In this document: piece after piece, positions 1-51,699 of the stretch
How positions within the stretch are numbered: the first letter of the stretch is position 1
Layout of the letters: every line of letters starts with the position of its first letter
NCBI GenBank assembly: GCA_964544755.1
Contig: CAZJDL010000006.1
Span: 1 to 51,699 of the forward strand
DNA length: 51,699 bases
Direction: 5' to 3'
From: an uncultured Pseudomonadales bacterium
Lineage (GTDB): Bacteria > Pseudomonadota > Gammaproteobacteria > Pseudomonadales > JAUIET01
Program-made: the position numbers and the translations under genes
Notes under the pieces: model-generated
Seen by the model: the letters and a program-made list of their open reading frames with translations, nothing else
Told to the model about the DNA's origin: nothing
Database searches by the model: none

Positions 1-126
1 GCTGCGCCGCGTTCACATGCCGGCGATGCAAGAAAATATCAAGGCATAAGCGATGGCGGGATACTTACCTGCGCCCGGGATCTGATAGCACAAAGACTCC
101 GGGTTTTATCGATGGTCAGGACTAAG

Positions 127-1452
127 CTATTTCAGCCATGCCCCGGAATGGTAACGCCACACGATAAGGCTCGCCTTAATTGAGTATTCACCCACCAGCG
201 AGCAATACACCCACACGACTGACAGGTCCAGCGATATGAACAACCAGGCCAGGCCGATACGGCCGAATATTAAACCGCACAGTGAACTGAATAACGGAAA
301 GCGCGTATCACCGGCGCCACGCAGCGCACCGGCAAGCGTCAGTTCAATCCCGATCAGCGGATGCACTGCCGCCAGTATGTAGATAAACAGCACGGTATGG
401 GCGACGACTTCATCGTCGTCTACGAAAAAGCGCGCGATCGGCTCCGCCCAAAAGGCAATGAGTACGGCAATGCCGGTCATGGTCGCCACGGCGAGTCCGG
501 TGGCGTGCCAACCGCTTTTACGCGCCATGTGGGGTTGTTTGGCGCCGATATACTGGCCAACCAGCGTGGCGCCGGCGATGCTAAACCCGAAGCCAACCAC
601 GATCGATACGGTTAGTAGCGATACGCCTATACCATAGGCCGCGTAAGGCGCGGTGCCGAAGCCGGCGACCAGCGCCAGAAATATCAGAAAACCACCTTGC
701 ACCAGGCCTTGCTCCAGTGCGGCGGGTAAGCCAATATTCAGCAGTTCGCGCGCTTTCTCCCTGCTGAAACCCGCGTGCTGCCGGGATGCCAGCGACAGTC
801 GCCCACTCATCCACCAATAAATCAGTGCGCCGTTGACAATAATTGCCGCCAGCCCAATGCCGGCGGGCATGCCATAAATATCCAGCCGTGGCAGGCCTAT
901 TTTTCCGTAGGTAAATGCGTACACTAACGCGCCATTGGCTGCGGTCAGAATAGCGGTATAGATCATGGGGCTGATCACGTCGCCGGTCGCGCGCATCGCG
1001 GTGGTAAGTATGATGCCTACCGCGAACACGACGTTGAAAGCGCTAATCCAGCGAATCAAGATCGCCGCATAGGCGGCGGCCTGGGGTTCCAGGTGGAAAG
1101 GTGTGACGAGTAGCTGTGGAAACGCAAATACAACAAGGCTTATTGCGGCGGTGAGAAGCACCGCTATCCATACCGCGTTCCAGGTGTAGCTGGCGGCGGC
1201 GGCCGGTTGGCGCGCACCCCAGGAGCGCGCGACCGTCGCCGTAGTCGCCGTCGACAAACCCATCAACAGCGCCATCAAAAAGAAAAAGAAGCGTTGGTTG
1301 GTCGTTACCGCAGCGACCGCAGCGGTGCCCAATGCGCCGATGATTTTTATATGGCTAAGATTAACCAGTGCATGACATAAATTTGCAACAATGCTTGGCC
1401 ACGCCAGCGTCCAAACGCTGGCGGGTTCGAAGGCGGTAGAATCGGAAGTCAA
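127..1452 (-). CDS. MATE family efflux transporter
   Basis: ~12 hydrophobic segments; MATE motifs (LAWPSIVAN, MRATGD..SPM, GQYIGAK, GALRGAGDTRFP). TTG start at 1452 preferred (GAGAG upstream); ORF is open to 1521. Confidence 0.9.
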   Translation of the reverse strand: MTSDSTAFEPASVWTLAWPSIVANLCHALVNLSHIKIIGALGTAAVAAVTTNQRFFFFLMALLMGLSTATTATVARSWGARQPAAAASYTWNAVWIAVLLTAAISLVVFAFPQLLVTPFHLEPQAAAYAAILIRWISAFNVVFAVGIILTTAMRATGDVISPMIYTAILTAANGALVYAFTYGKIGLPRLDIYGMPAGIGLAAIIVNGALIYWWMSGRLSLASRQHAGFSREKARELLNIGLPAALEQGLVQGGFLIFLALVAGFGTAPYAAYGIGVSLLTVSIVVGFGFSIAGATLVGQYIGAKQPHMARKSGWHATGLAVATMTGIAVLIAFWAEPIARFFVDDDEVVAHTVLFIYILAAVHPLIGIELTLAGALRGAGDTRFPLFSSLCGLIFGRIGLAWLFISLDLSVVWVYCSLVGEYSIKASLIVWRYHSGAWLK

Positions 1453-1696
1453 GCTCTCTAGCCCATGAACAATAAAAAACGCGCCAGCATACACTACCAG
1501 TCGAGTGTAACGGGCGGTCAATTAACGTACAATTAACATTGATCTGCCGCGTTGCTCCCCGGTTTTCTTCTCCGCAGCTTAAAGCGTAAGATGAGCACGT
1601 GTGAAGCTGGCGGTGCTCAATCGAGGGGAATGTAGAGTCGCCAAACAGCCGCCCGCTCCCTACGCCCGGCCAGGCGAGATTAACAAGAAACGACCT

Positions 1697-3250
1697 ATGG
1701 AAGACGTTAAAAATAATATCTTGCAGGAATTGCAACGCATGACGCGGTCGTTTTGTAACGAGCGTTTAGGCGTATTCTTCGCCCAATTGGCGCTGCAAAG
1801 CGCTGCCCCGCAAACAGAGCAGGCGGCGGCCGATGTGCTGACAGTAGTGCCGTTGCCGAAAACAGCGCATGCAGAATTTGTCGAAGGCTTTCTGGCGGCC
1901 ATTTCATACACTTTCGTCGATTTCCAGGATTTGCTCGACTACGATGCCGATCTGTTGGCTTTCACCGAAACCACCCGTGACGCAGTCGCGGGTGACCTGG
2001 CAATGCCGGCGATGGTCGACCAGGCCGAGCAGCGCTTTAGTGAATTGCTGGCTCGCTTAAACAAGCATCTGTCGCTTGTCGGCCAATGCGAAATTGGCAT
2101 TGCCACCAATCCGTTGGCGCCGGTTCATTTTGCGCTCGCTTTGGAACATGCGACTCAGAACTTGTCCTGGAATCTGCATACTCGCGTGGTCGCGCTGAAA
2201 GTGTTTGATGTCGAGTTCTTGCGCCAGTTGGGTGTGCTGTATGCCGCTATTGATCAGTATTTCATCGGCCAGTCTATTGTGCCTGAAAGTGAGCATTCCA
2301 ATAGCCAGGAAGAACCAAGCAGCGCACGGCCAGAGTCGCAGGAAACGACTATTGAAACGCTCCCGGCCACCATCGAAGTGACGCAAGATTCGGCCACCGC
2401 AGGTAATGCGCATCTTTTTGGCGCCGCAGAACCTGCCGCTGCCAATGACGCAGCCGACCCGCCGGTGCTGCAGCCGGTCGATCATGTCAACCAGCTATTT
2501 AGCGTGTATCTGGACAAGCGCGCGCTGAACGAACAGCTGGTCAACCTTTTCAGTGATCTTTACCTGCCCTATGTGCAACTGGCGTCGGCCGATGCGGCGT
2601 TTGCTCATACTGATGAACACCCGGCCAAACATTTGCTCGACAGCTTCACCAAAGCGTGCAAAATCTATCAGGAGAAAGCCGACGTATTACAAAAATCGGC
2701 ATTGTTGCTCGAGATGAAATCGGTAGTGCGACGCGTGGTCGAGGAAAGCGAGGCGAAGCGTGAAGTGTTTGCCGATGCGGCGTTTCGTTTCAGCGCCTAT
2801 CTGCGCCAGTATGAACGACAAATCACAAAGCAGAATAACAGCCGGAAAACGCAACAGAGTGGTTTGCGTCATCTTGACGGCTGGAAGCAGCATGTAAATC
2901 ACGTCATTCGCAGCAAGATGGAAGTGCATCCCGAAGCGGTGCCCGAAGCGGTCAGTCTGTTCTTAACCGGCCCTTGGGTCGACTATATGGCGGGCCAGTA
3001 TCTCAACGCCGCCACGCGCAACGTGCAGCCTACACAAACCTTGGCGCTGGTGGATGAAATTCTTGCCTATGCTGCACCGGTTCGCGCTGAAAATGCACCG
3101 GAGTTTGCCGCTATTGCAACGCCGATACGGCAAAGCTTAATCGCCTGCGGCATAGACGAGAAGGAAATCAGGCAGTTTTTGTTGCAAGTCATGCATTTCC
3201 ATCGACTCGCGCTGCGCGGCTTGCAAAACGATAAGGCGTTTGCTGAATGA
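1697..3250 (+). CDS. DUF1631 family protein
   Basis: Helical protein with NPLAP..F, 'VALKVFD', 'D..F....HPAKHLLD' and 'FLTGPW' segments typical of DUF1631; ATG at 1697 (ORF open from 1601). Confidence 0.65.
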   Translation: MEDVKNNILQELQRMTRSFCNERLGVFFAQLALQSAAPQTEQAAADVLTVVPLPKTAHAEFVEGFLAAISYTFVDFQDLLDYDADLLAFTETTRDAVAGDLAMPAMVDQAEQRFSELLARLNKHLSLVGQCEIGIATNPLAPVHFALALEHATQNLSWNLHTRVVALKVFDVEFLRQLGVLYAAIDQYFIGQSIVPESEHSNSQEEPSSARPESQETTIETLPATIEVTQDSATAGNAHLFGAAEPAAANDAADPPVLQPVDHVNQLFSVYLDKRALNEQLVNLFSDLYLPYVQLASADAAFAHTDEHPAKHLLDSFTKACKIYQEKADVLQKSALLLEMKSVVRRVVEESEAKREVFADAAFRFSAYLRQYERQITKQNNSRKTQQSGLRHLDGWKQHVNHVIRSKMEVHPEAVPEAVSLFLTGPWVDYMAGQYLNAATRNVQPTQTLALVDEILAYAAPVRAENAPEFAAIATPIRQSLIACGIDEKEIRQFLLQVMHFHRLALRGLQNDKAFAE

Positions 3251-3626
3251 TGTGCCGTTACCGGCCAGGCTGGTAGCAACATAAACTTATAAAATTTTCG
3301 TCAAAATACAGTATGAGTTTGCTTGCAGCAATCGTCAGGTCTGCGAAGATGTGTAAGCGAGTCATCGGATTGAATATCGGAAATTGCCTTTGTTGCAGCA
3401 ACAGGAATGCCGACAACAGGCCAGCAAAACTTATGCTGAATATGAAAGGGAGAGAAAAGAGCTGGAGAAGGACGAGTGAATATAGCCCGTCAGCCGCGTA
3501 GCGCAAAAAAACGTACCGCTGACGCTGCCGCCGCGCACAACAGCGAAGTCATGCCAATGCCAATTGTTGTGAAATCGAAGCTATTCTGGTTTACACTCTT
3601 CTGATCGTAAGGAGTATTGCGAAGAA

Positions 3627-4886
3627 ATGCCTAAGCCATCCGCTACTATCAAGTTGTTCGCTATAAATGAGGCGAATGACGCGCGGTTCGAAGATCAGGC
3701 ATATACAGAGTCTGTTGGTGGCCGCTTGCGACACGAGCGTGAAGCGCAGCGCATTTCCGAAAAAGCAGCGGCGCATAAATTGCATCTGATGGTCACCGAT
3801 CTGCGCGCTATAGAGTCTGATAGTTATAACCCTACGGCGCATGACGACCTGTTAAGAAACTATTTGCGTGATTACGCTAATTTTTTGGCGCTTAATCCTG
3901 ACTCCATTCTTGCGATCTACGATCGACAGGCGGGCACGAGCTTTCACCGTGGCACGCACAGAATCGATGATATCCCCAGAGCTCAAGCGACAGGTGCCGG
4001 TAGTCTGGTCACCGGTAGTTTGGTCGTGGCAACGGTGGTGTTGGGGTTTCTGGTTATCGTGCAATTTACTGATACAAGCACGGTTAACGCCTTACTGGCC
4101 GGCCGTGACGATCGAGCCGGGGCCGAAGCGCAGCAATCTGTAATGCCGCAAACGGCTGATACCGACACAGCGGCCGACGATGATGTCGATCTTACGCTGG
4201 TAGATGTTCAAGATGAGGCCGCGTTGACGCCGGTAGCGTCAGGCCTTGCGAGTACGGGCTTTGCGACGGCGTTGCTAACGACGTCGGGCCAACCCATCGA
4301 TCAAGCCGAAGAAGGCGATCTGCCGACGCCGGCCGCAGCGGAACCGCAGCCGGCATTGAACCTGGAAACCCCAGTTGGCTCGCGCAAGTATGCACAAGCT
4401 CTTAATGCACCTGAAAAACCCGAAAAAGCGCTCATCACCAGCCACCAGCGGAACGTCGGCAATTCGATGACCGAAGTGCTGGCCGCTTATCGCCGGGACG
4501 ACAGTGCTAGCCCCGCAGCGCCAGCCGCCACAGCAATAGATGAGCTGGCGTTCAGATTTGCTAGAGACTGTTGGGTAGAGGTTTATGACGCCAATAATAA
4601 CCGCCTGATTGCGAAAACCAGTAAAGCCGGTGACAAGTTGCACCTCAGTGGGAAGTCGCCCTTTAACGTGTTGGTGGGTCACTCACGTGAAGTAGTGCTG
4701 CAGTTTAATGGCCACCCGGTAGAAATCGAAAAAATAGAGCGCAGCTTTTCGACCCTGTTCAAAGTTGAGCGGGCTAGTGCGGATGCTGTGTTACCTGATG
4801 TGGCACCCAAAGTGACGACTATACGGCGTAAATGGCCCGACTATCCCGCCGAATCGACTGCGCTAAATATTCGCGTAGAAGGCTGA
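3627..4886 (+). CDS. RodZ-like protein (degenerate HTH, single TM, DUF4115 domain)
   Basis: GGRLRHERE..LRAIESDSY..NYLRDYANFLAL HTH-like region, TM helix, low-complexity linker, DUF4115 motif FARDCWVEVYDA..GKSPFNVLVG..LQFNG. Confidence 0.75.
   Translation: MPKPSATIKLFAINEANDARFEDQAYTESVGGRLRHEREAQRISEKAAAHKLHLMVTDLRAIESDSYNPTAHDDLLRNYLRDYANFLALNPDSILAIYDRQAGTSFHRGTHRIDDIPRAQATGAGSLVTGSLVVATVVLGFLVIVQFTDTSTVNALLAGRDDRAGAEAQQSVMPQTADTDTAADDDVDLTLVDVQDEAALTPVASGLASTGFATALLTTSGQPIDQAEEGDLPTPAAAEPQPALNLETPVGSRKYAQALNAPEKPEKALITSHQRNVGNSMTEVLAAYRRDDSASPAAPAATAIDELAFRFARDCWVEVYDANNNRLIAKTSKAGDKLHLSGKSPFNVLVGHSREVVLQFNGHPVEIEKIERSFSTLFKVERASADAVLPDVAPKVTTIRRKWPDYPAESTALNIRVEG
4361..4440 (+). repeat. 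Left arm of the palindromic MITE-like element, in frame within the RodZ-like CDS
   Basis: 71/80 nt identical (manual alignment) to 12699-12778; encodes LETPVGSRKYAQALNAPEKPEKALIT. Confidence 0.9.
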
Positions 4887-4926
4887 AAAAAAGAACCCAC
4901 GCTGTAGCGGTGCCGCGCGATACTTT

Positions 4927-5784
4927 TCAGACATTCGTGCTGAAAGTGTCGCATTGGTTGATGTCGCCAGTTTCCAAGCCACGCCTGAACCACTTCACAC
5001 GCTGCTTTGAGCTGCCGTGGGTAAATGACTCCGGTGTGACATAGCCGCGGCCTTGCTTTTGCAGGCGGTCGTCGCCAATGGCGCTGGCGGCGTTCAAGCC
5101 TTCTTCCAAATCACCCTGCTCAAGAATGTTGTGGGTGCGGTGTGCATGGTTAGCCCATACGCCGGCGAGGCAATCGGCCTGTAATTCCTGCCGTACCGAC
5201 AGAGCATTACCCTGTTTCTTGCTCACGCGCTGGCGTTGCGTCATCACCTGCTTGGAAATGCCCAACAGGGTTTGCACATGGTGACCGATTTCATGCGCCA
5301 CCACATAAGCCTGGGCAAAATCGCCGGGCGCGCCGAAGCGATTCTTCAAATCACTGTAAAAACTGAGGTCGATATAGACTTTTTGGCCGCCGGGGCAGTA
5401 AAAAGGACCCATTGCGGATTGAGCGTAGCCGCAAGCCGATTCCACCGCGCCGCTGAACAATACCAACGTGGGTTCTTTATAAGTGCGGCCAAGCTGTTGC
5501 TGAAAAATCACACTCCAGGTGTCTTCAGTATAGCCAAGCACAGCCTCAGTAAACGCCACCAGCTCTTCTTGTTCGGCGGGTATGGGCTGTTGCTCATTGT
5601 GCGCGGGGGAGGTCGGCCCGCCAGCGCCCTGCAATACAACACTGGGATCGACCCCGAAATACATCGCCACCAGCGCCAGCACCAGAATACCGATCCCGCC
5701 GCCGCCGATGCTTGCACGACGCGACATTCCAGCGCCGCGCCGATCTTCTACATTTTGACTACGACGGCCTGTTTTCCAGCGCAT
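4927..5784 (-). CDS. ypfJ: Neutral zinc metallopeptidase, YpfJ family
   Basis: MRW..RRSQNVEDRR start, GPFYCP, AHEIGHHVQ (HExxH), ELQADC, IGDD, FTHGSS. Confidence 0.9.
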   Translation of the reverse strand: MRWKTGRRSQNVEDRRGAGMSRRASIGGGGIGILVLALVAMYFGVDPSVVLQGAGGPTSPAHNEQQPIPAEQEELVAFTEAVLGYTEDTWSVIFQQQLGRTYKEPTLVLFSGAVESACGYAQSAMGPFYCPGGQKVYIDLSFYSDLKNRFGAPGDFAQAYVVAHEIGHHVQTLLGISKQVMTQRQRVSKKQGNALSVRQELQADCLAGVWANHAHRTHNILEQGDLEEGLNAASAIGDDRLQKQGRGYVTPESFTHGSSKQRVKWFRRGLETGDINQCDTFSTNV

Positions 5785-5849
5785 GCTGTTGATCCCGGTA
5801 TGACGATTCGAATGGAAATGCTAACAGAAATTGGCGGCTGACGCTTCAG

Positions 5850-5884
5850 CCTAGAAACCGCAGTTGGGCGCGAAAAAGATGTGC
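5850..5884 (-). repeat. Remnant right end of the MITE-like element
   Basis: CCTAGAAACCGCAGTTGGGCGCGAAAAAGATGTGC is the exact reverse complement of 12845-12879. Confidence 0.9.
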
Positions 5885-6107
5885 AAGCTGACCTGATAGC
5901 GACCTCCAGGGGCGGATACGCCTATGAAAATATGCGCTCCGTCACGGCTATAAACGATATTGGCTGAAAATCAAGCAAGTCGCTCGCAGGTGGCGCTCGC
6001 TTGCATTGTGACGACTTGGTGTAAAAGTCCTCCATAACGGTTACGGTGCCTACTTTATCTATGGTAACGTTAGCGCCAATAAAGCGAATGCTGGAGGGTG
6101 CAGTACC

Positions 6108-6716
6108 ATGGGAACAGCCACAATTGTTTTGTTAGTGGTCATCGTTGGTTTGGCATTGTTTGTAGTCAATATCTATAACCAGTTGGTGACCTTAAAAAAC
6201 CGTTTCAAAAATGCTTTCTCGCAAATCGAAGTGCAGCTAAAACGGCGCTACGACCTGATTCCAAACCTGATCGAAACCGCGAAGGGTTACCTGTCGCACG
6301 AACGCGAAACGCTGGAGGCAGTGACCAATGCGCGCAACCAGGCCATGGCCGGTTTGCAGGCGGCGGCGGCTGACCCCGGCAGCCCGCAGGCCATGCAACA
6401 GCTGGGTGCCGCGGAAACCGCGCTGGGCAGTGCATTGGGTCGCTTGAATGTAGTGATGGAAGCGTACCCGGACTTGAAAGCCAATCAAAATATGATGCAA
6501 CTCAGTGAAGAGCTGACCAGCACCGAGAACAAAGTCGCGTTTTCCCGGCAGGCTTACAACGACTCGGTCATGGCGTACAACACGTACCGGCAAACCTTCC
6601 CGCCGAATGTTTTCGCCCCTATGTTTGGTCACCCGGAAGACGCCACTTTGCTGGAATACGAAGACATTGAAGCGCTACAGGAAGCCCCCAAAGTCAGCTT
6701 TTCGCAGGATTCGTAG
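6108..6716 (+). CDS. lemA: LemA family protein
   Basis: N-terminal TM; YN.LV..KN...NAFSQIEVQLKRRYDLIPNL; EAYPDLKA; ENKVAFSRQAYND; GGAGG RBS. Confidence 0.95.
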   Translation: MGTATIVLLVVIVGLALFVVNIYNQLVTLKNRFKNAFSQIEVQLKRRYDLIPNLIETAKGYLSHERETLEAVTNARNQAMAGLQAAAADPGSPQAMQQLGAAETALGSALGRLNVVMEAYPDLKANQNMMQLSEELTSTENKVAFSRQAYNDSVMAYNTYRQTFPPNVFAPMFGHPEDATLLEYEDIEALQEAPKVSFSQDS

Positions 6717-6755
6717 CGCCAGCGTCAACACCTTGATGGGGCACGAGGCGGTGCA

Positions 6756-8699
6756 GTGAACTTTTTCGAATCGCAAGATCGTGCGCGGCGCAAAACAACC
6801 CAGCTCATCATTCTGTTTTCCTTGGCCGTCATCAGTCTGGTCGTGTTGACCAATGTGGTGGTGGTTCTGTTCGCCGTTTTTACTACCCAGGGCAGCATTG
6901 CGACCGCCGACTGGCGCGCTGCGCTGAGCAGCGTCGGCTGGGATACGCAGGTGTTTATCAGCATAGGCGTTGTGTTAGTCATCGGCGCCGCTAGCCTGTA
7001 TAAAGTCGCGACACTGGCGGGCGGTGGTGCGGCAGTGGCCGAGTCGTTAGGTGGTAAGTTGATCAACAGCAATACCAGCGATCTGAGCGAACGCCGGGTG
7101 CTCAACGTGGTTGAGGAAATGGCGATCGCCGCTGGCCTGCCGGTGCCGCCGGTATACATGATGGACGAAGATGGCATCAACGCCTTCGCCGCCGGGTTTC
7201 AGGCGCAGGACGCGGTGATCGGCGTGACCCGCGGCACCGTGCAGCTTCTCAACCGCGAAGAATTGCAAGGTGTAATCGGCCACGAGTTTAGCCATATTCT
7301 GCACGGCGATATGCGCATCAACATTCGTTTAATGGGCGCGCTGTACGGCATTATGGTGATTGGTATGGTCGGCTATTTTGTTATGCGCACTTTTGCGCAT
7401 TCCAATGCGCGGCGCTCGTCTAACAGTAATAATCAGGGCGCGTTACCGTTTTTGGTGCTTGGTGTGGGCTTGATGATTATCGGCTATGCTGGCACGTTCT
7501 TTGGCAATTTGATTAAGGCCTCGGTCAGTCGCCAGCGCGAATTTTTGGCCGACGCGTCTACGGTGCAGTACACTCGCAATCCCGGTGGTATCGCCGGAGC
7601 GCTGAAAAAAATCGGCGCAGCAAGTCAGGGTTCAAAGATACTGCACCCCCATGCGGCGGAGGTCAGCCATATGTTTTTCGGCCAGGCGGTGCGCGTGGCG
7701 TTCAATACTTTTTTGGCAACCCATCCACCGCTGCGCAAGCGCATCAAGCGCCTCGAGCCCGGCTGGGACGGCAAGTTTCCCGAGTTGGGAGCGGCTTCCA
7801 GCGCGGCAACTGCCAGTTCTTTCGACGCGCGAGAGCAGGTGGCGGGTTTGGCCGGCGCCAGTGTTGCCGCTGCGGAAACGGCTAGTCTTCTCGACTCGAT
7901 TGGTCAGCTTGACGAGCAGCATATCGACTATTCGCGCCAATTGATCGCGTCCGTTACCGATCGAGTCCTGACGGCCGCGCACGAACCCGCGGGCGCCAAA
8001 GCGGTAGTTTATGCGCTATTGTTCGCCGCCGATCCGGCCACGCGTGCGCAACAACTCGACCGCGTTGAACAGGCCGAGGATGCACCCACGTTTCAAACGC
8101 TGATCAACCTGCTGCCCGATATCGAACAGTTGGGCGTTGAATATCGTTTGCCGTTAATCGATATCTGCATTCCCGTGCTTAAAACGTTGTATCACGATCA
8201 GTACCGCGAGTTTCGCCGGCTGGTGCTGGCGCTGATGCGGGCCGATGACCATATCGATTTATTTGAATGGTGTTTGCATCGGCTGCTGGTGCGCCATCTT
8301 GACCCGGTATTCAGCCGCGTGCGGCCGCCGAAGATACGTTATGATAATATCGAGAAACTGGAACAACATTGCGCAGTCTTACTGGCTGCGCTTGCCTATG
8401 CGGGTGCGGAATCGGACGCACAAGCGCAGCAGGCTTTCGTGCAAGGTATGGCGGAACTCGATTTTACCGCTGCCGGCTTACCTGGCAAACGCAAGGCGGC
8501 CTTGCTGGAAATTGACAAGGCGCTGGCCGAGTTGAATAGTTTAACGCCCTTGCAAAAACCGCGTCTTATCAAAGCCTGCGCACGATGCGTGGTGGCCGAT
8601 GAAAAAATTCTAGCGCAGGAAGTTGAGCTGGTTCGCGCCATCGCCGATAGCCTCGATGTGCCGCTGCCACCGCGGTTGGCGGGGCAGAAGATGTTTTAG
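6756..8699 (+). CDS. M48 (HtpX-like) membrane zinc metalloprotease with C-terminal extension
   Basis: NVVEEMAIA, INAFAAG, GVIGHEFSH, SRQREFLAD, THPPL; typical LemA partner. Confidence 0.9.
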   Translation: MNFFESQDRARRKTTQLIILFSLAVISLVVLTNVVVVLFAVFTTQGSIATADWRAALSSVGWDTQVFISIGVVLVIGAASLYKVATLAGGGAAVAESLGGKLINSNTSDLSERRVLNVVEEMAIAAGLPVPPVYMMDEDGINAFAAGFQAQDAVIGVTRGTVQLLNREELQGVIGHEFSHILHGDMRINIRLMGALYGIMVIGMVGYFVMRTFAHSNARRSSNSNNQGALPFLVLGVGLMIIGYAGTFFGNLIKASVSRQREFLADASTVQYTRNPGGIAGALKKIGAASQGSKILHPHAAEVSHMFFGQAVRVAFNTFLATHPPLRKRIKRLEPGWDGKFPELGAASSAATASSFDAREQVAGLAGASVAAAETASLLDSIGQLDEQHIDYSRQLIASVTDRVLTAAHEPAGAKAVVYALLFAADPATRAQQLDRVEQAEDAPTFQTLINLLPDIEQLGVEYRLPLIDICIPVLKTLYHDQYREFRRLVLALMRADDHIDLFEWCLHRLLVRHLDPVFSRVRPPKIRYDNIEKLEQHCAVLLAALAYAGAESDAQAQQAFVQGMAELDFTAAGLPGKRKAALLEIDKALAELNSLTPLQKPRLIKACARCVVADEKILAQEVELVRAIADSLDVPLPPRLAGQKMF

Positions 8700-8732
8700 A
8701 AGGATAGTTCAATGTCGAGACCGGCCTAAATA

Positions 8733-9650
8733 GTGGCTAACGTAGACGTGCGAATACTCGTGACGGGGGGCACCGGTTTTATTGGTGTGCCGCTGGTGCG
8801 CGCGCTGCGTGAGCAAGGCTATCGCGTGCTGGTGCTAACGCGGCAGCAAGCGCTTAAACAACAGAGTGATAGCAATGTGCGCTTTATCAACAGCCTCGAT
8901 GAAATCGGCAACGGCGAGCGCATAGAGTCAATGGTTAATCTGGCCGGCGAGTCGCTAGCGGCGCGGCGTTGGTCGGCGCAACAGAAGGCGAAACTGATCG
9001 GCAGCCGGCTGGACACGACGCGCGAACTCTTTAGTCTGGCACAACGACTGCAGAGCAAACCGGCGGCGCTAATTAACGCATCGGCCATTGGCTATTACGG
9101 CCCGCAAGGCGATCAATCGCTGGATGAATCGGCGCCGCCGGTTGCCAGCTTTTCGCAGCAGCTTTGCCAGCAGTGGGAAGCTGCTGCGCAGGAATTTGCA
9201 AGCCTGGGCACTCGCGTTTGTTTGTTGCGCTTCGGCATTGTGTTAGGTTCCGACGGCGGCCCGTTTGCCGAGCTGCGCAAATCGTTTGACTGGGGCGTTG
9301 CCAGCCAGTTTGCTGATGGTAAGCAATGGATGTCGTGGATTCATCGTGACGATGTTATCGGCATCATTTTGTTTGCGTTGCAGCACGCCGATATCGAAGG
9401 GCCGGTTAACACGACCGCGCCGGAACCAGTAACGAACGCGCAGTTTTGCGCGGCGATGCAAAATAACAAACGTACTTTTTTACGCCTGCGCCTACCTGCG
9501 TTTTTGCTCCGCACAATGGTAGGGGAGATGGCCGACGAGCTGTTGTTAACCGGGCAGCGGGTTGTCCCGAAAAAACTAACGGATAGCGGCTACACCTTTA
9601 AGTATCCAGCGCTGCAGAGTGCATTGCGGAATTTGCTGCGATCACAGTAA
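8733..9650 (+). CDS. TIGR01777 family NAD-dependent epimerase/oxidoreductase (YfcH-like)
   Basis: TGGTGFIG, NLAGE, ASAIGYYG, QWMSWIHRDD, GQRVVP. Confidence 0.92.
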   Translation: MANVDVRILVTGGTGFIGVPLVRALREQGYRVLVLTRQQALKQQSDSNVRFINSLDEIGNGERIESMVNLAGESLAARRWSAQQKAKLIGSRLDTTRELFSLAQRLQSKPAALINASAIGYYGPQGDQSLDESAPPVASFSQQLCQQWEAAAQEFASLGTRVCLLRFGIVLGSDGGPFAELRKSFDWGVASQFADGKQWMSWIHRDDVIGIILFALQHADIEGPVNTTAPEPVTNAQFCAAMQNNKRTFLRLRLPAFLLRTMVGEMADELLLTGQRVVPKKLTDSGYTFKYPALQSALRNLLRSQ

Positions 9651-9765
9651 AAGCAGGCCGGCCCTAAGACTAATCGGAACTGCAAAGGCCTGCATTGAGG
9701 GAGAATTTTCGGGCCGGCCTAGCAGGCTAAGCAGGTATCATTCGCCGGCGTTGGTTTTTGCACCG

Positions 9766-10776
9766 TCAACCGCCGGTCATATTCATAAAGCGCAGAATTT
9801 GCGGTTCCTGCTGCAGGTCGAAATGATGTTTCTCGGGCTTGAGCCGCATCGCGTCGACGATGGCATGTTCAAGTTGATCCTGGCCGCTAGCGCCTTCACG
9901 TAAAATACTTTTCAGGTCGATCGAATGCTCGTTGCCCAGGCACAACAGCAGGCGGCCTTCGACGGTGACCCGCACGCGGTTACACTGCGCGCAGAAGTTA
10001 TGGCTATGCGGGGAGATAAAACCGACTCTAATCGCGCTGTCAGCCATTTTGTAATACTTGGATGGTCCACCGGTGAAATCTTCGCTAGGCGACAAGGCGT
10101 AGTGTTGTGCGATTGAGCTGCGCACCTGGTCGCTGGAGCAGTATGTGAGAGCACGGTCATGATCGTCGATCAGCCCGAGTGGCATTTCTTCGATAAATGA
10201 AATATCCAACTTGCGGTCGCGACAGAAGTCGATCAAATTCATGATCTCGTCTTCGTTGCGACCGTTGAGAATAACGCTATTAATTTTGGTGTGCTCGAAG
10301 CCGGCGGCCTGCGCGGCTTCGATGCCGCGCAGCACGGTAGCCAGATCACCGGTGCGCGTTATTCTGCGAAAGCGGTCTGCCCTTAAGCTGTCGAGGCTGA
10401 TATTGAGGCGCGTTACGCCAGCTTGTTTGAGCTGCCGTGCGAGTTTGGGCAATTGCGAACCGTTGGTGGTTAAGGCCAGCTCGTGCAGATCATCGAGCGC
10501 GGCGATGTTTTCAACCAGCGACAGTATATTCTTGCGTATCAGCGGTTCACCGCCGGTCAGGCGAATTTTGTTTACGCCGAGTCCAACGAAAGCTTGCGCT
10601 AGCCGTGCAATTTCTTCCAACGATAGTATTTGAGCACGTGGTAAAAACTGCATATGTTCGGCCATGCAGTACACGCAACGGAAATCACAGCGGTCGGTGA
10701 CCGACAGGCGCACATAGCTAACGCGGCGCTGAAAATTGTCGACTAGCTGTGGTTTGATGGCAGCGTTCACTAACAC
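9766..10776 (-). CDS. moaA: GTP 3',8-cyclase MoaA
   Basis: [15 protein letters not shown] radical-SAM motif, [16 protein letters not shown]-terminal GG. Confidence 0.95.
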
Positions 10777-10778
10777 GA

Positions 10779-11243
10779 TTAATCCCGGCTGCGAATCACA
10801 ACGGTTTTCGCCATCTTGTCATGCCAGCCCTGCTTGCGTTTGTCGAAGGCTATCCACAAAAAGCCCAGCCCCAGCGGTAGCGAAGAAACGAAATAACCCA
10901 AATAGCGAATAAGCAGTTGCTTGTTGCTGGCCTTACCCAAGGTGTCGGCGTCCACGATGCTGGCGTTGACCAACATTTTCCCTGGCGTCGCGGCGAAATA
11001 ATACCAAAACGCCAGTACCGCTGCGGTGGGGAACACATAGTTGATGAACACATCCCAAATGCCGAGTACGGCGAACTGCTCGGCAGAGCCTTGCCATGCT
11101 CCAATGCCGTAAATGGCCATCATGGTTGGCACAACAACGAGCATGAGCGCCAGTGTATCAACCAAACTGGCCAACACACGCGAACCGAAGCCGACGTAGT
11201 CGTCGAGCGCGAGTTGTTCGATGGCTTGATCAATGTGATTCAA
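10779..11243 (-). CDS. RDD family protein
   Basis: [25 protein letters not shown]. Confidence 0.9.
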
Positions 11244-11419
11244 TATTGCCTGCCCAGACTTAAGTCCTGTCCCCGATAATAGCGCAACCCTACTGCGAAT
11301 GCATTGACCAGCGCGACCGCTGATGCCGGGCTGTTTAGGTGCCAGCAGGCTAAATTTATGAGTTGCGTGATGATTGGCGGAAGCGCCAGGAATCAGACCG
11401 GCTGTAAGTGGCAGCCGCC

Positions 11420-12610
11420 TTATTTGAAAACCGCTTCCGGAGTGCTATCGAAGTCCTTCTCCAGCGTGTTGATGGTGATACGCATGATTTCGCGGAATAC
11501 CTTGTCCCGGTCTTCATTGGCGACGATGGGGATACTGGCGCGGTCGGCTTCGGCGAGAAGATAGGACTGTAAGTCCCAGATTTCGTCGAAAGACTCCAGA
11601 TAACGATCGGCGCGGCGTTGCCGCACACGGCTACCCCGGCCCTGCAGTCTTTGCTGCAGCACTTTGCGCTTTAACACAGCCAACATGACGGGGATCACCG
11701 TGGCATCCTCGCCGGGTTTCAGTTGTTTCACAATGCTTGGTTGCACATGCACCCCTTCCACCACCAGGGAGACCTTTTCCCGCTGGGTACGCGCGATAAC
11801 CGCCTCGATGGCAGTCGAGAGCAAGTCGGCCTGGCTACAGTAGCCCCTGACCAGCAACGATTCCGGCACTTCACGCGGTTTTCCCTGCTGGCCGCGTAAG
11901 GCCTGCCAGGCGGTAAAAGACGATTTATGCAATACTGGCAGCAGTCGCTCGGGTAGCATCGTGCGCATGACTTCGCGCAGCATGTCGGTTGACTGCGTGC
12001 GCACAATGTCGAGACGGCTGGCCAACATGGTGGCGACCGAACTTTTACCACAACCGGCAGTGCCGCCGATCAAGAATATAAGCGACCGGCCGCTGTCGAC
12101 GAAGTCTCGCCAGATCAGCCAGCGTTTTGCCACTGCCGGACCCAGGTCGCGCGATTGGCGCAGATAGCGATAAGTCAGCCGAGAAAGACGCCGCGATGTG
12201 AGCTGTTCAATGCGCCGGTCAACAAGGTGTTTGTGTAACGTGGTCACAAAACGAGCAGCCTCGTCGCTTGCCAGGCCGATAGTCTCCAGGCCGCTCCGGT
12301 ATTGAAGCCGCGAGAACGGCACTAACTCGCCGTCGCGCTGTTGCACTTGAACGACATGGGGTTGGTCTTGTTGCTCGAAGCGGACGACGATACTATCTTT
12401 CTTGGCGTTCTTTAAGTGCGCAACGACCATGCGATGCAGGTCAGCGGTCGTGACCAGTGCTTTATCACCGATAGCAGAACGTATTTCGGTTGCTAATTGA
12501 AAAGCATCTTCGAAGGCCAAGCCTGCATCTTGCAATGAACGTGTCAGGATGCCCCGCAGAAAAGGCACTTTTGTGTGTTCATCCTGATCTTCCACGAGTA
12601 TTTTTGCCAT
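11420..12610 (-). CDS. 2-phosphoglycerate kinase-like P-loop kinase with two ATP-cone-like N-terminal repeats
   Basis: VPFLRGILTRSL / VPFSRLQYRSGL repeats; IGGTAGCGKS Walker A; STDMLREVMR, LHKSSF, VVEGVH motifs of Pgk2-type kinases. Confidence 0.75.
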   Translation of the reverse strand: MAKILVEDQDEHTKVPFLRGILTRSLQDAGLAFEDAFQLATEIRSAIGDKALVTTADLHRMVVAHLKNAKKDSIVVRFEQQDQPHVVQVQQRDGELVPFSRLQYRSGLETIGLASDEAARFVTTLHKHLVDRRIEQLTSRRLSRLTYRYLRQSRDLGPAVAKRWLIWRDFVDSGRSLIFLIGGTAGCGKSSVATMLASRLDIVRTQSTDMLREVMRTMLPERLLPVLHKSSFTAWQALRGQQGKPREVPESLLVRGYCSQADLLSTAIEAVIARTQREKVSLVVEGVHVQPSIVKQLKPGEDATVIPVMLAVLKRKVLQQRLQGRGSRVRQRRADRYLESFDEIWDLQSYLLAEADRASIPIVANEDRDKVFREIMRITINTLEKDFDSTPEAVFK

Positions 12611-12696
12611 GGATCTCCCTGTGTACGGATAGTTTGCGTGCCGGTCGGGTTTACTGGTTGTTATTGCTGCCAGGACATCAAAGCGATGGGTGTATT

Positions 12697-12881
12697 ATCC
12701 TAGAAACCGCAGTTGGATCACGAAAGTATGCACAAGCTCTTAATGCACCTGGAAAATTCGAAAAAGCTCTCATCACCAATAAGGTGACCACGAGTTTTTC
12801 GAATCTCCCATGCACATCAAGCTTTTTCATACGAATCAAGAGGCGCACATCTTTTTCGCGCCCAACTGCGGTTTCTAGGAT
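12697..12881. mobile_element. 185-bp palindromic MITE-like non-autonomous element
   Basis: Perfect 20-bp TIRs ATCCTAGAAACCGCAGTTGG (12697-12716 / 12862-12881), flanking TATT direct repeat (12693-96, 12882-85), internal hairpin TTCGAAAAAGCTC..TCACC-aataa-GGTGA..GAGTTTTTCGAA; partial copies at 4361, 5850 and 34861. Confidence 0.85.
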
Positions 12882-13531
12882 TATTCGTCGCTTGTGGCAG
12901 AAAAATCATACGGTATCTTGATTACGCTGCTGCGCACAAATCCGGAATGCACTCCCAGTTCGTTGTAACGTACACAGTTGCCGCCATCAAATAGCAATTT
13001 GCCGATATAGCGGTGTGATATTTTGTGTTTGAGGTGGTCGGCATAGTTCAGATTCAGAAAAGAGCAGATCAGCCCTCTGATGACGCCGGCATGGACGACA
13101 ATGAGAACAGTTTGCCGAGGATGTGCTGCGGCCACGGCGGAAATGAACTGCACGCTACGCCGTTGCATCTGGCGGAAACTCTCGCCGTCAGGATATACCA
13201 GGTCCGGGTCTTTTTTGTGTTTTGGGTAGTGCTCGGCCACCCACTTCTTTTTCTTCTTGAACAGTTTCCCGTAGTTCACCTCGTTTAGTGCGGCAGAAGT
13301 GTGGATCACGTTGATCCCCCGGCGCAGGGCATAGAACAGTGCGGTTTGCCGGGCCCGTTCCAGGTCGCTGGAGTAGACGGCGTCGAAGTCGAAGGCGCGC
13401 TTGCGCATGCGGGCATCCACGAAATCGACATCGGCGCGCCAGCCGCTGTGGCGAGGCGAGTCGCCCCAGCCCATAATCTCGTCCGCCGCGTTATTCAGCG
13501 TTTTGTAGTGTCTGGTGATAATCGCACGCAT
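12881..13531 (-). CDS. Histidine phosphatase / phosphoglycerate mutase family protein
   Basis: ITRHYKT (RHxxT), YSSDLERARQTA, LNEVNYG, PDGES, VVHAGVI. ATG at 13531; the longer ORF overlaps parA. Confidence 0.88.
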   Translation of the reverse strand: MRAIITRHYKTLNNAADEIMGWGDSPRHSGWRADVDFVDARMRKRAFDFDAVYSSDLERARQTALFYALRRGINVIHTSAALNEVNYGKLFKKKKKWVAEHYPKHKKDPDLVYPDGESFRQMQRRSVQFISAVAAAHPRQTVLIVVHAGVIRGLICSFLNLNYADHLKHKISHRYIGKLLFDGGNCVRYNELGVHSGFVRSSVIKIPYDFSATSDE

Positions 13532-13616
13532 TCCGCAAGCTACCAGTTTATTGTGAGGTTGTAAAAAGCCAAGCGGCTTATATTCGCGCCATGCCTGCCC
13601 GCTCGGCGCAATGGGA

Positions 13617-14363
13617 TTATGCGGCGAGTCTTGCCTTGATCTCTGCCCACAAGGCTTGGTAACAAAGTTGGGCGCGGCTGCCGGGTGCAAAATCGCCAAG
13701 CGGCGCACGATGGATGCCCATCCGTTCTACTTGACTGCTATAGGGAATGCGGGTTTCCAGCAAGCCTACCATGTAGTCCGGTGGGATATCGACGATTGCA
13801 CGCTGCAACTGCTTGCGCCGGTCGACCATATTGAAGAAGGGTAGCAGTTTGAGGCTATTAATTTTCTCCTTTTTGAAAAATTTGGCAACCTGCTGATAGG
13901 TGCGAAGCGACAGGGTGGTCGGTATGGTGGGCAGCAGCAAGGCGTCTGCCGCCGCGAACACATTCTCCGATGTGAGCGAGATACTCGGCGGGCAGTCGAG
14001 GAATACATACGCATATTCATTTTTAAAGGGCCGCAGCAACTTGCGCAGTTGCTGGGCTGGTTTTTTTCCGTGTTGCAGGAAGATGTCCATATTGCGATAG
14101 GAAAAATCTGCTGGCAAGAGGTCGAGGCATTCGAAGTCGGTGCCGTGGATAAAATCGTCCAGGTCTCTCTTGCCGCGCACCAGGCGTTTACCGCCGCCTT
14201 TGATTTTCGGTTTTATTCGAAAGTAATAGCTGGCGGCGGCCTGCGGGTCGAGGTCCCAGACCAACGTGGGCGCGCCTTCGCTGGCCGCTAGGTAGGCCAG
14301 GTTAATCGCGGTGGCCGTTTTACCTACGCCGCCCTTGATGTTATACGTGGCGATGACTTTCAT
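13617..14363 (-). CDS. Orphan ParA/Soj family ATPase
   Basis: KGGVGKT deviant Walker A, DLDPQ, LDCPPS; no parB; start overlaps the CHAD stop (ATGA). Confidence 0.92.
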   Translation of the reverse strand: MKVIATYNIKGGVGKTATAINLAYLAASEGAPTLVWDLDPQAAASYYFRIKPKIKGGGKRLVRGKRDLDDFIHGTDFECLDLLPADFSYRNMDIFLQHGKKPAQQLRKLLRPFKNEYAYVFLDCPPSISLTSENVFAAADALLLPTIPTTLSLRTYQQVAKFFKKEKINSLKLLPFFNMVDRRKQLQRAIVDIPPDYMVGLLETRIPYSSQVERMGIHRAPLGDFAPGSRAQLCYQALWAEIKARLAA

Positions 14364-15931
14364 AGTTCCTTTCCCTGATTTTCGGCCTGGTGCGTGGCAA
14401 ACAGCTCGCGGAAGCGGGCGCGGTTTTCCGGCCGGGAAAACTGCCTGAATCTGCCTGCAAATTCACGCCGCGCGTGCTGCTGGCGTCGTTCCAGGCCTTC
14501 GATCAGCATACCCATCGCCAGCAGTGTTGCGGCGGGCGTCGCGAGTTGCACCACCATTCGCTGGCTGTACTGCTGCAGCGCCGTTACCTGCACGTGGTAG
14601 TCCTGCAAGTCACCCAGGTTGACTTGCAGCGTTTTGAGCGCTTTTATGAGCTTCTTGATCTGTACCGGCGGAAACAGGCTTTGAAAGAACTCCATCAAAT
14701 AACGCAGCTTCTTGCCGCTCTTGCGCAGTTCATGCAGTGCTTCTGCCGGTGTGTCAGATTCTATCGCCCGGCCTTCCTTAATAACACGCCGGTAGGTTCG
14801 CCAGATGCGTTCACGGGCCAGGTCGAGGGTGGGTCGACGGGCGTTTTGCAGCGTGGAGCGTTCGCTTACTGGCGTATCCAAAAACTGGCGCCAGCCCTTA
14901 ACCAGCTGACGATAGCGAGCCGACTGTAGCACTTTTTGCAGCGCCTTGTGCTCGATTTGCCGTTGCCTGCCGAGAAAATCGCGCAGCGGCTCGATATCGG
15001 TGCGTACCGAGTCGAGCAGGCTGCCTTGATAGTCGTCGAATTTCAACAGCCAGACATCAAGGTCGCGCAACGGGCTGCTTACCTGGCCGAGCCAGGCAAA
15101 CTCGGCCCTATAGCGCTTGAGTATGCGTAGCGGTAATACCCCTTTGATCTGACCCAGCGCTGTACGGGTACGGCGTACTGCAACGCGAAAATCGTGTAGA
15201 AACTCGGTGTCTGTTCCTTTCAGAGTGCCGGTTTCATTGGCGACCATGACGTCAAGCAGTCGACGCAGAATGATTCGGCTTGTCTGGTCGGCGCGCCGCT
15301 CAGGTTGCAGTCGCAGGTTCAGTTTGGAGGAGTAATCACCCGGCGTAAGTCCGACCAATGCCAGCGCCGTCAGCACGGGATCCTCGGTTGTCGCCAGCAG
15401 GCCTATGTTTTCCAGTGTGTTGACGATTTTCGCGCAGGATTTTTGATAGCCCTTGATCGGCAGCACGATGACCCGATTGCCCAGCCGGTACGTCTTGCCG
15501 CCTTTGCGGCGTTGTACGGCGTTCTCCTCGATCAACAGGTGGACAACGGTTTTATCAATCTTATTGAGCACGCGCAGGACATGTGTCTTGCTTACAATCT
15601 GACACAGTGGAGTCAGTGCGCGCATTTCCAGCACGGGCTCAAGCTGCGCACGAAAAGGCCCTGCGGGAAGATCCCATACAAAGCGGGCAGGGGTCGACAA
15701 GACGATCTGCGCCTTGTTATCACTGCCGCCCAGGTCGCGCCGGATCAGTGTGTGTTTCTTGTTGTCTTGCTGTTCTTCCAGAACGGAGTTATTCGCATGT
15801 AGACGCCAGTCGAAAGTGTCGTAATAAATGCGCTGCACTATCCGCGGTGGTTGTGCAATCAAGCGGGTATTTTTCCGCAAGTTGGCCACTAGTTCATTGC
15901 TAGTGACCTGATCGGGAATAATGTATTGCAA
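14360..15931 (-). CDS. CHAD domain protein with CYTH-like N-terminal region (putative polyP-binding protein)
   Basis: YYDTFDWRL N-terminal motif; CHAD motifs DTEFLHDFRVAVRR, LRDLDV, LHELRKSGKKLRY..EFF, LGDLQD. Start uncertain (TTG 15931; ORF open to 16051). Confidence 0.88.
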   Translation of the reverse strand: MQYIIPDQVTSNELVANLRKNTRLIAQPPRIVQRIYYDTFDWRLHANNSVLEEQQDNKKHTLIRRDLGGSDNKAQIVLSTPARFVWDLPAGPFRAQLEPVLEMRALTPLCQIVSKTHVLRVLNKIDKTVVHLLIEENAVQRRKGGKTYRLGNRVIVLPIKGYQKSCAKIVNTLENIGLLATTEDPVLTALALVGLTPGDYSSKLNLRLQPERRADQTSRIILRRLLDVMVANETGTLKGTDTEFLHDFRVAVRRTRTALGQIKGVLPLRILKRYRAEFAWLGQVSSPLRDLDVWLLKFDDYQGSLLDSVRTDIEPLRDFLGRQRQIEHKALQKVLQSARYRQLVKGWRQFLDTPVSERSTLQNARRPTLDLARERIWRTYRRVIKEGRAIESDTPAEALHELRKSGKKLRYLMEFFQSLFPPVQIKKLIKALKTLQVNLGDLQDYHVQVTALQQYSQRMVVQLATPAATLLAMGMLIEGLERRQQHARREFAGRFRQFSRPENRARFRELFATHQAENQGKEL

Positions 15932-16200
15932 CCGTGTTCTGTGCGCAGCGCTCACGACCAGCCTATAGAAAGAAAAAGCGCAAGTAAATATCGACGGGCG
16001 CCAAGCGGTGAACCATTGCCGCCGACGCAGGCGCCCAGCACCGGTGACCACCGCAAGGGTATGAGATTCTCCGCGCCGCCTAAGGTCGGCGCCATTGATC
16101 TGATCATTCTGGGATAATGGGAGTCATGGTTGCTTAAACGCCTTTCAGTAGGCGGTATCTTGATAGCTGAGCTGTCAATTGTAATGCAAAGGTCGCCGTT

Positions 16201-17988
16201 CTATGCAGCTTCTTCGATCACTTGCAGGGGGTGCACCGCTTTGGCGATGCGTCTTGAGAAATAATAAATGCGCTTGAGCTTCTCGATAATGTCCATCTCT
16301 ATGGTGTAGTCGGCCAGCCGGTTCGGTTCTTGCGCTACCAGCCGCTGGTTCTCATGCATGGCGGCTGATTCCATCAATTGGTTGATTTCTGTTTTCATGT
16401 CGATAACGCTGCGCGCCGATTGCTGGTCATTCAGCATTAAGGCGAGTAGAGCCTGGTCTGCTGTGGTTGCTATGACGCTATGAAGATTCTTAAACACTGC
16501 CTGGGTGGGCTCGCTGATGGCTACACTTTCTTCGATGCATTTCAAGCCAAGCGCGGCCAGGTCTGTTTCGATGACGTCGCCGATATTCTCCAAATCGTTG
16601 CTGGCAGCCAAGAGCTTGGTCAGTGCACTGGTTTGCTCTTCGGTCAGTGCCCTGCGGCTGATGTGGCCGAGATAGGTCACGATATGGCCGTGCAGCGTAT
16701 CAACCTTATCATCAATCTCGCGAACCTCCCGCAGCGCCTCGCGGTCGGCAGACAGGATAGCCGGCATAATTTTCTGCAGCATCTCTTGCACGTGTTCGCC
16801 CATATGGCGGAGTTCGAGACGCACCTGCTGTAGCGCAAGCGATGGTGTGTCGAGCAGTTCCTCGCTAAGATATCTGGGTTTGGTCATCACCACTTCTTCG
16901 ATCGGCTTGTCTGGCACCAGCTTTTCCACCAGCCGCGCCAGCTGGCCGGCGAAGCCGATAAAGATCAAGGTGTTGGCGATGTTAAAGGCTGTATGCGCGT
17001 TGGCGATCTGGCGCGGCACTTCGGCGGCCAGCCGATCGATGCCGGAAAGGTTGGCATGTGTCGGTGAAAACACGGTGACGAATTGTGCCAGGTAGGGAAT
17101 CAAACCGATCCAGAGCAGTACGCCGAAGACGTTAAACAGGACGTGCGCCATGGCAGCGCGGACGGCCTCCCTGGGTTTGCCGATGGAGGCGAGAATGGCG
17201 GTAACGCAGCTGCCGATATTGGCGCCGAGGGCGAGCGCGATCCCGGCCGGCAATGTAATGAAACCCTGCGACGCCATCACAATCACGATGCCGGTGGTCG
17301 CCGACGAGGACTGTACCAGCCCGGTAAAAGCCGCCGCAACCAGAATGCCTATCATCGGGTTTTCCATGCTGGTCATCAGGTCCAGGAATGGTTGGTAACT
17401 GCGCAGTGGCGCCATGGCTTCACTCATGACGCTCATGCCGAAGAAAATCATGCCCAGGCCCATCAGCAGGGCGCCGTAGTGTTTGATTTTTTCTCGTTTA
17501 GCGATGAACAGCATGCCAAAGCCGGCTGCAATCATCGGCAATGCCGCCTTGGTCACCTTGAAGGCGACAATCTGTGCGGTGATGGTGGTGCCGATATTGG
17601 CGCCCATGATAACGCCGATCGACTGCGACATAGACATCAGGCCGGCCGTAATGAAACCCACGACCAATACGGTCGTAACCGACGAAGATTGAATCACGGC
17701 GGTGACGAAGGCGCCGGTCGCGGCACCCATAAAGCGGTTGCTGGTCAGCCTTGCGAGGATAATGCGCATGCGTTCGCCGGCGGCTGCCTTCAGCGCCTCG
17801 GCCATTTGCTCCATGCCGAACAGAAATAGGGCCAGGCCGCCAGCCAGCTGCATGCCCATGTCCCACCAGGGCATTTCTGTTTCCGTGGCAACGGCAGCCG
17901 CAGCCGGCACTGCCAGTACGGCGCACAGCAACAGCGGCGCCAGCGGTGTATTCTGTGCCGCACCGAGCAGGGTGGGCCGCCTTCTCAT
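16201..17988 (-). CDS. Na+/Pi cotransporter family protein (NptA/YjbB-like) with C-terminal PhoU-like domain
   Basis: Two QSSS..GANIG repeats, GGLALFLFGM, DLENIGD. Confidence 0.92.
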   Translation of the reverse strand: MRRRPTLLGAAQNTPLAPLLLCAVLAVPAAAAVATETEMPWWDMGMQLAGGLALFLFGMEQMAEALKAAAGERMRIILARLTSNRFMGAATGAFVTAVIQSSSVTTVLVVGFITAGLMSMSQSIGVIMGANIGTTITAQIVAFKVTKAALPMIAAGFGMLFIAKREKIKHYGALLMGLGMIFFGMSVMSEAMAPLRSYQPFLDLMTSMENPMIGILVAAAFTGLVQSSSATTGIVIVMASQGFITLPAGIALALGANIGSCVTAILASIGKPREAVRAAMAHVLFNVFGVLLWIGLIPYLAQFVTVFSPTHANLSGIDRLAAEVPRQIANAHTAFNIANTLIFIGFAGQLARLVEKLVPDKPIEEVVMTKPRYLSEELLDTPSLALQQVRLELRHMGEHVQEMLQKIMPAILSADREALREVREIDDKVDTLHGHIVTYLGHISRRALTEEQTSALTKLLAASNDLENIGDVIETDLAALGLKCIEESVAISEPTQAVFKNLHSVIATTADQALLALMLNDQQSARSVIDMKTEINQLMESAAMHENQRLVAQEPNRLADYTIEMDIIEKLKRIYYFSRRIAKAVHPLQVIEEAA

Positions 17989-18485
17989 TTTGGCTCCCCC
18001 TTATCGCGCTGTTGGTCTTTCCTTGTCTTGACGACTAGCACAGAGATCGGTGCCAGGCGCACGACTTGTTCGGTCTTTGCTCCCAGCAACAAGCGCGGCA
18101 GCCCGGTGCGTCCCAGACTCCCCATGACGATGAGCCGGGCGTTGATCTTTGCCGCTACTTCGAGAATCCGGTTAACCGGTAAGCCAACCACCAGCATGGG
18201 CGTTGCCTTTTTCAGAGTGGCACGTGTAGGGTGTTTTTCCTGCATCTTTCGCATGAAGTCATTCAGCATATCTCTGGCGACGTCTTCCAGCCGGTTCAAC
18301 AGCTTCTTGCTGCCTTGCAGCTCATAATAGCCGGGCGCCTCAGCCAGATCGTGGGCGACGTGCAGCACGGTAAGTGACGCATCCATCGTTTCGGCCATTT
18401 CAATTGCAGCAACCAAAGCGGCTTCCGAGTGTGGTGAAAAATCTATGGGGACCAGCACTGGGCGGGTATCTTTGCGGGCCGCCAT
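17985..18485 (-). CDS. Universal stress protein
   Basis: VLVPIDFS, LIVMGSLGRTG..LLG..EQVVRLAPISVLVV. Confidence 0.92.
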   Translation of the reverse strand: MAARKDTRPVLVPIDFSPHSEAALVAAIEMAETMDASLTVLHVAHDLAEAPGYYELQGSKKLLNRLEDVARDMLNDFMRKMQEKHPTRATLKKATPMLVVGLPVNRILEVAAKINARLIVMGSLGRTGLPRLLLGAKTEQVVRLAPISVLVVKTRKDQQRDKGEPK

Positions 18486-18637
18486 TTTGGACTCCTTTGA
18501 GGCAACAACGCCGCAAATTTTCGTCAGTCAACCAGCCGCACTCTCCGCCAACCGGCTAGGCTCGGTTAAGGCGCGATGCGGTAAACAACGGGTTCTGCGG
18601 CCAGGCCAAGCCTGGCATTGGTGTTTAACCGCTGCAA

Positions 18638-20920
18638 TCAGCCGTTGTTCTTCAGGCGATTGTGAAAATGATTGAGCAGTTTCCTGCGCAGCTTCGACTG
18701 CCGGTGCTTGCTTGCTGCCGTCATACGTTTGTGCGCCAGCTCGATGAAGGTTTCCTGTGGGCCGAACGCTTTTTTTCCTGTTACTGCCTGCCGTTCAACA
18801 TAACTTCCATCCGACTGCATTTCCCACACATGGCGCTGGCTGGAAAGCTGCACATCGAGTATCAGGCGCAGCTCTTGTTGGAGCTTGTCATTTTCTACCG
18901 GAGCGACAACTTCCACTCGGCTTTCAAGGTTGCGTTTCATCAGGTCCGCCGAGCCGATGAAATATTCTTCAGTGCCGGCGTTCTTGAAATAGTAGATGCG
19001 TGCATGTTCGAGGAAGCGCCCTACGACGCTGATCACTCTGACACTTTCGGTCAGCCCGGGAATGCCCGGGCGCAGGCGGCAGGTGTCGCGCACGATAAGA
19101 TCGACGCTAACGCCGGCCGTGGCGGCGCGATACAAGGCCTTGGTGATATCCACGTCTTCAAGGGCGTTCATCTTGAGCTGGATAAGACCGGGCGACTGTT
19201 TCGAGTGCAGCTTGATCTCGCGGTCAATTTTCTCGATCAGGGCCTTCTTCAGGGTAAAGGGCGAGGTCAGTAACTTGCGGTAACGCGGCGATGGTGAATA
19301 GCCGGTAAGCGCGTTGAACAGTTCGGTCAGGTCCTGGGCGATGGCTTTATCATTGGTCAACATGCCAAGGTCACTGTACAGATGCGCCGTGCCGGCATGG
19401 TAATTACCGGTGCCAATGTGGACATAACGTTGCAGGCCGGCGTAGTCTTTGCGCACCACCAGAATAACCTTGCTGTGGGTCTTCAAGCCGACGACACCAT
19501 ACGTGACATGAATGCCGGCCTGTTCCAGCCGCCGCGCCCAGCCAATATTGGCGGCCTCGTCGAAGCGGGCTTTCAATTCGATCAGCACGGCCACCTGCTT
19601 GCCGTTACGCGCAGCCTCGACTAGCGAATGAATGATGTTGCCCTTAGCCGATGTTCGGTACAAAGTCATCTTGATGGCATGTACCTTGGGGTCTTCGCTG
19701 GCCGTGCGCAGGAAGCGTTCCACGCTGCTGCTGAAAGACTCGTACGGATGCTGCAGCAGCAGTGCTCCGCGTTCCCGAATGATATGGAAAATATTGCGCG
19801 AATCATGCGCCAGCCGGGTGTGGTCGATGGCATTGTGTGGCACGTCGTGCAGGGCTGGAATATCCAGATCGGCGATTTCGAACAGGTCGCGCATGGCCAT
19901 CAGTGACCCGGTTTCGAATACGTCGGCGTCTTCGTCCAGGCCCAGTTCGGCGGCCAGCATACCGCGATGTTCCGCAGTCATTCCCGGTGCAACCTGCAGG
20001 CGTACGATGGGCGCAAAATGGCGGTCGCGCAGTTCCGATTCAATCATTGCCAGCAGGTCGTCCGCCTCTTCTTCCTCGACTTCGACATTGGCGTTGCGAG
20101 TCACCCGAAACAACTCGCAGGAAACAATCTCCATACCGGGAAACAGCAAATCGAGATTGTTGGTCAGCACATCGTTAAGGGCCACGAAAGTGTTGCTGGC
20201 GCCGACCCGCAGGAAGCGTGGCGCGATATCTTTCGCTACCGGCACTTTCAGCCGGGCAAGAAGGCTGCTGCTGCCACCCGGGTAGCGCAGCGACACCAGC
20301 AGGTTTAGCGTAAGGTTGGAAATAAACGGGAATGGATGCCCCGGATCCATGGCTAACGGGGTCAGCAACGGGAAGATATTGGCAATAAAGTGACTGCGCA
20401 GCGTATCTTGCTCCTGTTTCTTCAGATCGGCATAGTCAACGAGATTGATCCCCTCCGCTGCAAGCAAGCCGTGCAGCTCGTGAAAAGTCTGGTTTTGTTC
20501 TTTATGCAGCTCGCGCACCGCGGCCTGGCATTCCGTTACCTGTTGAAGGGGCGTGCGTCCGTCGATAGTGGGGGTGCGAATGCCGGCGGCGATTTGTTGT
20601 TTCAAACCGCCGATGCGCTTCATGAAGAACTCATCGAGGTTATTGCTGACGATGGCGATGAATTTGACCCGCTCCAGCAACGGTGTCTGCGGGTCGGCGG
20701 CCATATGCAGCACGCGCCGGTTAAATTCAAGCCAGGTCAGCTCGCGGTTGAGATACAGCTCTGGCGCATCGAGATCAAATTTCTTGTCCTTCGCCACGCG
20801 CGCACCGGGTTTTCTTTGATTGCGCCGCGCAACCGTGGCAGATTTCGGCGCCGAAGACCTGGCCTCGGTCGCTTCAGTGGTTGACTGTGGTTGTGGTGTG
20901 TCTGCTGCAGCCTTTTCCAT
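18638..20920 (-). CDS. ppk1: Polyphosphate kinase 1
   Basis: NRELTWLEFN, NLDEFFM, HPFPFISN, IKMTLYR, ELKARFDE..NI, KTHSK, GRFLEH, SADLM.RNL. Confidence 0.97.
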   Translation of the reverse strand: MEKAAADTPQPQSTTEATEARSSAPKSATVARRNQRKPGARVAKDKKFDLDAPELYLNRELTWLEFNRRVLHMAADPQTPLLERVKFIAIVSNNLDEFFMKRIGGLKQQIAAGIRTPTIDGRTPLQQVTECQAAVRELHKEQNQTFHELHGLLAAEGINLVDYADLKKQEQDTLRSHFIANIFPLLTPLAMDPGHPFPFISNLTLNLLVSLRYPGGSSSLLARLKVPVAKDIAPRFLRVGASNTFVALNDVLTNNLDLLFPGMEIVSCELFRVTRNANVEVEEEEADDLLAMIESELRDRHFAPIVRLQVAPGMTAEHRGMLAAELGLDEDADVFETGSLMAMRDLFEIADLDIPALHDVPHNAIDHTRLAHDSRNIFHIIRERGALLLQHPYESFSSSVERFLRTASEDPKVHAIKMTLYRTSAKGNIIHSLVEAARNGKQVAVLIELKARFDEAANIGWARRLEQAGIHVTYGVVGLKTHSKVILVVRKDYAGLQRYVHIGTGNYHAGTAHLYSDLGMLTNDKAIAQDLTELFNALTGYSPSPRYRKLLTSPFTLKKALIEKIDREIKLHSKQSPGLIQLKMNALEDVDITKALYRAATAGVSVDLIVRDTCRLRPGIPGLTESVRVISVVGRFLEHARIYYFKNAGTEEYFIGSADLMKRNLESRVEVVAPVENDKLQQELRLILDVQLSSQRHVWEMQSDGSYVERQAVTGKKAFGPQETFIELAHKRMTAASKHRQSKLRRKLLNHFHNRLKNNG

Positions 20921-21016
20921 TGTTAGTTCATCCTGTTCTTTTATTGGCGGTGCTCAACGTCATCTTTCTATTAGATAGGCTTTGCCGTTGTTTGGCTACC
21001 GAAATTCGGGCCTATG

Positions 21017-21030
21017 TTGATCTGGATCAA
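21017..21030. promoter_or_regulatory. FNR/Anr-type box between divergent ppk1 and CNNM genes
   Basis: Perfect TTGAT-CTGG-ATCAA consensus. Confidence 0.7.
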
Positions 21031-21395
21031 CCAGCGTAAGTGAGTCAGTGTTGTAGAAGTCCGGCTGCACCGCCAAAGTGGTGAAACAAACTATTATACA
21101 GTTGATGTGGATCGCGACTTGCCAAACAGGTTGGCGACTGGGTTGGTAGACAATATTTTATTCCCCTTGCAGCCTCGAATCTCACTAAATGGATATTGCT
21201 TCACGTTTGCGGCACAAACCCGAGCCGGAATTGATTTTAATCGATTACTGCTTGCGCTAGCGGAGGCATCCTCATCGCGAGGCGTTATCGGATGTGCTTG
21301 TTGCAATGGTGACGTGTTAAAGTGGAATACTAGGTGGTGGTAAATGTTCGCAGAGCGGAAAGAAGTGGGCATTTGGCCACTCGCGGGAACAGGTA

Positions 21396-23012
21396 ATGGA
21401 AAATATATTGCAGGAGTTGATGCAGTCGTGGGAGGCCATCAAGGTATTTTTTGCTTTCGATAGCGCCCGGCTGGCGGATACCGATATGCAAATACGCCTC
21501 GGTTTGCAGGCGTTTTTGCTGTCTTGTTCGGCCTATTTCTCCGGCTCCGAAACGGCCCTTTTCTCGTTGTCCCGTCTTGACTTACAAAAATTGCGGCGCG
21601 AACGCCACCCACGTTCCGAAACGTTGCATGCCTTGCTGGATCAGCCGCGGCGTTTGATCATTTCCATTTTGTGTGGCAACGAACTGGTTAATATTGCCGC
21701 TGCTGCGAATATGACGGCCATTCTGGTTTCTCTCTACGGCGTGGAGCGCGCCGGCTTGGTGTCGGTGTTAGTGATGGTGCCGTTGTTATTGTTGTTCGGC
21801 GAAGTTACGCCCAAGACGATCGCCGTTGCTGACCCGGTGCGGGTCAGCGCCAGCGTTGTCGCCCGGCCCATGAGCCTGTGGGTCAAGCTGGCGGCACCGC
21901 TGGTGTGGTTTCTTCGTGGTATTGCCGACCGGCTTACCACCTTGTTCGTTGGCGAGGAGAAAGCGGCAGAGAATATATTGCAGCTCGACGAGTTCCGTAC
22001 GCTGGTAGAAGAAGTCGCCAATGACGGCGAATTGAATGCGACCGAGCGCGTGCTGATCTACAACCTGCTGGAGGCGGGTGATACAGAAGTAGTTGAAATC
22101 ATGACGCCACGCACCCGTACCGCGTTTCTCAACGCGGACATAACTGTTCCGGAAATGGTGGAACAGTTTCGGGCTTACCAGTACCCCAGGGTGCCAGTAT
22201 TTCGCATCCACCGCGATAACCTGGTGGGTTTTTTGCACGCAGAGGACATCCTGCGCCATGTGCTCGACGGCACCGACCTGTCGTCGCTGCAACCGGAAGA
22301 CATCATGCATGCGCCAGTAGTGGTGCCGCTGACCAAGAAAGTTGATGAGATGTTTGATTTCTTCCAGGCGAAGAATGCCCGCGCCGCTGCCGTTCTGAAC
22401 GAATTCGGTGGAGTGGAAGGCTTTGTTACCATAAAAGACGTGCTGACCTTTATATTCGGCGAGGTTTCTGGTGATATCGAAGGCCACGAACTGTATCAGG
22501 AGCGTGACGAGAACGAATACGAAGTCGAAGGCGCGATGAAGCTCGCCGATTTCAACAATCTTACCAACTTCGGTATCGAGGATCCGCGCATGACAACTAT
22601 AGGCGGGGTCGCCTTCCGTTACCTGGACCGCCTGCCGCAAGTTGGCGACAGCGTTAGTGCGCAAGGCATCCTCATTACGATACTGGAAATGGACGAGCAT
22701 CGCATTGTACGTGTGCGGGTAAGCCGCGGTGGCGAGGTGGAAAACGACGATGATGTGCTGGTGGACACAAGTGTGGCAGGCGCAGAATCCGGGTCTTCAG
22801 TGGACGATACGAAAGTGCATGACAACACAGTTGAAGCTGGCGACGGATCGGCCTCGACAAGGCAGGGTGACGGCGCATCGGCTGGCGACATTGACAAGCA
22901 AGCAGGCCGGGCTTTAAAAATTGTCGAAGCCGGCGTTGCCGAGCCGCGGGCCGCCGTTGAGGGGAAAGGGCACGCAACTGGAACGCAAGGCGCTTCATCA
23001 GGCGAGGGCTGA
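21396..23012 (+). CDS. CNNM(DUF21)-CBS-CorC/HlyC family transporter
   Basis: FSGSETALFS, GNELVN, FGEVTPK, IMTPR, NEFGGVEG, TTIGG; acidic disordered tail. Confidence 0.92.
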   Translation: MENILQELMQSWEAIKVFFAFDSARLADTDMQIRLGLQAFLLSCSAYFSGSETALFSLSRLDLQKLRRERHPRSETLHALLDQPRRLIISILCGNELVNIAAAANMTAILVSLYGVERAGLVSVLVMVPLLLLFGEVTPKTIAVADPVRVSASVVARPMSLWVKLAAPLVWFLRGIADRLTTLFVGEEKAAENILQLDEFRTLVEEVANDGELNATERVLIYNLLEAGDTEVVEIMTPRTRTAFLNADITVPEMVEQFRAYQYPRVPVFRIHRDNLVGFLHAEDILRHVLDGTDLSSLQPEDIMHAPVVVPLTKKVDEMFDFFQAKNARAAAVLNEFGGVEGFVTIKDVLTFIFGEVSGDIEGHELYQERDENEYEVEGAMKLADFNNLTNFGIEDPRMTTIGGVAFRYLDRLPQVGDSVSAQGILITILEMDEHRIVRVRVSRGGEVENDDDVLVDTSVAGAESGSSVDDTKVHDNTVEAGDGSASTRQGDGASAGDIDKQAGRALKIVEAGVAEPRAAVEGKGHATGTQGASSGEG

Positions 23013-23015
23013 CCT

Positions 23016-24275
23016 ATGGAAATCTTTACCATTTTGTCGTTCATGATTTTGCTGTTGTTGTTGAAGGGTTTTTTCTCCGGCTCGGAAATTGCGCTGGTGA
23101 ATTCTGACAAACTGAAGATGCATCACAAGGCAAAGCAAGGCCATCGGGGTGCCAAGTTGGTGCTAAAGCTGTTTGAAAAGCCGGATGTGCTGTTGGGCAC
23201 CACGCTGGTGGGGACTAATATATCCACCGTTGTGCTGGTCACGCTCGGCACCATGTTGATGATTCGTCATTTCGGATCAACCGGTGATGTGTACGCGGTG
23301 TTATTGTTTACCCCTTTGTTTCTGTTGCTGGGCGAGGTGGTGCCGAAGAGCGTCTATCAGCAGAAATCCGACGAGATAGCACCAATCATAGTTTACCCTT
23401 TACGCGTGTTTTCCCTGCTGTTTTACCCCATCGTGTTTGTTTTCTCACGGGTTGCCCGCCTGTGTGTGCGCCTGACCGGAGGCGGCAAGACCCGGCAGAA
23501 CGTTTTTATCACGCGCGAGCAGATGCGCATGGTCGTTGAGATGGCCGATCGCGGTGCTAACGTGGATGTATTCGACCGAGTGCGCATCAAGCGTGCGATT
23601 CGCTTTGCCGAAACGACGGTCGGTGAGGCAATGATACCGGTCGCCGAGATAACCGCGATTAATCGCAACAGAGATACCCGCGGCGCTATCACCATGGTGC
23701 GCCGCCGCGGTTACAACCGGTTGCCCGTGTACAGCAGGAATACCAGCAATGTTATCGGTGTTATTACCCTCACAACCTGGGACTTGATGGATCCTGAGTT
23801 ATCAGACCGGCCGCTGGAGGAGCTTATCAAGCCGGCCCATTATGTATCGCCGTACCAGAGTATCGATCAGCTGTTACCGATACTGCGCACCCGCAAGGAT
23901 CACATGGCGATTGTCGTCGATGAGTTTGGCTCGGCAGTTGGCATGATTACCATGGAAGATATTCTGGAGGAGGTAGTCGGTGAAATTGACGTGGGCTACG
24001 ACTTCGACGAGTATCTGCCGCGCCGCAAGCGTGATTTCGAGATGGTGGACGAAGAGACTTACCTGATGGATGCGCGGTTGCCGATATCCGAGGTCAACGA
24101 GATTTTAGGGGTTAGTTTACCGGCAGTGGAATCGCATACCATTGGCGGTTTGATGATGGCGCGCCTGCGCCACATTCCCAGGGAGGGCGAGAGCATTGTG
24201 GAGTCCGGGTTTCGCTTTACGGTAACCGAGGCGAATGAACGCGTCGTCGTCAAGCTGCGAGCCGAACCCCAATGA
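23016..24275 (+). CDS. CNNM(DUF21)-CBS-CorC/HlyC family transporter (second paralog)
   Basis: FFSGSEIA, GEVVPKS, VVDEFG..GMITMEDILEEVVGEI, HTIGG. Confidence 0.92.
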   Translation: MEIFTILSFMILLLLLKGFFSGSEIALVNSDKLKMHHKAKQGHRGAKLVLKLFEKPDVLLGTTLVGTNISTVVLVTLGTMLMIRHFGSTGDVYAVLLFTPLFLLLGEVVPKSVYQQKSDEIAPIIVYPLRVFSLLFYPIVFVFSRVARLCVRLTGGGKTRQNVFITREQMRMVVEMADRGANVDVFDRVRIKRAIRFAETTVGEAMIPVAEITAINRNRDTRGAITMVRRRGYNRLPVYSRNTSNVIGVITLTTWDLMDPELSDRPLEELIKPAHYVSPYQSIDQLLPILRTRKDHMAIVVDEFGSAVGMITMEDILEEVVGEIDVGYDFDEYLPRRKRDFEMVDEETYLMDARLPISEVNEILGVSLPAVESHTIGGLMMARLRHIPREGESIVESGFRFTVTEANERVVVKLRAEPQ

Positions 24276-24372
24276 CTGGGCATCGCTGAATACCCGCAGC
24301 ACGTCAACCTCGCGAGCTAACACATTGGGTATTGCCATGGTAGCGCCATCGTGGTTGGTGGCGTTGGTAACG

Positions 24373-25704
24373 TCATTCAATATTCGACATCGCCTCCGCC
24401 GTGATTGTCCGTTCTATTGGAAAATGGCAAATGAAAGTGCTGCCGCGCCCCTCTGTGCTGCTGATTTCCAGGCTGGCCGCATGTTGCTCGAGCGCGTGCT
24501 TGACAATGGCCAGCCCCAGGCCGGTACCCCCCGTGTCGCGTGAGCGACCGGCATCGACGCGGTACAGACGCTCGGTCAGACGCGGTATATGGCGCGCGGG
24601 TATACCCTCACCTGTGTCGCGCACGCTGAGATGAGCGCCGACGGAATCAGCAGACCAGTGAACATGAACTTCTGAACGGCCGGGCGTATGTTGGATGGCA
24701 TTGGTTACCAGGTTTGCGAAAGCCGCGCGCAACTCACTGGCATTACCGCGCAGCCCGTCGTCCGATTGGATATGCAGTTGCAGCACATGCCCTGACGCAG
24801 CGCTCAGAGCACGCGCTTCCTCGACAATTTCCTCCAGCAATGCTGGCACCGCGACATATTGGTCGCGCAGTGAGGGGTCTTTGGCTTCCAGTCGCGACAG
24901 GGTGAGCAGGTCAGTGATCAGCGCACTCATGCGCCGTGCCTGTTGTTGCATCAGTTCGGTCATGCGCCTGCGGGTTTTCTCGTCGCTGCCGCCCATGGCC
25001 GCCTGTTCCAGCAAGCCGGTGATGACGGTCAGTGGCGTACGCAGTTCATGGGAAACATTGGCGACAAAATCCCGCTTTGCCTCGTCAAGGTGATATTGGC
25101 GGGTAATATCACTCACCACCAGCATTTGCTGCTGTTGTATGGCAAGTGGGATCACAAGCAACGACAGAATCTTCGTCTTGCTGCCGGGCGCCGAAAATAC
25201 CAGCGCTTGGCTGAAGTCGCCGCCAGCCAGATATTCAGCAAGCCCCGGGTCACTTACGCGTTGTAAGAACAGCTGCCCTGCCGATGCGGGCGTGCTGATG
25301 TCTAACAAAGCCCGCGCCGCCGGGTTGAACCATGCTATCGTTCCGAGTTGGTTCAGTATGACGACGGCATCGGGAAGAGCCATCACGGCAGCACGAAAAC
25401 GCCCAAGGGTGTTGGCTTGTTCGTACTCGCGCTGCTGTGTGTTCGTCTGCCGCTGTCGTATTTTCACCAGCACTCCCCGCCATAGGCCGGCTGTGCCTGC
25501 CGCGTGGCTTGCCTCTTCGCTGAGCCAGCGGTACAGCCGCAGAATGTGATATAAGTGCCAGCCGACGTAGCCGAGCAGACCCAGCGCCAGGCCATGCAGC
25601 GGCCAGCCAAGCAGTGCGCCTGCGGCACTTGCAGCGCCCGTTGCCGACAGGAGCAGGACGAGTTCTTCTTTCCAGTTTGGCGGCATTATGACTTTGCGGA
25701 GCAA
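24373..25704 (-). CDS. phoR: Phosphate regulon sensor kinase PhoR
   Basis: N-terminal TM, PAS, DFVANVSHELRTPLTV, ERLYRVDAGRSRDTGGTGLGLAIVKH; follows phoB. Confidence 0.93.
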   Translation of the reverse strand: MLRKVIMPPNWKEELVLLLSATGAASAAGALLGWPLHGLALGLLGYVGWHLYHILRLYRWLSEEASHAAGTAGLWRGVLVKIRQRQTNTQQREYEQANTLGRFRAAVMALPDAVVILNQLGTIAWFNPAARALLDISTPASAGQLFLQRVSDPGLAEYLAGGDFSQALVFSAPGSKTKILSLLVIPLAIQQQQMLVVSDITRQYHLDEAKRDFVANVSHELRTPLTVITGLLEQAAMGGSDEKTRRRMTELMQQQARRMSALITDLLTLSRLEAKDPSLRDQYVAVPALLEEIVEEARALSAASGHVLQLHIQSDDGLRGNASELRAAFANLVTNAIQHTPGRSEVHVHWSADSVGAHLSVRDTGEGIPARHIPRLTERLYRVDAGRSRDTGGTGLGLAIVKHALEQHAASLEISSTEGRGSTFICHFPIERTITAEAMSNIE

Positions 25705-26391
25705 TTAACGATGAGTCGAGAAACGGTAACCAGCACCACGAACGGTCTGGATAAAGCGATCGTGGCCGCTTGCCTCGAGCATCATGCGCAGGCGGCGAAT
25801 CTGCACATCGACGGTGCGTTCCTCGACGTAGGAGTCGATCCCCCAGACCAGGTCGAGCAACTGTTGCCGGCTGTAGACACGCTCTTGATGGGCCATGAAA
25901 AATGCCAGCAGTTGAAACTCCATTGGCGCGAGATCCAGCGGCGCGCCATTGATGCTGACCCGGTGCGTTGTCGGATTGAGAAGCAACGTATCGATCTCCA
26001 TGATCTCGCCTGAGCCAGGCTCCGTTGTACGGCGCAAAACGGCCGTCATTCGCGCCAGTAGTTCAACGAATGAGAAGGGTTTGGATACATAGTCATCAGC
26101 GGCAGCCTGCAGCGCGGCCACTTTGTCGGTTTCCTGGTCGCGCGCGGTCAACATGATGATGGGAATATCTTTGGTAGAGGCATCTCTACGCAGCGACTGG
26201 GAAAAATCGAAGCCTGATTGGCCGGGCATCATCCAGTCGAGCAGGATTAAATCAGGGCGCCCGGCACGGATCGATTGCCGCGCCTCCAACGCGCTGCCAG
26301 CCATCTGCACCACATAGCCGGCCTGTTCCAGACCAAGCTGCATCATCTCACGGATCGCACGGTCGTCATCCACAACGAGTATGTTGGTCAT
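25705..26391 (-). CDS. phoB: Phosphate regulon response regulator PhoB
   Basis: PDLILLDWMMPG, IPIIMLTA, ERVYSRQQLLD.VWG..YVEERTVDVQIRRLR, QTVRGAGY; ATG at 26391. Confidence 0.93.
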   Translation of the reverse strand: MTNILVVDDDRAIREMMQLGLEQAGYVVQMAGSALEARQSIRAGRPDLILLDWMMPGQSGFDFSQSLRRDASTKDIPIIMLTARDQETDKVAALQAAADDYVSKPFSFVELLARMTAVLRRTTEPGSGEIMEIDTLLLNPTTHRVSINGAPLDLAPMEFQLLAFFMAHQERVYSRQQLLDLVWGIDSYVEERTVDVQIRRLRMMLEASGHDRFIQTVRGAGYRFSTHR

Positions 26392-26434
26392 TAGAGGGCC
26401 GCTGGCGCCGGGCTGGCCGACAAAAACGCCCATT

Positions 26435-27244
26435 TTACCCGTAACGGCCCTCGATGTAGTCGGCAGTTTCCTGTTTTTTAGGGGTCACAAACATGTCGTC
26501 GGTTGCGGTATGTTCTATGACCTTGCCCATCAGCATGAAAATGCATTCTTCGCTGGCGCGTCGTGCTTGCGCCATATTGTGGGTCACAATAAGAATGGTG
26601 TACTTGCCGCGTAATTCCCAAATCAACTCTTCCACCGCCTCGGTGCCCTTGGGGTCGAGCGCGGAGCAGGGTTCGTCCATCAGTAACAAGCCGGGTTTAA
26701 TTGGTAGCAGGCGGGCGATACACAATTTTTGCTGCTCCTCCAGCGACAGTTCGGTGGCGCGTTTGTGGAGCCGGTCTTTGACCTTGTCCCACAGCAGTAC
26801 CTGCCTGAGAGCATCCTCGGCGATCGCATCCTGTTCGCTGCGCGACACGCGCTTGCCGGTGGCGTGCAGATGGTAGCCGAACAGCACGTTATCGCGAATG
26901 GAGAGGGGTAGGGGGTTGGGCCGCTGGAATACCATGCCGACCTGTTTACGCACCTGCGCGAGTTCGACTGCCGGCGCATAGATATTATGGCCGAAGACAT
27001 CGATCTTGCCGTCAATGCGCACATAACCCAGTCGCTCGTTAATGCGGTTGACGCTGCGCAGGAAGGTCGATTTGCCGCAGCCGGAAGGGCCGATCAGCGA
27101 CGTGATAATGCCATTCTTGATGCTCAGATCCACATCAAACAGGGCCTGAAAGTCGCCGTACCAAAGGTTAAGCTTCTCGGTCTGAATAGCGCAGGCCATC
27201 TGCGGGTCAGGATTGGCTTGACGGGGTGCGTCTATACTGTCCAT
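26435..27244 (-). CDS. pstB: Phosphate ABC ATPase PstB (canonical Walker A/B and H-loop, degenerate signature)
   Basis: GPSGCGKST, GMVFQRPNP, LSLEEQQ, MDEPCSALDP, IVTHNM, DYIEGRYG; start 27244 (ORF open to 27277). Confidence 0.9.
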   Translation of the reverse strand: MDSIDAPRQANPDPQMACAIQTEKLNLWYGDFQALFDVDLSIKNGIITSLIGPSGCGKSTFLRSVNRINERLGYVRIDGKIDVFGHNIYAPAVELAQVRKQVGMVFQRPNPLPLSIRDNVLFGYHLHATGKRVSRSEQDAIAEDALRQVLLWDKVKDRLHKRATELSLEEQQKLCIARLLPIKPGLLLMDEPCSALDPKGTEAVEELIWELRGKYTILIVTHNMAQARRASEECIFMLMGKVIEHTATDDMFVTPKKQETADYIEGRYG

Positions 27245-27254
27245 TGCCGAACCT

Positions 27255-28058
27255 TCAACCGAAACGGCCGGCGACATAGTCGCGGGTGCGCTGATCTTTG
27301 ACTGCGTCGCCGAACAGATCCTCGGTCACGCCGATTTCTACACACTCGCCGTTCAGAAAAAACGCGGTGCGGTCGGCCAGCCGGCGTGCCTGCTGCACCA
27401 GGTTGGTTACCAGAATGATCGTCATCTCCTGTTTCAGCTCCTTGAGAACATCCTCGATACGCATGGTGGTGACCGGGTCGACCGCGATAGAAAACTCGTC
27501 GAGCATCAGCAATTCTGGTTCCTGCGACAGTGCTCGAGCGATGGTCAGGCGTTGTTGCTGGCCGCCGGAAAGCAGGCTGCCTAGTGACTCCAGGCGGTCT
27601 TTGACCTCGTCCCACAGCGCGGCGCGGGTCAGGCAGCGTTCGACGATAACATCGAGGTCGGCTTTCTTCTTCACTCTGGATAAGCGCGGGGCGAGGGCGA
27701 CATTGTCATAAATGGTCATCGGCAGGCCGACCGGCAAGGGGAACACGACGCCGATACGCGAGCGCAGGGCGTAGATATTCTTCAGGTCACGCACATTACG
27801 CCCATTGAACAGGATTTCACCCTTGGTCGTCATGCTGGAATTAAACATATCCATGCGATTCAGTGACTTCAAAAACGACGTCTTGCCGGCATTGGCGGGG
27901 CCGATAATGCCGAAAATCTCGTTTTCCTGTATGCCCAGGGTCACATTGCGCAGCGCGGGCTGATTGTCGTAACTGATCGTAAGGTCGCGCACTTCCAGTT
28001 TGAACTTGGTGTGTGCGCCCACCACGGTGGGCCTGGTTGCTGGCGCAGGGCTTACCAT
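27255..28058 (-). CDS. pstB: Phosphate ABC ATPase PstB (intact signature, degenerate Q- and H-loops)
   Basis: GPANAGKT, GVVFPLP, LSGGQQQRL, LDEFSIAVDP, LVTNL, DYVAGRFG; ATG at 28058 overlaps the pstA stop. Confidence 0.88.
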   Translation of the reverse strand: MVSPAPATRPTVVGAHTKFKLEVRDLTISYDNQPALRNVTLGIQENEIFGIIGPANAGKTSFLKSLNRMDMFNSSMTTKGEILFNGRNVRDLKNIYALRSRIGVVFPLPVGLPMTIYDNVALAPRLSRVKKKADLDVIVERCLTRAALWDEVKDRLESLGSLLSGGQQQRLTIARALSQEPELLMLDEFSIAVDPVTTMRIEDVLKELKQEMTIILVTNLVQQARRLADRTAFFLNGECVEIGVTEDLFGDAVKDQRTRDYVAGRFG

Positions 28059-28921
28059 TTCTTTTTCCCACGCAGGTACGTACGGAAGGCGATGGACACG
28101 CTGTTCATCAGCAGCACCATGCCGATCAGTACCAGGGCAACGCCGTAGGGGAGGTCTTCGGGTACGCCGGGAACCTGGGTCGAGACCACGAACAGGTGCA
28201 GTGACATCGCCATGGTTTGGTCGAAGATGCCCTGCGGCAGAAACGGGGTAAAAAAGACCGCGCCGGTGAACATAATGGGGGCGGTTTCGCCAGCGGTGCG
28301 GGACACCTCGAGAATAACGCCAGTCAGAATGCCGGACACGGCATTCGGCAGCACCACGCGCCGAATCGTTTGCCAGCGCGTAGCGCCCATGTTCCAGCAC
28401 GCTTCGCGGAACGCATGCGGCACCGCCTGTAACGACTCGCGCGTGGCGACAATCACTACCGGCAAGGTCATGATGGCGAGGGTAAGGCTGGCCGCCAGAA
28501 TACTGGTGCCAAAGCCGAAGAACAGTACAAAGGCCCCGACGCCGAACAGTGCATGCACAATAGACGGCACGCCTGCCAGATTAATAATGGCCAGGTTGAT
28601 GAGCCGGGTGAACCAGTTATTGCCGGCATACTCGCTGAGATAAATCGCCGCGGCAATGCCCAGCGGTACGGAAATCAGCAGTGCGACCGCTACCAGCCAG
28701 ACGGTACCCAACAGCGCGGGCAGCAAGCCACCAGCGGTCATGCCATCGGTTGGGGCGGTGAACAGGAAGTCCATCGATATCACCGAGCTGCCTTTGATCA
28801 CCAGCAGGGACAAAATAATCAGCACCGGAATAATCAACAGCACGGTCACCAGCAGGAGTAACATTTTGACCAGGCTCTGTACGCGCTGGTTCTTTCGATT
28901 TAGTTCAGATGCCGCGAACAT
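28052..28921 (-). CDS. pstA: Phosphate ABC permease PstA
   Basis: AAIYLSEY, NLAGVPSIV, GATRWQTI, GETAPI; ATG at 28921. Confidence 0.95.
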   Translation of the reverse strand: MFAASELNRKNQRVQSLVKMLLLLVTVLLIIPVLIILSLLVIKGSSVISMDFLFTAPTDGMTAGGLLPALLGTVWLVAVALLISVPLGIAAAIYLSEYAGNNWFTRLINLAIINLAGVPSIVHALFGVGAFVLFFGFGTSILAASLTLAIMTLPVVIVATRESLQAVPHAFREACWNMGATRWQTIRRVVLPNAVSGILTGVILEVSRTAGETAPIMFTGAVFFTPFLPQGIFDQTMAMSLHLFVVSTQVPGVPEDLPYGVALVLIGMVLLMNSVSIAFRTYLRGKKKW

Positions 28922-28931
28922 AGTTGGCCCC

Positions 28932-29864
28932 TCAGCCCTTGCGTACACCGCGCACGACCAGGTCGGCGGTCAGATTGATAATAAAGGTGATCACGAACAG
29001 GAAGATACCGATGGTAAACAGCGCCTGGTAGTGATCGGAACCGACGGCGGTCTCGCCCAGCTCGGCGGCGATGGTGGCTGTCAGGGCGCGTACCGAATCA
29101 AACACGCTGCCGGGTATGTTGATCGAGTGACCGGTGGCCATCAATACCGCCATGGTTTCACCGAAACCGCGGCCAACACCGAGCAGCACTGCGCCGAGCA
29201 GGCCGTTTTTGGCCGCCGGTAACACGGTTTTATAAACCACCTGCCAGCGGGTAGCACCCATGGCCTCGGCTGCTTCCCGGTAACGATCCGGTACTGCCTT
29301 GAGTGCGTCCTCGGCGATGGACGTCATAATAGGCGCCGCCATCAATCCGAGAATGATGCCGGCGTTCAATATGTTCAAGCCCACTGGCACATCAAACAGG
29401 TCGATGATCAGCGGGTTCATAATGCTCAGGCCGATAAAACCCCACACCACCGATGGAATGGCAGCCAGTAGTTCCACTAGTATTTTCAGCGTTTCGCGGG
29501 TTTTGCCGGTGGCAAATTCGGCGATGTAAACGGCGGCACCGAGCGAGAACGGAATAGAGACCAGCATCGCCAGGCCGGTCACGCTGGCGGTACCGGCGAC
29601 GAGAGCCAGAATGCCGTACTCTGGATCGTCTTCGTCGGCCGGGTACCAGTAAGGGGAGGTAAAAAATTCCTTGAAGTCGAAACGCTCCAGAATAAAGCCA
29701 AACCCTTCTTTGATAATAAAGGCAAAAATGCCGACAATGAAAATAATTGCCGAGATACCGCCGATGAAGACCAGCGCCTGCACCAACTTGTCGATATACC
29801 AATCGGTATTGCGGCGATCAAAATCAACCGCGGTGGCTGCTTCTGGCAGGCGGGACTGGCGCAT
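28932..29864 (-). CDS. pstC: Phosphate ABC permease PstC
   Basis: ELLAAIPSVVWG, EDALKAVP, GRGFGETMAV. Confidence 0.95.
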   Translation of the reverse strand: MRQSRLPEAATAVDFDRRNTDWYIDKLVQALVFIGGISAIIFIVGIFAFIIKEGFGFILERFDFKEFFTSPYWYPADEDDPEYGILALVAGTASVTGLAMLVSIPFSLGAAVYIAEFATGKTRETLKILVELLAAIPSVVWGFIGLSIMNPLIIDLFDVPVGLNILNAGIILGLMAAPIMTSIAEDALKAVPDRYREAAEAMGATRWQVVYKTVLPAAKNGLLGAVLLGVGRGFGETMAVLMATGHSINIPGSVFDSVRALTATIAAELGETAVGSDHYQALFTIGIFLFVITFIINLTADLVVRGVRKG

Positions 29865-29865
29865 G

Positions 29866-30954
29866 TCAGTGCGCCTGCTCGCCGCGCAGTAGTTCCATCA
29901 GGTCGCGTACGTGCACGGCGATCTCGCGATATAGCTCTTCCAACCGTTTGTTGCCATCGGCGGCATCGCCGTCGCGGGGCGCAGGGCCTACGTCCCACTC
30001 CAGCGGTACTGTATGGAAAGGGATTGGGTCGAAGTAGGATTTGACGGGACCTTCCAGGCTAACAAGAACGTGCTTGCTGGCGAGTTGCAGCGGCGTCATG
30101 GCGAGTGGCGCCGGCTTGGTGCCGTCTTCGAGGCTAACACCATGACCATCGAGAAACTGTCGCATCGCCGCATTGAGTGTTGCGGCCGGGTAGCGCCCTC
30201 CGCTGGTGTAGTGACCGCTGCCTGGAAAGTTTTTGCGCGCAATCGCGGCTGCCATCTGGCTTTGGCAACTGTTGTCTTCGTCCAAGAACAAAATATTGTA
30301 GACTTTCGGTGTTTTGGTTTCTCCGCTGACGGCGAATATCGTTTCCTCACACAGGTTTTTGGCCTGATCGGCAATCCGTTTCAACTGGTTGAATACCACA
30401 AAAACTGCCAGCAGATTTTTGACCGCTTCACGCTCGTGATTGGTCATCAACTCGGCATAGACGGCGTCAAGGTCATTTTCCATCGTTTCTTCTAACACCT
30501 TGGTGGCTCTGGCCTTGTCAACGTCGAGGCTGTTGAACGCTGCTATGGCGTCGTGCAGCATGAACTGCGTATCGCGGCTTACGCGTTCCAGCTCGACCGC
30601 CATTGATCCCGACGGTGGCGTGGCTAATTGCAATACCTCGCGGCAGATCGTAGCGGCATAGTCGCCGATGCGCTCCAGTTCTATATTGGCTCGAATCACC
30701 GATGACAGCAGGCGCAAGTGGCCGGCACTGGGCAAATGGGTGGCAATAAATTTGTGACACAACCTGTCGACCTTGCGCATCAAGCGATTGATGGGGTGGT
30801 CCGCCAGCACGGTGGCGGCGGCCAGCTTGGTATTGCCGCTTTGTAGCGCGTGCATGGCATCCTTGACCGCCGCTTCTACCCGCGTGCTCATAGCCGCGAT
30901 GTGTTCGCGCAGGATGGCCAGATCCCGTTCCAGGCGTTCTTCATAGTGGGTCAT
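29866..30954 (-). CDS. phoU: PhoU fused to an ArsC/LMW-PTP-like domain lacking the CX5R residues
   Basis: ELERIGDYA and LKRIADQAKN PhoU repeats; C-domain ILFLDEDNSCQSQMA..SGG..LEWDV. Confidence 0.88.
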   Translation of the reverse strand: MTHYEERLERDLAILREHIAAMSTRVEAAVKDAMHALQSGNTKLAAATVLADHPINRLMRKVDRLCHKFIATHLPSAGHLRLLSSVIRANIELERIGDYAATICREVLQLATPPSGSMAVELERVSRDTQFMLHDAIAAFNSLDVDKARATKVLEETMENDLDAVYAELMTNHEREAVKNLLAVFVVFNQLKRIADQAKNLCEETIFAVSGETKTPKVYNILFLDEDNSCQSQMAAAIARKNFPGSGHYTSGGRYPAATLNAAMRQFLDGHGVSLEDGTKPAPLAMTPLQLASKHVLVSLEGPVKSYFDPIPFHTVPLEWDVGPAPRDGDAADGNKRLEELYREIAVHVRDLMELLRGEQAH

Positions 30955-30982
30955 GATTGATTATCCCATTACTCTTGCTGGT

Positions 30983-31858
30983 TCACTCGCAGGAGAGTTC
31001 GCCAATTGGCGCATAACCTTTTTTCTGCAGAATACACTGGCCCGCATCGCTGAGGATCCAATCCATATAGCCTTTGACCGCGCCCTTGGGTGCGCCGTTG
31101 GTATACATGAACAGCGGCCGTGCAATCGGGTAGCTGCGGTCGCTGGCGGTGGCGACGCGGGGGCTTACGCAAGCTTGTTCGCCGGTTTTGGAGATGCAGG
31201 CCATTTTTACGTGGTCGGTGGCATATGCCAGGCCGCTATAGCCGATGGCGCAGGGCGTTTTCTCTACCAGCTCGACCACATCCTTGGAGCCATGCATATC
31301 CAGCGTACCCTGCCGGTACTTGCCCTTCTTGCCCAGCACCGCTTCCTTGAAATAAACGTAGGTGCCGGAATTGTTCTGGCGGCTGGCGACGACTATTTTG
31401 TCGCTTTTGCAGGAGGGGATTTTAACGCCCAGGTCAGACCACCTGGAGATTTTCTTGCCGCGCGCATAAATACCCTTCAATTGCTCCAGTGACAGCGTGT
31501 CGATCGGGTTGTCTTTATGCAGAAAAACCGCCAGCGCGTCGTAGCCAACCACGTGTTGCACCGGTTGCTGGCCATTTTTCTTGGCCAGCTGTATTTCTTT
31601 GTCTTTCATGCCGCGGCTGGCGTTGGCGATATCGACCGTGCCGTTGATCATGGAGGCGATACCGGTACCCGACCCGCCACCCGAAACCGCAACGGCGACA
31701 TCGGGATTGACCTTGGGATAGGCTTCCGCCCAGGCTTGGGCGACATTGACCAGCGTATCCGAGCCCTTGTTCTGAATCAATTCTCTGGCATCGGCAGCGG
31801 TGGTCAACAACAAAGCGCTTGCCAGCAATGGCGCGGCGGCGATCAGCTTAAATTTCAT
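30983..31858 (-). CDS. pstS: Phosphate ABC substrate-binding protein PstS
   Basis: Signal peptide, KGSDT, GGGSGTGI, DIANASR, SRQNNSGT, YPIARPL; GGAG RBS before ATG at 31858. Confidence 0.95.
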   Translation of the reverse strand: MKFKLIAAAPLLASALLLTTAADARELIQNKGSDTLVNVAQAWAEAYPKVNPDVAVAVSGGGSGTGIASMINGTVDIANASRGMKDKEIQLAKKNGQQPVQHVVGYDALAVFLHKDNPIDTLSLEQLKGIYARGKKISRWSDLGVKIPSCKSDKIVVASRQNNSGTYVYFKEAVLGKKGKYRQGTLDMHGSKDVVELVEKTPCAIGYSGLAYATDHVKMACISKTGEQACVSPRVATASDRSYPIARPLFMYTNGAPKGAVKGYMDWILSDAGQCILQKKGYAPIGELSCE

Positions 31859-31956
31859 GCGATATGCTCCCATAGTGTAATCGTTAACAGCAGATAGTGG
31901 GATATATCGCATGGCCCAGCTAGTAAGCTAGATTTACTACACATCCACTACAGAAG

Positions 31957-31990
31957 ACTTTAGTTGCGAATTGTTACAGTTTTGTTACAG
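31957..31990 (-). promoter_or_regulatory. Pho box and -10 element of the pstS operon
   Basis: Minus strand CTGTAAC-AAAA-CTGTAAC (31990-31973) followed 10 nt later by TAAAGT, the standard PhoB promoter geometry. Confidence 0.85.
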
Positions 31991-32025
31991 TCAATTGAAC
32001 ACTTATCACCCGACTGCCTTGCTCT

Positions 32026-32670
32026 TTAGTTTCGAGGATTAGAGATTATCAATAGATAACCCTCAATTTCTGTGGGGTAGCTGGTTTTGTATTCAACCAG
32101 TTCCGCACCGAGTTTCTTTTTACACTTCTTTGCCAGTGCTAAAAAGGTTTCCCTGCCGGGGTCTGCGATGATGACTTGCTGCCCGCCAGCCATCAAAGAT
32201 CGTTTGATGACTTTGTAGAGTGGAGCCACCATGTTATCCCAAAAGCAGATATCGCTGCCTAGCACGATGTCCTGCCTGGCTAACGCCTTGCGCGAGATTT
32301 CATGAAACTTCTTGCACTTGGTTTTTAGTTTGACGTCATTGAGTGCGGCTTGCACTTTGAGATACGGAAACACGTTTTCGTCAGCGTCCACCGCGGTGAC
32401 CCTGGCTTGCTGGCGTACCGCGCAATAGATTGACAGCGCACCCCAGCCGCAACCCAGATCCATCACGTGGCTGCCCGGCGCGAGCGGGTTATTCTCCAGA
32501 TAGTCCATCAACAGGTAACTGGAACCCCATACCTTGGTGCCGTGTATCATAGGTTCAACGTGCTTGCGCAGGCGTTTAACGAGCTTGTGCTTTTTCTTTA
32601 AGGTGTAGACGCCGTACACGTCGTTGATGTGTTTATGGGGATTGCTGGTGGTGGAATCGTTTAAGTCCAA
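32026..32670 (-). CDS. Class I SAM-dependent methyltransferase (Methyltransf_16-like)
   Basis: HGTKVWGSS, VMDLGCGWG, VLGSDICF, IADPGR. Confidence 0.82.
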   Translation of the reverse strand: MDLNDSTTSNPHKHINDVYGVYTLKKKHKLVKRLRKHVEPMIHGTKVWGSSYLLMDYLENNPLAPGSHVMDLGCGWGALSIYCAVRQQARVTAVDADENVFPYLKVQAALNDVKLKTKCKKFHEISRKALARQDIVLGSDICFWDNMVAPLYKVIKRSLMAGGQQVIIADPGRETFLALAKKCKKKLGAELVEYKTSYPTEIEGYLLIISNPRN

Positions 32671-32705
32671 TGCGCTTTCCTGTGAGGATGAAGGTGATAG
32701 CCGAC

Positions 32706-34205
32706 TTATTCTGCGCTGAGTTTAAACCCGGCAGATTTTAAATAGCTGGTTTCTTGTTCCAGATCTGCGTGCGTCAGCGGATGTTCGATAAGCCAATTTG
32801 GTGGGAACTGCAGCAATAGGTTCTCCGCATCAACAGTCAGTGTCAGCTCGGGTGTATCGCCGTCCAGCCGCGAGCGGTTCAACAGCACCGCCAGCCGCAG
32901 CAATACCGTTAGCCGCTGCGCCTTGCGCGCTGCTTTTTCCGGTAGTGCTTCGAACAGTTCGTCGTGAAACTTGCGGCGATGCGAGCGCACCAGTGCGGCC
33001 AGGGTTGTTTGTTCCTGGCGCGAGAAACCCGGTAAGTCGGCGTGCTGGATCAAATAAGCGCCGTGTTTGTGGTACTGGGAGTGGGCAATGTCGAGGCCGA
33101 TTTCGTGCAGGTGGGCGGCCCAGCTTAGCAGCTTGGCGTGGTAGGAATCGCGTAAGCGCCATGCCTTGGCGACCTGATGGCGCAAGTTTTGCGCACTCGC
33201 TTCGACGCGTTCGGCTTGCAACATGCCGACATGGTAGCGCTCGCACAGATCAACTACCGTGTCATTACGGACGTCTGCGTTGCTGAGGCGGCCGAGCATG
33301 TCGTACAGTAAGCCCTCACGCAATGCGCCGTCCGAAGCGGCCATCTCGTCGATAGCCAGGCTGCTAAACGCGGCCTTGAGTATGGCGACGCCGCCGGGTA
33401 GAACGCTGGCGCGCCGCTGTTCAATGTCACCTTTTGCGAGCTTGTTGGCGTCGCCCAGTTCTATCAACAGGGCGCGCAGCTTATCCAGCGCCGCGGCGGT
33501 AATCAAATGGTCATGCCAGCCATTCTGGCGAATGATGTTACCGATTGCACGTATGGTGCCGGAAGAACCGATGGCTATTTCCCAGCCGCTGCTGCGGTAT
33601 GAGGCGCTCGTCGGCTTCAGTTCTCGCAAGGCAAATAACTCCGCCGCGCGCATGCGTTTCTTGTTAATGCGGCCGTCGGGGAAGAACTTTTGGCTCATGC
33701 TGACGCAGCCCATGTACAGGCTTTGTTTTTGCAGCGGGATAAAACCGACGCCCACAATCACTTCCGTACTACCGCCGCCGATATCGATCACTAACCGCTT
33801 CTGCGCCTCGGTCTGTATGCTGTGCGCCACGCCAAGATAGACCAGCCGCGCTTCTTCGTAGCCGGAAATAATTTCGATCTGGCGGCCCAGCACGGTATTG
33901 GCTTGGTGCAGAAATTCCTCGGCATTGTGGGCTTTGCGCAAGGTGTTGGTGCCGACCGCGCGTATGTTATCGGCCGGTATATCGGTCAGGCGCTGGCCAA
34001 AGCGTTGCAGGCAGTCGAGTGCGCGATCGATAGTGTCTTGCGCTAGAATGTTATGTTCATCGAGACCGCTGGCAAGCTGCACCATCTCACGCATGCGGTC
34101 GATGGTGGTCAGGCGCCCGGAGGACTCCACCCTGGCGATTTTCATATGAAAACTGTTGGAACCGAGATCGATCGCGGCAAGGAACTCTCGTTTGGGTTCG
34201 GCCAT
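32706..34205 (-). CDS. ppx: Exopolyphosphatase Ppx/GppA
   Basis: AAIDLGSNSFH, GTNTLR, GYEEARL, DIGGGSTE, ALREG, LHEIG..YHKH. Confidence 0.95.
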   Translation of the reverse strand: MAEPKREFLAAIDLGSNSFHMKIARVESSGRLTTIDRMREMVQLASGLDEHNILAQDTIDRALDCLQRFGQRLTDIPADNIRAVGTNTLRKAHNAEEFLHQANTVLGRQIEIISGYEEARLVYLGVAHSIQTEAQKRLVIDIGGGSTEVIVGVGFIPLQKQSLYMGCVSMSQKFFPDGRINKKRMRAAELFALRELKPTSASYRSSGWEIAIGSSGTIRAIGNIIRQNGWHDHLITAAALDKLRALLIELGDANKLAKGDIEQRRASVLPGGVAILKAAFSSLAIDEMAASDGALREGLLYDMLGRLSNADVRNDTVVDLCERYHVGMLQAERVEASAQNLRHQVAKAWRLRDSYHAKLLSWAAHLHEIGLDIAHSQYHKHGAYLIQHADLPGFSRQEQTTLAALVRSHRRKFHDELFEALPEKAARKAQRLTVLLRLAVLLNRSRLDGDTPELTLTVDAENLLLQFPPNWLIEHPLTHADLEQETSYLKSAGFKLSAE

Positions 34206-34338
34206 ATTAATTTCGCGTCTGCCAGCGACTTATTGTTAGGGTGGCGCGCTAGAGTATTACAAATCCTGGCTGTTGTTAACGGAAAAGTCCCAGATTTCGT
34301 TTTAGCGCCGCGTAAACCATAGCGGATATTATGCGCTA

Positions 34339-34821
34339 TTAACGCGGTGTGCTGGTCGTGGTCCAGCGTGCATAGGGGTTAACGCTGAGGTTTTGGTTGT
34401 AAAACCTGGGGTCATCGGTCACTTCTTCGCCCAGCCAGGCGGGTGTTGCGAACGTTTCTACGTCATTGGCCAGTTCGATCTCGGCAATCACTAAGCCTCT
34501 GTTGTCGCCGTCGAATACGTCAACCTCCCATGTCTTACCTTTAAACGGCACTCGGTAGCGGGTTTTTATGATGGGTGTGCCTGTACATAGTTCGACCAGT
34601 TCCTGCCCGTCGTGGTAAGGAATGGCGTATTCAAACTCGCTGCGCCGCATACCGGTTGCCTTGCTCTTTAATGTTAGCAGTGCTCCATCCTGTTTTAGGC
34701 GCACGCGCGCAACAAGCCTTTCTGATTCGCACAGATAAGCTTGAATGTAGCGCTCGCCCGCGACGTTTGGTCGCCAGCTAGCATCGCGAAGCAAGAACTT
34801 TCGCTCTATTTCCTGGGTCAC
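34339..34821 (-). CDS. CYTH domain (triphosphate tunnel) protein
   Basis: EIERKFL, RVR, EFEY.IP, KTRY, WEVDVF, AEIEL, EVTDDPRFYN. Confidence 0.92.
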   Translation of the reverse strand: MTQEIERKFLLRDASWRPNVAGERYIQAYLCESERLVARVRLKQDGALLTLKSKATGMRRSEFEYAIPYHDGQELVELCTGTPIIKTRYRVPFKGKTWEVDVFDGDNRGLVIAEIELANDVETFATPAWLGEEVTDDPRFYNQNLSVNPYARWTTTSTPR

Positions 34822-34860
34822 GCAGTCAGTGCTCAGTGATAAGTTTATGGCGCCAGCATA

Positions 34861-34873
34861 ATCCTAGAAACCG
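34861..34873 (+). repeat. Short remnant of the MITE TIR
   Basis: ATCCTAGAAACCG matches the first 13 nt of the TIR, in the intergenic gap between ppk2 and the CYTH gene. Confidence 0.5.
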
Positions 34874-34898
34874 TAACAATCTGCCGCTGGCGCTTTTA

Positions 34899-36020
34899 CT
34901 AGCCCTTGCGCCGCTGCTTGGGATGCAGGCTCTTACCAAGGATGTGCTGGGCGTTGCTTATAACGTGAACACTTGACCCGACGATCAACGGGTCGGGACC
35001 CCTCACGATCTTGTCAGACTTGCCGGAGTAGGGCAAGCTCGACAGGAAATGCTGCATGGTGTTTAAACGTGCGCGCTTCTTGTCGTTCGACTTGACGATG
35101 GTCCACGGGGCGTCAGCGGTGTCAGTATAAAAAAACATGGCCTCCTTGGCTTCGGTGTAATCGTCCCACTTACTGAGCGAGGCCTGGTCGATGGGTGATA
35201 GTTTCCATTGTTTCAGTGGGTCGCCCTTGCGCGATTCAAAGCGCCGACGCTGTTCTTCCTGCGTTACCGAATACCAAAATTTAAACAGGTGGATTCCGGA
35301 GCGCGTTAACATGCGCTCGAAGTCGGGGCATTGACGCATGAACTCGAGATAGTGGCTCGGTTGGCAGAAACCCATTACGCGCTCCACGCCGGCGCGGTTG
35401 TACCAGGAGCGATCGAAAAACACCATCTCGCCGGCCGACGGCAGATGCTTTATGTAACGCTGAAAATACCATTGGGTCTGTTCCGCTTCGGTCGGCTTTT
35501 CCAGCGCCACCACGCGCGCGCTGCGAGGGTTCAAGTGCTCCATAAAGCGTTTGATCGTGCCGCCCTTACCGGCTGCATCGCGGCCCTCGAACAGTATTAC
35601 GACCTTCTGGCCGCTATCTTTAACCCATTTCTGCACCTTTAGCAGTTCCACCTGCAGATCTTTTTTGTGCTTTTCATAGACGCTGCGGCGGATTTTTGAA
35701 TGATAGGGATACTCGCCGGTCTCGAATGCCCGACGAATCTCCTCTGGGTCACGGCGTTTCCGCGCCAGCTCATGAATTGTTTCACCGGCAGACGGGCGCT
35801 TACCCTCCTTCTTCGCCGCTGGTTTCGATGTCTTGTCGCCGGCATTCGGTGCCGCTGTTTTAGCGGCGCCATTCGCCTTTTTGCCCGTCGTTATTTTTTG
35901 CCTGCGCGCGCGCTTGTCTTTAGCGGGATCGGTCTTCAGCGGCGCCGACTCGGCAGGTGTCGATTCGTCTTTTATATCCTGTGCGGTGACTGCGGTTTTT
36001 GTGGTGGTTTTTTCTGTCAT
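34899..36020 (-). CDS. ppk2: Polyphosphate kinase 2 (single domain) with long basic N-terminal extension
   Basis: FEGRDAAGKGG, QWYFQRY, FDRSWYNRAGVERVMG, KQWKLSP, APW. Confidence 0.96.
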   Translation of the reverse strand: MTEKTTTKTAVTAQDIKDESTPAESAPLKTDPAKDKRARRQKITTGKKANGAAKTAAPNAGDKTSKPAAKKEGKRPSAGETIHELARKRRDPEEIRRAFETGEYPYHSKIRRSVYEKHKKDLQVELLKVQKWVKDSGQKVVILFEGRDAAGKGGTIKRFMEHLNPRSARVVALEKPTEAEQTQWYFQRYIKHLPSAGEMVFFDRSWYNRAGVERVMGFCQPSHYLEFMRQCPDFERMLTRSGIHLFKFWYSVTQEEQRRRFESRKGDPLKQWKLSPIDQASLSKWDDYTEAKEAMFFYTDTADAPWTIVKSNDKKRARLNTMQHFLSSLPYSGKSDKIVRGPDPLIVGSSVHVISNAQHILGKSLHPKQRRKG

Positions 36021-36079
36021 ATTAGTTCCTATGCTTTCCAGACTCTATCACGTTGCTCCGATTGTTCGGCGAACCGCTA

Positions 36080-36121
36080 AGCATACGGTAATTTTGGATG
36101 TTGGCACATGACCTAGATCAA
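36080..36121 (-). promoter_or_regulatory. FNR-type class II promoter upstream of ppk2
   Basis: Minus strand TTGAT-CTAG-GTCAT (36121-36108) and -10 TATGCT (36085-36080); box centre falls at -41.5 from the implied start at ~36073. Confidence 0.6.
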
Positions 36122-36212
36122 ACCAGCGCGCGTTATTAAGAATAGATGGTAATTTTCACCAAAGTAGCGAGCGCGCGCGGCTCACACCGCTGGGCTGGCG
36201 GTTCAGTCGTAC

Positions 36213-36944
36213 TCAACGATCAGCTGCTTTGTCTAACCTGCCGTACGCAGCGGCATTTTTGGTCAGCAACAAAAAACACGCGGTGGAAATACCCGCCGAG
36301 CCAAAAATCATACACATCACCATAATCTGGTAGCGCGCGGCAATAAACGGCGAGACGCCGGACAATATTTGACCAGTCATCATGCCGGGCAGCGAAACCA
36401 GGCCGACCGCGAACAGCGAATTTTTCACCGGCACCATCGCCGTTTGAAAAGCCGTATTGCGCGCTTGCAGATAAGGGCGATCATTTTGCAGTTCGGCGTG
36501 CAGACGTTCGGCTGCCAGGCTGATGCTGTTCATGCTGTTGGCAAAAATCATCCCGGCCAGCGGAATGACGTAACTGGCCTTGTACCACGGGTCCAGGCGT
36601 AACACGCCTTGCGTAATCAATAGCAACGTAATGCCGCCACCCAGCGCAATAGACAGTAAAGACGCCCGATACAGCGCGACTCTTCCCGCCTCGATTGTGT
36701 TCAGCGCGATCCAGCTCGCGGCGAGCACCATCACCGTTAACACGGCCGATACAACCAGGCTCGACTCCGAGTTAAAGAGATAAACCAGCACATAGCCGAT
36801 CATCAGCAGTTGTATGAGCATGCGCGCAAGGGCATAGAGCGCGGTGCCGTAGCCCAGCCGCCAACGCCACATCAAGACGATCACGAAAACGGCCGGTAGG
36901 AACGCTATCAATAGCTGGTGTATGGGAATAGTTTGCATGGTCAT
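36213..36944 (-). CDS. UPF0014/FetB (YbbM)-like ABC permease
   Basis: RMLIQL, IPLAGMIFANSM, VGLVSLPGMMTGQILSG.SP..AARYQI. Confidence 0.88.
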   Translation of the reverse strand: MTMQTIPIHQLLIAFLPAVFVIVLMWRWRLGYGTALYALARMLIQLLMIGYVLVYLFNSESSLVVSAVLTVMVLAASWIALNTIEAGRVALYRASLLSIALGGGITLLLITQGVLRLDPWYKASYVIPLAGMIFANSMNSISLAAERLHAELQNDRPYLQARNTAFQTAMVPVKNSLFAVGLVSLPGMMTGQILSGVSPFIAARYQIMVMCMIFGSAGISTACFLLLTKNAAAYGRLDKAADR

Positions 36945-37055
36945 GAGTCGTCGCGCGGCGAACCGGGACAAGCCCGAGAATAGAGTGATTGGCTTTAGTC
37001 GATATCAAATCGACGGTATCATTGCGCCCCATCCGGCGCAAGGGTAACAAGAAGC

Positions 37056-37535
37056 GTGAAAATTTTTACCACCGGCGGCACGATTGACAAGATTTACTTT
37101 GATGCAAGCAGCGAGTTTCAGGTGGGAGATCCGGCGATAATGCAGCTATTGCAGGAAGAAAATGTCGGCTTCCACTACGAGGTTGAGTCCTTGTTGCGCA
37201 AAGATAGCCTCGAGCTGACCGATGCAGACCGGCAGCTTATTCGCACCCGAGTGCAGCATGACGACAGCGACAGAATTGTAGTCACCCACGGTACGGACAC
37301 GATGGTCGCTAGCGCGATGCAATTACTCGGCGTAGAAGCAAAAACAATTGTGCTGACCGGGTCGATGCAGCCGGCAAAACTGAGGGTGAGCGACGCGGTA
37401 TTCAATATCGGCTGCGCGATCACCGCAGTGCAATTGCTTGACCCGGGGGTGTACATTGTCATGCACGGTCGCGTGTTTGATCCGCGAATTACGCGCAAAA
37501 ATGTACAAGACCAATGCTTCGAGGAGGTAAGCTAG
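37056..37535 (+). CDS. Short asparaginase N-domain protein
   Basis: TTGGTIDK, KDSLE, THGTDTM, VLTGSMQPA. Confidence 0.88.
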   Translation: MKIFTTGGTIDKIYFDASSEFQVGDPAIMQLLQEENVGFHYEVESLLRKDSLELTDADRQLIRTRVQHDDSDRIVVTHGTDTMVASAMQLLGVEAKTIVLTGSMQPAKLRVSDAVFNIGCAITAVQLLDPGVYIVMHGRVFDPRITRKNVQDQCFEEVS

Positions 37536-37625
37536 GAGGCTGTCCGAGAACAGAGAGCCTACTGCGGAAAAGCTGAATACGGTATGATCATTAGGAGTGC
37601 CAGGCTTTACTGAAGCGATTTCCCC

Positions 37626-38042
37626 ATGCTGCAAATAACCGACGAAGTAACGATACCCGATGCCGAACTGGAGTTGCGCGCCATTCGGGCGCAAGGCGCT
37701 GGTGGGCAAAACGTCAATAAGGTGTCGACCGCTATTCATCTGCGTTTCGATATCAACGCTTCATCGCTGCCAGCTGTTTATAAAGAGCGGTTGTTGCGCT
37801 TGAAGGATCGCCGTGTCTCCGGCGACGGTGTGTTGATTATCAAGGCGCAACGTTACCGCAGCCAGGAAAAAAACAGGGAAGAAGCGCTTGTCAGGCTGCA
37901 GGCGCTGGTGCAAAGCGTCACCGTGGAGCGCAAAATGCGCAGACCAACCCGGCCGACCGCCGGTTCGCGGCAAAGGCGTTTGGATAGCAAAAAAAAACGC
38001 GGGCGGGCAAAAACATTGCGCGGCAAGGTTGTTGATCAATAA
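37626..38042 (+). CDS. arfB: Ribosome rescue peptidyl-tRNA hydrolase ArfB
   Basis: [18 protein letters not shown], basic C-terminal tail. Confidence 0.95.
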
Positions 38043-38062
38043 CCGTTGGAGGCGGGCCTGGG

Positions 38063-38674
38063 GTGAATACAGTTTTTTTTGAAGCTCGCGAGATCGCACC
38101 ATCCAAGGTCGTTTGCATAGGCCGCAACTATGTCGAGCATATCGCCGAGCTTAATAATGACATGCCGACCGAGCCGGTTATTTTCGTCAAGCCGAATTCG
38201 GCAATCGGTAAGCAACTTTGCGCCGGCCGCGAAGGCCAGCTCCATTATGAAAGCGAGCTGTCGTTTATCGTCGAGCAAAATACCCTGGTAGCCGTCGGCT
38301 TCGGCCTGGATCTCACCAAGCGCGACGTGCAGTCGACCTTAAAAGCCAACGGCCTGCCCTGGGAGCGCGCGAAAGCGTTTGATAATTCCGCCGTTTTTAG
38401 CAACTTTGTCTGCTTCGATGCAGACTTTGCAAGCCTCAAAATCGAATTGCTGATCAATGGCGTGCCGGCGCAACATGGGGGCTACGAGCTGATGATCTAT
38501 AAGCCGCTTGAGATAGTCGCTGAAATTGCTGACTTTATGACATTGGAGGACGGCGATATCCTGATGACCGGCACGCCGAAAGGTGTAGGATCGTTTGACA
38601 AAAATGACGAGTTTGTCGGTCGAATTTACGCCGGCGAGAAGCGCTTACTTGAACAGCGCTGGGTGGCGATGTGA
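38063..38674 (+). CDS. Fumarylacetoacetate hydrolase family protein
   Basis: KVVCIGRNY..H, FVKP, HYESEL, GLDLTKRD, WERAKAFD, GDILMTGTP.GVG. Confidence 0.92.
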   Translation: MNTVFFEAREIAPSKVVCIGRNYVEHIAELNNDMPTEPVIFVKPNSAIGKQLCAGREGQLHYESELSFIVEQNTLVAVGFGLDLTKRDVQSTLKANGLPWERAKAFDNSAVFSNFVCFDADFASLKIELLINGVPAQHGGYELMIYKPLEIVAEIADFMTLEDGDILMTGTPKGVGSFDKNDEFVGRIYAGEKRLLEQRWVAM

Positions 38675-38804
38675 ACATAAATTGATCGGCAAATATGGGG
38701 GCCTAAGTTAAAGCAACGTTGCCGGTCGTGCAGCAGAAAGCAAAGAACATTGCATTAGTGTATGATACGTGGTTAACCCACGTCCCAAGTCACTGAGGTA
38801 ACCG

Positions 38805-39050
38805 ATGTCAGCTACACCCGAAACCGCAGCCAAGCCCAAAGCCAAAGCTAAAGCTAAACCCAGGCTCAAAAGATCATCCTCTCCGAAAAGATCTCAGTCT
38901 AACCCCGCGTTATCGCGCGAAGCCATTGCATCGCAGACTGCCGCGTTCCTCAAGTCCGGCAACAAAATCCAGAAAATACCGACGGGTGTCAGCGGCCAGC
39001 AAAATGTCGCCGGGCCAAAACATATCGTGTTGAAAAAGAGAACGCACTAA
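38805..39050 (+). CDS. Small basic protein, possibly SutA-like
   Basis: GAGG RBS; REAIASQTAAFLKSGNKIQKIPTGVSG resembles the SutA core (..MEEFLSRGGKVQEI..) as recalled. Confidence 0.6.
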   Translation: MSATPETAAKPKAKAKAKPRLKRSSSPKRSQSNPALSREAIASQTAAFLKSGNKIQKIPTGVSGQQNVAGPKHIVLKKRTH

Positions 39051-39154
39051 GCCACTCTACGTCACTTTGTTCGAAAAATAACCCGCTGGCAGGGAGCGGC
39101 CCTACTGCCGTGGGTTACGGCGTATCGCTCTACTTCACAAAACCACCGGTGCCG

Positions 39155-39185
39155 GCAAGCCGCTTGTATTGAATATGCGGCTTGC
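39155..39185 (+). terminator. Hairpin, possible terminator
   Basis: GCAAGCCGC-13 nt-GCGGCTTGC followed by tgctttgt. Confidence 0.3.
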
Positions 39186-39305
39186 TGCTTTGTGCGCTGC
39201 TGCTAGACTAATAAAAAGTGCAAGTAAACGCGTACACCGGCAGTGCGGCGCACTGTGTCGGGTTCTAGCGTGGGAGCACCGTATACAACAATCATTTTTG
39301 CGAGC

Positions 39306-39686
39306 ATGCAGATGGCAACGTGGGCCACGTTAGTTGTTTTCACCGGTATTATTGTGTTTGCTATCCGGCGCCGCCGCTCGCGCAGAGAAAACGCGGCCGC
39401 GCCGCGAGCCACCAAAAATAAGGCATATCAATCCGTGTCAATCAAGTGGGGGCTGGCGGCGTGCGACGTGGCAAAACAACTCGACGGCCAGCGCTTTATC
39501 GGGTTGCAGGCGCCCAGTTTTCCGCTGCCTGATTGCGACGCCGAGCAGTGTAAATGCCGCTATGACTTTCATGGCGATCGGCGTGAGGGTGATCGCCGCC
39601 TGCTGCACGGCATGCGCCATAGTCTCATTGTGGTCAACGGCAGTGAAGACAAGCGTGCGCAGCCTGAGCGCCGGCTCGACGGCTAG
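39306..39686 (+). CDS. Hypothetical membrane-anchored Cys-containing protein
   Basis: N-terminal TM then RRRR; AC..RF..AP.FPLPDC..CKCRY..HGDRR..DRR pattern. Confidence 0.65.
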   Translation: MQMATWATLVVFTGIIVFAIRRRRSRRENAAAPRATKNKAYQSVSIKWGLAACDVAKQLDGQRFIGLQAPSFPLPDCDAEQCKCRYDFHGDRREGDRRLLHGMRHSLIVVNGSEDKRAQPERRLDG

Positions 39687-39752
39687 TGCACTTTATTCGT
39701 TACAGCACACTAGCGGCTCAAGTCGCTAAACAAGCGTTACCATGCCTTACCG

Positions 39753-41120
39753 TCAACTTTCCAGATAAAGCTCCGGCTGGCGGGCGGCAACCACGCTCTG
39801 CAGGTAGTTGCTTGCGAGTAATTTTGGCACCTGCCGCGCATCGACGGCGCGGCTGATAAAAAACCCCTGAATCGAATCGCAATGGCACTTCTGCAAAAAC
39901 TGCACATGTTTTTCGTTTTCAACGCCTTCGGCGACCACCAGTAAGCTCAGGCTGTGGGCAATATCGATCACAGCGCGGGTAATGGTAGCGTCGACGTGGT
40001 TTTCGGTGACATCACGAATAAACTGGCGGTCAATTTTAAGGATGTCGGCGGGGAAGCGCTTTAATAAGCTGAGCGAGGAATAGCCTGTGCCGAAGTCGTC
40101 AATTGCGATATGTATACCCAATTCCCGCAGTCTATTGAGGCGCAAAATAGTCATGCTCTGCGCGCCAATGAACATGTTTTCGGTGATTTCCAGAATCAGG
40201 TGCTTAGGCGGGAAGCTGCAGCGGCGCAGAATTCGCTCAATTGAATTGACCAGGTTTTTGTTTTGAATTTGCTGCGCCGACAGATTGACTGAGATTCTGT
40301 CGACTCCGTATTTCGTGACGCTGGCCAACCACCTGTTGCCGTGCTCGCAGGCCGTGCTCAGCACGAACTCGCCGATAGCGGTAATCATGCCGGCCTCTTC
40401 GGCAATCGGGATAAACTTGTGCGGCGATATCCACCCCAATTGTGGATGACGCCAACGCGCCAGCGCTTCCAGTGCCGTGATCTTGCCACTGGTTAAATCC
40501 AGCTTGGGCTGATAGTAAACTTCAATCTCGTCGTTAGTCAGCGCTTTGCGCAGGTCGAGCTCCAGGTTCAAGTGCGACAGCAGTAGCCTCTGCGCGGTTG
40601 CACTGTAAAAACTACAGGTATTACCGCCGCTTTGTTTGGCTTCTGCGACAGCAATGGCAGCTTGCTGGGTTAATTCCTCCGCCGAGCGTGCCCGTGCCGG
40701 AAAGTCGCTAATACCCGCGCTGGCGGTTAACAGCAGCTCTTGTTCGTCAACAAAAATTGTGTCGCGTATGCTGCGTAGTGCACGCTGCCCCAAAACGCGC
40801 AACTGTGCCGGTTTTTCATTGGCGAGCAATACGGCGAACTCATCGTTGCCCATATGCGCTACTGCAAGCGCCGTAGGAAAAGCGTGCAGCAAACGTTTGG
40901 CGACAACTTCCAGCGCCTGGTAGCCGGACTCGTGACCCAACACGGCATTGATAGTGTAAAAGCGGTCAAGGTCAAAAAAGATCACAGCCGCCGAGCCTTG
41001 CGTACCCACCCTGGCGACCGCGTTTACGCTGGCGTTGAATTCGGCGCGGTTGGCGAGCAGGCCAACGCCGACATTGAGATGAGTAGCGCTGAAACCTGGG
41101 TGGGCGTCCATTGGTGGCAT
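39753..41120 (-). CDS. GGDEF-EAL protein, probably a c-di-GMP phosphodiesterase
   Basis: Degenerate GNDEF; intact YQPK, EALARW, LEITE, DDFGTGYSS, LKID, VAEGVE, QGF. Confidence 0.88.
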   Translation of the reverse strand: MPPMDAHPGFSATHLNVGVGLLANRAEFNASVNAVARVGTQGSAAVIFFDLDRFYTINAVLGHESGYQALEVVAKRLLHAFPTALAVAHMGNDEFAVLLANEKPAQLRVLGQRALRSIRDTIFVDEQELLLTASAGISDFPARARSAEELTQQAAIAVAEAKQSGGNTCSFYSATAQRLLLSHLNLELDLRKALTNDEIEVYYQPKLDLTSGKITALEALARWRHPQLGWISPHKFIPIAEEAGMITAIGEFVLSTACEHGNRWLASVTKYGVDRISVNLSAQQIQNKNLVNSIERILRRCSFPPKHLILEITENMFIGAQSMTILRLNRLRELGIHIAIDDFGTGYSSLSLLKRFPADILKIDRQFIRDVTENHVDATITRAVIDIAHSLSLLVVAEGVENEKHVQFLQKCHCDSIQGFFISRAVDARQVPKLLASNYLQSVVAARQPELYLES

Positions 41121-41225
41121 TCCTGCAATTCCTTATCGCGAAAGTTTAACAAATATACACCTGAGTGAGCAGATTAAAAATGTGGAATAAATCCGACAAC
41201 GGGTTAACTTTGATAACATGCGCGC

Positions 41226-43388
41226 ATGGATGTTACTGCTATTCTCGACCCGCTAAACGGACCGCAGCGTCAGGCCGTTACCGCGCCGGGCGCCAACTTG
41301 CTGGTATTGGCCGGCGCCGGCAGCGGCAAAACACGCGTGCTGGTGCATCGTATTGCCTGGCTGGTGCAGGCGCAGGGCGTGTCGCCCTATAGCATTTTAG
41401 CGGTCACGTTTACCAATAAGGCGGCCCGGGAAATGCGCTATCGCATTGATGAACTGTTGGGCGTTTCTACGCGCGGTATGTGGGTGGGCACATTTCATGG
41501 GCTGGCACACCGCTTGCTGAAGGCGCACTGGCAGGACGCAAAGCTGGTGCAGAATTTTCAAATTCTCGATTCCGACGATCAGCTGCGGGTCATAAAACGC
41601 ATTTGCAAAAGCATGGCGCTGGACGACAGCCGGTGGCCGCCGAAGCAGGTGCAATGGTGGATCAACGGGCAAAAAGATGAGGGCCGTCGCGCCGCGCATA
41701 TCGCGCCGGAAGCCGACGTGTTTCACGAGACCATGCTCAAAGTCTATCGCGCCTACGAAGAAAGTTGCGAGCGCGGCGGTATGCTTGATTTTGCCGAGTT
41801 GCTGTTGCGCGCGCACGAGCTGTGGCTACACTGCCCCAGCGTGTTGGCGCATTATCAGCAGCGCTTTCAGCAGATACTGGTCGACGAGTTCCAGGATACC
41901 AATGCCATCCAGTATGCCTGGTTGCGGGTGCTGGCCGGCCAGCGCGTTCCCATCACTGCCGTGGGTGACGACGACCAGTCTATTTACGGCTGGCGCGGCG
42001 CGCGCATCGAAAATATTCAGCAGTTCAGCAATGACTTCGAAAATACCGAGCTGATAAAGCTGGAACAAAACTACCGCTCAACCAGCACGATTCTGTCCGC
42101 CGCTAATGCACTGATTGCCAACAACTCGGGCCGCATGGGCAAAAATTTGTGGACCGAGGGTGGCGAAGGCGAGCAGATCTCACTATACGCTGGCTTTAAT
42201 GAGCTTGATGAAGCACGCTACATCGTCGAGCGCGTCGAGGAAATTCTGCAACAGGGAAACAAGCGCGTCGATGTCGCGATACTGTACCGCTCTAACGCGC
42301 AATCACGTGTGCTGGAAGAAACCTTACTGCGGCGGAATATTCCGTACCGCGTTTATGGTGGCCAGCGCTTCTACGACCGGCTGGAAATCAAAAACACGCT
42401 GGCCTACATGCGCTTGTTAGTTAACCCCGACTCGGACGCGGCGTTTGAACGAGTGGTTAATGTGCCCACCCGAGGCATCGGTGGCAAGACGTTGGAAGAA
42501 ATCCGCGTGCTGGCGCGCGAACGGCAGCTTTCATTGTGGCAGTCAGCCACGCAGTTGCTGGCGGAGCAGCGCTTAAGCAGCCGTGCTGGCAACGCGTTGG
42601 CGCGGTTTATACAATTGATTGGTAAACTGAATACCGAAACCGATGGCTTTACCCTGCCGGAACTGGCCGATCATATTCTCGCCGCGACGGGCCTGCTGGA
42701 CTACCACGCCAAGGAGAAGGGCGAGAAGGGCCAGGCGCGGGTGGAAAACCTGGAAGAACTGGTCAGCGCCTGCCGCAGTTTTGAGCCGGAGGATGAAGGG
42801 CTGGCGCCGTTGCAGGAGTTTCTCGACAGCGCCGCGCTGGACGCCGGCGATACCCAGGCTGACGAATACGAAGACAGCGTGCAGCTGATGACTTTGCATT
42901 CAGCCAAGGGGCTGGAATTTCCTTTTGTGATGTTGGCGGGCATGGAGGAAAACTTGTTCCCGCATCGCATGTCGATGGAAGAGCCAGGCCGGCTCGAAGA
43001 AGAACGGCGCCTTTGCTATGTGGGTATCACGCGCGCCATGCAGAAGCTGCATTTAAGCTATGCCGAAGTGCGTCGTTTGCACGGCAGCGACACCTACAAC
43101 GCCCCATCGCGCTTTCTGCGTGAAATACCCGCTGAGTTGATGCACGAAGTGCGCCTCAAGGGCAGCGTGCGGCGGCCCGTCAGCTACGGTGGTTTCGGCC
43201 GCCACAACATGGCAGCGGAGGTGCCTAATACCGGCTTTGAACTCGGCCAGCGTGTGCAGCATAAAAAATTTGGTGAGGGTGTTATTTTAAATTTTGAGGG
43301 GCAAGGTGACAACGCACGCGTGCAGGTTAATTTTAGCGAGGGAAGCAAATGGCTGGTGCTGTCATTCGCGAAACTGGATGCGCTGTAA
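41226..43388 (+). CDS. uvrD: DNA helicase II UvrD
   Basis: AGAGSGKTRVL, TFTNKAA, VDEFQD, VGDDDQSIY, QNYRS, HSAKGLEF, EERRLCYVGITRA, C-terminal HKKFGEG. Confidence 0.97.
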   Translation: MDVTAILDPLNGPQRQAVTAPGANLLVLAGAGSGKTRVLVHRIAWLVQAQGVSPYSILAVTFTNKAAREMRYRIDELLGVSTRGMWVGTFHGLAHRLLKAHWQDAKLVQNFQILDSDDQLRVIKRICKSMALDDSRWPPKQVQWWINGQKDEGRRAAHIAPEADVFHETMLKVYRAYEESCERGGMLDFAELLLRAHELWLHCPSVLAHYQQRFQQILVDEFQDTNAIQYAWLRVLAGQRVPITAVGDDDQSIYGWRGARIENIQQFSNDFENTELIKLEQNYRSTSTILSAANALIANNSGRMGKNLWTEGGEGEQISLYAGFNELDEARYIVERVEEILQQGNKRVDVAILYRSNAQSRVLEETLLRRNIPYRVYGGQRFYDRLEIKNTLAYMRLLVNPDSDAAFERVVNVPTRGIGGKTLEEIRVLARERQLSLWQSATQLLAEQRLSSRAGNALARFIQLIGKLNTETDGFTLPELADHILAATGLLDYHAKEKGEKGQARVENLEELVSACRSFEPEDEGLAPLQEFLDSAALDAGDTQADEYEDSVQLMTLHSAKGLEFPFVMLAGMEENLFPHRMSMEEPGRLEEERRLCYVGITRAMQKLHLSYAEVRRLHGSDTYNAPSRFLREIPAELMHEVRLKGSVRRPVSYGGFGRHNMAAEVPNTGFELGQRVQHKKFGEGVILNFEGQGDNARVQVNFSEGSKWLVLSFAKLDAL

Positions 43389-43427
43389 CTAACGTGACAT
43401 GGTATTAATTTTTCGGGGAGAGTCACG

Positions 43428-44534
43428 GTGAAGACGATAAGCAACCTGCTATTGATATTGTGCCTGGGTGTTCTTGGTGGCTGCAATGGTGACAGTGCGC
43501 CAGCAAGTACATCCGTTAGCGAGGAGCAGCCCGCGCAAACGTTTAAGTGGAAGCTGGTGACAACCTGGCCAAAAAATTACCCTGGTTTGGGCATGGGGCC
43601 GGAAAACTTCGCCACACTGGTCGAGCAGATGAGTAATGGTCGCTTAAAGATAAAAGTCTACGGCGCCGGCGATTTAGTGCCGGCCATGGAGGCCTTCGAT
43701 ACGGTACAGCAGGGTACCGCGGAGATGAGTCACGGCGCCGCCTATTACTGGAAGGGCAAGTTGCCAGTGGCGCCTTTTTTTTCCGCCGTCCCGTTTGGTT
43801 TCACCGCACAGGAGATGAATAGCTGGCTATACCATGGTGGTGGCATGGAATTGTGGCAGGAGGTATACGCGCCGTTTAACTTAATACCGCTGGCCGGCGG
43901 TAACACCGGCGTGCAAATGGCCGGTTGGTTTAATAAGGAAATCAATTCGTTGAAAGATCTTAAAGGTTTGAAAATGCGCATTCCCGGGCTGGGCGGCGAT
44001 GTGCTAAATCGCATTGGCGGCACGGCGGTGAATTTGCCCGGCAGTGAGTTGTTCACGTCGTTGCAAACCGGGGTTATCGACGCCACCGAGTGGGTCGGCC
44101 CGTACAACGATTTAGCGTTTGGGCTGTATAAAGCGGCGCAATACTACTACTACCCGGGTTGGCACGAGCCGGGCCCAACGCTGGAATTTACGGTAAACAA
44201 AACGGCATTCGAGAGTTTACCAGCAGATTTACAGGCGATAGTGACAACCGCCGCCCGCGCCGTGAATCAGGATATGCTGGACGAATTCACCGCGGCCAAC
44301 AATGCCGCCCTGAAAACCCTGGTGGAAAAGCATAACGTTCAGTTACGCCGCCTGCCGGATGACGTTATCCGCGAGTTACACAGAGCCTCCGACCAGGTAT
44401 TGGAGGAAATGGCCGCCTCCTCACCACAGGCGCAAAAAATTTACGACTCGTTCACCGAGTTTCGGGATAACGTCAGAGCCTGGCATGCGGTCTCGGAGAA
44501 GGCGTATTCCGAAGCGCGTGATTTGGAATATTAG
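43428..44534 (+). CDS. dctP: TRAP transporter substrate-binding lipoprotein (DctP/TakP-like)
   Basis: Lipobox [49 protein letters not shown]. Confidence 0.92.
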   Translation: MKTISNLLLILCLGVLGGCNGDSAPASTSVSEEQPAQTFKWKLVTTWPKNYPGLGMGPENFATLVEQMSNGRLKIKVYGAGDLVPAMEAFDTVQQGTAEMSHGAAYYWKGKLPVAPFFSAVPFGFTAQEMNSWLYHGGGMELWQEVYAPFNLIPLAGGNTGVQMAGWFNKEINSLKDLKGLKMRIPGLGGDVLNRIGGTAVNLPGSELFTSLQTGVIDATEWVGPYNDLAFGLYKAAQYYYYPGWHEPGPTLEFTVNKTAFESLPADLQAIVTTAARAVNQDMLDEFTAANNAALKTLVEKHNVQLRRLPDDVIRELHRASDQVLEEMAASSPQAQKIYDSFTEFRDNVRAWHAVSEKAYSEARDLEY

Positions 44535-44684
44535 TGTGGAGTGCTCGAAATACCAAGACAAATAATACCCTCCAATAGCGGGCACTTGTTCTGAGATAAA
44601 AGCTGTGTTGAGTCAGGTACTCATTAAGGAAGCTCTTTGGGCCTTTGGAGTCGAAATAACTCAGCACAAATTAGCGTATCCTCG

Positions 44685-45410
44685 TTAATGAAAAAACCAC
44701 TTACCATCATCAGGAAGCAATACATCTTTGAAATTTGTCCACGCCTCTTGACTAAACAAAGCATCAACAATCGAAGTATTGTCAGGAGCGATAGATATTA
44801 ACCCCGCCAATGATGCATAAATCACAACTGTTTGAATTTTTCCTACCGGTGTTTTTAAGCTATAAAATTTTAAAGCAGTCCCCAATGATCTTTTGACACG
44901 TTTGTTGCCCAAATCAACGCTATAGGTTTCATCCAGTGTTAAATGAAGCAAATAACCAAGACTAACCATAAATCCGTAAACCCATGATACTAGGGAGTTC
45001 AAACCAAAAATTGAATGCATCAAAATGGCTACAGCTACACCCCAAATTAGCGAAACGGGTACCGAGTGAAGCATACCTCGGTGTTTAGATATTTTACGAA
45101 ATAGCTCTAGTAAACCGTAGCGAATTCCAGCAAAAACAACTGCCGACATCAGTAATATTTCCATAACCGAATAGGTAGACGACTTGGTAAATATCAGAAA
45201 AATCGTCGCTAATAGAGCAAGAACGTTGAAGCCTACTTTAATGGCGGTTGAGTGTGCAGAATCAACGTCGGGTAGTAAGCCACCAAATACCCCTAAAAGA
45301 AATGCTATAACGCCTTGTTCAGGTGTAACTATCTTCATAGCCAAAAGCGTTCCTGATACCGCAGCCGATGCTGATGCGGCTACCGTAAAATGTGTATTGA
45401 AATTTGCCAT
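44685..45410 (-). CDS. Membrane-bound metal-dependent hydrolase (YdjM/DUF457-like)
   Basis: MANFNTH, GGLLPDVD, HRGMLHS, GYLLHLTLDE; visibly AT-rich. Confidence 0.85.
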   Translation of the reverse strand: MANFNTHFTVAASASAAVSGTLLAMKIVTPEQGVIAFLLGVFGGLLPDVDSAHSTAIKVGFNVLALLATIFLIFTKSSTYSVMEILLMSAVVFAGIRYGLLELFRKISKHRGMLHSVPVSLIWGVAVAILMHSIFGLNSLVSWVYGFMVSLGYLLHLTLDETYSVDLGNKRVKRSLGTALKFYSLKTPVGKIQTVVIYASLAGLISIAPDNTSIVDALFSQEAWTNFKDVLLPDDGKWFFH

Positions 45411-45495
45411 CTCTGTCTAAATTGTGCTCCTTGCGGATAGGGCAATCCGGGTAAGTGTGCATGCTGTCCACCCCGGGGAAGACGCGATGCCGCGT

Positions 45496-45682
45496 AAGTG
45501 GCACGGCAGCTACTATCCTGACGGCAAGAATCGACTTGCAATGGACGTAAAGCAGGGGATATTCAAGCGAGCGCCGCAAAATTCAGTTCGATTTCGCAGT
45601 GATCGGTGCGAAAAGCGAGGCGAACGGGTATTCTATAACTGTGAACTTTGGGAGGAAAGGGATTTATATACTTACTATACCC
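45496..45682 (+). repeat. ~170-bp repeat, copy 1, ending in an ISCR/IS91 oriIS-like motif
   Basis: Aligns with 50941-51114 (23-bp identical core CTTGCAATGGACGTAAAGCAGGG); ends GGGATTTATATACTTACTATACCC. Confidence 0.7.
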
Positions 45683-45862
45683 CTATTCCTCACTCCACGT
45701 AGACTGACTGTTCGATTCCACCGACCCCGGAGCGTTCGAAAGCGAGCTCGACCAAGTGTTTGCCGAGCGAGTACACGTTTCGCCTAAAAACCCAATAATT
45801 TTTTGGAGCGGTGGATCGTGAATAGATGAAATACAGAACCTTGATTTGCAGGGGCTGCCTCC

Positions 45863-48634
45863 TTAGCGGGTGAGGGAGGCTATATCTAGACCGTCTAGCC
45901 AGCTCTGGATTTCGGCACTTTTTTGTTTCGAGCCCAACTTTTTAAAAAGCACTTGGCTTGCACGATACATGGTCTGTGCTTGTTCCAAGTCGTCACGACC
46001 ACGGTAGAGGTGGCCCAGTTCTGCGTAACTACCCGCCTGTTGGGCTGTGTGATTGAGCTTTTTATTAAGTGCTAAGGCGTGCTTGTACATGGACTCTGCC
46101 GTATCTGTCTTTCCCTGTCTCCGATATAAAAACCCGAGGTTGGTATAGTTGACGGCAAGGCCTGCCTGGTTACCCAGGTGCTTGTCGAGATCAAGCGCCT
46201 TGTGACACACTGCGACGGCTTCAGACAGATCACCGACCCGGCGGTAAACTTCACCTAAGCCTGTGTAATCGCTGGCCATGCCAGGTTTATAGCCCAACTG
46301 TTCATTCAGACGTAGCGCCTCGCGGAACATCCGCTCCGCTTGTTGCCAATTGCCCCGACTCTGAGCGACCCCACCGAGATCAGAATAAACGAGAGCCATA
46401 CTGGCTTTGCGGCCCAAAGCCTTGTTAATTCGGAGCGCCTCGTGGTACATCCTTTTGCCTTGCTCCAACGATCCCTGAGCAATGTAGACGCCGCCGAGAT
46501 TAGCGTAGTCAACCGCGACCCCGGTCCTATCGCCTAGAGTTTCATGGATCGCCAGGGCATCACGATACATCGTCTGAGCCTGATTGAATTTTCCTTGCGT
46601 GGCATACAGCCCCCCCAAGTGATTATAGGTGCGCGCTAAACCCGCCTTATCACGGTGTGTGTTGTATATGCTGAGCGCTTCCCGGTATTTGGCTTCGGCC
46701 TCTTCTGGGTTACTTGCAGATTGTGAGGTAGCGCCTAAGCGTTCATACGCGAGGGCGACCGCGGCTTCGTCCTGCGTAGCTCGGCCTAATTCTAACGCTT
46801 TATTGTATGCAAGTTCGGACTCGCCTAGTCGCCGTGTGTGCTGGAGCAGATAAGCTAACAGGTTCCAGGTGCGCCCAGATTTACGATCCAATTTCGTGGC
46901 TTCACGATAAATCCTGATAGCGAGCTCCAAATCAGTTAGCGTAGCTACAGAGGCTCGATGACGGAGGATCAAGGCTGCTTCGAAAGCCTGGCCGCCCGCC
47001 GCGGCCTGCTGGGCTAGCTGCTGAAGGATAGCCAGTGCTGGTTTGCTTTGGCCCTGAGCCAGTTGCTCCATCATGTCTGTAGTATTCGTTTTCGCATCGT
47101 CCCCCGTGCGGGCGAGGAATACGATGGCTTCGCTCAGCGCTTTGACTTGCTCCTGGTATGCAGGGTCACTGGGCTCCGAGACCAACAGTTGTTGGCGCAA
47201 CGGCTCAGTCAGACTTGCCGTTACAGACGCTGCCCGCTGCATCGCAGTGGCCTCTTGTTGTGCGTGGCTGATAGTTTGCCCAGTACCTATCGAGATGACC
47301 AGCAGGGCGAGGCACAAGAAATAGCGGGCGAAACGCATTTTCCGGGAACTACTCGAATTCTGAGCAGAAACTACAGACACTTCGATCTTCCCAAACATCC
47401 AGTGGAGACCGATAAGGCCAAGCAACGCGATTCCGGCAAGAGTTAAGGGATTGCCAAGGTGATTTCCAAGGTAAGGCAAAATTCGGGCAAGTTCAGCACG
47501 AAGGTCAACAGAAGGCGCTGACGGTAAGAAAGGCGGCAGGTCCAATGCACGCTCAGCGAACCACAACAAGGCGATGCCAGCAATGCCGGCAGAGCCAACG
47601 CTCAACCCCACACGCGTATAGATGCTTTCTCTGCGCAGGCTGAGAGCCAGGGGCAGCAGCACTGCAACAATGGCAAGCTGGCCGATTTCCACGCCCAGAT
47701 TAAAACCAAAAAGCGAAAGCGCAAGCATGCCTTGCGGCAGACCAAGCTCCTGTAACACCGCGGCGAACCCAAAACCATGGATTAGGCCAAACCCAAAAGC
47801 AACGGCCCAAAGGCGCTGCGTTACTACTGGATATATATTGTTAATTGCGGCGATCAAGATCGACAAAGCAATAAGAGATTCAACGACACGAGAGGGGGGC
47901 GTGATAAAACCGAAAGCCGCGACACTAAGTGTAATTGAGTGAGCCAAGGTGAATGCCGTTACCATCTTTAGAACACCAATCAGTACGTCGCGGTAACTGT
48001 TTGCAACTAGCGATACTCCGGGCTGTCGGGTCGCTACCGTGGCTAAGAGAAGCGTTAGCAAAAAAAGAATATGGTCGAAGCCGGCCCAGATATGCCAAAT
48101 ACCTTCGTTGACATAATCCCGGAATGAATGCCATTGGCTAAACTCAACAAGCTTGATGTTTCGAGTGTCTTGAGAGTGGGTGAAGATCGCCGTGTGCGTG
48201 CGGTCCTCGTGTTCCAGACGTAGGAGCCCGCGATGCAGGGGGTCAACGTCGAAAAACAGGTTGTAATTTATCGTTAGCGATCGAAGGGGCGCGGGACAGC
48301 TACCAACAAAACGTATAATCGCAAACCTGCCTACGGCCTCGTGCTTGGCTTGATGAACGTCACAGGGCGTATCGCCGACTGACAGGGTCAGTCGAGACAA
48401 CGCATAGTCCGCAATCGCATCGAGGTGCCGGCGCATCTCATCCTCGGTAACCTTGTAGTCCCCGTTGTCGTCAAAATCCGTGATTTGACTGAGCGTTCGA
48501 AGGCTGACGCCCAGTTCTGCATCAATGACATCTTCGTCGACCGTCAGGTGAAGATAGCTATCACCGCCCCCTTGATGGCCAAACGCCGTGGAAGAAAGCG
48601 TCACGATCACGCTGAGAAGTAACAGATATCTCAT
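45863..48634 (-). CDS. HupE/UreJ-family membrane protein fused to a TPR array
   Basis: Signal peptide + AFGH; GIWHIWAGFDHILFL, TAFTLAHSITL, FGLIHGFGFA, FNLGVEIGQ; about nine ~40-aa TPR-like repeats. Confidence 0.85.
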   Translation of the reverse strand: MRYLLLLSVIVTLSSTAFGHQGGGDSYLHLTVDEDVIDAELGVSLRTLSQITDFDDNGDYKVTEDEMRRHLDAIADYALSRLTLSVGDTPCDVHQAKHEAVGRFAIIRFVGSCPAPLRSLTINYNLFFDVDPLHRGLLRLEHEDRTHTAIFTHSQDTRNIKLVEFSQWHSFRDYVNEGIWHIWAGFDHILFLLTLLLATVATRQPGVSLVANSYRDVLIGVLKMVTAFTLAHSITLSVAAFGFITPPSRVVESLIALSILIAAINNIYPVVTQRLWAVAFGFGLIHGFGFAAVLQELGLPQGMLALSLFGFNLGVEIGQLAIVAVLLPLALSLRRESIYTRVGLSVGSAGIAGIALLWFAERALDLPPFLPSAPSVDLRAELARILPYLGNHLGNPLTLAGIALLGLIGLHWMFGKIEVSVVSAQNSSSSRKMRFARYFLCLALLVISIGTGQTISHAQQEATAMQRAASVTASLTEPLRQQLLVSEPSDPAYQEQVKALSEAIVFLARTGDDAKTNTTDMMEQLAQGQSKPALAILQQLAQQAAAGGQAFEAALILRHRASVATLTDLELAIRIYREATKLDRKSGRTWNLLAYLLQHTRRLGESELAYNKALELGRATQDEAAVALAYERLGATSQSASNPEEAEAKYREALSIYNTHRDKAGLARTYNHLGGLYATQGKFNQAQTMYRDALAIHETLGDRTGVAVDYANLGGVYIAQGSLEQGKRMYHEALRINKALGRKASMALVYSDLGGVAQSRGNWQQAERMFREALRLNEQLGYKPGMASDYTGLGEVYRRVGDLSEAVAVCHKALDLDKHLGNQAGLAVNYTNLGFLYRRQGKTDTAESMYKHALALNKKLNHTAQQAGSYAELGHLYRGRDDLEQAQTMYRASQVLFKKLGSKQKSAEIQSWLDGLDIASLTR

Positions 48635-48973
48635 TGTTGAACCCCTTCAAGGCTGACGCACTGTCATCGAATATCAGCACGATTTGCGTGAAACCAGTTT
48701 GCAAGCCGGGGAGAGAACCCTGCTAAGTCAAGATGTTGCCGTTTAGGATGGAACAAAGGCGGGGGCCGATAGGCCCCTTTCCAGGTAAAAAGGGTAGGGA
48801 GCATGCGCGCAACACATTAGTATTATGACTTGCCTTTTTTCGGGTCAAACGATCTTTATCGCTGCGCAGCACAACTATTCAGTTCTTGAAACGAACGTGA
48901 CCAAAAACACTAAATCCTATGTCAGCGCGCAGAACGTGTTCCGCGCGCAATCCTGAAAAAACCAAAATATGAG

Positions 48974-50809
48974 TTACTGACTACAGGCTTGGCAGAGCTG
49001 TTCCTCTTCTGGATCACATCCAAATTTGTCGATCAGCTGTCGCTGTTCAGCGGTACAAATTAACGTTGATTCCCCCGCACCTTTTTCAAGCAACGCCTTC
49101 GATGCCAGCCTGGCTTCCGCGGCGCCCGCATAAGCAAAAGTAGAGACCTCCAGCGTCTTATAGCCGACGTGTTCCCGGCCATACTCATCGGTGGCGGTGA
49201 CTTTAATGGTGTGTAGCCCGGGCGAAATGCCATTGGCGGGTAAGTCCGCTATCCAGATGTGATCCGAGGTTTCGCCTTTTACCCAGGTCTTCTTGTCATC
49301 AGCCCGCTGATAGAGCTGATTGACATGAATGTCGACATTAGGCGTGCGTGTCATTTCCACGGTTTGACCGGCAACTTCAAACTTTGCACTCGAGTTTGGG
49401 CCGCCGTCAAAGAAATCAACATGCAGATCTGTAGCGAAAACCTGATCGTCGGTGATACGACAGTTGAAGATTTCGCCGAGATTATAATCCCGTGAGCCAT
49501 TTTTGCCGATACCGTGGTACTCGGTATCGCACAAAATCCGCATCTGCAGCTCTGCTTGTTTCTCCATGGGTACGTAGTTCGTTTGGTACTGGTTACCCTT
49601 GACTACTAATTCGTGCCAACCGTTTGGGGTTCCATCGCGCTGAACGCTCGTAGGGATACCCCTTTCATCAAACGGTCCGCTCCACCATGCACCCGAAATT
49701 GTCGTAAGTACATTCTCATGCCAGCCCTTGCCATTGTTCAAATTTCCGCACGCGCCCTCCCCATCGTAGTAAACGTGGTAGTTTTCGTGGGTATGGCCGG
49801 CAAACGAAACAACATTGTCGAATTTACTACAGACAATATCAAACAGATTTTGACGGTTATCCGTTGTAACGGCTGGTTCATCACTAAAGGGGTCTGTGAG
49901 AGGAATGTGCATCGAGACGACAATAAGCTTGTCCTCGGGTACGTACTCGACGAGATTTTTCAGCCAAACCAGTTGTTGGTCGGGGATGTGTCCCTTGTAC
50001 TCGCCTCGACCGCGTTCATCGTCGGGGTCCGTGCCTTCGTAATAGGTGCTGTCCAACGTAATAAAGAGCACATTGCTATAGTTGTGGGCGTAGTAGGTGG
50101 GGCCAAAGAAATGTTTAAAGGTCTCGGTTGAGAACGTGTCGTTTTCCGCGAGAAAATTCATTTCGTGATTGCCTGCCACGTTGTACCAGGGAGTGCCTAT
50201 TTCGCCGATGATAGCGTTGTAACGCGGAAATAGTGACATGTCATCAAACATGATATCGCCGTGTGTGATGCCTAATACGGCGTCCGTACCGATGGCTTGC
50301 GCAACGAAGTCATCGCGGATATACGTCACCTCTTTATCAGACATCGGCTGTGGGTCGGCGATCATAATCGTTTTAAAATTATCCGATTCTTCGGCGCTCA
50401 GCAGAGGGAAGTTGATTGCATCGGGCAATGACCCCGTGGGTTCAACCCCGACGAAACGCAAACCGGGAGGGCTGCCCTCAGGCTGATGGATGTAATGAAA
50501 CTGCGGCAGATTGTCCTTGTCGACCGGAACTTTGTATCCACTCGGCTTCACGACGGAGAAGACGGTAAAAGGTTCCTGGTCCAGTACTGTCAGCGACCAT
50601 TTCCCGTCGGCATCCGTCTCGACAACGTCACGACCATTTGTGACAAGCACACCGGCGAGGCCGGGCTCGCCTCCATCCAATACGCCGTCGCTATTCAGGT
50701 CTTCGAAGACGACACCTGTGGCTTCTTCTGATGCCGCGGACAATTCGCCCGAAATGGCGGCCCCAACCACAAGTGCCGCCAGCACAAAGCACGTGAAAGT
50801 AGTGTTCAT
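48974..50809 (-). CDS. Secreted calcineurin-like metallophosphoesterase
   Basis: Signal peptide, GVVFEDLNSDG..EPG N-domain, DPQ, GDIMFD, GNHE, HIP, GHTH, SGAWWSG. Confidence 0.88.
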   Translation of the reverse strand: MNTTFTCFVLAALVVGAAISGELSAASEEATGVVFEDLNSDGVLDGGEPGLAGVLVTNGRDVVETDADGKWSLTVLDQEPFTVFSVVKPSGYKVPVDKDNLPQFHYIHQPEGSPPGLRFVGVEPTGSLPDAINFPLLSAEESDNFKTIMIADPQPMSDKEVTYIRDDFVAQAIGTDAVLGITHGDIMFDDMSLFPRYNAIIGEIGTPWYNVAGNHEMNFLAENDTFSTETFKHFFGPTYYAHNYSNVLFITLDSTYYEGTDPDDERGRGEYKGHIPDQQLVWLKNLVEYVPEDKLIVVSMHIPLTDPFSDEPAVTTDNRQNLFDIVCSKFDNVVSFAGHTHENYHVYYDGEGACGNLNNGKGWHENVLTTISGAWWSGPFDERGIPTSVQRDGTPNGWHELVVKGNQYQTNYVPMEKQAELQMRILCDTEYHGIGKNGSRDYNLGEIFNCRITDDQVFATDLHVDFFDGGPNSSAKFEVAGQTVEMTRTPNVDIHVNQLYQRADDKKTWVKGETSDHIWIADLPANGISPGLHTIKVTATDEYGREHVGYKTLEVSTFAYAGAAEARLASKALLEKGAGESTLICTAEQRQLIDKFGCDPEEEQLCQACSQ

Positions 50810-50861
50810 TGTATTACCCCCTTTGTATGATTCAAGCAGGTGAATTGTCCCTGCATTAAGA

Positions 50862-50917
50862 ATTATTGCAGCGAATTGTTACTATCTGACGACGTTCCGG
50901 TAACGCTTTTATGAATG
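50862..50917 (-). promoter_or_regulatory. Putative tandem Pho boxes and -10 upstream of the phosphoesterase
   Basis: 11-bp periodic half-sites CATTCAT/GCGTTAC/ACGTCGT/TAGTAAC; shares GTAACAATTCGC with the pstS promoter and has AATAAT at the same spacing. Confidence 0.55.
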
Positions 50918-50940
50918 TTTTCCAGATGCAACCAAGGAGG

Positions 50941-51114
50941 AAGCGGCAGGGGGCTATTATCCTGGCGGCAGGAATTGGCTTGCAATGGACGTAAAGCAGG
51001 GAGGTGTTTAAGCGCGCGCATGCAAAATGTAGCTCGATTTCACAGCGAGCGGCGCGCAAAGTGAGGCGAGCGGCTATTCAATAACAACGGCGGGCTTTTG
51101 AAGTGGGCAAGGGC
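50941..51114 (+). repeat. ~170-bp repeat, copy 2 (oriIS-like terminus not recognisable)
   Basis: Diverged direct repeat of 45496-45662. Confidence 0.75.
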
Positions 51115-51176
51115 TTCAGCAAACCCCGAAGCCGACTAACGACAAGATACGGTGGAGTTTTTGATCAGCGCCTAGT

Positions 51177-51482
51177 GTGCAAATGGCCGGTTGGTTTAAT
51201 AAGGAAATCAACTCGCTGAAAGACCTTAAGGGTTTGAAAATGCGCATCCCCGGGCTGGGCGGCGACGTGCTAAATTGCATTGGTGGCACGGCGGTGAATT
51301 TGCCCGGCAGTGAGTTGCTTACGTCGTTGCAAACCAGGGTTGTCGACGCCACCGAGTGGGTTGGCCCGCACAACGATTTAGCGTTAGGGCTGTATAAAGC
51401 GGGGCTACTACCCGGGCAGGCATGAGGCGGGCATGCGGTCTCGGAGAAGGCATATGCCGAAGCGCGCGATTTGGAATATTAG
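51177..51482 (+). pseudogene. dctP: Decayed duplicate of the 3' part of dctP
   Basis: Matches 43911-~44174 and ~44482-44534 with a frameshifting deletion in the YYYY codons and a ~300-bp internal deletion; ends at the same GAATATTAG stop. Confidence 0.92.
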
Positions 51483-51551
51483 GTGTAACTGCATGGCTGG
51501 GGCCTTTTTGCCGGTGATTTCTTCTGCGCCAAATCGCGGCTAAAGCTCCTC

Positions 51552-51699
51552 CTACCGAGCTTTTTTTCGCGTTTTTTTCGGTTTCAGTTTCTCCTTTTCC
51601 ACCTGAATACGGGCGAGTAGTTTTTCTGCCGGTTCGTCGTTGGGGTCTTGTGGCACCAGCTCGCCTCTAAAGGCTTTTGCCAACAGGGATTGGGTGAGT
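51552..51699 (-). CDS. hsdS: Type I restriction-modification specificity subunit, C-terminus (runs off the window)
   Basis: Manual translation LTQSLLAKAFRGELVPQDPNDEPAEKLLARIQVEKEKLKPKKTRKKAR*; AFRGELVPQDPNDEPA is a characteristic HsdS motif. Absent from the ORF track. Confidence 0.85.
   Translation of the reverse strand, partial: LTQSLLAKAFRGELVPQDPNDEPAEKLLARIQVEKEKLKPKKTRKKAR

Follow-up and report, generated by a model that had tools for sequence, protein, structure and literature searches.

The rodZ-like gene described here occupies positions 3627..4886 of the forward strand of the window, by which we mean the whole 51,699-nt stretch of DNA that was analyzed, and is an open reading frame of 419 amino acids. 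The window belongs to a MAG (G000) of 3.63 Mb in 184 contigs that is 97.5% complete, and our data point to an uncultured Pseudomonadales of hydrothermal-vent metagenomes as the host. The protein has the features of a RodZ: an N-terminal helix-turn-helix (Pfam HTH_25, amino acids 33-93, 41.1 bits), a single hydrophobic membrane helix placed at about amino acids 125-147 by a structure model of low confidence, a long linker (about amino acids 150-304), and a C-terminal RodZ_C domain (amino acids 309-369, 61 bits by Pfam). The two Pfam domains bear out the initial annotation, which had described a RodZ-like protein with an in-frame repeat remnant. Only two RodZ_C matches were found in the MAG and the rodZ-like gene alone among them bears the HTH, leaving a single gene in the genome with the full RodZ architecture, the one that carries the remnant. 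By its domain architecture, the gene product would be the cell-shape protein RodZ. Its neighbors are a DUF1631 gene and a Zn_peptidase gene; it departs from RodZ in that ispG does not adjoin it and lies on a separate contig (C62).

The structure model has a mean pLDDT of 43.8 on an 8-row alignment and was used for the pattern of ordered and unordered regions alone. In it, helices are predicted up to amino acid 170 and a β-rich domain from amino acid 305, and the region between them (amino acids 171-302) is modeled, at low confidence (pLDDT 23-34), without secondary structure. The linker also differs in length, being 113-136 amino acids long in six orthologs without the insert (P0003-P0008) and 156 and 160 amino acids in the two proteins that carry it, the window protein (P0001) and P0002. 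The linker that received the insert is variable and, as modeled, apparently unstructured.

Within the linker-coding part, positions 4361..4440 (+) are a remnant of the left arm of a palindromic MITE (element positions 1-80) and encode amino acids L246 to T271 (LETPVGSRKYAQALNAPEKPEKALIT). The remnant is identical to positions 12699-12778 of the same window at 71 of 80 nucleotides, without gaps (blastn, 88.75% over 80 nt; E 3.35e-23 in the 3.63-Mb genome), and it was found again in a profile search (nhmmer) over element positions 2-80 at E 1.1e-16. The match had been reported correctly at the outset, with the element put at 12697; the element proper is now set at 12699-12879. The match starts at the first base of the TIR and ends at element position 80, where the central loop (TCACC-AATAA-GGTGA) has its 5' edge. 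All nine differences agree with the original list: five are synonymous third-position changes from A/T to G/C (cta>ctg, gga>ggc, tca>tcg, cga>cgc and gct>gcg), and the other four, spread over three codons, are non-synonymous (A>P, G>E, F>P). The remnant is in frame with the 419-aa reading frame, contributing amino acids 246-271 to the linker, and the junction peptides read …PALNLETPVGSR… and …ALITSHQR…. Base 4361 is a third codon position and the element is thus translated from its base 2, which gives the sole stop-free frame on the remnant strand; the other strand likewise has one.

The reference copy of the MITE, a full-length long form of 181 nt at 12699..12879 (+), has perfect TIRs of 18 nt (CCTAGAAACCGCAGTTGG / CCAACTGCGGTTTCTAGG) and is flanked by an ATTAT target duplication (12694-12698 and 12880-12884). 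As single-stranded DNA it folds into a hairpin of -45 kcal/mol (z -9.66), and none of 200 shuffled sequences was equally stable. A profile built from 16 full-length copies gave 67 nhmmer matches in the MAG, which collapse to 42 loci. The ends align across all 16 full-length copies, seven of which are 163 nt long, one 162, five 180 and three 181, the long forms having 17-18 extra nucleotides in the right arm. A perfect 5-bp TSD flanks 10 of the 16, four more agree at 4/5 positions, and in two the duplication is poor; the perfect pentamers are ATAAT, ATTAT, ATGAT, ATAAA, CTGAA and TTGAA. No Rfam family was matched over positions 3500-13200 at E values up to 0.1. Among the 40 relatives examined, the MITE is present in both congeners (G001 and G002) and absent from all six sister-genus genomes, and one order-level relative has a tiny match to the element end alone. 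Of 399 other genomes sampled evenly across the class, 6 have diverged copies, with identities of 73-84%. The element is therefore a true MITE family with a patchy distribution across Gammaproteobacteria, and a hairpin MITE family with IS1380-like ends is an addition to those previously catalogued.

The remaining loci of the 42 are partial; some are cut by contig ends, and others, for example those on C46, C132, C15, C102 and C25, lie inside contigs. The C132 locus (2504-2586, G000) is a half copy that matches the reference without a difference (100%) from element position 1 to 79 and whose end falls within about 3 nt of the end point of the rodZ remnant; given this copy, breakage at the hairpin tip may be recurrent. 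It adjoins a gene fragment that has no Pfam match and that may be IS200/RAYT-like. As a separate observation, a central CTCATCACCAATAAGGTGA(C/T)CACG is nearly invariant while the arms vary, both in the G000 copies and in three copies from other genomes (L060, L061 and L063, from G358, G104 and G140), and by eye the arms of the copies at 73-84% identity from other families appear to stay complementary. A nearly invariant center between arms that seem to stay complementary would fit selection acting on both the hairpin and its tip, perhaps as a binding site.

At the rodZ locus, the filled site reads gca TTGAA|CCTGGAAACC…, and the host pentamer TTGAA that abuts the element end (4356..4360, +) is presumably the left copy of a 5-bp target duplication. 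The same pentamer is the perfect TSD of the C4 and C52 copies and also flanks the C132 half copy. No right-hand TSD copy is visible at rodZ, and the right junction is not reconstructable; nor was a degraded right arm found 3' of position 4440, with both nhmmer and blastn stopping at element position 80. A solo right-end fragment of the same MITE (element positions 126-163, 38 nt, nhmmer E 1e-6) lies on the reverse strand at 5850..5887, in intergenic DNA upstream of Zn_peptidase and 1.4 kb from the rodZ remnant. The idea that this fragment is the missing arm, moved by an inversion, was rejected, as the 3' part of rodZ has kept the order and orientation seen in the orthologs.

The ends of the MITE recall those of the IS1380 family. 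ISEcp1 has ends of the form CCTAG…, duplicates 5 bp and inserts into A/T-rich targets, and the MITE likewise has ends that begin with CCTA, a 5-bp TSD and A/T-rich targets. An intact-looking IS1380-like IS of 1,694 bp is present in the congener G001 (contig C520, L073 1226-2919), with CTGAA on both sides as its TSD. Its TIRs, CCTAAATTCATCAGTTGA and CCTATAAAAATCAGTTGA, have 12 and 13 of 18 positions in common with the MITE TIR, including the blocks CCTA and CAGTTG. Its transposase of 516 amino acids has NF033539 (IS1380) as its best NCBIfam match, at 135.8 bits, with full-length coverage of the model (9-414 of 419) but below the cut-off of 180 bits, and it matches Pfam DDE_Tnp_1_4 at 78.4 bits; the IS is possibly uncatalogued. 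The MITE differs from the IS1380 family, as seen in this IS, in a TIR identity of 12-13/18, in the below-threshold transposase match and in having no cognate IS in G000. An IS with the exact MITE TIR was found in none of six genomes (G000, G001, G002, G104, G358 and G140). Three IS1380-like fragments in G000 (on C63, C137 and C30) were considered as the parent IS and rejected, as they have other ends and the TIR does not abut them. From the similarity of the ends, we suggest that an IS1380-like element is the likely kind of mobilizer.

The direction of the event can be read from proteins and sites that have no insert. Of 13 proteins found at E <= 1e-10, eight were chosen for alignment; P0003-P0008, at 45-61% identity, have a gap exactly at the peptide, and only P0001 and P0002 carry it. 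The orthologs in the two congeners, each a 390-aa open frame, match both flanks of amino acids 245-277 and not across them, and in G001 the sequences on either side of the gap, AAAEPQP… and …NS(V/M)TEV, are conserved and the empty site reads acg GTCAA aaaaacc. A second empty site lies in the MAG itself. Contig C77 (about 1-2370, G000) encodes P0009, a protein of 614 amino acids that combines a TolC-type outer-membrane efflux protein (Pfam OEP) with a C-terminal RodZ_C, an unusual fusion whose RodZ_C is 64-66% identical to the C-terminal part of the RodZ-like protein; its cluster has two member sequences on three contigs. In the RodZ_C region of C77 the insertion site is unoccupied and reads gca GTAAA caaagcc. 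Since six orthologs and the paralog all lack the peptide, the element did not capture it from the gene: the MITE inserted into rodZ, rather than rodZ donating sequence to the MITE. The initial annotation had proposed that a palindromic repeat contributed a peptide of about 26 amino acids, and had asked whether that peptide might be ancestral; at 45-61% identity the orthologs lack it, so it is not ancestral there, and the proposed origin holds.

We see next to no likelihood that the element instead picked up a piece of rodZ, or that the locus is an assembly chimera formed through the repeat. The repeat does break contigs in the MAG, with several copies at contig ends, but the peptide is missing from six of the eight aligned proteins as well as the paralog, TIRs and TSDs occur at unrelated loci, and the element is found in other families of the class. 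Moreover, a contig of 8,583 nt obtained in a different study (record 9) covers the window allele without gaps and differs from it at three positions; the allele is therefore not a misassembly or chimera. The junctions are spanned by contigs from independent runs (X7 record 9, X8 record 18 and X9 record 26), and a separate NCBI assembly encodes P0002.

P0002, a protein of 423 amino acids from that separate assembly, is 92% identical to the window protein and represents a second allele. It reads LETAVGSRKYAQTLNAPEKPEKALITNKVTT-NHQRN and stands in the alignment as …LNLETAVGSRKYAQTLNAPEKPEKALITNKVTTNHQRN…, opposite …LNLETPVGSRKYAQALNAPEKPEKALIT-----SHQRN… in the window allele. P0002 retains 15 more element nucleotides (…ALITNKVTT), NKVTT being the element translation of positions 81-95. 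Because P0002 reaches position 95, the insertion predates the split of the alleles and once extended past the loop; the extra 15 nt further mean that the "half" element is the outcome of stepwise in-frame deletion and not of a clean stop at the loop. Thus, of the earlier reading, the match from the TIR to the loop edge stands, but the loop as its original end does not, as P0002 runs 15 nt further. By comparison of the two, the window allele lost 15 nt at the hairpin tip after the split. It is this allele evidence for a stepwise origin of the "half" that is new here.

The diverged, P0002-type allele is also present in an independent metagenome run (X13). Record 3 of that run bridges the left junction (4330-4440) with five differences in total and has the consensus letters at 4371, 4379 and 4385, and pieces that start at 4411 and 4424 exceed the window by 15 and 12 letters. 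From the differences in record 3 and the residues common to P0002, at least five of the nine remnant changes predate the split, and three changes, one non-synonymous and two synonymous, fall on the window lineage. The nucleotide divergence between the alleles is about 3.4% (22/645, record 1). None of the 11 metagenome loci returned by the scan has the insert, and no RNA dataset was listed among those that contain the stretch.

These alleles also bear on whether a full hairpin was ever present in rodZ. What reached the gene could have been a truncated element alone, through abortive or one-ended transposition or through recombination with a half copy; partial copies are indeed common (full length is seen at only 16 of the 42 loci), the C132 copy ends about 3 nt from the same point, and the right TSD is not seen in rodZ. 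We regard such an entry as unlikely. The P0002 remnant reached at least position 95, past the loop, and the present end is thus not the insertion end; and a full 163-nt copy would be stop-free and frame-neutral at the rodZ site, and hence a viable intermediate.

The latter point follows from the lengths of the elements. Counting the 5-bp duplication, the gain is 168 nt or 56 codons for a 163-nt copy and 186 nt or 62 codons for a 181-nt copy, and either would bring neither a stop nor a frameshift to the rodZ site. Length plus five is a multiple of three in 10 of the 16 full-length G000 copies, while the 180-nt copies shift the frame. Full-length copies from other genomes (n=8) are open in that frame in three cases and have stops in five, and 12% of palindrome-preserving shuffles have a frame without stops on each of the two strands. 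The stop-free frame is thus not a conserved trait of the family, and distant members lack it.

The further in-gene copies that the initial annotation suggested looking for did not turn up: the rodZ copy is the only one of the 42 loci that is internal to a recognized gene. Open frames that run over the copies on C4 (913 aa), C13 (332 aa), C1, C43 and C15 were rejected as in-gene insertions because these frames are read-through from intergenic copies into neighboring genes, or noise. None of the nine loci inspected in other genomes showed a clean in-frame insertion internal to a gene. Two full-length 163-nt copies (C4:37446-37608 and C13:36444-36606) lie directly upstream of, and in frame with, genes, the first encoding an Ig-repeat (He_PIG)/GDSL lipoprotein and the second a signal-peptide protein, and they may provide these genes with a 5' untranslated region or a start codon, or displace the existing one. 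In G002, a 163-nt copy on C220 (L067 356-518) abuts an ORF fragment that starts partway into a gene, perhaps for an enoyl-CoA hydratase, and this gene may have been disrupted by the MITE.

It had also been proposed that the repeat was domesticated and that its peptide is retained under coding constraint, and neither claim was upheld by our comparisons. Synonymous changes make up 5/9, where 0.26 of the sites are synonymous (binomial p 0.058), and all five synonymous changes are toward host-like G/C third positions. However, when the 16 intergenic copies are translated in the frame used in rodZ and compared with the consensus, they have 14 synonymous to 25 non-synonymous changes, from which the 5:4 split in rodZ is indistinguishable (Fisher p 0.24), and changes from AT to GC make up 7/9 in the rodZ copy versus 22/40 in the intergenic copies (p 0.19). 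The G+C content of third positions has risen from 0.23 in the consensus to 0.42 in the remnant, the value for the gene being 0.56; this drift fits residence in a coding sequence, without showing a function for the peptide. Protein differences between P0001 and P0002 number 2/100 in the HTH part, 2/50 around the membrane helix, 7/95 in the linker before the insert, 2/26 in the insert itself, 7/32 in the linker after it and 5/98 in the RodZ_C region. The peptide diverges at the pace of the preceding linker, unlike the folded domains. The sole constraint that these data demonstrate is that the frame is kept open, because the downstream RodZ_C must be made.

Co-option of the peptide, with purifying selection for a role in RodZ such as setting linker length or providing a periplasmic contact site, is distinctly unlikely on this evidence. 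Besides the synonymous excess, it could draw on the survival of the insert through the split of alleles about 3.4% apart and on the fact that every indel seen is in frame. But the intergenic copies show comparable patterns, the replacements between alleles in the peptide are like those in the preceding linker, a further five amino acids are gone in the window allele with the 15-nt loss, the keeping of the frame is explained by the need for RodZ_C downstream, and orthologs at 45-61% identity manage without the peptide. With the nominal p of 0.058, some selection on the remnant, whether translational or on the peptide, may still act. A more far-reaching and very doubtful idea is that the young MITE subfamily of this genus is "exon-ready", with 56 codons (163 nt plus the 5-bp TSD) and one stop-free frame in each orientation, so that its insertions into genes survive, and that the RodZ peptide has been kept because it tunes the periplasmic linker of the cell-shape machinery; if true, a route of protein evolution like that of the RPEs would have been caught, during trimming, in a free-living vent gammaproteobacterium.

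We consider it probable that a non-autonomous MITE inserted at the TTGAA of rodZ and was trimmed by in-frame deletions to a tolerated passenger peptide. A hairpin MITE of a family with 163-nt and 180/181-nt forms and a 5-bp A/T-rich TSD inserted at TTGAA in the linker region, between the parts coding for the membrane helix and for RodZ_C, probably mobilized in trans by a DDE transposase of the IS1380 type, the family being suggested by the ends of the element. Entry of a full-length copy in the sole stop-free register would have added 168 or 186 nt, and since a 163-nt or 181-nt form plus 5 bp is a multiple of three, the protein would have stayed whole and gained a longer linker. A first trimming would then have removed everything beyond about element position 95, giving the state of P0002, and a second would have removed 15 further nucleotides at the hairpin tip, giving the state of the window; slippage or processing of the hairpin could have produced such deletions. 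The end product would be a 26-aa passenger peptide, probably neutral, in a linker of variable length.

Gene-borne repeats of this kind have precedents. RPE insertions into genomic ORFs are described as translational fusions, R. conorii is reported to have 44 RPE integrations, nearly half of them in ORFs, and in-frame fusions between MITE ORFs and host ORFs are called "not unusual", with the RPEs as the extreme case and ERIC, BOX, QMITE1 and Anabaena MITEs named as ORF-carrying MITEs (PMC10969869). QMITE2 of Coxiella burnetii is described in frame in the middle of ORFs and as a 33-aa C-terminal extension of enhC (PMC5896051). The Rickettsia palindromic elements, to which the remnant had been compared from the start, are an apt parallel in kind: a palindromic repeat in an ORF is read in frame and adds a peptide, and orthologs lack the insert. 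The RPEs differ in occupying many genes per genome, whereas the MITE here is in a recognized gene at one of 42 loci. To our knowledge, RPEs are without clear transposon ends of the TIR/TSD kind, whereas the MITE has both TIR and TSD; its host is a free-living vent gammaproteobacterium, and rodZ keeps only a shrinking left arm. QMITE2 and the intragenic ERIC, BOX and Anabaena MITEs are alike in being TIR-bearing, non-autonomous elements with an incidental ORF fused to a host ORF, but the rodZ MITE is of a different family, with no Rfam match, and has an allele pair that shows the erosion of the insert.

The rodZ remnant is thus an instance of a known route by which selfish DNA adds peptides to proteins, and no new mechanism is involved. 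It provides a clean, datable case of a MITE read through as protein in a host that is not an obligate intracellular bacterium: an ortholog and a paralog each have the empty site, and two alleles show the palindrome eroding stepwise and in frame. It supports the view that such peptides persist mainly in tolerant, disordered linkers, where they decay instead of being recruited.

One further feature of the window was seen near its far end, where three collinear direct repeats of 229, 59 and 49 nt, 90-93% identical, lie at 43911-45557 and again at 50953-51482, about 5.4-7.3 kb apart; by their order and identity, they suggest a partly duplicated segment.

Follow-up and report, generated by a model that had tools for sequence, protein, structure and literature searches.

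Do about 21 consecutive genes of an uncultured Pseudomonadales bacterium work together in storing phosphate, or do they form an ordinary neighbourhood of phosphate genes? Within the window, the whole 51,699-nt stretch of DNA that was analyzed, a block of ~25 kb holds most of the functions for phosphate import, polyphosphate (polyP) granule storage and release, and brings its own second phosphate-sensing circuit. The first-pass annotation had tied most of the genes at 11420-36020 to phosphate and polyphosphate. This is confirmed: Pfam and NCBIfam assign 21 genes there to families, all of them linked to phosphate or polyphosphate, with every named gene where it had been placed (Table 1). The block runs from the ATP-cone kinase to ppk1 (11420-20920, minus strand), across two CNNM/CorC transporters (21396-24275, plus) and from phoR to ppk2 (24373-36020, minus), and the order pstS-phoU-pstC-pstA-pstB-pstB-phoB-phoR is as first described. 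A 92-aa ORF (21094-21372) is probably spurious, given that it matches no family and lies in the intergenic region between ppk1 and the divergent CNNM genes. The G+C content of the island (0.54-0.59) is the same as that of its flanks. Three gene starts are probable placements: the histidine phosphatase at 13531 (from the position of its RH motif), the CHAD gene at a GTG at 15955 (531 aa), and the first pstB at 28058.

Table 1. Features of the phosphate/polyphosphate block, in window coordinates.
Feature	Position	Strand	Evidence or remark
Kinase, two ATP-cones + P-loop kinase (2-phosphoglycerate-kinase-like family)	11420-12610	-	Pfam ATP-cone E 6e-10
Histidine phosphatase (His_Phos_1, branch 1)	12881-13531	-	Pfam E 7.5e-31
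ParA/MinD-type small ATPase	13617-14363	-	Pfam AAA_31 E 5e-33
CYTH-like (TTM-fold, motif-degenerate) + CHAD polyP-binding protein, YgiF-like architecture	14360-15955	-	Pfam CHAD E 2.6e-58
Na/Pi-cotransporter fused to PhoU domains (NptA/YjbB group)	16201-17988	-	Pfam, TIGR00704
Universal stress protein (Usp)	17985-18485	-	Pfam E 1.5e-28; 4-nt overlap with NaPi gene start
Polyphosphate kinase 1 (ppk1)	18638-20920	-	four PPK1 domains; NF003921 977 (cut-off 701)
CNNM/CorC-type transporters in tandem	21396-23012, 23016-24275	+	Pfam CNNM, CBS, CorC_HlyC; divergent from ppk1
Second PhoR	24373-25704	-	TIGR02966 381 (cut-off 334)
Second PhoB	25705-26433	-	TIGR02154 308.5 (cut-off 296)
PstB2 ATPase	26435-27277	-	signature motif degenerate
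PstB1 ATPase	27255-28058	-	without Q-loop Gln and H-loop His
PstA permease	28052-28948	-	TIGR00974 258.6, above cut-off
PstC permease	28932-29864	-	TIGR02138 278.7, above cut-off
PhoU + C-terminal LMW-phosphatase/ArsC-like domain	29866-30954	-	TIGR02135 135.4 (cut-off 130.25)
PstS-family phosphate-binding protein	30983-31912	-	TIGR02136 240.8 (cut-off 206.6)
Pho-box-like direct repeat CTGTAAC-AAAA-CTGTAAC	31973-31990	-	~60 nt upstream of pstS; sole exact match in window
Class I SAM methyltransferase (Methyltransf_16-like)	32026-32670	-	Pfam E 2e-9
Exopolyphosphatase (Ppx/GppA family)	32706-34205	-	Pfam E 5e-76; TIGR03706 321 (cut-off 307); single copy
Stand-alone CYTH/TTM enzyme	34339-34821	-	Pfam E 3e-13; intact EIERK motif, N-terminus MTQEIERKF
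Class I PPK2	34899-36020	-	TIGR03707 384 (cut-off 302)

The check for second copies that had been proposed located a canonical phoBR-pstSCAB-phoU set on contig C60 of the same genome, with ppk1 (one PF02503 match genome-wide) and ppx each present once. Identities between window and C60 proteins are 49% for PhoB, 36% for PhoR, 25% for PstS, 35% for PstC, 37% for PstA, 48 and 43% for the two PstB and 27% for PhoU; the window set is a divergent paralogue and distinct from the housekeeping Pho regulon. Its PstB proteins both score under the PstB equivalog cut-off. PstB1-type sequences (11 including that of the window, one of them without the Q-loop stretch) keep LSGGQ and have lost the Q-loop Gln and H-loop His; PstB2-type sequences (12 including the window) keep Walker A, Q-loop and H-loop, with LSLEE replacing LSGGQ. 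Read from these motifs, the two would form an asymmetric pair in which one ATP site is consensus and the other degenerate, the complementary losses predicting that one site is dead. The fold of the PhoU C-terminus is assigned from weak matches to arsenate reductase 3t38 (E 1e-4) and Pfam LMWPc (E 0.022), its AF2 model having a pLDDT below 50; in all 15 homologues compared, Asp stands for the nucleophile Cys and Gln, Leu or Gly for the P-loop Arg.

Upstream of pstS the window reads CTGTAACAAAACTGTAAC. A GTAACA-N5-GTAACA repeat precedes pstS at 12 of 17 related loci, with a hybrid box in L035, and on contig C60 TGTCAT-type boxes lie upstream of both pstS and phoB. Since the GTAACA box occurs nowhere else in the window and was not found in eight aligned ppk1 promoters, co-regulation of the island genes is unsupported; no common promoter motif joins them.

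The CHAD protein and the ParA-type ATPase, which has the deviant Walker A motif KGGVGKT, are encoded by genes that overlap by 4 nt in the window and are thus translationally coupled. Of 71 loci with room for it, 50 have parA immediately 3' of the CHAD homologue and in the same orientation; 45 of 48 pairs are spaced within 30 nt, and 23 overlap by 1 or 4 nt. The 21 loci lacking parA are mostly from Methylobacter and Methylomicrobium. The AF2 model of the CHAD protein (pLDDT 88.7) matches the structure of C. tepidum CHAD with polyP (6qva, TM 0.92) and E. coli YgiF (5a60) in Foldseek, and its N-terminal half matches TTM enzymes. Complex prediction gave ipSAE values of 0.69, 0.69 and 0.68 (best control 0.00), with a partner pLDDT of 87 and at least 74% of contacts common to the runs. 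Of 157 solved complexes, 116 attain this ipSAE mark, as do 2 of 215 mismatched pairs, counts that hold only roughly here because self-made alignments were used. The prediction thus has ParA docking onto the CYTH-like N-terminal domain of the CHAD protein, at an interface whose clade-invariant residues are K135, T136, G169 and Y170 of CHAD and R49, D76, D81 and R219 of ParA.

To what extent the remaining genes belong together was read from synteny in stretches fetched from 10 distant genomes, which were selected for CHAD-ParA with variant Pst (10/10). In seven of these, ppk1 at 74-79% identity lies inside the same 50 kb, and the CNNM pair, 69-87% identical, is divergent from it; Usp-NaPi/PhoU follows ppk1 immediately in eight. 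Seven carry CHAD-ParA, variant Pst-PhoBR, the CNNM pair divergent from ppk1-Usp-NaPi/PhoU, the ATP-cone kinase and the histidine phosphatase within 50 kb, in an order that varies between genomes, so that the same kit appears reshuffled in distantly related uncultured bacteria. Kinase homologues (53-69% identity) occur in 7/10 and phosphatase homologues (59-72%) in 6/10; the two genes, annotated as a pair, are adjacent in the window but separated in the distant islands. Stand-alone CYTH homologues (44-47%) are found in five. The methyltransferase was found in none of the 10 and is a local neighbour only, lying beside ppx also in the same-genus genome G002; ppx occurs in one, and no window-type ppk2 was seen above 42% identity in any. 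Among these genomes, methyltransferase, ppx and window-type ppk2 are not conserved island members. The earlier claim of a specialised polyP module is therefore supported in part: most accessory genes are conserved in synteny, but support is lacking for the conservation of these three genes and for co-regulation.

Nearer relatives differ. None of the island modules lies beside ppk1 in eight family- or order-level relatives, and at the corresponding locus of G002 the variant pst and Usp-NaPi are missing, nor was the PhoU fusion found there with the query used. For ppk1, identity is 82-86% within the genus, 39% at family level, 43% for one genome of the order and 75-79% for island carriers G031-G035; the corresponding UvrD values are 90-93%, 76-77%, 59% and 61-62%. 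This disagreement suggests horizontal transfer; judged by identities plus this one housekeeping marker, the island was probably gained horizontally, although no empty site could be demonstrated. Linkage was also viewed from the other side: of the 55 island-clade loci offering 4 kb or more of room, 15 show CHAD-ParA followed by variant pst on one strand. With the PhoU fusion as anchor in an evenly drawn class sample of 399 other genomes, seven carried it (one being the same genome as G040), and CHAD-ParA lay nearby in 2 of 6 evaluable loci, whose flanks reach 2.4-17 kb upstream. In these samples the linkage of variant Pst with CHAD-ParA is not obligatory.

Other members are assigned with differing precision. 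The kinase has a second N-terminal ATP-cone (E 0.0018), scores E 7e-76 against NCBIfam 2PGK models while staying under their cut-offs, and falls in the atlas cluster '2PGK family' (score 0.97); comparison with the PDB gave no relative. The NaPi/PhoU protein matches Pfam Na_Pi_cotrans (E 8e-64), PhoU (E 6e-15) and TIGR00704 (232.6, cut-off 210.1). Because the transport direction of the NptA/YjbB group is unsettled, the 'two uptake routes' (Pst and Na/Pi) first described are not established. PPK2 begins with a basic Lys/Ala/Thr-rich tail of 105 residues (25 K+R, pI 9.9).

Collectively, we consider it fairly probable that the block serves phosphate and polyphosphate homeostasis as a modular island, probably horizontally acquired, that operates alongside the ordinary Pho regulon; the label 'granule-organelle locus', given at first pass, is an inference. 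The island might instead serve scavenging under starvation, with variant Pst as an additional high-affinity importer for use when phosphate is extremely limiting and polyP genes nearby only because polyP turnover is part of the general starvation response. Genes for polyP metabolism are often among the members of Pho regulons, the Pho-box-like site governs the pst operon only, and 4 of the 6 evaluable sampled genomes have variant Pst without CHAD-ParA. The genome, however, already encodes a canonical high-affinity Pst together with PhoBR, and scavenging offers no role for a ParA whose predicted docking partner binds polyP; the 15 of 55 same-strand arrangements and the island-type ppk1 within 50 kb in 7/10 further make this reading rather unlikely.

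That the block is an ordinary phosphate-gene neighbourhood without joint function, in which Usp, ParA, kinase, phosphatase, methyltransferase and CNNM genes are bystanders, we hold to be improbable. It would accord with the unconserved methyltransferase, ppx and ppk2, the differences in module order and the lack of a common promoter motif, but it sits poorly with modules of 54-93% identity recurring within 50 kb where UvrD is only 61-62% identical, with their absence beside ppk1 in the eight relatives, and with the coupling of CHAD and ParA. Very improbable is an arsenate-adapted system, in which the ArsC-like domain of PhoU senses arsenate and variant Pst discriminates against it in arsenic-rich vent fluids: arsenate reductases are closest to the PhoU C-terminus, and runs from several studies that are labelled hydrothermal vent metagenome contain near-identical DNA, yet the catalytic Cys and Arg are substituted in 15/15, ars genes are not among the island families (Pfam, NCBIfam), and the conserved partners are polyP genes.

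If the block is a modular homeostasis island, its PhoBR would activate its own Pst via the GTAACA-type box, without depending on the housekeeping regulon and its TGTCAT boxes, and PPK1 would polymerise the imported phosphate. The CHAD domain may coat the granule and the degenerate CYTH-like domain recruit ParA, whose ATP-bound dimer on the nucleoid could space and partition granules much as McdA/McdB does with carboxysomes. Mobilisation of the polymer would fall to PPX, PPK2 and the CYTH enzyme; phosphate and the counter-cations of the polymer (Mg2+ or polyamines) may cross the membrane through the NaPi/PhoU carrier and the two CNNM proteins, with the ATP-cone kinase, histidine phosphatase and Usp potentially acting as nucleotide-sensing regulators.

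All seven protein families of the E. coli-type Pho regulon are also found in the window, where PhoB, PhoR, PstS, PstC, PstA and PhoU pass NCBIfam cut-offs, and the pstS box shares its direct-repeat form and 11-bp spacing. The window differs in the half-site (GTAAC, not GTCAT), in its order pstS-phoU-pstCA-pstB-pstB-phoBR, in being a second copy beside a canonical one, in the extra PhoU domain without catalytic residues and in its two unlike PstB. Adjacent pstB genes with non-equivalent roles are likewise described in Enterococcus faecalis (PMC12096839), but pstB1 and pstB2 there are ~60% identical, against 36% in the window, and complementary motif loss is not mentioned in the accessible portion of that paper. 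In Ca. Accumulibacter, laterally derived phoR, phoB and phoU homologues and ppk2 are said to underlie the polyP-accumulating trait (PMC11361876), an idea that is shared with the reading of the window island proposed here; unlike the window, those genes come from different donors and, in the text available, no single contiguous island is described.

Similarly, the CHAD protein shares by fold the two-domain CYTH-CHAD architecture of E. coli YgiF (PDB 5a60), but the ExExK position reads QYIIP (F-x-I-P in the clade consensus), which makes triphosphatase activity unlikely, and the N-terminal domain is the predicted ParA docking site instead. As in McdA/McdB carboxysome positioning, a small deviant-Walker-A ParA is encoded beside a cargo-binding protein (McdA 6noo is among the PDB sequence matches, E 1e-9; the top relative there is a different ParA, 8ray_B, E 6e-23), except that the adaptor would be the CYTH-like/CHAD protein and the cargo a polyP granule, a case made here from predictions. 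According to reviews, in their accessible parts, no ATP-driven positioning system for polyP granules is known. Although the Acidithiobacillus folD-ppk-parA-CHAD cluster (PMC10892726) is not reported, in the portion available, to include variant Pst, a second PhoBR, the CNNM pair, Usp-NaPi or the ATP-cone kinase, and its ParA is read there as a plasmid-partition protein with no granule role proposed, it resembles the island in keeping ppk1, parA and a CYTH/CHAD gene as a conserved group.

The window is contig C6 of a draft source genome (3.63 Mb, 184 contigs, 97.5% complete), and Pfam and NCBIfam models assign a clear family to 21 genes in its phosphate/polyphosphate (polyP) block, which is flanked by unrelated genes, moaA and an RDD protein on one side and a UPF0014/FetB-like permease on the other. 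The first-pass annotation had described a cluster of about 21 genes, most of them with a plausible phosphate or polyP role, with an unusual pst order; the cluster is present, with family models for all 21 genes, and the order is real, with phoU between pstS and pstC, unlike pstS-C-A-B-phoU. Collectively, the data identify the region as a real, conserved phosphate/polyP island that is probably mobile, with a regulatory and transport variant of its own and a pair that is a candidate for granule positioning.

Gene content and coordinates of the island and of other features (positions in the window unless a genome or locus is named)
Feature	Position	Strand	Content
Phosphate/polyP island	11420-36020		21 genes, in the blocks below
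Kinase to CHAD genes		minus	two ATP-cones + P-loop kinase (2-phosphoglycerate-kinase family), His_Phos_1 phosphatase, small ParA, CHAD protein
Na/Pi to ppk1 genes, same block as CHAD-ParA		minus	Na/Pi cotransporter fused to PhoU domains, Usp, ppk1
CNNM pair		plus	two CNNM/CorC transporters, divergent from ppk1
Variant Pst and phoBR		minus	phoR, phoB, pstB, pstB, pstA, pstC, phoU, pstS
Methyltransferase to ppk2 genes		minus	methyltransferase, ppx, CYTH enzyme with intact EIERK motif, class I ppk2
Pho box	31973-31990		before pstS
92-aa ORF	21094-21372		ppk1/CNNM gap
14-mer repeat	5848-5861	minus	
14-mer repeat	12697-12710	minus	
14-mer repeat	12868-12881	plus	
14-mer repeat	34861-34874	minus	
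PPK2 N-terminal tail	35706-36020	minus	first 105 residues
HupE-TPR protein	45863-48634	minus	923 aa, outside the island
Low-G+C stretch	44001-46000		G+C 0.47 (0.52-0.59 elsewhere)
Second ATP-cone kinase paralogue, G034	55068-56765		directly before CYTH gene
Second ATP-cone kinase paralogue, G036	49825-51500		directly before CYTH gene
Further conserved operon, L020	1408-8525		upstream of CHAD homologue

The polymer enzymes PPK1 (NF003921 score 977, cut-off 701), class I PPK2 (TIGR03707 384, cut-off 302) and PPX (TIGR03706 321, cut-off 307) all score above their model cut-offs. The PPK2 tail is Lys/Ala/Thr-rich, with 25 K+R, a pI of 9.9 and a KPAAKK motif, and presumably resembles the histone-H1-like tail of the granule protein AlgP. 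The ATP-cone kinase falls below the archaeal 2PGK equivalog models (255.5 against a cut-off of 343 and 227.9 against 603) and is, on these scores, a 2-phosphoglycerate kinase relative at family level only; a PDB sequence search with it returned no match. Its plant relative Lpa1 affects phytate phosphorus storage, according to the accessible part of the source, which is a parallel for the kinase and not evidence. The model of the polyamine exporter PaeA also matches the CNNM proteins, with scores under its cut-off. The 92-aa ORF beside them was rejected as a gene; it belongs to no family, lies in poorly conserved intergenic DNA and is probably not coding.

The CHAD protein has more than 120 homologues among the matches listed at 53% identity or above, mostly labelled uncultured Gammaproteobacteria. 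Genome loci were searched for with these homologues in alignment; among the best 80, a ParA homologue lies directly downstream on the same strand in 50 of the 71 with at least 800 nt of room (L049 counted by hand), and the 21 without ParA are mostly Methylobacter and Methylomicrobium. The two genes are within 30 nt of each other in 45/48 pairs, 23 of which overlap by 1 or 4 nt, and the deviant Walker A motif NIKGGVGKT (KGGxxK[ST], with the signature lysine) is invariant in all 20 aligned ParA sequences. Methylobacter and Methylococcaceae loci (L051, L073, L075, L078, L081, L083, L085, L090 and L097-L099) have the CHAD homologue divergent from a pstS-C-A-B-phoU operon in canonical order, whose PstC is unusually long at ~800 aa and contains a WD40-like insert; ParA is mostly missing from these loci.

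The CHAD domain is recognized by Pfam (E 2.6e-58), and the AF2 model of the protein (pLDDT 88.7) has the helical CHAD fold, matching the polyP-bound CHAD domain of Chlorobium tepidum with a TM of 0.92 and 33-34% identity to 6qv7/6qva. The model also matches E. coli YgiF across both domains, and triphosphate-tunnel enzymes match its N-terminal half. This half keeps the TTM fold but has lost ExExK (it reads QYIIP), a departure from the CYTH/TTM triphosphatases, and Pfam CYTH gave no match to it even at E 10. Complex prediction for ParA and the CHAD protein gave ipSAE values of 0.69, 0.69 and 0.68 against 0.00 for the best control, with a partner pLDDT of 87 and at least 74% of contacts common to the runs; among solved complexes 116 of 157 attain this mark, and among mismatched pairs 2 of 215, counts that are rough because own alignments were used. 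ParA-CHAD binding is thus predicted by the model. In the predicted interface, two loops of the CYTH-like domain meet ParA residues, at positions that are all invariant or nearly so in the alignments. About eight ParA/MinD-like loci occur in the genome, so the ParA of the island is an extra one.

Three conserved features distinguish the transport variant: the position of phoU, the PhoU protein itself and the two PstB proteins. PstS (240.8), PstC (278.7), PstA (258.6) and PhoU (135.4) each score above the family-model cut-off, PhoB (TIGR02154 308.5, cut-off 296.2) and PhoR (TIGR02966 381.2, cut-off 334.2) match at equivalog level, and the placement of phoU between pstS and pstC is shared by 15 related loci. 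PhoU has a C-terminal domain of 150 residues that aligns to LMW-phosphatase-type arsenate reductases and the arginine phosphatase YwlE (phmmer E 1e-4 against the arsenate reductase 3t38; a weak Pfam LMWPc match, E 0.022). Where a CX5R(S/T) catalytic loop would be expected this domain reads DEDNSCQS, and in 15/15 homologues of the fusion the nucleophile Cys is replaced by Asp and the Arg by Q, L or G. AF2 is confident for the PhoU part and gives the C-terminal domain a pLDDT <50, so the fold of that domain rests on sequence only.

Neither PstB protein reaches the cut-off of the PstB equivalog TIGR00972 (318.4 and 282.2, cut-off 343.2), and the two, 36% identical to each other, have complementary motif losses that depart from a homodimeric ATPase with consensus motifs. 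PstB1-type proteins (n = 11, window included) keep LSGGQ, but the Q-loop Gln is replaced by Pro and the H-loop His by Asn; PstB2-type proteins (n = 12) have consensus Walker A, Q-loop and H-loop motifs, and LSLEE replaces LSGGQ. Each ATP site of an ABC ATPase dimer pairs the signature motif of one subunit with the Walker, Q and H motifs of its partner, and heterodimeric exporters have one consensus and one degenerate ATP site. Given this architecture and the complementary motifs, we infer that the variant PstB pair would likewise form one consensus and one degenerate site.

This system is not the only one in the genome. Local tblastn searches of the whole genome with the window proteins found a canonical phoB-phoR-pstS-pstC-pstA-pstB-phoU locus on another contig (C60), to which the window Pho/Pst proteins are 25-49% identical, and a second ppk2 on contig C137 (33% identity); the genome has one copy each of ppx, the CHAD and CYTH genes, Usp, the methyltransferase, the phosphatase and the ATP-cone kinase. 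Second copies, for which the first-pass annotation proposed a search, therefore exist for pst and phoBR but not for ppk1, also single copy.

Before the island pstS, CTGTAACAAAACTGTAAC (CTGTAAC-AAAA-CTGTAAC) forms a Pho box of two 7-bp direct repeats with an 11-bp period, and is the only exact Pho-box match within the window; at up to two mismatches the scan gave 3 sites against 2.4 expected, and only the exact site is meaningful. GTAACA-N5-GTAACA precedes pstS in 12 of 17 related loci, with a hybrid box in one more, and no further copy of this variant box was found in the window or, in eight genomes, before ppk1. The canonical locus has TGTCAT-N5-TGTCAT repeats before pstS and phoB, a half-site that differs from the window box, which suggests two insulated regulatory circuits. 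Sigma-70 promoter and terminator scans of 11000-36400 were not used, as promoter-like sites were no more frequent than expected from shuffled sequence. The 14-mer GCGGTTTCTAGGAT occurs four times in the window at up to one mismatch (0.21 expected); two copies make a 19-nt inverted repeat that encloses ~170 nt in the gap separating the phosphatase and ATP-cone kinase genes, and the repeat looks like a REP-/MITE-like element or a shared operator.

The conservation of the island was followed within and beyond the genus. Both same-genus genomes retain ppk1-CHAD-ParA-phosphatase-ATP-cone kinase-moaA; one (G002) also retains ppx-MTase-phoB-phoR and the CNNM pair, with no variant pst and no Usp-NaPi at the island locus. 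The PhoU fusion is present in the other (G001, 80% identity) and was not found in G002 with the window query. None of the accessory genes occurs in the 33 kb surrounding ppk1 in eight relatives at family or order level. Ten distant genomes (G031-G040) were chosen for a close CHAD homologue, and the following counts apply to the stretches fetched. Here ppk1 (74-79% identity) shares the same 50 kb with CHAD-ParA and the variant pst in 7/10 and is on another contig in three, Usp-NaPi/PhoU immediately follows ppk1 in 8/10, and the CNNM pair (69-87% identity) is divergent from ppk1 in 7/10. The ATP-cone kinase (53-69% identity), often adjoining two ppk2-like genes, recurs in seven of the ten, the histidine phosphatase (59-72%) in six and CYTH (44-47%) in five; the window ppk2 has no counterpart at >42% identity in any. 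The earlier proposal that the accessory genes belong to a polyP module is thus partly supported, by the recurrence of most of them but not of the methyltransferase (0/10) and ppx (1/10). CHAD-ParA lies immediately before pstS in these genomes, and in the window has moved to a position after the NaPi gene. In three of them (G034, G036 and G039), a second and more distant ATP-cone kinase paralogue (36-38% identity) immediately precedes the CYTH gene.

As a check on ascertainment bias, 400 evenly drawn genomes of the class were searched with the PhoU fusion as anchor. The fusion was found in seven other genomes, one of them the same genome as G040, and CHAD-ParA is nearby in two of the six loci with usable flanks; the variant Pst can therefore be separated from CHAD-ParA, each being a module that one clade keeps with the other, and the supercluster is conserved but modular. 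Distant islands (L020-L060) have a further conserved operon ~1-9 kb upstream of the CHAD homologue (9-16 loci), which encodes His_Phos_1, His_Phos_1+NUDIX, an unknown 430-aa protein, a RimK-like ATP-grasp, a PhoU+APH-type kinase fusion and NUDIX, is divergent from a CofD-like gene and has no good match in the genome of the window. Its ATP-grasp, His-phosphatase and NUDIX set presumably resembles the eukaryotic inositol-pyrophosphate enzymes. The L022 record is labelled 'uncultured Halobacteria archaeon', a label that is probably wrong, as its island proteins are 58-94% identical to the gammaproteobacterial set of the window.

Identity to the window runs in conflicting directions for ppk1 (82-86% within the genus, 39% in the sister genus within the family and 75-79% in the distant genomes G031-G035) and UvrD (90-93%, 76-77% and 61-62% in the same groups). 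This conflict, seen with one marker and in identities, suggests that the island was acquired horizontally and that any ancestral ppk1 was lost. The G+C of the island is not deviant. In an empty-site test, moaA and UPF0014 were not neighbours in the four family genomes searched, and no empty site could be identified. Sequencing runs from several studies, labelled hydrothermal vent metagenome, contain near-identical DNA; none of the runs listed for 13600-23500 was of RNA. Outside the island, the low-G+C stretch surrounds a YdjM-like gene and the start of the HupE-TPR gene, whose product combines a HupE/UreJ_2 membrane domain and a long TPR array in an unusual architecture.

We propose that the island PhoBR would drive its own Pst via the GTAACA box and that PPK1 would make the polymer, to which the CHAD domain would bind while the CYTH-like domain recruits ParA, which in turn would space granules on the nucleoid. 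PPX, PPK2 and CYTH would mobilise the polymer, and NaPi/PhoU (of the NptA/YjbB group, for which the accessible sources leave the direction unsettled) and the CNNM pair would move phosphate and counter-cations. A wider reading, which we consider possible but rather doubtful, is that the island is a transferable kit giving a polyP-accumulator lifestyle, in which its own PhoBR and a pseudo-phosphatase-sensor PhoU would uncouple a Pst with one active site from housekeeping control, leading to luxury uptake; PPK1 would build granules, to be spaced and partitioned by a dedicated ParA motor working with a CHAD adaptor; and dedicated exporters would release phosphate and counter-cations once the store is spent for energy. 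If such a kit were enough for accumulation, it would matter for phosphorus cycling in marine and vent settings and for engineered phosphorus recovery.

The island, whose parts travel together between distant lineages, touches the open questions of how polyP granules are organised in bacteria and what makes a polyP accumulator. It offers a compact, testable parts list: a ParA predicted to dock on a putative granule-binding protein, a Pst importer that combines a modified PhoU with an ATPase whose asymmetry is built in, and a second Pho circuit that can be told apart by its DNA box. Literature titles and abstracts, with subscription journals and ~1.7 million PMC articles outside the search, gave no description of a ParA/polyP-granule system, of a PhoU-ArsC fusion with pstB2 or of ppk1 with CorC. 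In their accessible parts, reviews mention AlgP alone in connection with the spacing of polyP granules and do not settle whether energy is needed, and a 2025 review states that it remains to be seen whether granule localisation requires energy; CHAD-ParA granule spacing, if true, would be the first ATP-driven polyP-granule positioning system. A conserved folD-ppk-parA-CHAD group occurs in Acidithiobacillus (PMC10892726), where, in the accessible text, ParA is read as a plasmid-partition protein, in contrast to the candidate granule-positioning role proposed here.

Follow-up and report, generated by a model that had tools for sequence, protein, structure and literature searches.

A ParA/MinD-type ATPase gene whose start codon overlaps the stop codon of a CHAD gene, downstream of the polyphosphate kinase gene ppk1, raises the question of what such an ATPase would do beside a putative polyphosphate (polyP)-binding protein. 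The preliminary description of this locus proposed that the pair positions polyP granules. The machinery that places these granules and its need for energy are described as unknown in the available sections of a 2025 review (PMC13052382) and a 2026 paper (PMC13556221); the same sections treat the responsible proteins as unknown, with the exception of AlgP in Pseudomonas, and give CHAD proteins no known function besides polyP binding. The CHAD-ParA pair is a concrete candidate on each of these points: the placement proteins, the use of energy, and the role of CHAD. The pair had been thought to be without prior description. This held in so far as no ATPase for polyP granule positioning was found in the literature searched, whereas the gene cluster itself had already been drawn: a similar cluster of ppk, parA, and CHAD, conserved in Acidithiobacillus, appears in published figures, with the ParA left uninterpreted in the parts of these papers at hand (PMC6416229, PMC10892726).

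The locus encodes an orphan ParA overlapping a CHAD gene

The window, i.e., the whole stretch of 51,699 nucleotides that was analyzed, derives from an uncultured Pseudomonadales bacterium. The features of the locus are as follows.

18638..20920, minus strand: ppk1, encoding a polyphosphate kinase 1 of 760 aa (the four Pfam domains of PPK1 all matched, with E values of 1e-37 to 1e-69)
17985..18485, minus strand: universal stress protein (Usp), 166 aa (Pfam Usp, E 1.5e-28)
16201..17988, minus strand: Na/Pi cotransporter-PhoU fusion, 595 aa (Pfam Na_Pi_cotrans, E 8e-64, and PhoU, E 6e-15; NCBIfam Na_Pi_symport)
14360..15931, minus strand: two-domain CHAD protein, 523 aa, candidate granule adaptor (198 bits for Pfam CHAD, cut-off 25.6)
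14360..14363, minus strand: ATGA, overlap of the CHAD stop and the ParA start (TCAT on the plus strand)
13617..14363, minus strand: 248-aa ATPase of the ParA/MinD type, from a separate subfamily linked to CHAD (Pfam AAA_31 at E 5e-33; CbiA)
12881..~13531, minus strand: histidine phosphatase, branch 1 (Pfam His_Phos_1, E 7.5e-31)
11420..12610, minus strand: ATP-cone/2-phosphoglycerate-kinase-like kinase (NCBIfam)

A Pfam search of the genome returned the ppk1 product as the sole PPK1 match and the CHAD protein as the only CHAD match. Open reading frame coordinates and Pfam matches agreed in placing the CHAD and parA genes downstream of ppk1 on the same strand, as originally described, and the overlap reported between them was seen in the sequence: on the minus strand the ParA ATG occupies 14363-14361 and the CHAD TGA occupies 14362-14360. 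An overlap of these 4 nt would couple translation of the two proteins. The usp and Na/Pi cotransporter genes also share 4 nt. The start of the CHAD protein at the TTG at 15931 (523 aa) was borne out by homologs of 522 to 524 aa with the same start point; the alternative is a GTG at 15955, yielding 531 aa.

The locus had been said to lack parB/parS and minC/minE, and this was confirmed. None of the nine neighboring proteins scanned was a ParB, MinC, or MinE, and the genome's one ParB_N match is found on a different contig (C80), where it adjoins a Soj-type ParA. The sequence TGTTNCACGTGAAACA, which we take to be the parS consensus and which was the only consensus scanned, had no match in the window at two or fewer mismatches. 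The window ParA is an orphan.

Conservation of the CHAD-ParA pair

A CHAD gene lay directly upstream of parA on the same strand at 41 of the 57 loci of ParA relatives, and record titles assign these linked loci to Gammaproteobacteria, Actinomycetes, Nitrospirota, and Deltaproteobacteria. The identical 4-nt overlap was present at 30 of the 41, with five more within 2 nt, and at 5 of 13 further linked loci. As most loci were from metagenome bins, many of them related, these linkage counts overstate independence. Of 151 genomes sampled from the order to which the window belongs, 33 had the ParA family and 43 had CHAD; the two genes were adjacent in 13 of the 33 ParA-bearing genomes, and 12 of the 14 best-scoring ParA matches in this sample adjoined CHAD. 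For a second phylum, the ParA family was detected in 75 of 301 genomes, with CHAD directly upstream in 58 of the 75. The frequency at the original loci, the recurrence of the same overlap, and the results for two independent genome samples indicated that the pairing occurs beyond chance.

The ParA family also occurs apart from CHAD: unlinked ParAs were found at 16 of the 57 loci, at 22 of the 35 places sampled in the order, and in 17 of the 75 second-phylum genomes. In a quick tree, the unlinked ParAs were nested among the linked ones, with 4 label changes compared to 14.1 in shuffles, and CHAD linkage looks ancestral within the family. Pairwise distances of ParA and CHAD were correlated (Mantel r of 0.82), a value reached by none of 2,000 permutations. 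Close ParA homologs without linkage to CHAD or ppk had been named as evidence against a dedicated system. This check did not refute the proposal, as the CHAD link held across phyla. Within the fetched flanks, ppk1 was nearby at only 14 of 54 linked loci (8 of 41 and 6 of 13) and at 0 of 16 unlinked loci.

The CHAD partner is a predicted polyP-binding protein with a degenerate CYTH-like domain

The partner protein comprises two domains, and its AF2 model had a pLDDT of 92.6.

15317..15931, minus strand: N-terminal beta-rich domain, approximately residues 1 to 205, CYTH/TTM-like in fold only
14363..15316, minus strand: long CHAD domain, approximately residues 206 to 523 (PDB 3E0S/6QV7, CtCHAD, E 6e-45)

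The long CHAD domain matched the CtCHAD structures with Foldseek TMt values of 0.91 to 0.94 (0.91 for 6QV7), and Pfam CHAD was matched by 34 of 34 partners. Residues H246, R249, R253, R289, R410, and Y411 are identical to CtCHAD residues mutated in the portions available of PMC6537752 and were invariant in all 34 partners. Of the further CtCHAD polyP-binding positions, K433 was identical, four were basic, and one was different (W377). CtCHAD binds polyP with nanomolar affinity and, within those portions, did not bind double-stranded DNA or single-stranded RNA (PMC6537752); localization to granules in vivo is reported for other CHAD proteins in the accessible text of two papers (PMC9239181, PMC13556221). 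The earlier view of the partner as a polyP binder was thus strengthened, as the residues tied to polyP binding in the sections seen of PMC6537752 are retained, and such binding is predicted for the window protein.

The N-terminal domain was matched by Foldseek to thiamine triphosphatase (ThTPase), SaTTM, and YgiF (5A60), with E values of 1e-4 to 1e-12, a TMt of only 0.34 to 0.64 (0.5 to 0.64 for ThTPase and SaTTM), and identities of 12 to 14%; the match to YgiF was full-length. Pfam CYTH was found in 0 of 34 partners at an E value of ≤0.01, no acidic or basic residue was conserved in strand 1 or the first 30 residues, and the ExExK motif was absent. The YxDTxDxRL motif was retained (D38, D41, R43, and L44). 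With the CYTH signature lost from the partner, no catalytic output is evident in the window's module. A conserved disordered basic N-terminal peptide, the activator type of other ParAs, was absent from the partner family, whose aligned N termini begin at strand 1.

The ParA has intact Walker and switch motifs and a family-specific basic loop

No NCBIfam model reached its cut-off on the window ParA: ParA_partition (NF041546) scored 74.5 bits against a cut-off of 180, the MinD model (TIGR01968) scored 36.8 bits against 212.9, and RepA, SopA, and PrgP were far under their cut-offs. The nearest solved structure was that of Myxococcus xanthus ParA (8RAY, E 6e-23). Foldseek matches to the AF2 model (pLDDT of 84) were led by the ParA/Soj structures 8RAY, 2BEK, and 1WCV, with TM scores of 0.81 to 0.84, followed by MinD, McdA, BcsQ, and FleN. 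Two segments of the protein bear on its function.

14316..14336, minus strand: deviant Walker A motif KGGVGKT, residues 10 to 16 (K10 to T16 invariant in 41 of 41 aligned ParAs)
14166..14231, minus strand: family-specific basic loop YYFRIKPKIKGGGKRLVRGKRD, residues 45 to 66, including R49

Also invariant among the aligned ParAs were D37 and D39 (DLDPQ), the switch/Walker A′ aspartates, and D123 (VFLDCPP), the Walker B aspartate. R183, located within a DxRR(K) motif that aligned with the DxR motif of Soj, was invariant; the arginine of the Soj motif binds DNA. R49 of the basic loop was invariant in 54 of 54 CHAD-linked ParAs, while glycine was present in 13 of 16 unlinked ParAs, and residues 53 to 64 of the loop had AF2 pLDDT values below 50. 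The pI of the protein was 9.6, compared to 6.1 for the Soj of the same genome. The final helix of the ParA aligned to the C-terminal one of Thermus Soj and the sequence extends no further, indicating that the ParA carries no added membrane anchor. In the alignment to Thermus Soj, neither arginine of the IPRNVR motif was kept, the window sequence being IPYSSQVER. R238 of M. xanthus ParA, which we assign to this motif, is required for nonspecific DNA binding, according to the part consulted of a preprint (bioRxiv 10.1101/2025.03.14.642875). As both arginines are missing, DNA binding by the window ParA is not readable from homology.

Flanking genes and ParA fusions

Genes for PPX, PPK2, H+-PPase, PhoH, and PhoD recurred in the flanks of the ParA loci, and no plasmid or integrase family was present among the 25 commonest flanking families per side. 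The histidine phosphatase reported to follow parA was recovered as a His_Phos_1 match 85 nt beyond ParA. L001 and L002, the nearest relatives, were the only ones among the relatives' loci with His_Phos_1 directly 3′ of ParA, and this family accounted for 6 of 147 flanking open reading frames at linked loci; the histidine phosphatase is an accessory gene outside the core module. At another locus, L058, from the second phylum, the CHAD protein matched PDB 3E0S/6QV7 (CtCHAD) with an E value of 6e-207. Its gene ends 2 nt 5′ of a ParA of this family and has ppk1 two genes upstream, and this position makes CtCHAD a member of the CHAD-ParA module.

Among the 120 longer ParA homologs listed, 19 had a Pfam CYTH match, 15 an SBP_bac_3 match, and 7 a HAD/S6PP match. 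All 10 CYTH fusions checked had the arrangement of ParA, linker, and canonical CYTH domain, and all six examined by sequence possessed both the ExExK motif and the R49 loop. Two ParA-CYTH forms were found again, at equal length, in other assemblies.

A proposed model for granule positioning and its alternatives

It is highly probable that the CHAD and ParA proteins cooperate in polyP biology. The earlier interpretation is supported in part. More specifically than mere cooperation, it would have the ParA-type system place polyP granules or divide them between daughter cells, the CHAD protein serving as the adaptor for this cargo; we put the chances of this proposal at about even. In such a system, PPK1 would make polyP that condenses into granules, as established for this enzyme family, and the 523-aa partner would coat the granule via its long CHAD domain, as suggested by homology to CtCHAD and the retained binding residues. 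The ParA, whose deviant Walker A, switch, and Walker B motifs are intact, probably binds ATP and forms a sandwich dimer, and the dimer would occupy a polyanionic matrix, most likely the nucleoid. Contact with the granule-bound partner, probably via the degenerate CYTH-like N-terminal domain, would trigger ATP hydrolysis, and the ensuing ParA depletion gradient could space the granules and pass them to both daughters in the style of McdAB and carboxysomes. Somewhat more tentative is the wider proposal of a widespread ATP-driven ParA/MinD system, the first one dedicated to polyP granules, in which the CYTH-like domain docks and activates the ATPase, the ParA-CYTH fusions are single-chain versions, and the R49 loop reads a polyanion, possibly polyP and not DNA. 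If true, an inorganic-polymer cargo and a new type of folded adaptor would join the ParA/MinD repertoire. Several findings above weigh against positioning: the missing IPRNVR arginines, the absence of a basic N-terminal activator peptide, the unlinked ParAs, the fusions to SBP_bac_3 and HAD/S6PP domains, and the scarcity of ppk1 nearby. Granule placement in other bacteria also speaks against it: polyP spacing in Synechococcus elongatus was independent of McdA, its only ParA-family ATPase, and phosin deletions in several organisms barely changed granule formation (PMC13556221, in the pages available), and granule spacing in Pseudomonas aeruginosa uses AlgP, a non-ATPase (PMC9239181, in the portion seen).

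Both the linkage and the polyP-related evidence would fit equally well with a pair that controls granule biogenesis or turnover and not position, the ParA being an ATP-dependent switch that assembles or releases the CHAD coat, sets granule number or size, or gates access of PPK1 or PPX. Other ParA/MinD members are assembly or regulatory switches (BcsQ and FleN were among the structural matches), and the fusions to canonical, probably catalytic CYTH domains and to HAD phosphatases suggest phosphate chemistry. However, the CYTH-like domain of the partner is without the CYTH sequence signature and the ParA is most closely related to Soj/ParA proteins that segregate DNA, and we judge such a switch unlikely. 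A related proposal concerns the matrix: the surface bound in the ATP state could be polyP, engaged by the R49 basic loop, with the CHAD/CYTH partner as a regulator, such that the system organizes polyP and the nucleoid or recruits other factors. The high pI, the flexible family-specific loop with R49 invariant only in CHAD-linked members, and the loss of the Soj IPRNVR arginines are consistent with this proposal, but a basic surface suits DNA just as well and the DxRR(K) motif with its invariant R183 is kept, making polyP as the surface quite improbable.

Granule positioning must also be set against two readings that dispense with it. A small operon partner beside a ParA is reminiscent of plasmid par loci, and the module tree crosses phyla, which suggests horizontal transfer; the pair could then be a cassette that partitions DNA, either of a mobile element or of a chromosome region, with CHAD as a centromere binder in place of ParB. 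Against this, CtCHAD binds polyP and neither of the nucleic acids named above (PMC6537752, as far as available), the residues for polyP binding do not vary, phosphate genes occupy the flanks, whose commonest families include none of plasmids or integrases, and the window has no parS, so that a partition cassette would be very surprising. It would be equally surprising if CHAD and ParA were mere neighbors of unrelated function. Some family ParAs do lack an adjacent CHAD, but the order, the strand, and mostly the 4-nt overlap are kept across several phyla, the ParA and CHAD distances covary, and fusions join ParA to the related CYTH domain.

Comparison with known systems

The window ParA resembles the ATPases of ParABS systems (8RAY and Thermus Soj, 1WCV) in fold, deviant Walker A motif, switch aspartates, Walker B motif, and C-terminal helix; it differs in the absence of ParB and parS from its locus, the absence of the IPRNVR arginines, the additional R49 basic loop, and the pI of 9.6. 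The resemblance to McdA/McdB is one of organization, in that an orphan ParA-type ATPase without ParB/parS is encoded beside an inclusion-associated protein, and of proposed logic, in that an adaptor-stimulated ATPase on the nucleoid would space a cargo. The cargo would here be a granule of inorganic polymer. The adaptor would be a folded, very basic CYTH-like/CHAD protein, and its gene lies upstream of the ATPase gene and overlaps it, unlike in McdA/McdB. By E value, the window ParA is also closer to the Soj/ParA structure 8RAY (6e-23) than to that of McdA (6NOO, 1e-9). AlgP of P. aeruginosa likewise associates with polyP granules and influences how evenly they are spaced on the nucleoid, but it binds DNA, resembles histone H1, and lacks ATPase activity, a distinction drawn from its description in the available parts of PMC9239181 and PMC13052382.

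For the partner, the CYTH-CHAD tripolyphosphatase YgiF of Escherichia coli (5A60) has the same order of a CYTH-type barrel followed by CHAD, whereas the window N-terminal domain is without the Pfam CYTH signature or ExExK and the window CHAD is of the long type (as defined in the sections seen of PMC6537752). CtCHAD of Chlorobium tepidum (Q8KE09; PDB 3E0S/6QV7/6QVA) is the closer counterpart, with 522 to 523 aa, two domains, a long CHAD, 31% overall identity, and identity at the six central polyP-binding residues. In the available parts of PMC6537752, the work covers only its residues 208 to 522, solely as a polyP binder, and no mention is made of an N-terminal domain function or of an adjacent ParA. 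The hypothesis lends itself to direct testing, since the crystallized CtCHAD belongs to the module and comes from a cultured organism.

Gene organization of the locus

A CHAD gene and a gene for a ParA-type ATPase lie within a series of genes on the minus strand.

18638-20920, minus: ppk1
17985-18485, minus: universal stress protein (usp)
16201-17988, minus: Na/Pi cotransporter with a PhoU domain
15931 (TTG start) to the TGA within ATGA at 14360-14363, minus: CHAD protein, 523 aa
13617-14363, minus: ParA-type ATPase
12881 to ~13531, minus: branch-1 histidine phosphatase
11420-12610, minus: ATP-cone/2-phosphoglycerate-kinase (2-PGK)-like kinase

TCAT at 14360-14363 of the plus strand corresponds to an ATGA that is common to the CHAD TGA and the ParA ATG. 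This overlap had been reported in the preliminary description and was borne out, as were the same-strand ppk1 upstream of the pair and the histidine phosphatase after parA. The TTG start of the CHAD gene agrees with the equivalent first residue in homologs of 522 to 524 aa; a GTG at 15955 is an alternative. Genes on the ppk1 side are tightly packed as well, as the usp and transporter genes share a 4-nt overlap (17985-17988), and a promoter and terminator scan of positions 11200 to 21300 detected no minus-strand site within intergenic gaps. The host genome contains one CHAD gene, one ppk1 and three further ParA-like genes, encoding Soj (contig C80), a small ParA (C63) and Mrp (C24). A lack of parB and parS had also been claimed for this ParA and was upheld: no parS-like site was detected in the window and the sole ParB of the genome adjoins Soj on C80, indicating that the window ParA is a true orphan next to CHAD.

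The P-loop kinase with its ATP-cone scored 255 bits with an NCBIfam model, below the cut-off of 343, and adjoins the histidine phosphatase (12881-13531), which is phosphoglycerate mutase-like. These two genes follow ParA in the window and in loci L001 and L002, its nearest relatives only, and were therefore rejected as a universal component; they occur at other positions in L004 and L007 and may represent a small phosphometabolite pathway travelling with the polyphosphate (polyP) locus.

Properties of the ParA ATPase

The KGGVGKT motif, D37, D39 and D123 were invariant in all 41 ParA sequences compared. The nearest solved relatives of the window protein were the chromosomal ParA of M. xanthus (8RAY, E 6e-23), Thermus Soj and H. 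pylori Soj, while McdA and MinD were farther away; an AF2 model (pLDDT 84) superimposed on ParA/Soj structures with TM values of 0.81-0.84. No NCBIfam model reached its cut-off, indicating that the CHAD-linked subfamily is without a curated name. A flexible, basic loop spanning residues 45-66 (FRIKPKIKGGGK; pLDDT below 50 at 53-64) sets it apart, as does R49 in this loop, which was invariant in 54/54 linked ParAs and replaced by Gly in 13 of the 16 unlinked ones. The C-terminal helix aligned with its Soj counterpart, beyond which this alignment showed no membrane anchor.

The pI of the window ParA is 9.6 compared with 6.1 for the host's own Soj. R238 of M. xanthus ParA is needed for non-specific DNA binding, according to the available part of the report (bioRxiv 10.1101/2025.03.14.642875), and by our own mapping its position would fall within the Soj IPRNVR motif. 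As neither Arg of this motif is kept in the window ParA, an attempt to read DNA binding from homology failed, and such binding is at most plausible.

Conservation of the CHAD-ParA pair

A scan restricted to one genome per species yielded 57 loci encoding ParA relatives (43-84% identity). In 41 of these, a CHAD ORF immediately preceded ParA in the same orientation; CHAD was absent by tblastn at E 1e-5 in the other 16. The stop and start were arranged as an identical 4-nt overlap in 30 linked loci, within 2 nt in 5 and as a 23-nt overlap in 2; the other 4 seem to carry frameshifts. Record titles of the linked loci included Gammaproteobacteria, Methylococcaceae, Actinomycetes, Nitrospirota and Deltaproteobacteria. 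The unlinked loci consisted of a 13-row Alcanivoracaceae-type clade and three others. In a quick maximum-likelihood tree, with topology used loosely and the very distant own Soj as the drawing root, unlinked rows were nested inside linked ones, with 4 label changes versus 14.1 after shuffling (0/500 shuffles gave as few). In the preliminary description, close ParA homologs unlinked to CHAD or ppk would have refuted the idea; with CHAD linked at 41 loci and absent at 16, the idea was not refuted.

Two genome samples were searched. Among 151 genomes of the window's order (including G000), a linked-ParA profile at E<=1e-40 matched in 33 (35 places) and Pfam CHAD in 43; the two were adjacent in 13 genomes. 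Adjacency depended on score, being observed for 12 of 14 ParA places at >=294 bits and for 1 of 21 weaker places. One of the two non-adjacent high-scoring places was in an 83%-complete genome without a CHAD match; the other had an internal TGA and no CHAD. In a second phylum, that of locus L042 (301 genomes), 75 genomes carried the ParA family and 118 carried CHAD; in 58 of the former, CHAD immediately preceded ParA in the same orientation. There the gap from the end of the Pfam match to the ParA start was near-constant (177-212 nt; one of 412), and stop-to-start distances of -4 to +36 nt were found in 13 of these loci, fetched in addition to the first 57; the remaining ParA-bearing genomes had a two-domain CHAD elsewhere (6) or no strong CHAD (11). 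Linkage of CHAD and ParA is conserved well beyond chance. Pairwise ParA and CHAD distances for 34 pairs were correlated (Mantel r 0.82; matched by 0/2000 permutations), a pattern that shows the two to be inherited together as a unit and is not evidence of strict co-evolution.

Phosphate genes recurred within two genes either side of the 41 linked pairs. The 70 upstream ORFs included PhoH-PIN (6), PPK1 (4), H+-PPase (3), His_Phos_1 (2) and PhoD (1) and the 77 downstream ORFs His_Phos_1 (4), PPK1 (2), Ppx/GppA (2), CYTH (2), PPK2 (1) and CHAD (1). In the fetched flanks, tblastn detected ppk1 at 8/41 linked, 0/16 unlinked and 6/13 further loci. No universal third gene was present around the 41 pairs, and candidates in L058-type loci were rejected, as the surrounding ORFs recur only in close kin.

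Several minor features were observed. The Alcanivoracaceae-type clade (L036-L038, L040, L041, L044, L047-L053) has 43-47% ParA identity and no CHAD neighbor; a divergently transcribed DUF4062 gene lies upstream of ParA in 4/4 checked loci, and the ParAs of this clade have Gly in place of R49. In one clade of Gammaproteobacteria, the gene repeatedly found immediately before the pair encodes PIN-PhoH, a phosphate starvation-inducible ATPase, and PhoH-PIN directly precedes the unlinked ParA of L055. The module was also present in L003 and L006 (titled Halobacteria archaeon) and L054 (titled Klebsiella pneumoniae), which grouped with gammaproteobacterial ParA rows and whose bins are probably mislabelled. 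At G090:C2:555685-557394, two different frames hold parts of the CHAD match, the first part sharing an 832-aa open frame with the ParA match, due either to a frameshift or to a fused form.

The CHAD partner protein

Pfam CHAD matched all 34 aligned partners and Pfam CYTH none at E<=0.01. An AF2 model of the window protein (pLDDT 92.6; pI 10.3) has two parts. The C-terminal helical domain superimposed on C. tepidum CHAD (6QV7/3E0S) with TMt values of 0.91-0.94, while the beta-rich N-domain (~residues 1-205) resembles triphosphate tunnel proteins at fold level only, with matches to YgiF over the full length and to thiamine triphosphatase and SaTTM at 12-14% identity (TMt 0.5-0.64). CYTH domains carry an ExExK motif; the partners' N-domain keeps a YxDTxDxRL motif, its first strand lacks conserved charged residues, and it is probably a degenerate, non-catalytic CYTH domain.

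The premise that CHAD proteins bind polyP has been demonstrated for a family member: in the available part of that study, C. tepidum CHAD, crystallised as residues 208-522, bound polyP at a nanomolar level and did not bind double-stranded DNA or single-stranded RNA, with large losses after mutation of H253, R256, R260, R296, R418 or Y419 (PMC6537752). In the window protein these six residues are H246, R249, R253, R289, R410 and Y411, and they were invariant in 34/34 partners. Six additional residues had been mutated as well; the window protein has the identical residue at one of these positions, a basic residue at four and a different one at the sixth. A 522-aa protein from locus L058 (handle G313) matched the 3E0S/6QV7 chains (E 6e-207, residues 207-522); only 2 nt separate its stop from a family ParA that is 49% identical to the ParA of the window, and ppk1 is two genes upstream. 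The module therefore includes the best-characterised CHAD protein, its gene lying just upstream of ParA as in the window. Between ppk1 and CHAD, L058 has a 273-aa protein (10534-11352) of short Cys/Asn/Gly-rich repeats without a Pfam match, a type also found in the CtCHAD-type loci L059, L060, L061, L065 (several copies) and L067.

A predicted complex of ParA and the full CHAD protein, both supplied as alignments, scored 0.66; as a value of 0.57 was obtained for one control pairing with an unrelated protein, this counts neither for nor against binding.

Fusions of ParA relatives

Among the best 120 of 374 longer ParA homologs at E<=1e-30, 19 contained Pfam CYTH. All 10 scanned had ParA (1 to ~250), a linker and a canonical C-terminal CYTH domain above the cut-off; in 6/6 read, the ExExK motif was present and the R49 loop kept. 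Two of these forms were also present, with unchanged length, in other assemblies. The CYTH fusions link the subfamily in a second, independent manner to domains of triphosphate and polyP biology and point to a CYTH-type domain as the putative ParA-proximal module.

CHAD and ParA were both listed in 21 of the same best 120. In most, the last CHAD helices are replaced by an Arg/Pro/Gly-rich stretch, as would result from frameshifting or misassembly of GC-rich DNA; hence, these chains were not counted as fusions. Four look clean (P0124, P0141, P0149 and P0156), and an 852/854-aa form was present in two assemblies. The wider family has other partners too, as fusions to SBP_bac_3 (solute binding; 15) and HAD/S6PP phosphatase (7) were present among these 120. 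About half of the 120 have extensions without a Pfam match.

Possible roles of the pair

The CHAD protein and the ATPase very probably form a functional pair acting on polyP. That the genes are unrelated neighbors, as the 16 loci without CHAD might suggest, is hardly credible beside the conserved linkage, the correlated distances and the CYTH fusions. A DNA partition cassette is just as improbable, given the lack of a parS-like site in the window, the phosphate genes in the flanks and the binding of C. tepidum CHAD to polyP and not to double-stranded DNA. The most economical mechanism, to which we give an even chance, is a ParA-type positioning or partition machine for which the CHAD protein would serve as granule adaptor. 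Control of granule biogenesis or turnover, which the nearby phosphate genes and the CYTH and HAD fusions would suit, is unlikely, as the N-domain of the partners is probably non-catalytic and the nearest solved relatives of the ATPase are chromosomal ParA and Soj proteins; polyP rather than DNA as the matrix of the ATPase would suit its basic loop and is more doubtful still, as a basic surface would suit DNA equally well. The pair brings a question of cell biology that is still open within direct experimental reach.

The preliminary description knew of no earlier account of such a system, which stood in part. The literature searched (subscription journals and supplements lay outside the search) described no ATPase positioning polyP granules; in the available parts of three papers, the positioning mechanism is unknown outside AlgP and ATP dependence is open (PMC11894788, PMC13052382, PMC13556221), and S. 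elongatus spaces polyP without McdA, its only ParA-family ATPase (PMC13556221). A conserved folD-ppk-parA-CHAD cluster of Acidithiobacillus, however, had already been drawn in two papers (PMC10892726, PMC6416229). By its gene labels it shares ppk, parA and CHAD with the window; in the available parts of these papers, the ParA is labelled a plasmid/chromosome partition protein without further comment, and one of the two takes the CYTH-CHAD protein for an adenylate cyclase.

At least half of the sampled words of window positions 12881-16051 were present in hydrothermal vent metagenome runs X6-X10 (shares 0.54-0.89; studies P3 and P4, with possible source samples left out).
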